The notes under the pieces were generated by a model that saw only the letters and a list, made by a program, of their open reading frames with translations, had not been told where the DNA came from and made no database searches. Positions 1 to 20,000 of a stretch of DNA of 20,000 nt are shown here, piece by piece. The stretch covers positions 876,908-896,907 of the forward strand of contig KV454011.1 in NCBI GenBank assembly GCA_001661245.1. Direction: 5' to 3'. Source of the DNA: Pachysolen tannophilus NRRL Y-2460. Lineage: Eukaryota. A program made the position numbers and the translations under genes. The number at the start of each line of letters is the position of its first letter. Positions within the stretch are counted from its first letter, which is position 1.

Positions 1-494
1 GATTCAAATCCTTGTTTCCCTAATTTAGCATTCGAATCAAATCTTTCAATCGACCATTCTTCAATCTTATCAGTAAGTCTTTGAAAAGTGGAATAAGCTT
101 TTATCTCAGCACATTGCTCAAATGTGGTCTTGCTGAATGGAGACTCATTATCCGGTACATACTTGACAACTTCATAAACAGATAATATATTGTTCATGGT
201 CATATTACAAGACCTCATTGTTAAAGTTTGGTTCACCGGATCAACCTCACTAACCTCTCTCACATAAGACCTTATTTGTCCTCCCACCATAAGAGCAATC
301 CATTTTGGAATTTTCTGCTCACAAGTAATCAATCTCTCAGATCTTAAGATTCCTGTAATTGGATGAACTTCTCTTCTCAAGACATCTACAGCCACAACAT
401 GAGTAGATTTTTCATTAGGATATTTTCTCCAGTTAGCAGCCGTAACCTGACTCCACGGATAATTAAAAGAGCAACTAGATTCAAATAACTTCAT
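1..494 (-). CDS. UPS2: PRELI/MSF1-domain mitochondrial intermembrane-space lipid transfer protein (Ups2-like); 3' end runs off the window
   Basis: Not in the ORF track. Manual translation from ATG at 494 is open to position 1: MKLFESSCSFNYPWSQVTAANWRKYPNEKSTHVVAVDVLRRE...LTMRSCNMT...KIEEWSIERFDSNAKLGKQGFE. This closely matches the recalled yeast Ups2 (MKLF..FNYPWDQVTAANWKKYPNE..THVIAVDVLRRE). Confidence 0.92.
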   Translation of the reverse strand, partial: MKLFESSCSFNYPWSQVTAANWRKYPNEKSTHVVAVDVLRREVHPITGILRSERLITCEQKIPKWIALMVGGQIRSYVREVSEVDPVNQTLTMRSCNMTMNNILSVYEVVKYVPDNESPFSKTTFEQCAEIKAYSTFQRLTDKIEEWSIERFDSNAKLGKQGFE

Positions 495-963
495 GGCTAA
501 AACAACTATTTTTTCCTTTTTTCAACCTAAAATCTAACCCAATCACTTTTTTTTTGAAATTGAAATAAATTAAAATAAAGAGAAATGAAAAAAAAAAAAA
601 AAAAGGTAAAATAAAATTTATTTCTTTCTTTTTTTTTTCCACTGAAATCTTATCTCTCTCTTTCTCTCTCTTTATTTTCCGTGTGGAAAAAAGAGAAATT
701 TTCGGAAAAATTCTTTATGTCCTGAACGGTGATTTTTGTAGTGTTGTACACTATGTTGAGAATTTGGGACATAAAGTGTCGAAGAGTTATTGGGCTATTT
801 AGCTTTTATTAGACTTCAAATTGAAAATTGAAAAAAGGTGGGTAGAATATATATTAGATACCTAAGAGGCGAGTTGTGTGTTAGTATTGGAAGGCTTAAG
901 GTAATTTAATTTAATTTTTAAAAGAGATCAAATAAAAAAAAAGTTTTATTTACAGTTGTGACT

Positions 964-1854
964 ATGCAGACGCATCCAACTATTAAAGATGGATGGTTTA
1001 GAGAAATATCAGAGACTTCATTTCCTGGCCAAGCATTTTGTTTAAAAGTTAAGAGAATTCTTCATAGTGAAAAATCTGAATTTCAAGACATTTTAGTGTT
1101 TGAATCGGAAAGTTATGGAAATGTGTTGGTATTAGATGGGATTGTTCAATGTACTGAAAGAGATGAGTTTGCATATCAAGAATTAATTTCACATATACCA
1201 TTATTTTCACATCCTAATCCAAAGAGGATCTTGGTTATTGGTGGAGGTGATGGGGGTGTCTTGAGAGAAGTTGTTAAACATGGAGATACTATTGAAAGTG
1301 TGACTTTAGTGGAAATTGATGAAACTGTTATAAAATTAAGTAAAAAATATTTACCAAATATGGCAAAAGGTTTTGATCATGAAAAAGTTAAAGTAGTATT
1401 AGATGATGGGTTTAAATTTTTGAAAAAAGTTCTGCAAGAAAATAATGGGAAATATGATATAATTATTACTGATTCTTCTGATCCAGAAGGTCCAGCAGAA
1501 GCATTTTTCAGGAAAAATTATTTTGAATTAATGTATAATGCATTGAATGATGATGGTATAGTTATCACTCAAGCTTCAGAAAATTGTTGGTTAAACGTTG
1601 ATAAATTGAAAGATTTGAAAAAAATATGTAAACAAGTTTTCCCAATTGTTGAATATGGATACGTTACTATACCTTCATATACATCGGGACAGTTGGGATT
1701 GATGTGTTGTAGTAAAAAATTACAAATTACAGAACCAATTAGAAAATTGTCTACACTGGAAGAAAGTAAATTATTTAAATATTACAATAGTGAGATACAT
1801 AAAGCAAGTTTTATACATCCAACATGGGCCAAAAAACTTATTGATGGAAATTAG
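964..1854 (+). CDS. SPE4: Spermine synthase (aminopropyltransferase)
   Basis: First ATG is at 964 (track start 958 is GTG). Family motifs LVIGGGDGG and DSSDPEGPA are present. Spe4-type rather than Spe3-type residues: [26 protein letters not shown], SENx[11 protein letters not shown]. Adjacent to RMP1 and ACF2 as in S. cerevisiae. Confidence 0.88.
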
Positions 1855-1885
1855 AAATTAGAAATTAGAAATTAGAAATTAGAAA
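1847..1885 (+). repeat. (GAAATTA)x5.6 tandem heptamer overlapping the SPE4 stop codon
   Basis: Perfect units start at 1847, 1854, 1861, 1868 and 1875, followed by a partial GAAA. Confidence 0.95.
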
Positions 1886-1901
1886 GAAATAAATAAAGTT
1901 T

Positions 1902-2564
1902 TTATCCAAATATATCATCAATTACACTTCTCTTTTTCTGTTTCGTAGTCTTATCTTTTTTCTTCTTTTTCTGTTTCTTTTTTTCTGTCTTGTTCTTTCC
2001 AAACACTTCATCTATAAAATCCATGCCTTTTTCTTGCTCCATCACCATCTTCTCTAATTTATTTATATCATTATCATTATTATCATTATCATCGATTTCA
2101 AATTTCGTTGCTACTATTTCTTCACCTATATCTTGCCTATTAACGGCAAAATCAAGAATTTCCTGCCTTATTCCAATTTTTGAAATGTTTTCCTTAGAAT
2201 TATCTTTCACTTCTATTAATATGCCATATATTTTACTCAAACACCCAATCAAGGCAAAACCTGAAGTTATAAATTGACCTAAATTCAAAATCGAGTAAAA
2301 TGCAGAATATGAATCCGGTATTATATATCTAAGCAAATATTTCACTATTCCCAATTGTCTTTCCTTTAAATTTTTACCTCTAGTTTTTGGCAATAACAAC
2401 AACAACAACTTCCTCAAATACCTTACCAAGATATTTAAATATTTAAACCATTTAGAAGACTTGTGTTGATTCTTATTTCTATGATAAAGCAAAAATAATA
2501 TCTCGTACTCATTAGTTAGACTCTTTATCTGGACATCAGAAAATATCGGTCCTTCCAAACTCAT
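1902..2564 (-). CDS. RMP1: RNase MRP-specific subunit Rmp1
   Basis: 220-aa ORF with LxxEYxILxLLxHRNKNQH near the N-terminus, an LGQF motif, and a Lys-rich C-terminus ending SVIDDIFG. It lies between SPE4 and ACF2 as in S. cerevisiae. Confidence 0.9.
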   Translation of the reverse strand: MSLEGPIFSDVQIKSLTNEYEILFLLYHRNKNQHKSSKWFKYLNILVRYLRKLLLLLLPKTRGKNLKERQLGIVKYLLRYIIPDSYSAFYSILNLGQFITSGFALIGCLSKIYGILIEVKDNSKENISKIGIRQEILDFAVNRQDIGEEIVATKFEIDDNDNNDNDINKLEKMVMEQEKGMDFIDEVFGKNKTEKKKQKKKKKDKTTKQKKRSVIDDIFG

Positions 2565-2903
2565 ATTCTAAAAAAATCTCAACACAGGAGCAACGATATC
2601 CCTCTGTTACTTCAAACACTTTTATTAATCAAAGTTCAACCAATTCATGATCATGGTCTTAAAACTTATCATAGTCTTCTTCTTCGCAAAATGTGATGGC
2701 ATAAGCGCACTTTTTCCATTTTTCTACGTTAAAAGCGCACAGCGTTTGCTTCCGCTTTTAAATATTTTGCATGCGCACTTTTCTCTTAATATTCTTGGTA
2801 TTTTGTGCATAGAGTGTGGATTCAATTAGCAGTTTCTCTTTAGTTTGGGGTTGAGTTTTCATTAGTCTATTGAAATCGATTGAATGGATTGAAGAATTTA
2901 ATC

Positions 2904-5321
2904 ATGGGCCTTGTGCATAAGTTGGCTGATAAGATTGAGAGTAAGACTCATAAGGGTGGCAGTAGGGGTGGAAGTGCTGGTGTTGATGGTACCGGATCTG
3001 CTCTTGGGAATTCGAATGCACATCAGGTGAAAGCTCAAACGCAAACGGAAACGCAAACGCAAACGCATGGAAAACTGGGCTATTCTTATAGCAGACCACC
3101 AATGCCATTACCAGTACCGCAAAGGCCAAATAATGGTATTGGTCTGGATGATATTTTTTTTACTCCAGTCTCGGATCTGGATCCTTCATTATTTTTCCAA
3201 TCAGCAAATCATCCACTTTCCCTTCCGCATGGAATTTATAACGATTTTTTTAAGAAAGATAGATGCTCATCGCCAATTGAAACAAATTCATTTTATGGAA
3301 ACCTTTTGGTTGACAATCAAACCGCACCTGTATGGACGCATCCTTACTCTATGTGGTATACTGCAAATAGAGAAGATGAGCAGCAGTTTTTTGGATGGGC
3401 AATATCTCATGTAACGAGTGATCAAAGAGTATTTGGACCAAATCCAAATGATGATCGTATCCAGTATTATTTCAATCCAGCTGGCATCAAGAGTTTTGTC
3501 TTTACCGCGCAAGAGTTTAATGACAAGAGAAATGTTGTATTAGAAATTGATAGTTGTGAAAAATTTAGTACCAATATTTACCTATCTCCAAAGAATAGTA
3601 ATTCTTTTCTTAAATTCCCGTTGGTACAAGGTATGGGATTTATAACTGGTATTTACTTTGATTTAATTCCAAAATTACAATCGGGTATTGGTATCCAAAA
3701 TTTTGAATTAGACCATACTTTTAAGAGTGCTAATAACGGTATGATTCAAAAAAAGTATAAAATTAAGTTATTTAATAATATTATATGGACATTATACGTT
3801 ACATCAACTGAAGATTTCAAATTAGAACTACAAGACCCTCAAAACATTGTTAGTGCAAATATTGTTAGGAAGTGTATTATACAGCTTGCATCTGGCTCAA
3901 ATGAAGCTTACGATAAAGCTGCTGGTTGCTATCCAACAGCTTGTAAACTTTCTGCAAAAATTGAAAATCATGGGAGTAAAGCAAGTTATGCATTCAATTA
4001 TACAATTGAGGGAAAAGATAATAGCTTTGCAAATACAACTCTAATGTATGCTTTACCTCATCATCAGCAAAGTTTCCTGTCTTCAATGAATAGTAGAAGA
4101 ACTGATTTACAATTGGATTCAACAGTATGTGGCAAGATGAGTGGCTATCTTACAAATGAATTTTTAATGGAAGAAAATTTACCACTGAAGATTAATATGG
4201 ATCCATGGATTGATTATGCCAATTTCCATGGAAATAATTATACTCCTCAGCTGTTAGAATCTATTAAAAGGGCAATTTCTACTGAATTTAACGATGATGT
4301 TGTAAATATTTCTAATACCGATTCGATGTACTCTTCGGGGAAAATCCTAGACAAATATGCTTACATATTATATGTCATTGCCTATGTCTTAAAAGACAAG
4401 GAACTTCTGTTGAGATTTCTGGATAAATTGGAAACTGCCATAAATAGATTTACCACAAATCAACAACAATGTCCTTTGGTGTTTGATCAGACTTGGAAAG
4501 GTATAGTCTCATCTGCTGGTTTAGATGGAAACATTTTCAAAGATTTTGGTAACACTCATTACAATGATCATCATTTTCATTATGGTTACCATATTCATTC
4601 TTGTGCAATTTTAGCCAAGTTCGATAAGGAATTTAAAAACGGTGAATTTTTAAGAAGAAACAAAGAATGGGTGAATTTTCTTATCAGAGATGTTGCCAAC
4701 CCTCGTAAAGATAATTTTTTCCCAGAATCAAGATCTTTTGATTGGTTTAATGGACATTCTTGGGCAAAAGGGATGTTTCCATCATTTGATGGTAAAGATG
4801 AAGAAAGTTCTTCGGAAGACTACAATTTTGCTTATGCTTTGAAAATTTGGGGGAATGTTGTAGGTGATAAAAATATTGAATCAAGGGGTAATTTGATGCT
4901 TGCAATTATGAAACGATCAATGAATAATTACATGCTATATAAAGATGATAATACGGTCGAGCCTTCAAAGATCATAAAGAACAAAGTAAGCGGTATCATG
5001 TTCGAAAACAAGATTGATCATGCAACCTATTTTGGTACAAACTTGGAATACATTCAAGGAATACACATGCTACCTATAACACCTATTTCATCCTACATTA
5101 GATCTCCCCAGTTTGTTAAAGAAGAATGGGAACAATTATTGAAAAATCATGTCTTGACACTTGATGACGGTTGGAAAGGTATATTGATGTTAAATTTAGC
5201 CCTATACGACCCACATAGCGCATGGAACTTCTTCAACGATAGCAGATTCCAAATGAAGTGGTTGGATAACGGTATGAGTTTGACTTGGTGTTTGGCATTT
5301 TGTGCTGGAGTGAGTCAATGA
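2904..5321 (+). CDS. ACF2: Intracellular endo-1,3-beta-glucanase, GH81 (Acf2/Eng2)
   Basis: First in-frame ATG is at 2904 (track start 2880 is TTG). GH81 motifs PLVQGMGF, YNDHHFHYGY, RSFDWFNGHSWAKG, DEESSSED and FENKIDHATYFG are present. No signal peptide. YSRPPMPLPVPQRP resembles the recalled Acf2 N-terminus. Confidence 0.92.
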   Translation: MGLVHKLADKIESKTHKGGSRGGSAGVDGTGSALGNSNAHQVKAQTQTETQTQTHGKLGYSYSRPPMPLPVPQRPNNGIGLDDIFFTPVSDLDPSLFFQSANHPLSLPHGIYNDFFKKDRCSSPIETNSFYGNLLVDNQTAPVWTHPYSMWYTANREDEQQFFGWAISHVTSDQRVFGPNPNDDRIQYYFNPAGIKSFVFTAQEFNDKRNVVLEIDSCEKFSTNIYLSPKNSNSFLKFPLVQGMGFITGIYFDLIPKLQSGIGIQNFELDHTFKSANNGMIQKKYKIKLFNNIIWTLYVTSTEDFKLELQDPQNIVSANIVRKCIIQLASGSNEAYDKAAGCYPTACKLSAKIENHGSKASYAFNYTIEGKDNSFANTTLMYALPHHQQSFLSSMNSRRTDLQLDSTVCGKMSGYLTNEFLMEENLPLKINMDPWIDYANFHGNNYTPQLLESIKRAISTEFNDDVVNISNTDSMYSSGKILDKYAYILYVIAYVLKDKELLLRFLDKLETAINRFTTNQQQCPLVFDQTWKGIVSSAGLDGNIFKDFGNTHYNDHHFHYGYHIHSCAILAKFDKEFKNGEFLRRNKEWVNFLIRDVANPRKDNFFPESRSFDWFNGHSWAKGMFPSFDGKDEESSSEDYNFAYALKIWGNVVGDKNIESRGNLMLAIMKRSMNNYMLYKDDNTVEPSKIIKNKVSGIMFENKIDHATYFGTNLEYIQGIHMLPITPISSYIRSPQFVKEEWEQLLKNHVLTLDDGWKGILMLNLALYDPHSAWNFFNDSRFQMKWLDNGMSLTWCLAFCAGVSQ
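3036..3065 (+). repeat. (CAAACG)-type hexamer repeat encoding QTQTETQTQT in the ACF2 N-terminal extension
   Basis: caaacg caaacg gaaacg caaacg caaacg. Confidence 0.9.
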
Positions 5322-5520
5322 GAGCATCACGACAGTCGTGTTCAAACCTCCTAAAACAAGAAGCTGCATCATCTCGCAGAACACCGTAAAGACGATAAAG
5401 AAGAGAATGGAGAAATCGATATAGATAGACCAAAACGTCTTAAATATATATATAGATATATATATAGTTGAAATTTGTCATTTTTATTGTTTCTTCTGAG
5501 TAATCAAGCTTTATGACAAT

Positions 5521-6042
5521 ATGTCTATTAATCTTCAGCCAGGTGACAGGTTTCCTTTGAATGTGAAATTTAACTACATTCCTTTCGAACCAAACTCGCA
5601 ATCATGCAGACAACCAATTAAATTCAATTGCGATGAACAATTCAAGGGAAAAAAAGTAATAATTGTTTCAATTCCGGCCGCTTTTTCTCCGACATGTTCA
5701 GAGAATCATATCCCACCTTTTATCGAAAGGCTTCCACATTTTCTCTCCAAGGGAATTGATCTTATTGTTGTGCTATCTGCAAATGATCCATTCGTAATGA
5801 ACGCATTTGCTCATCACTTGGGTGTTAAGAATAATAAGATTGTTTTCGTCAATGATCCTAGTGCCTGTTTTTCCAAAAGTATTGGTTTTCACATCGAAGA
5901 TAGTGGTAATTCCAATGGGATGGGTATTCGTAGTGGGAGGTATGCCATAATAATTGATAATTTAATTGTTAGATATTGTAGCATGGAAATTAAAAGAACT
6001 GTCAACGTCAGTAGCGCAGATACTCTCCTCTCAAAACTTTGA
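5521..6042 (+). CDS. AHP1: Prx5-type peroxiredoxin (Ahp1/Pmp20 family) with C-terminal PTS1 SKL
   Basis: PAAFSPTC carries the peroxidatic Cys59, and SQSCRQP carries an Ahp1-like resolving Cys29. NDPFV and SGRYA motifs are present and the protein ends in SKL. Family call is firm; AHP1 versus PMP20 orthology is less so. Confidence 0.8.
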   Translation: MSINLQPGDRFPLNVKFNYIPFEPNSQSCRQPIKFNCDEQFKGKKVIIVSIPAAFSPTCSENHIPPFIERLPHFLSKGIDLIVVLSANDPFVMNAFAHHLGVKNNKIVFVNDPSACFSKSIGFHIEDSGNSNGMGIRSGRYAIIIDNLIVRYCSMEIKRTVNVSSADTLLSKL

Positions 6043-6190
6043 AAACAAAAAATCATCGTAGAATCCTATCTGGTCTATTTCAATCCGATCCGATTGCAAA
6101 AATTATCATTAATTGTTGATTATACTTTGGGTCGGAGATAACTTGGTAATACGGCAAAACTCCGTTTATAAATTATTTTTTTTTTTTTGT

Positions 6191-6197
6191 TTAGTAA
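6191..6197 (+). promoter_or_regulatory. Candidate Yap1/Cap1 response element TTAGTAA
   Basis: Exact canonical YRE about 100 bp upstream of the AKR ATG, next to a poly-T tract. AT-rich background makes chance matches possible. Confidence 0.35.
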
Positions 6198-6295
6198 TAG
6201 ATAAAGTATTTTGGTTGTATTTAATTGAGTTTGATTTATTCTTTTAAAATTTTGATACAATTGATTTTAAAGAAGATTCAATTGAAAAAGAGAAT

Positions 6296-7348
6296 ATGTC
6301 GAATAACGATAACGTTGTTCCTTTAGATTTTTATAGAAATTTAGGTAATTCAGGTTTAAAAATTTCTAAAATCATTGTTGGCTGCATGTCATATGGTGAT
6401 AAACTGTGGGCAGATTGGGTTCTTGATGATGAAGAGAAAATTTTCCGTATTATGAAAAAATGCTATGATAATGGTATAAGGACATTTGATACTGCGAATG
6501 TTTATTCCAATGGTAAAAGTGAAGAGATTTTAAGGAAATTTATTGAAAAATATAAAATTAAGAGAAGTAAAATTGTTATTCTTTCTAAATGTTATTTTCC
6601 AGTAGATCCATATTCACCAGATTTTTATTCTCCTGAAAGGGAAAAAACTCCTGCTTATGAGTATATTAATTTACAAGGTCTTTCAAGAAAACATATTTTT
6701 GATGCTGTGGAAGATTCTGTTAAAAGATTAGGTACATATATGGATGTTTTACAAATCCATAGGTTGGATAAATCAACACCACCTGAAGAGATTATGAAAT
6801 CATTAAACGATGTTGTTGAGAAAGGTTATACGAGGTATATTGGTGCTTCATCGATGAAAGCATATGAATTTGCAAATTTACAATTTATTGCTGAAAAAAA
6901 TCATTGGCATAAATTTATTTCAATGCAAAATTATTATAATTTAATATATCGTGAAGAAGAACGAGAAATGATTCCTTATTGTAATGAATTTAATGTTGGT
7001 TTAATTCCGTGGTCTCCAAATGCTCGTGGATTATTGACCAGACCATTAAGCTCTAATAGTGATCGAACTAAATCTGACAAGAGCATGACACGTCTAAATT
7101 TAGATAAAATTGAAAATGATGCTGACGTTGAAATTATTAAAAGAGTTGAAGAATTATCAAAAAGGAAAAATGTCTCAATGGCAGCTATAGCCACAGCATG
7201 GGTTATTAACAAAGGTCAAACCCCAATTGTTGGTATCAATAAAGAAGAAAGAATCGATGATTTGCTTATCGCTGCTAAGCTACAGTTGACAAAGGAAGAA
7301 TTACAATATCTTGAAGAACCTTATGCACCAAAACTGCTGCTTTTTTGA
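6296..7348 (+). CDS. Aldo-keto reductase, YPL088W / Candida IFD-like (aryl-alcohol dehydrogenase-type)
   Basis: LGNSGLKISKIIVGCMSYG; catalytic tetrad contexts FDTANVY (Asp, Tyr), ILSKC (Lys) and LQIHR (His); also YIGASSM, SMQNYYNLIYREEEREM and IPWSP. Confidence 0.92.
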   Translation: MSNNDNVVPLDFYRNLGNSGLKISKIIVGCMSYGDKLWADWVLDDEEKIFRIMKKCYDNGIRTFDTANVYSNGKSEEILRKFIEKYKIKRSKIVILSKCYFPVDPYSPDFYSPEREKTPAYEYINLQGLSRKHIFDAVEDSVKRLGTYMDVLQIHRLDKSTPPEEIMKSLNDVVEKGYTRYIGASSMKAYEFANLQFIAEKNHWHKFISMQNYYNLIYREEEREMIPYCNEFNVGLIPWSPNARGLLTRPLSSNSDRTKSDKSMTRLNLDKIENDADVEIIKRVEELSKRKNVSMAAIATAWVINKGQTPIVGINKEERIDDLLIAAKLQLTKEELQYLEEPYAPKLLLF

Positions 7349-7470
7349 AAAATTATTAACTATTTTAGTCTCTTTTTTTTTATTTAGTTTGCCTTTAAAT
7401 AAATTTAAAATAAAAGAACTCATTTTCTTTGCATGTTTTAAGTAGATAGATAAGACAAAGATAGCTGCAC

Positions 7471-7472
<2 letters not shown>

Positions 7473-7506
<34 letters not shown>

Positions 7507-7535
7507 ATCTTTCTATCTATCTCTCTTTATCTTTC
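7473..7535. repeat. (CT)15 microsatellite followed by a degenerate pyrimidine tract
   Basis: Pure CT repeat at 7473-7502, then CTTT/CTAT-type units. Confidence 0.9.
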
Positions 7536-7630
7536 TGCCGCTCTCCGGGCCCCGTTGCTCTCCGCCCTTTGCCTTTCTTTCCGCCCATTCTCATCTAGAT
7601 GGCCGAACTAAAAAAAAAAAAGTACGTTCG

Positions 7631-7947
7631 NNNNNNNNNNNNNNNNNNNNNNNNNNNNNNNNNNNNNNNNNNNNNNNNNNNNNNNNNNNNNNNNNNNNNN
7701 NNNNNNNNNNNNNNNNNNNNNNNNNNNNNNNNNNNNNNNNNNNNNNNNNNNNNNNNNNNNNNNNNNNNNNNNNNNNNNNNNNNNNNNNNNNNNNNNNNNN
7801 NNNNNNNNNNNNNNNNNNNNNNNNNNNNNNNNNNNNNNNNNNNNNNNNNNNNNNNNNNNNNNNNNNNNNNNNNNNNNNNNNNNNNNNNNNNNNNNNNNNN
7901 NNNNNNNNNNNNNNNNNNNNNNNNNNNNNNNNNNNNNNNNNNNNNNN
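7631..7947. other. Assembly gap (317 N)
   Basis: Run of N flanked by poly-A tracts. Confidence 0.99.
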
Positions 7948-8247
7948 AAAAAAAAAAAAAAACAAGTCGTTCGTCTAAAATCAAAAGCTTGATCTTAAAC
8001 GATATTAGTCAAATAAAATAAAAAAAAAAAAAAAATTAACAAAAGATCGATCGCATGTGATACCACTAATATAACTTATTTTAATTAAGGTCAGTTTTTT
8101 TTTCTCTTTTTCTTTTTCTTTTTTATTTTTCTTTTTTTAAATTATAATTTAATACACCAAAACATAATGAATACAACCTATAATAATAAACAATAATAGT
8201 AATATAGAAATAAATTATTTATTTGGAAGTGTTGTTATTATTTTTAA

Positions 8248-9936
8248 ATGAAACAGATAATTTTATTGAGGCATTCTATAAGGGTGGACAAGGAGATTAG
8301 AAACGTTAATAATAGTGATGGTAGTATAGATACCTCATCGTGGCTTTCAAATTTTGATCCGCCTTTGGATATCGATAAGAGTATTAAGCAGTTGAATGAG
8401 ACTTTTAATGATCATGTTTTGGAATTGATTGGGAGTAAAGGTGGTGATATAATAATACATAGTTCGCCTTATAATAGGTGTTTGCAGACGGCGGAGATAA
8501 TAACTGAGAAATTTTCTGGTGATGATCATGATGATCATATTACAAGATTAAGAATTGATCATTCGCTTTCGGAATGGTTAAATTTTAATTTCAATTTGAG
8601 GTATTTACCTCCAAATGATAAAGGTTTATCGTTGATGAGTAATGTTAACCAATATCTATATGGCGGTAATAGTAAGTTACTGGAATTAAGAGATCCTTAT
8701 TGGAATAATTATAAATTTGGTGATCCAGGAGAGTATGGGGAATCGTTGAACCATTTTAAGAAGAGATGTTTGAACTATTTACAACAGCTTTTGGTGCATT
8801 ACGAAGGTATGGATAATGAAGATAATGATGATGATTCCACAGTGATAATAATTTCTCATGGTGCTGTGATATCTGTGTTGTTACAAATAATGTTAAAAAG
8901 AAATATATTCAGTGAGATTCCATTGGGGACCCCAATCATCTTTAATAAGATTGATCATTTGTTATTTCAAATACTTGATTATGATTCTATCCATATGGAT
9001 GATGATTTATTTCCACAAGATGGAATTTATGATTTAAGTCATTTAACTTTACCAATAGGTTATGAATCAAATATATTGATTTCTTCTTTTACAAATAATA
9101 ATATTTCACCGTTGCCCTCTTTAACATCTTCTAATTCATCATGCAATACTTCATCAAATTCTTCATCAAATGGTGAGAATCCAGAAATATTACCAAAGAT
9201 TAATTCTTTTGAATTGACAAATAAATTAGATAGTATCAATGATGATGTTAGTAGTGTTTCTTCATCATATAATAATGAAAGAAAATATAAAAATGGGAAT
9301 CTAGATGATGATGATAGTGGTAGCTCCCCCAATGATGAAGATGATGAAGGCTTATCATTCAGTTTTTCTAAAAATTTTAAAATTCATAATAACGCCATTA
9401 ACAGACATAGAGCTAATACTACAGGATCTTCATTTATTCATAACGTTGATTTATCTAGTGATATAGTATCATCACCAACAGATATAAATTTCAATAGACA
9501 TAGACCAAGAAAAAGTATTTACTTAGATAATGGTCTTAGTTTAAAAGATTATTTTTTAAACACAAGAAATAATAGTAATACAAATGAAAGCGATCAAAAC
9601 TTCAAGGAGTATCAATCTCAAACTGGAGATGATAATACATTGGATAGTGATGGCACAATTACAGCCAATGATGAAGATAGTATAAACAGCAGCAACAACA
9701 ACAATAATAATAATAATAATAATAATTATAATAAAAATAATGATAATAATAATAATAATGATTTTATGCTATCTTTTACATCAGACTCAGGAAAGGACTC
9801 CGTAACGATTAATAAGCTTCACAAGAACAGTAATAACAGCTTGAAAAATATTTTATTCAACGTATCTTTGGATAATATATCAGAGGTTAATGAAGACGAT
9901 GAAAGTAATTGGTTTGGGTTTAATAATAAAGTTTGA
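8248..9936 (+). CDS. Histidine phosphatase (phosphoglycerate mutase-like) superfamily protein with a long low-complexity C-terminal tail
   Basis: IILLRHSIRVD (RHG-motif variant), DPPL, IHSSPYNRCLQTA, LSEW, GES..F..R and IISHGA lie in the first ~245 aa. The remainder is Asn/Ser/Asp-rich. Confidence 0.82.
   Translation: MKQIILLRHSIRVDKEIRNVNNSDGSIDTSSWLSNFDPPLDIDKSIKQLNETFNDHVLELIGSKGGDIIIHSSPYNRCLQTAEIITEKFSGDDHDDHITRLRIDHSLSEWLNFNFNLRYLPPNDKGLSLMSNVNQYLYGGNSKLLELRDPYWNNYKFGDPGEYGESLNHFKKRCLNYLQQLLVHYEGMDNEDNDDDSTVIIISHGAVISVLLQIMLKRNIFSEIPLGTPIIFNKIDHLLFQILDYDSIHMDDDLFPQDGIYDLSHLTLPIGYESNILISSFTNNNISPLPSLTSSNSSCNTSSNSSSNGENPEILPKINSFELTNKLDSINDDVSSVSSSYNNERKYKNGNLDDDDSGSSPNDEDDEGLSFSFSKNFKIHNNAINRHRANTTGSSFIHNVDLSSDIVSSPTDINFNRHRPRKSIYLDNGLSLKDYFLNTRNNSNTNESDQNFKEYQSQTGDDNTLDSDGTITANDEDSINSSNNNNNNNNNNNYNKNNDNNNNNDFMLSFTSDSGKDSVTINKLHKNSNNSLKNILFNVSLDNISEVNEDDESNWFGFNNKV
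9694..9759 (+). repeat. (AAC/AAT)n poly-Asn coding trinucleotide repeat
   Basis: Encodes NNNNNNNNNNNYNKNNDNNNNN. Confidence 0.9.
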
Positions 9937-10302
9937 TAAAGGTCAAGGGAACAGGTTGCTTAATTTTTTCTTTTTTTTTTTTTTTTTTTTTGTTTTGTTT
10001 TTCTTCTAAAACATTTCATAAGACACTAATTAATTATATGTCGATATTTACAATTTTCGACACGAATCATATAAGCATCTTCACTGATCAGAGATAGTCA
10101 TTGCTTGCTGCCTTTTTTTTTTTTTTTACATTTCCTTATTTTTAATATAAAAATATTTATAACCAAGTATTCCAACAATTATACTATGGTTATGCTCTAT
10201 AAGTGAAATTTTTTACATAGGAACTCTTATATTTATTATTATTATATTATATTATATTATAGTGAATACTCTTTATATGCATATTAAATGAAGCAAAAAA
10301 GG

Positions 10303-10312
10303 AAAAAAAAAA
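10303..10312 (-). terminator. RNA polymerase III oligo-dT terminator of tRNA-Gln
   Basis: T10 on the minus strand, 9 nt downstream of the tRNA discriminator base. Confidence 0.75.
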
Positions 10313-10321
10313 TTGAGTTGT

Positions 10322-10393
10322 AGGTCGTACCCGGATTCGAACCGGGGTTAATTGGATCAAAACCAACTGTGATAACCACTACACTATACAACC
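10322..10393 (-). tRNA. tQ(UUG): tRNA-Gln (anticodon UUG), intronless, 72 nt
   Basis: Minus strand reads GGTTGTATAGTGTAGTGGTTATCACAGTTGGTTTTGATCCAATTAACCCCGGTTCGAATCCGGGTACGACCT. Acceptor stem GGTTGTA/TACGACC; anticodon arm GTTGG-TT(TTG)AT-CCAAT; T arm CCCGG-TTCGAAT-CCGGG; A and B boxes intact. Confidence 0.97.
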
Positions 10394-11355
10394 AATTTTT
10401 GATGTTTCCCTTTGGAGACAGCAAATGATTAGCACTCTTCGTCATTATGTAGTTTTTTGTGCTAGATTATGTAGATTGGGGTACCCTTTTTGCTTGAACA
10501 CACCAGGCATCAAGTTCTAAGTAAACCATGAGTTACTTAAATATACAACCGAAAAAAACTTTATTTCAATTTTAAAGCAAAGCAATATTATCTTCTCATC
10601 ATTTAAAAGATGTCTACTGGGATAGATTCTGAAAATCTTGATATAAAATTCAGGTATAGAAGCGAACTCTTATGTGCAAAACCCCTTTTTTGACACCACG
10701 CCCCCTTTTAGATGAAAATAAAAAGATACCATTAGATTAAAGCTATATAACATATTTGTTTAAATGCAACATATCACTGGACTTGAGCTACATTATTTGC
10801 TATTTTGTTTTTAGCATAAAATAAATGAGGAAAAGATTTGAATGAAAAACGAGTAGAAATATCCTTATTTTAAAAAAAAAACTTAATAAGTAAAATACAT
10901 ACATAAATTAATTAAATACTCTCGTATCTTTGTATGAATTTGAGACTAAACTATCAAATACTTTAAAAAGACAAATTAGTGGTATTTTTCTTTGAATTTT
11001 AGTTGTTTTCAATAAAAACAGCAAAAAAAGGGAAATTGGATACAACTTCTTGATGTCAAAAGAGATGCAAGACCATACAGTATCTCATCTAACTTTTTCT
11101 AGATTATACAGAAAAAAAAACAAATTTAAGAGGCTAACACCTTTCAAAACTTTTTACAACTTGACATCTGCTTATAAGAATACAATGAAATATCGATTAA
11201 GAATGTGATTCAAACTGTATTTACATCATCATTCAAATTTTGATATATTACAACCTTAAATACTACAATTTCGTTTTTCTTTTCAAAGTAATATATTTAA
11301 AAGCTTTAAAACTACATCTTTATGTAAAAAAAAAAATAACTGATAGATCATTATT

Positions 11356-13395
11356 TCAACAATTAACAATATATCCAAAATCTTGTTCGTAATTACTCAA
11401 TAAAATAAGAGGAATTTTACAATAAAATTCCATTCCGTTATCTAAATGATCAACAGCTTTATATAGAGCACCTTTACTATCATTATAGATGTTAACAAAC
11501 TCATAATTTTTCTCAGATTCTGATGTATCTTCTTCTTTAGTCTTTTGAGCTTCATCAGTAGAACTTTTATTGCTCAGATCTCTATTCAACAATATAAACT
11601 TGAATAAGAGAACGTATTTTACTTCAAGTAAGTTTGTTTTAAATTGACCATTTCTAACTTTGTCATTAGGAATAAGCATATCAAAACTTAATTCATCATT
11701 CTCGTTAAATGAACTAATAAAAATTTCATTCACATTAGTCTCTAATTCATAGTTTGAATTGAGTTCAATTGATGACGTACTTTCATCATCATTTCTGATG
11801 TAGTCAGTATCATTGAATTTTTCAACTTTTATAATCTTAGTTATTAAACCTGTTATAGGTATCTTGGAGTTTTTCATATTTAAATGAACTTTCAAGATTT
11901 CATTGCTAGTCACTATTGATTTAGATAATGATATTGTTGCAATTAATTCTGCATTTCTTTTCAATATAAAGTTCAATTGTGGTTTGATGGGGATCTGAGA
12001 ATGAAATTTAATATCATGATCATGAATTATTTCTTTCTTATCGTTATTACTTTTATTAAATTCATTAATTTTTTTAGCAATATCTGATGGATTAGTCATA
12101 ATATTGATTAAATTCTCTCTTACATCTTCTTTTATATCATTTCCAATTTCACTTAAAAATTGTGTTTCAAATTTTTCTTGAATACCAATCAAATCGTTGT
12201 TTTTGTTCATTTCCAGAATGAAATCAATAAATTTTTGTCTTTCTATAATATTTAACTTTTGATCTGGATTGCCATTTGAATAATATGAATTTTCTTCTTC
12301 AATATTGAATGATGACACACTTATTGTTGAGCTTCTTCTATTATGTGATGGTATGTCTTTACCAAGTCTTCTTCTAATAGATCTAAATGTTGCCTTCCTA
12401 TCTGGACTATTTTTACCCAGGGAATCATTTAAATCAAGAACTTTAACTTGACACATATAATTCAATTTTGGTTGTAATAAATCAAAAATTGGTTGTTGTC
12501 CAAACTGATTAATAAAAGGTTGTATTTCTAAAGGGAAATATAAAGTTTTATTTACCAATTTATTATTCTCATCAAACATTTGAAAACCAACTACAAGATT
12601 ATAGACAATTTTCAAACTTGATAAAGAATTATAAGATGGCGGTAAAAACTTTGGTAATTGTATGGAGGTATAAAATTCTTTTGTTAAAGAATTAAGGTTT
12701 TTAAATGAAATTTCAGAGAATAAGATAGATTGTGTTGAAGAAAATATTGGAATTATTTTGGACTTCATAGATTCATCATTATTCCTCTTGTGGACATTTG
12801 CTCCATCATCATCAGGTATAACTCCAGCACTGAATAACAGACCAAAGCCTGAGGAAAAAGTGTTCCAATAACCATCATCATCTTTATTATTGAAATCTAA
12901 ACCATTAATTCCACCCAATTTACCACCTATGACAGTTTTACTTTGAATTTCTTTAAAACTCTTTATATCAAAAATTTCATCATTTAAAGTATAATACCCA
13001 AATATTTGCGAATAACCCAGCAACAAAGACTCATCTTTTTTATTTTTAGCACTTTCTTCTTCTTCGTTGATATTTTCTAGTTCCAGAAGAAATAAAGATC
13101 TTGTAGTATTGGATAATTGAAAAGAAAGACGTTTACCAATACTCGACCAACTATTGTCCTCATCATTCCCTTTAGCATTCAAAGTATTATCAGTCAGAAC
13201 ATAATCATTATCAAGGTGCGTGTTGTCCTTGACATTGTCTGCATTAGTGGGTGCTGGTAATTTCCCAATATATTTAAACCTTAATATTAAAGACAAGTCA
13301 TTACCATTTCCAGCAAATACAGGATAATTCTCATATATCAACTCAAGCCTAATGCTCTCATTAATCAATTGGTTGAATATACTGTGCGTTATCAT
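11356..13395 (-). CDS. RGP1: Rgp1, subunit of the Ric1-Rgp1 GEF for Ypt6/Rab6
   Basis: 679-aa ORF. N-terminal IRLELIYENYPVFAG..LSLILRFKYIG resembles recalled Rgp1; also GYSQIFG, IPIFSSTQSILFSE, LPKFLPPSY and QFKTN. Divergent from YCF1 as in S. cerevisiae. Confidence 0.85.
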   Translation of the reverse strand: MITHSIFNQLINESIRLELIYENYPVFAGNGNDLSLILRFKYIGKLPAPTNADNVKDNTHLDNDYVLTDNTLNAKGNDEDNSWSSIGKRLSFQLSNTTRSLFLLELENINEEEESAKNKKDESLLLGYSQIFGYYTLNDEIFDIKSFKEIQSKTVIGGKLGGINGLDFNNKDDDGYWNTFSSGFGLLFSAGVIPDDDGANVHKRNNDESMKSKIIPIFSSTQSILFSEISFKNLNSLTKEFYTSIQLPKFLPPSYNSLSSLKIVYNLVVGFQMFDENNKLVNKTLYFPLEIQPFINQFGQQPIFDLLQPKLNYMCQVKVLDLNDSLGKNSPDRKATFRSIRRRLGKDIPSHNRRSSTISVSSFNIEEENSYYSNGNPDQKLNIIERQKFIDFILEMNKNNDLIGIQEKFETQFLSEIGNDIKEDVRENLINIMTNPSDIAKKINEFNKSNNDKKEIIHDHDIKFHSQIPIKPQLNFILKRNAELIATISLSKSIVTSNEILKVHLNMKNSKIPITGLITKIIKVEKFNDTDYIRNDDESTSSIELNSNYELETNVNEIFISSFNENDELSFDMLIPNDKVRNGQFKTNLLEVKYVLLFKFILLNRDLSNKSSTDEAQKTKEEDTSESEKNYEFVNIYNDSKGALYKAVDHLDNGMEFYCKIPLILLSNYEQDFGYIVNC

Positions 13396-13608
13396 TATTC
13401 CTTCTGATTAATTGATCTCTTAACATAGCATTTACTTATTTATTAAACATATTTAATTGTCGAATCAGCCGAAATAAAGAAAAGCTTACAAAAAAAAATA
13501 AATCAAAAATTAAAAATTAAAAAAAGAAAATAGCAAAATAACTCAATTAATTAAACAATAAAGCTATTTAATTATAATATTCAGTTGGAGAACGAGGAAG
13601 GAATAGAA

Positions 13609-16600
13609 ATGGATTCTTTTTGTAGAGATAAAGAGGGTCTTGGACCTTTATCTCCAGTTTATTCAGATTTGACTATATGTTTTATAAATGGAGTATTAAT
13701 TAATCTGAGTTCTTTATTTTTAATTATATTTGGTACTGGACAGTTTTTCAGTTTATACAAGAAGAAGAATATAAGATTGAAAGTGGATGATTGGTCATTT
13801 AAATTGAAACTATTTATGGTTGTGTTACAAGTTGCTTTTACTGTAGGATTGTTGGCTTCGAATCAGCAAAAGGATTTGATCAATCCAATCTTGTCGCTTT
13901 TTGCATTACTAATAGGATTAAATTTACATTATATTGAAAGATTTAAGACAAATATTCCGAATGGTATCTTATTATTTTACTGGTTGTTCACTGCGATGTT
14001 TGGGGTGTTGAAAATAGGGAATTTAACTGTTCGTTCGAAATTTAATAGTGAATTCATATTTTCGGTATTTATTACAATTAATGGATTTTTTATATTGTTA
14101 GTGGAATCTTTAGTTCCACTGAAATATTCTCGTGAAATAGAATTAAATCCTTTAGAGACTTCAAATGTGTTTGGTCGTATTTCATTCAGTTGGATGTCAC
14201 CATTAATGGTAAAAGGTGATAAAAAATTTTTAGTTCAAAACGATTTACCGCCATTGCCAAGATTCCTTGAAGCATCTAATGCTTTTGAAACTCTTAAAAC
14301 CAATTGGAATAAGCAATTAAGTTATACTACAAAGCCTTCATTAGTTAATGCAATTGCAAAATCATTTGGAGGACCTTTTGTCATTGCAGGTTTATTCAAA
14401 GCAATACAAGATATATTAGCTTTCACACAACCTCAATTGTTAAGATATTTGATCAAGTTTGTCAATGATTATAACGAATCCCCTGAAGATGACAGGTTGC
14501 CTTTAACTAGAGGTTACATGATTGTATTTGCCATGTTTTTGGTTTCCATTGTTCAAAGTGCTTGTTTACACCAATATTTCCAAAGAGCTTTTGATCTTGG
14601 GATGAAGATTAAAAGTTCTTTGATTTCAACCATTTATGCAAAATCGTTGAAACTATCAAATGAAAATAAATTAAGCAATTCCACAGGTGATATTGTAAAC
14701 TTGATGTCTGTTGATACTCAAAGATTACAGGACCTTGTACAATATTTGCAAGTACTTTGGTCGGGACCTTTCCAAGTAATATTATGTCTTACATCGTTAC
14801 ATTCATTATTGGGAAATGCAATGTGGATTGGTGTTGCAATAATGATAATTATGGTCCCATTGAATGGTGTAATAGCTAAACAACAGAAAAAGTTGCAGAA
14901 AATTCAAATGAAAAATAAAGATGAAAGAACAGGAATTGTTTCAGAGATTTTAAATAATATTAAATCTTTGAAGTTGTATGGATGGGAAATTCCTTATATG
15001 GAAAAATTGACTTATGTTAGGAATGAAAAAGAATTGAAAAATTTGAAAAAAATGGGTATTTTCCAAGCATTTTCAAATTTTACTTGGAACACAGCTCCTT
15101 TCTTAGTTAGTTGTTCTACTTTTGGTGTCTTTGTATTGATAAATAAAGATACTCCTCTTTCGACAGACCTTGTTTTCCCGGCTTTATCATTATTCAACTT
15201 GTTGTCTTTTCCATTGGCAGTTTTTCCAAATGTTATAACTTCCGTTATTGAGGCTCAAGTTGCTGTTTCAAGACTCTCTAAATTTTTCGCTAGTGAAGAA
15301 TTGCAAAATGATTCAGTTGTGAGATTGCCTCTGGTAAATAAAATTGGTGAAGAAGCAGTTAAGGTAACCAATGGTGAGTTTTTATGGACAAGACTTCCTT
15401 ATAAGCCTGCATTATCAAATATAAATTTTGTAGCTAAGAAAGGTGAATTGAATTGTATAATTGGAAAAGTTGGTACTGGTAAATCATCTTTTATTCAGGC
15501 TATATTAGGTGACCTATACAAGTCAGAGGGTTTGGTTATCACACATGGTTCCATAGCTTATGTTCCACAAGTACCATGGATCATGAATGGTACAATTAAA
15601 GACAATATTCTTTTTGGTTCTCGTTATGATCCAGACTTTTATGCTAAGACAATTGCTGCCTGTGCTTTAGAAAAAGATTTGGAAATTTTACCAAAAGGAG
15701 ATAAAACTCAAGTTGGTGAAAAAGGTATTTCTTTAAGTGGTGGACAAAAAAGCAGATTATCTTTAGCGAGAGCAGTCTATTCAAGAGCGCTGATATACTT
15801 ATTTGATGATCCATTAAGTGCTGTTGATGAGCACGTTGGAAAACATTTAATCAACAATGTTTTTGGACCTAACGGTTTGTTAAGCACTAAATGTAGGATT
15901 TTAACTACAAATAATTTGAACGTTTTGAAGTATTCCAACTACATTGCAATGTTACAAAATGGTACAATTGTTGAAGAAGGATCTTTCCTGAAAATTATGG
16001 AAAATGAAAATTCGTTATTAAACACTTTAATCACTGAATTCAGTAAGCACCAGAAAACCCCAACTTCATCAGTACCACCTTCCGCATTACCTAGCTCCGT
16101 CGAGTTGAATAAAGTATCAGTTGATGATGATTTCAAGATTGATGCGAAAAGTTTGAGAAAGGCTAGTGTTTCGACTTTCAAATTACCTGAAGAAGAAGAT
16201 GATGAAGAAGAACGTAAGATTCGCGCAGAAGCACATCAGCAAGGTAAAGTCAAATGGGCTGTCTATCTTGCATATGCAAAATCTTGTAATCCAAAAGGTG
16301 TAGTTGTATTTTTAACATTTATAATGTTATCGATGGCAACAGGTGTTTTGGGAAACATTTGGTTAAAGCACTGGTCTGAAGTCAATAGCGAGTTAGGTTA
16401 CAACCCTAATGTTGCCAAATATCTTCTTATTTATTTCATTTTAGGTGTTGGGTCTTCTGCATTAAGTTTGTGTCAAATTGTAATTCTTTGGGTATTTTGT
16501 ACCATCCATGGTTCGAGAAATTTGCACAAGCGTATGGCCAACCGTGTTCTCAGGGCTCCTATGTCATTTTTTGAAACTACTCCAATTGGTAGAATCTTGA

Positions 16601-18009
16601 ATAGGTTCTCCAATGATATTTATAAAGTGGACGAGGTACTTGGAAGAGTTTTTTCAATGTTTTTTTCAAATACGATTAAAGTCTTCTTTACAATATTAGT
16701 TATTTGTTGGTCTACATGGCAGTTTATTTTCTTTGTTATTCCAATGGGATTCCTGTACTACTATTATCAACAATATTACTTACGTACATCAAGGGAGTTG
16801 AGACGTTTAGACTCAATCTCAAGATCTCCAGTATTTTCGCATTTCCAAGAAACTCTTAATGGTGTTTCTACAATCAGAGCTTATGATCAAACGGAGAGAT
16901 TTGAGTTTTTGAATGAAGCAAGGGTTGATAAGAATATGTGTGCATACCACCCAGCAATAAGCGCAAATAGATGGTTAGCTGTCAGATTAGAATTTCTTGG
17001 TTCCTTGGTTATATTATGTGCCTCCGGATTGTCGGTCGCAACTTTGGATCTGAATCACGTAACAGCAGGTATAGTTGGTCTTTCTGTTAGTTATGCATTA
17101 CAAATAACTCAGTCTTTAAATTGGATTGTTAGAATGACTGTTGAAGTTGAAACAAACATTGTCTCCGTCGAGAGAATTGAAGAATATTGTAATTTGGATA
17201 TTGAAGCACCAGATATCATTGAATCTAACAGGCCTCCTCTGCATTGGCCGTTTAATGGTGAGATTAAATTTCAGGATTACTGTGCCAGATATAGGCCAGA
17301 TTTGGACTATTGTTTAAATCATATAAATTTATTGATTAAACCAAAGGAAAAAATTGGTATTGTTGGAAGAACCGGTGCTGGAAAATCATCTTTAACAATG
17401 GCCCTATTTAGAATTATTGAAGCTTCGGAAGGTTATATAGCTATCGATAGTTTGCAGACAAATACTATCGGCTTAGCTGATCTAAGACACAAGCTTTCAA
17501 TAATTCCGCAAGATTCACAAGTGTTTGAAGGAACCGTCAAAGAGAATTTAGATCCTACTAATCAATATACCGACGAACAATTATGGAAATCTTTAGAGTT
17601 GTCTCGTTTATCAAAACATATTAAACAAATGTCCATTGAAAGCGGGGAAGAAAATGGATTGAATGTCAAATTAGCAGAAGGTGGTTCGAATTTAAGTGTT
17701 GGTCAAAGACAATTGATCTGTCTTGCAAGGGCCTTATTGATTGAATCTGCAATATTAGTATTGGATGAAGCAACTGCTGCAGTTGATGTAGAGACAGATA
17801 AAATTTTACAGGAAACAATAAGATCAGAATTTAAAAATAGAACAATTTTAACGATTGCTCATAGGTTAAACACTATCATGGATAGCGATAGAATTATGGT
17901 TTTGGAAAGAGGTAAAGTTGCTGAATTTGATACACCTGAGAATTTATTGAAAAAGAAAGATTCTTTGTTTTACTCTTTATGTCTCGAAGGTGGTTTAATT
18001 GAAGAATAG
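13609..18009 (+). CDS. YCF1: Vacuolar ABCC/MRP glutathione-S-conjugate (cadmium) transporter
   Basis: First ATG is at 13609 (track start 13585 is TTG). TMD0 begins CRDKEGLGP. NBD1 has GKVGTGKS, LSGGQ and YLFDD. The linker has LRKAS (Ycf1 S908-like site). YYQQYYLRTSRELRRLDS is present, and NBD2 has GRTGAGKS, LSVGQ and LVLDEATA. Confidence 0.94.
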   Translation: MDSFCRDKEGLGPLSPVYSDLTICFINGVLINLSSLFLIIFGTGQFFSLYKKKNIRLKVDDWSFKLKLFMVVLQVAFTVGLLASNQQKDLINPILSLFALLIGLNLHYIERFKTNIPNGILLFYWLFTAMFGVLKIGNLTVRSKFNSEFIFSVFITINGFFILLVESLVPLKYSREIELNPLETSNVFGRISFSWMSPLMVKGDKKFLVQNDLPPLPRFLEASNAFETLKTNWNKQLSYTTKPSLVNAIAKSFGGPFVIAGLFKAIQDILAFTQPQLLRYLIKFVNDYNESPEDDRLPLTRGYMIVFAMFLVSIVQSACLHQYFQRAFDLGMKIKSSLISTIYAKSLKLSNENKLSNSTGDIVNLMSVDTQRLQDLVQYLQVLWSGPFQVILCLTSLHSLLGNAMWIGVAIMIIMVPLNGVIAKQQKKLQKIQMKNKDERTGIVSEILNNIKSLKLYGWEIPYMEKLTYVRNEKELKNLKKMGIFQAFSNFTWNTAPFLVSCSTFGVFVLINKDTPLSTDLVFPALSLFNLLSFPLAVFPNVITSVIEAQVAVSRLSKFFASEELQNDSVVRLPLVNKIGEEAVKVTNGEFLWTRLPYKPALSNINFVAKKGELNCIIGKVGTGKSSFIQAILGDLYKSEGLVITHGSIAYVPQVPWIMNGTIKDNILFGSRYDPDFYAKTIAACALEKDLEILPKGDKTQVGEKGISLSGGQKSRLSLARAVYSRALIYLFDDPLSAVDEHVGKHLINNVFGPNGLLSTKCRILTTNNLNVLKYSNYIAMLQNGTIVEEGSFLKIMENENSLLNTLITEFSKHQKTPTSSVPPSALPSSVELNKVSVDDDFKIDAKSLRKASVSTFKLPEEEDDEEERKIRAEAHQQGKVKWAVYLAYAKSCNPKGVVVFLTFIMLSMATGVLGNIWLKHWSEVNSELGYNPNVAKYLLIYFILGVGSSALSLCQIVILWVFCTIHGSRNLHKRMANRVLRAPMSFFETTPIGRILNRFSNDIYKVDEVLGRVFSMFFSNTIKVFFTILVICWSTWQFIFFVIPMGFLYYYYQQYYLRTSRELRRLDSISRSPVFSHFQETLNGVSTIRAYDQTERFEFLNEARVDKNMCAYHPAISANRWLAVRLEFLGSLVILCASGLSVATLDLNHVTAGIVGLSVSYALQITQSLNWIVRMTVEVETNIVSVERIEEYCNLDIEAPDIIESNRPPLHWPFNGEIKFQDYCARYRPDLDYCLNHINLLIKPKEKIGIVGRTGAGKSSLTMALFRIIEASEGYIAIDSLQTNTIGLADLRHKLSIIPQDSQVFEGTVKENLDPTNQYTDEQLWKSLELSRLSKHIKQMSIESGEENGLNVKLAEGGSNLSVGQRQLICLARALLIESAILVLDEATAAVDVETDKILQETIRSEFKNRTILTIAHRLNTIMDSDRIMVLERGKVAEFDTPENLLKKKDSLFYSLCLEGGLIEE

Positions 18010-18205
18010 ATTCTTCTGTGTCAATTTTATGTTTTTTTTTTTTTCTTTTTTTTTTTGTTCAATTTTTGTAAAAACGTTTAAAGATATATAAATATGTATT
18101 TTAAAAAATTTTTTTTTGGATTACTATAGACATAATATTGGAAAGTAACTTTACTATGTTTAATAGTTGAAACTGAATAACCTTAACTAAAAAGCAGTAA
18201 TAATG

Positions 18206-18227
<22 letters not shown>
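18206..18227. repeat. (AT)n microsatellite in the convergent YCF1/HOG1 terminator region
   Basis: About 11 AT units, plausibly TATATA efficiency elements usable on both strands. Confidence 0.75.
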
Positions 18228-18237
<10 letters not shown>

Positions 18238-18472
18238 TCAATATGAAGAAATGAATAATTTACACATGTAAGAGAAATGAGGAAAAATGAGAGTTTCAAA
18301 GAAAAAAGTTGAAAAGAAGTATAACTAACATTCAAAGAAGGTAAAATAATCTTTTCTCTTTGAGTGAAAGAAAATAACAAAAGAAAATGAAAAAGAAAAA
18401 GAAAAAGAAGAAGAAAAAAAAACCAAGAAAAAAAAAAAAACAAACAACAACCAAAAATAATAATGAAATGGT

Positions 18473-19591
18473 TCAAGCTATGGACTTAACCACTTCTTGT
18501 TCATCTTGTTGCTGTCCCTGCTGGTCATTCAGATTGCTTTGATCAAACCCACTATCTACTTGGTGGAAATCTAAGATTTCACTATACATCATTACTCTCC
18601 AAGTATCGATAGGTAAATCTGCATCATTAAAACTCCAATCGAATTTTTCACTTGCTACTGGTTCATCTGTTGGATCATGGTACGGTGCTAAATAAGGATG
18701 AGCTAAAGCTTCTTCAGCGGTAATTCTTTTTCTTGGATCAAATACCAACATTTTTGATAATAAATCTACTGCATCTGGTTCAACATCTTTAAACCTTTCA
18801 GTTAATGGAATAGGTTCTCTTTTAGGTAATGATTGTACAAATCTTAATGTATTTTCAGAACATATGGTATCAATAACATCTTCTGGAGGGGAACCTAATA
18901 ATTCTGTTATTATTGAAAATTGATGAACATGATCTTTTCCTGGAAATAATGGTTTCCCTTCAATCATCTCTGCAAATATACAACCTGCTGACCAAATATC
19001 AACTTCTACATCATATTTTTGCCACGTCAACATAATTTCTGGAGCTCTGTAATAACGTGTTGAAACATAACCAGTCATTTGAGGATCTTGTATTCTAGCA
19101 AGACCAAAATCACAAATTTTCAAATCACAATTTTCATTAATTAAAATATTACTTGGTTTTAAATCTCTATGAATAACCCCTGCAGAATGAACATATTTCA
19201 ATCCTCTTAATATCTGATAAAGGAAATATTGTATAAATTGTTTTTCTAAAGGTCTCGAAGTTAATAATCTGTGTAAATCAGTACCTTGTAACTCAGTAAC
19301 AAAATATATATCTTCTAATGGAGATAAAAAAATATCTTCTAAAGTAATTAAATTTTCATGTCTTAAATGTTTTAATAATTTTAATTCTCTATAAGTTCTC
19401 TTGGCCAATACAGGAGTAGAAAAAGGTTTTAAAATCTTTTTTATTGCAACATTTTGGTTTGTCAACTTATCTTTCGCAGAACAGACAAGTCCAAAAGCAC
19501 CCATACCAACTGGATTCAAATCCCCATACCTATTAGTAATTTCGAAAACTGTACCAAATATTTGTGTTCTTGTAAATTCTTCTTGTGACAT
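18473..19591 (-). CDS. HOG1: Stress-activated MAP kinase Hog1
   Basis: [57 protein letters not shown] (TGY motif) and the docking region YHDPTDEP. Intronless, 372 aa. Confidence 0.98.
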
Positions 19592-20000
19592 TTTTTATTA
19601 TATTATATTATATTATTATGATTATGATGATGTTATATGATGGACCACAAGTGCTGGATCAATGAAGATAAAATAAAAGAAAATAATAATAATAATTATT
19701 CAAGTATTTTATGAAACGCCAATACTGATTATTATAGTTTTCAAAAAAAAAAACACAAATTTAACAATTGACAAGTTTCAGCTTTAAAAGAAGAAAAGAA
19801 AAAAAAAAATAAAATAATAATAATAATAATAATTTGTAACAAAAAGAAAAGCTTAAATAATTTATATAAATACAGATATAATAAACAATATATCTCAATA
19901 ATAATATAAAATTAGATGATTGTTTAAATATCTCTTTATATCTATAATAAATCAATCTTTTTTGTTATAGTTATTATCATTTATATTATGAACGCAACGG

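What the first reader, a model, noticed from the sequence alone, without database searches (positions are those of the whole stretch)
964..19591. CTG codons avoid conserved Leu sites: probable CUG reassignment (Ala or Ser)
Seen: about 28 in-frame CTG codons by manual scan, with none in the HOG1 kinase domain, UPS2, RMP1 or the peroxiredoxin. Against recalled S. cerevisiae orthologues most are at polar positions. YCF1: 15331 RLP*V (Lys), 15790 RA*IYL (Asp), 15988 GSF*KI (Asp), 17050 TLD*N (Gln), 17239 RPP*HWP (Lys). ACF2: 3144 G*DDIF (Ser), 4077 SF*SSM (Thr), 4185 LP*K (Gln), 4251 (Lys), 4407 (Thr). AKR: 6404 DK*WADW (Lys). SPE4: 1756 (Gln/Glu). As an internal control, YCF1 CTA codons sit at conserved Leu (GDLY 15514, ALF 17404, DLR 17482). 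Established: CUG is Ser in Debaryomycetaceae/Metschnikowiaceae and in Saccharomycopsis/Ascoidea, and Ala in Pachysolen/Nakazawaea. Inference: the L shown in the ORF track at these sites is probably wrong.
Basis: partly seen in the sequence, partly recalled or inferred. Interest (0 to 1): 0.72.

Follow-up and report, generated by a model that had tools for sequence, protein, structure and literature searches.

The report
Known CUG-to-alanine yeast genetic code

Summary
Confirmed, and already known. The window has 30 in-frame CTG codons in 7 of 10 genes. In alignments of YCF1, ACF2 and the aldo-keto reductase, 2 of 18 CTG columns are mostly Leu, against 178 of 261 for other Leu codons (p=2e-6). 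The alignments cannot choose between Ala and Ser: 0 of 18 CTG columns are mostly Ala and 1 of 18 mostly Ser. The tRNA decides it. The one CAG-anticodon tRNA gene found in the genome has an alanine body (G3:U70, A73, 4-nt variable loop, nearest to tRNA-Ala). The window's contig has the same length as the contig of a record named Pachysolen tannophilus, and public records of three window proteins carry Ala at 17 of 17 CTG sites. CUG=Ala in this species was shown by mass spectrometry in 2016 (PMC4937558). The scan has noted the same thing on other pieces of this genome. What remains of interest is small: here CTG avoids conserved Ala sites too, unlike in a close relative, probably because CTG is two mutations away from GCN.

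The parts
964..1854 (+).
   Evidence: Pfam PF01564/PF17284; positions; 1756 aligns to E/Q and 1432 to an insertion in solved homologues
2904..5321 (+). GH81 endo-1,3-beta-glucanase gene (ACF2-like); CTG at 3075, 3144, 3177, 4077, 4185, 4251, 4407, 4419
   Evidence: Pfam PF03639/PF17652; columns from 119 homologues; the public record of this protein has Ala at the 7 of 7 CTG it covers; 4419 is a Leu column (88/119)
6296..7348 (+). Aldo-keto reductase gene; CTG at 6404, 7334, 7337
   Evidence: Pfam PF00248; all three columns variable; the public record has Ala at 3 of 3
8248..9936 (+). Histidine-phosphatase-family gene; CTG at 8680
   Evidence: Pfam PF00300; position; no alignment made
11356..13395 (-). 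RGP1 gene; CTG starting at 13197, 13086, 13020, 12840, 12420, 12216, 11577
   Evidence: Pfam PF08737; 18 homologues aligned, 13020 is Leu in 12 of 18; the public record has Ala at 7 of 7
13609..18009 (+). YCF1 ABC transporter gene; CTG at 13705, 14119, 15331, 15790, 15988, 16753, 17050, 17239
   Evidence: Best solved match is Ycf1; columns from 119 homologues; 15790 is Asp in 118/119, 16753 is Leu in 117/119
18473..19591 (-).
   Evidence: Pfam PF00069 residues 25-301; position
1902..2564 (-). RMP1 gene, no CTG
5521..6042 (+). Peroxiredoxin (Redoxin family) gene, no CTG
1..494 (-). PRELI-family gene cut by the window edge, no CTG in the part held

Best explanation
The window is nuclear DNA of Pachysolen tannophilus (order Alaninales), and its CUG codons are translated as alanine. 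Shown here: the genome has a tRNA gene with anticodon CAG on an alanine-tRNA body, and no Leu- or Ser-type CAG tRNA was found. From established knowledge: alanyl-tRNA synthetase reads the G3:U70 pair and A73 and ignores the anticodon, so it charges this tRNA with Ala, and the missing long variable arm keeps LeuRS and SerRS off it. Shown by others: peptides carry Ala at CUG. Inferred: CTG lies two substitutions from any GCN codon but one from Leu, Val, Met, Pro, Gln and Arg codons. New CTGs therefore arise mostly as amino-acid changes at tolerant sites, which is why they avoid conserved Leu sites without marking conserved Ala sites. The three CTGs at Leu columns are then Leu-to-Ala changes, either old CUG-Leu codons that were never purged or recent one-step mutations.
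For: tRNA at G000:C6:217831-217902 (-): 72 nt, pairs G1:C, G2:C, G3:U, C4:G, discriminator A, 4-nt variable loop, G37; best alignment among 34 other tRNA types is tRNA-Ala(AGC), 54 identities. None of 16 Leu/Ser-type tRNA matches has CAG. Leu-majority columns: 2 of 18 vs 178 of 261. The window's contig is 2,514,465 bases, the same as the contig of the window's own records and of P0123, named P. tannophilus by its source. Public records have Ala at 17 of 17 CTG sites, with no other differences. The nearest homologue P0001 shows L at 10 of 60 Ala-consensus YCF1 columns while the other 118 homologues show at most 2, the mark of a CUG-Ala relative translated by the standard code. LC-MS/MS: 97.2% Ala at 907 fully supported CUG positions (PMC4937558). 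One-step neighbours make up 0.40 of non-Ala residues in CTG columns vs 0.21 in GCN columns, p=0.004.
Against: 0 of 18 CTG columns are mostly Ala, vs 73 of 131 GCN columns (p=2.6e-6); Ser scores marginally above Ala, -8.3 vs -9.1. The flanking-residue test on 238 CTG sites scored Ala at -32.6, below Ser (-4.1) and Leu (-7.1), while the GCG and GCC controls ranked Ala third and second. Three CTGs sit at Leu-majority columns and one at a near-invariant Asp. The Ala in public records is an annotation choice, not a measurement. The tRNA similarity margin is small (score 39.0 for Ala(AGC), 35.5 for Gln(TTG)). The A-box patterns pass 38 of 39 nuclear-type tRNA sequences held and miss Leu(CAA), so a second CAG tRNA is not strictly excluded.
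Confidence: 0.96

Rival explanations
1. CUG is read mainly as Ala but with a real share of Leu, by mischarging through A35/G37 or by wobble from tRNA-Leu(UAG). This would select against CTG at constrained Ala sites and tolerate it at some Leu sites.
For: The tRNA keeps G37 and a tRNA-Leu(UAG) gene exists. CTG is absent from all 73 Ala-majority columns and present at 3 Leu-majority columns. 2 of 18 CTG columns are at least 90% conserved vs 930 of 2,515 others, p=0.026. Avoidance of conserved sites is the pattern reported for the dual-decoding yeast Ascoidea asiatica (PMC6041473).
Against: Proteomics found 97.2% Ala and deviations no more frequent than at AUG; the authors expect the missing variable arm to prevent mischarging (PMC4937558). 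CTG is not rare: 9.5% of Ala codons in a 50,392-codon sample, against 1.2% of Ser codons in A. asiatica. Mutational distance explains the pattern without ambiguity.
Confidence: 0.025
2. CUG is read as Ser, as in the Serinales or Ascoideales.
For: Ser has the best alignment score by 0.8 log units and outranks Ala in the flanking test. A 2014 conservation study assigned the Ser code to Pachysolen (PMC4986446).
Against: The CAG tRNA is 72 nt with a 4-nt variable loop and an A discriminator, whereas the genome's intron-free Ser tRNAs are 82-84 nt with the long arm. Only 1 of 18 CTG columns is mostly Ser vs 98 of 203 for Ser codons. The same authors later showed Ala by MS.
Confidence: 0.005
3. Standard code: CUG is Leu, and CTG is just a rare codon kept to unconstrained sites.
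For: Three CTGs at Leu-majority columns; ARAGORN labels the tRNA Leu(cag), but only from its anticodon.
Against: The equally rare CTA (4.8 per 1000 vs 4.7) behaves as Leu (score +27.7 vs -20.6 for CTG). No Leu-bodied CAG tRNA was found. Published MS shows Ala.
Confidence: 0.01

Closest known systems
CUG-Ala nuclear code of Pachysolen tannophilus (PMC4937558; NCBI table 26, number recalled and seen)
   Same: Same species by contig match; tRNA-CAG with G3:U70, A73, 5' GGGC, G37 and no extended variable loop, as described in the paper; public records already use Ala.
   Different: No difference in the code. The paper says Pachysolen CUGs lie mainly at conserved Ala positions; in the three genes aligned here 0 of 73 Ala-majority columns carry CTG.
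Other Alaninales (Nakazawaea, Peterozyma; PMC5951914, PMC11182611, PMC6041473)
   Same: [quoted passage not shown]
   Different: N. peltata uses CUG for 27.5% of Ala codons and at highly conserved Ala positions. Here it is 9.5% in a genome sample and avoids such positions. The unnamed relative P0001 looks like the N. peltata pattern.
CUG-Ser codes (Serinales; Ascoideales, including dual-decoding Ascoidea asiatica)
   Same: CUG avoids conserved Leu sites; in A. asiatica it avoids conserved sites in general.
   Different: They use a Ser-bodied tRNA-CAG with a long variable arm (plus a Leu-bodied one in Ascoideales); neither was found here.

Membership tests
CUG-Ala code (Pachysolen/Alaninales) | tRNA gene with CAG anticodon carrying Ala identity elements G3:U70 and A73 | tested here: met
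   G000:C6:217831-217902 (-); pairs and discriminator read out
CUG-Ala code (Pachysolen/Alaninales) | No extended variable arm; body related to tRNA-Ala | tested here: met
   72 nt, 4-nt variable loop; best of 34 other types is Ala(AGC), 54 identities, by a small margin
CUG-Ala code (Pachysolen/Alaninales) | No competing Leu- or Ser-type tRNA-CAG | tested here: inconclusive
   None found. The patterns miss 1 of 39 nuclear-type tRNA sequences held and the Rfam search scored 63 of 1,003 candidates.
CUG-Ala code (Pachysolen/Alaninales) | CUG depleted at conserved Leu positions | tested here: met
   2 of 18 vs 178 of 261, p=2.1e-6
CUG-Ala code (Pachysolen/Alaninales) | CUG at conserved Ala positions (a usual diagnostic, not the definition) | tested here: not met
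   0 of 18 CTG columns mostly Ala vs 73 of 131 GCN columns; three genes only
CUG-Ala code (Pachysolen/Alaninales) | Alanine in peptides at CUG positions | not testable with these tools
   Published for this species: 97.2% of 907 positions (PMC4937558)
CUG-Ala code (Pachysolen/Alaninales) | Organism belongs to Pachysolen, Nakazawaea or Peterozyma | tested here: met
CUG-Ser codes (Serinales, Ascoideales) | Ser-bodied tRNA-CAG with long variable arm | tested here: not met
CUG-Ser codes (Serinales, Ascoideales) | CUG at conserved Ser positions | tested here: not met
   1 of 18 vs 98 of 203, p=3e-4

The most novel reading that the evidence does not exclude
Pachysolen CUG is not cleanly Ala. Under some conditions a measurable share is read as Leu (G37-dependent mischarging, or wobble by tRNA-Leu(UAG)), which keeps CTG out of conserved Ala sites and lets it stay at Leu-requiring sites such as YCF1 16753, ACF2 4419 and RGP1 13020. 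That would be a second natural case of dual decoding, in the Ala clade.
Probability: 0.03. Interest if true: 0.6.

Novelty: already known. Interest (0 to 1): 0.12.

Why it matters
Practically, 30 residues in 7 of the 10 proteins here are mistranslated by the standard code, and genes moved into or out of this xylose- and glycerol-fermenting yeast need CTG recoding. Scientifically the reassignment is published and defines an order (PMC11182611). The small added point is that in this species alignments show 'not Leu' but do not show Ala, so the tRNA or peptides are needed; this may explain the earlier Ser assignment (PMC4986446).

Tried and rejected
1. Rfam tRNA search of the genome: 63 of 1,003 candidates scored, the CAG tRNA not among them. 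A DNA search with tRNA-Ala(TGC) gave 6 hits, all ordinary Ala tRNAs. The patterns missed the gene (T-stem ends in AG, no spacer in the D-loop); some searches found it. Low-threshold ARAGORN 'Leu(cag)' calls in L048 and L068 vanished at the default threshold and were treated as noise.
2. A column-likelihood score could not pick the residue: all scores were negative for CTG, while 10 of 10 control codons ranked their own residue first.
3. The flanking-residue test does not support Ala. It ranked the right residue first in only 5 of 11 control codons at offsets 1-4, so I do not take it as a decoder, but it counts against a simple 'CTG sits where Ala sits' picture.
4. No solved structure for the aldo-keto reductase at E<=1e-45.
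5. Sequencing runs: 5 of 7 listed hold 0.99-1.00 of 489 words of the YCF1 stretch, but four are one sample and one may be the source, so this is not independent support; no RNA holder listed. There is no read-level check of the CTG sites.
6. Rows dropped before counts: YCF1 1 of 120 listed (a 2,557-aa non-yeast protein); ACF2 1 of 120 (the window's own); AKR 3 of 120 (own and two long forms); RGP1 used 18 of the 149 non-self hits listed (those at E<=1e-30). ACF2 3075 and RGP1 13197 and 11577 had under half occupancy and were left out. SPE, the histidine phosphatase and the kinase tail had no family alignment. Many homologues are from CUG-Ser yeasts translated by the standard code, which adds a few false Leu at Ser columns.

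Full report
Observation. Ten protein-coding ORFs were taken from six-frame translation and assigned to families by Pfam. They hold 30 CTG codons in 5,087 codons: SPE 2, ACF2-like 8, aldo-keto reductase 3, histidine phosphatase 1, RGP1 7, YCF1 8, kinase tail 1, and none in the PRELI, RMP1 and peroxiredoxin genes. The window also holds 317 N, so any codons there are not counted. YCF1 is supported by solved Ycf1 as best match.

Against solved Ycf1 the five listed CTG sites are K, D, D, Q and K, as recalled. SPE 1756 aligns to E in a Kluyveromyces-type entry (KLLA0B09372p) and to Q in a second solved spermidine synthase. The ACF2 and AKR recollections were checked only against family columns: three fit, two do not show the recalled residue as common, and one is partly met. 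The CTA controls are Leu in 116-118 of 119 homologues.

More than chance. I aligned 119 YCF1, 119 ACF2 and 117 AKR homologues. Of 18 usable CTG columns, 2 are at least half Leu, against 178 of 261 for the other five Leu codons (p=2.1e-6) and 14 of 18 for CTA plus CTC (p=1.3e-4). CTA is as rare as CTG in a 50,392-codon sample of 90 ORFs from the genome and the window (4.8 and 4.7 per 1000), so rarity does not explain it. In RGP1, with 18 distant homologues, the contrast is weak: 1 of 5 vs 22 of 61.

What the alignments cannot say. CTG columns are not Ala columns (0 of 18 vs 73 of 131 for GCN) and not Ser columns (1 of 18 vs 98 of 203). A likelihood score gave S -8.3, A -9.1, T -12.0 and L -20.6, whereas all ten control codons ranked their own residue first with a positive score. 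CTG sits at poorly conserved sites in general: 2 of 18 at 90% conservation or more, vs 930 of 2,515 (p=0.026). A homologue-free test on flanking residues of 238 CTG sites ranked Ala low (-32.6, with Ser -4.1 and Leu -7.1); its controls were noisy, but it goes against a naive Ala picture.

The tRNA. Pattern searches of the genome found one tRNA gene with anticodon CAG, at G000:C6:217831-217902 on the minus strand. It is 72 nt, begins GGGC, and has a G3:U70 pair, discriminator A, a 4-nt variable loop and G37. Its best alignment among 34 other tRNA types held is tRNA-Ala(AGC), with 54 identities and a small margin over Gln(TTG) and Ala(TGC). The 16 matches to the Leu/Ser-type D-arm pattern have anticodons TGA (3), GCT (3), AGA (3), CGA (1), TAA (4), AAG (1) and TAG (1); none has CAG. 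The search is not exhaustive: the A-box patterns pass 38 of 39 nuclear-type tRNA sequences held, and the assembly has 197 contigs.

The organism. The window lies on contig C1, 2,514,465 bases. The window's own ACF2 and AKR records and the paralogue P0123, named Pachysolen tannophilus by its source, all come from a contig of that length. The public records of ACF2, AKR and RGP1 differ from the standard translation only at CTG, with Ala at 7 of 7, 3 of 3 and 7 of 7 sites. That shows the code is already used in annotation; it is not an independent measurement. More independent is the nearest unnamed homologue P0001, which has L at 10 of 60 Ala-consensus columns of YCF1 where the other 118 homologues have at most 2; P0122 has 3 of 17 in ACF2 where the others have at most 1. 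I read these as CUG-Ala relatives translated with the standard code (inference).

Mechanism. Shown here: an Ala-bodied tRNA-CAG and depletion of CTG at Leu sites. Established: AlaRS recognises G3:U70 and A73 rather than the anticodon (identity elements as cited in PMC4937558). Shown by others: 97.2% Ala at 907 fully supported CUG positions, with deviations like those at AUG. Inferred: CTG is two substitutions from GCN and one from Leu, Val, Met, Pro, Gln and Arg codons, so it enters mostly as a substitution at tolerant sites. Those six residues make up 0.40 of non-Ala residues in the 18 CTG columns vs 0.21 in 93 GCN columns with over 10% non-Ala (p=0.004); Leu is among the six, so relic Leu sites contribute. 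The three Leu-column CTGs are most simply Leu-to-Ala changes. Low-level Leu decoding is the remaining alternative, at about 3%.

Literature seen. PMC4937558: parts 1-3 of 6 of the text. PMC5951914: passages and parts 1-2 of 5; it places Pachysolen, Nakazawaea and Peterozyma in the Ala clade. PMC6041473, PMC11182611, PMC4986446 and PMC9154068: passages only. The 2014 paper found no Pachysolen CUG at Leu or Ser positions of 90% conservation and assigned the Ser code, which fits the weak alignment signal seen here. Riley et al. 2016 was not read. No supplements were opened; the tRNA alignments and per-site peptide tables there could say directly what is found at the sites discussed. Two literature searches were run; neither was aimed at whether the avoidance of conserved Ala sites is in print, so I do not claim it is unpublished.

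Earlier notes of this scan. Eight of 110 fitting notes were listed, all on other pieces of this genome, and all reach the CUG-Ala reading. I had written my reading before seeing them, and they are not counted as support.

Verdict. Interest 0.12.

Noticed in passing
window 15790-15792 (YCF1, first nucleotide-binding domain): CTG sits at a column that is Asp in 118 of 119 homologues, five residues before the Asp-Asp pair. The local DNA could have come from the usual Ala-Asp-Ile-Tyr codons by a two-base gain and a nearby two-base loss, either real or an assembly error. This is speculation; no reads were checked.
   Followed up: partly
G000:C10 (mitochondrial contig; L010:1791-1863, L018:1767-2924, L007:2216-3070): The mitochondrial CUN decoder found has anticodon AAG and no long variable arm (73 nt), and CTT is the main CUN codon. 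In cob and nad1, 0 of 6 CTN sites align to Thr in the alignments shown (mostly Leu, Ile or Val; one Cys), and most ATA sites align to Ile. This fits table 4, whereas PMC9154068 lists P. tannophilus under table 3 (passage).
   Followed up: partly
L008:281-427 (G000:C10): A near copy of a mitochondrial tRNA-Met lies right behind it with an altered anticodon arm; ARAGORN calls it Phe(aaa).
   Followed up: no
L006/L007 (G000:C10): Two mitochondrial ORFs, a long endonuclease-like one and a nad6-like one (both labels recalled), begin with the same 13 translated residues, suggesting a duplicated gene start.
   Followed up: no
P0001, P0122, P0362: The closest homologues look like a CUG-Ala relative whose CTGs occupy conserved Ala sites (10 of 60 in YCF1, against none in the window). 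P0001 and P0362 share a longest contig of 17,099 bases, suggesting RGP1 and YCF1 are neighbours there too.
   Followed up: partly
L129:3959-6217 (-): A run of five CTG codons alternating with Gln reads as an Ala-Gln repeat under this code.
   Followed up: no
G000:C8:422116-422249 (-), L160: The one tRNA-Leu(UAG) gene found carries an intron of about 52 bases; whether it can wobble onto CUG bears on the ambiguity question.
   Followed up: no
window 10322-10393 (-): An ordinary tRNA-Gln(TTG) gene, the only tRNA in the window.
   Followed up: no
window 2904-5321 and P0123: The GH81 glucanase has a paralogue, 50% identical, on a contig of the same length as the window's.
   Followed up: no
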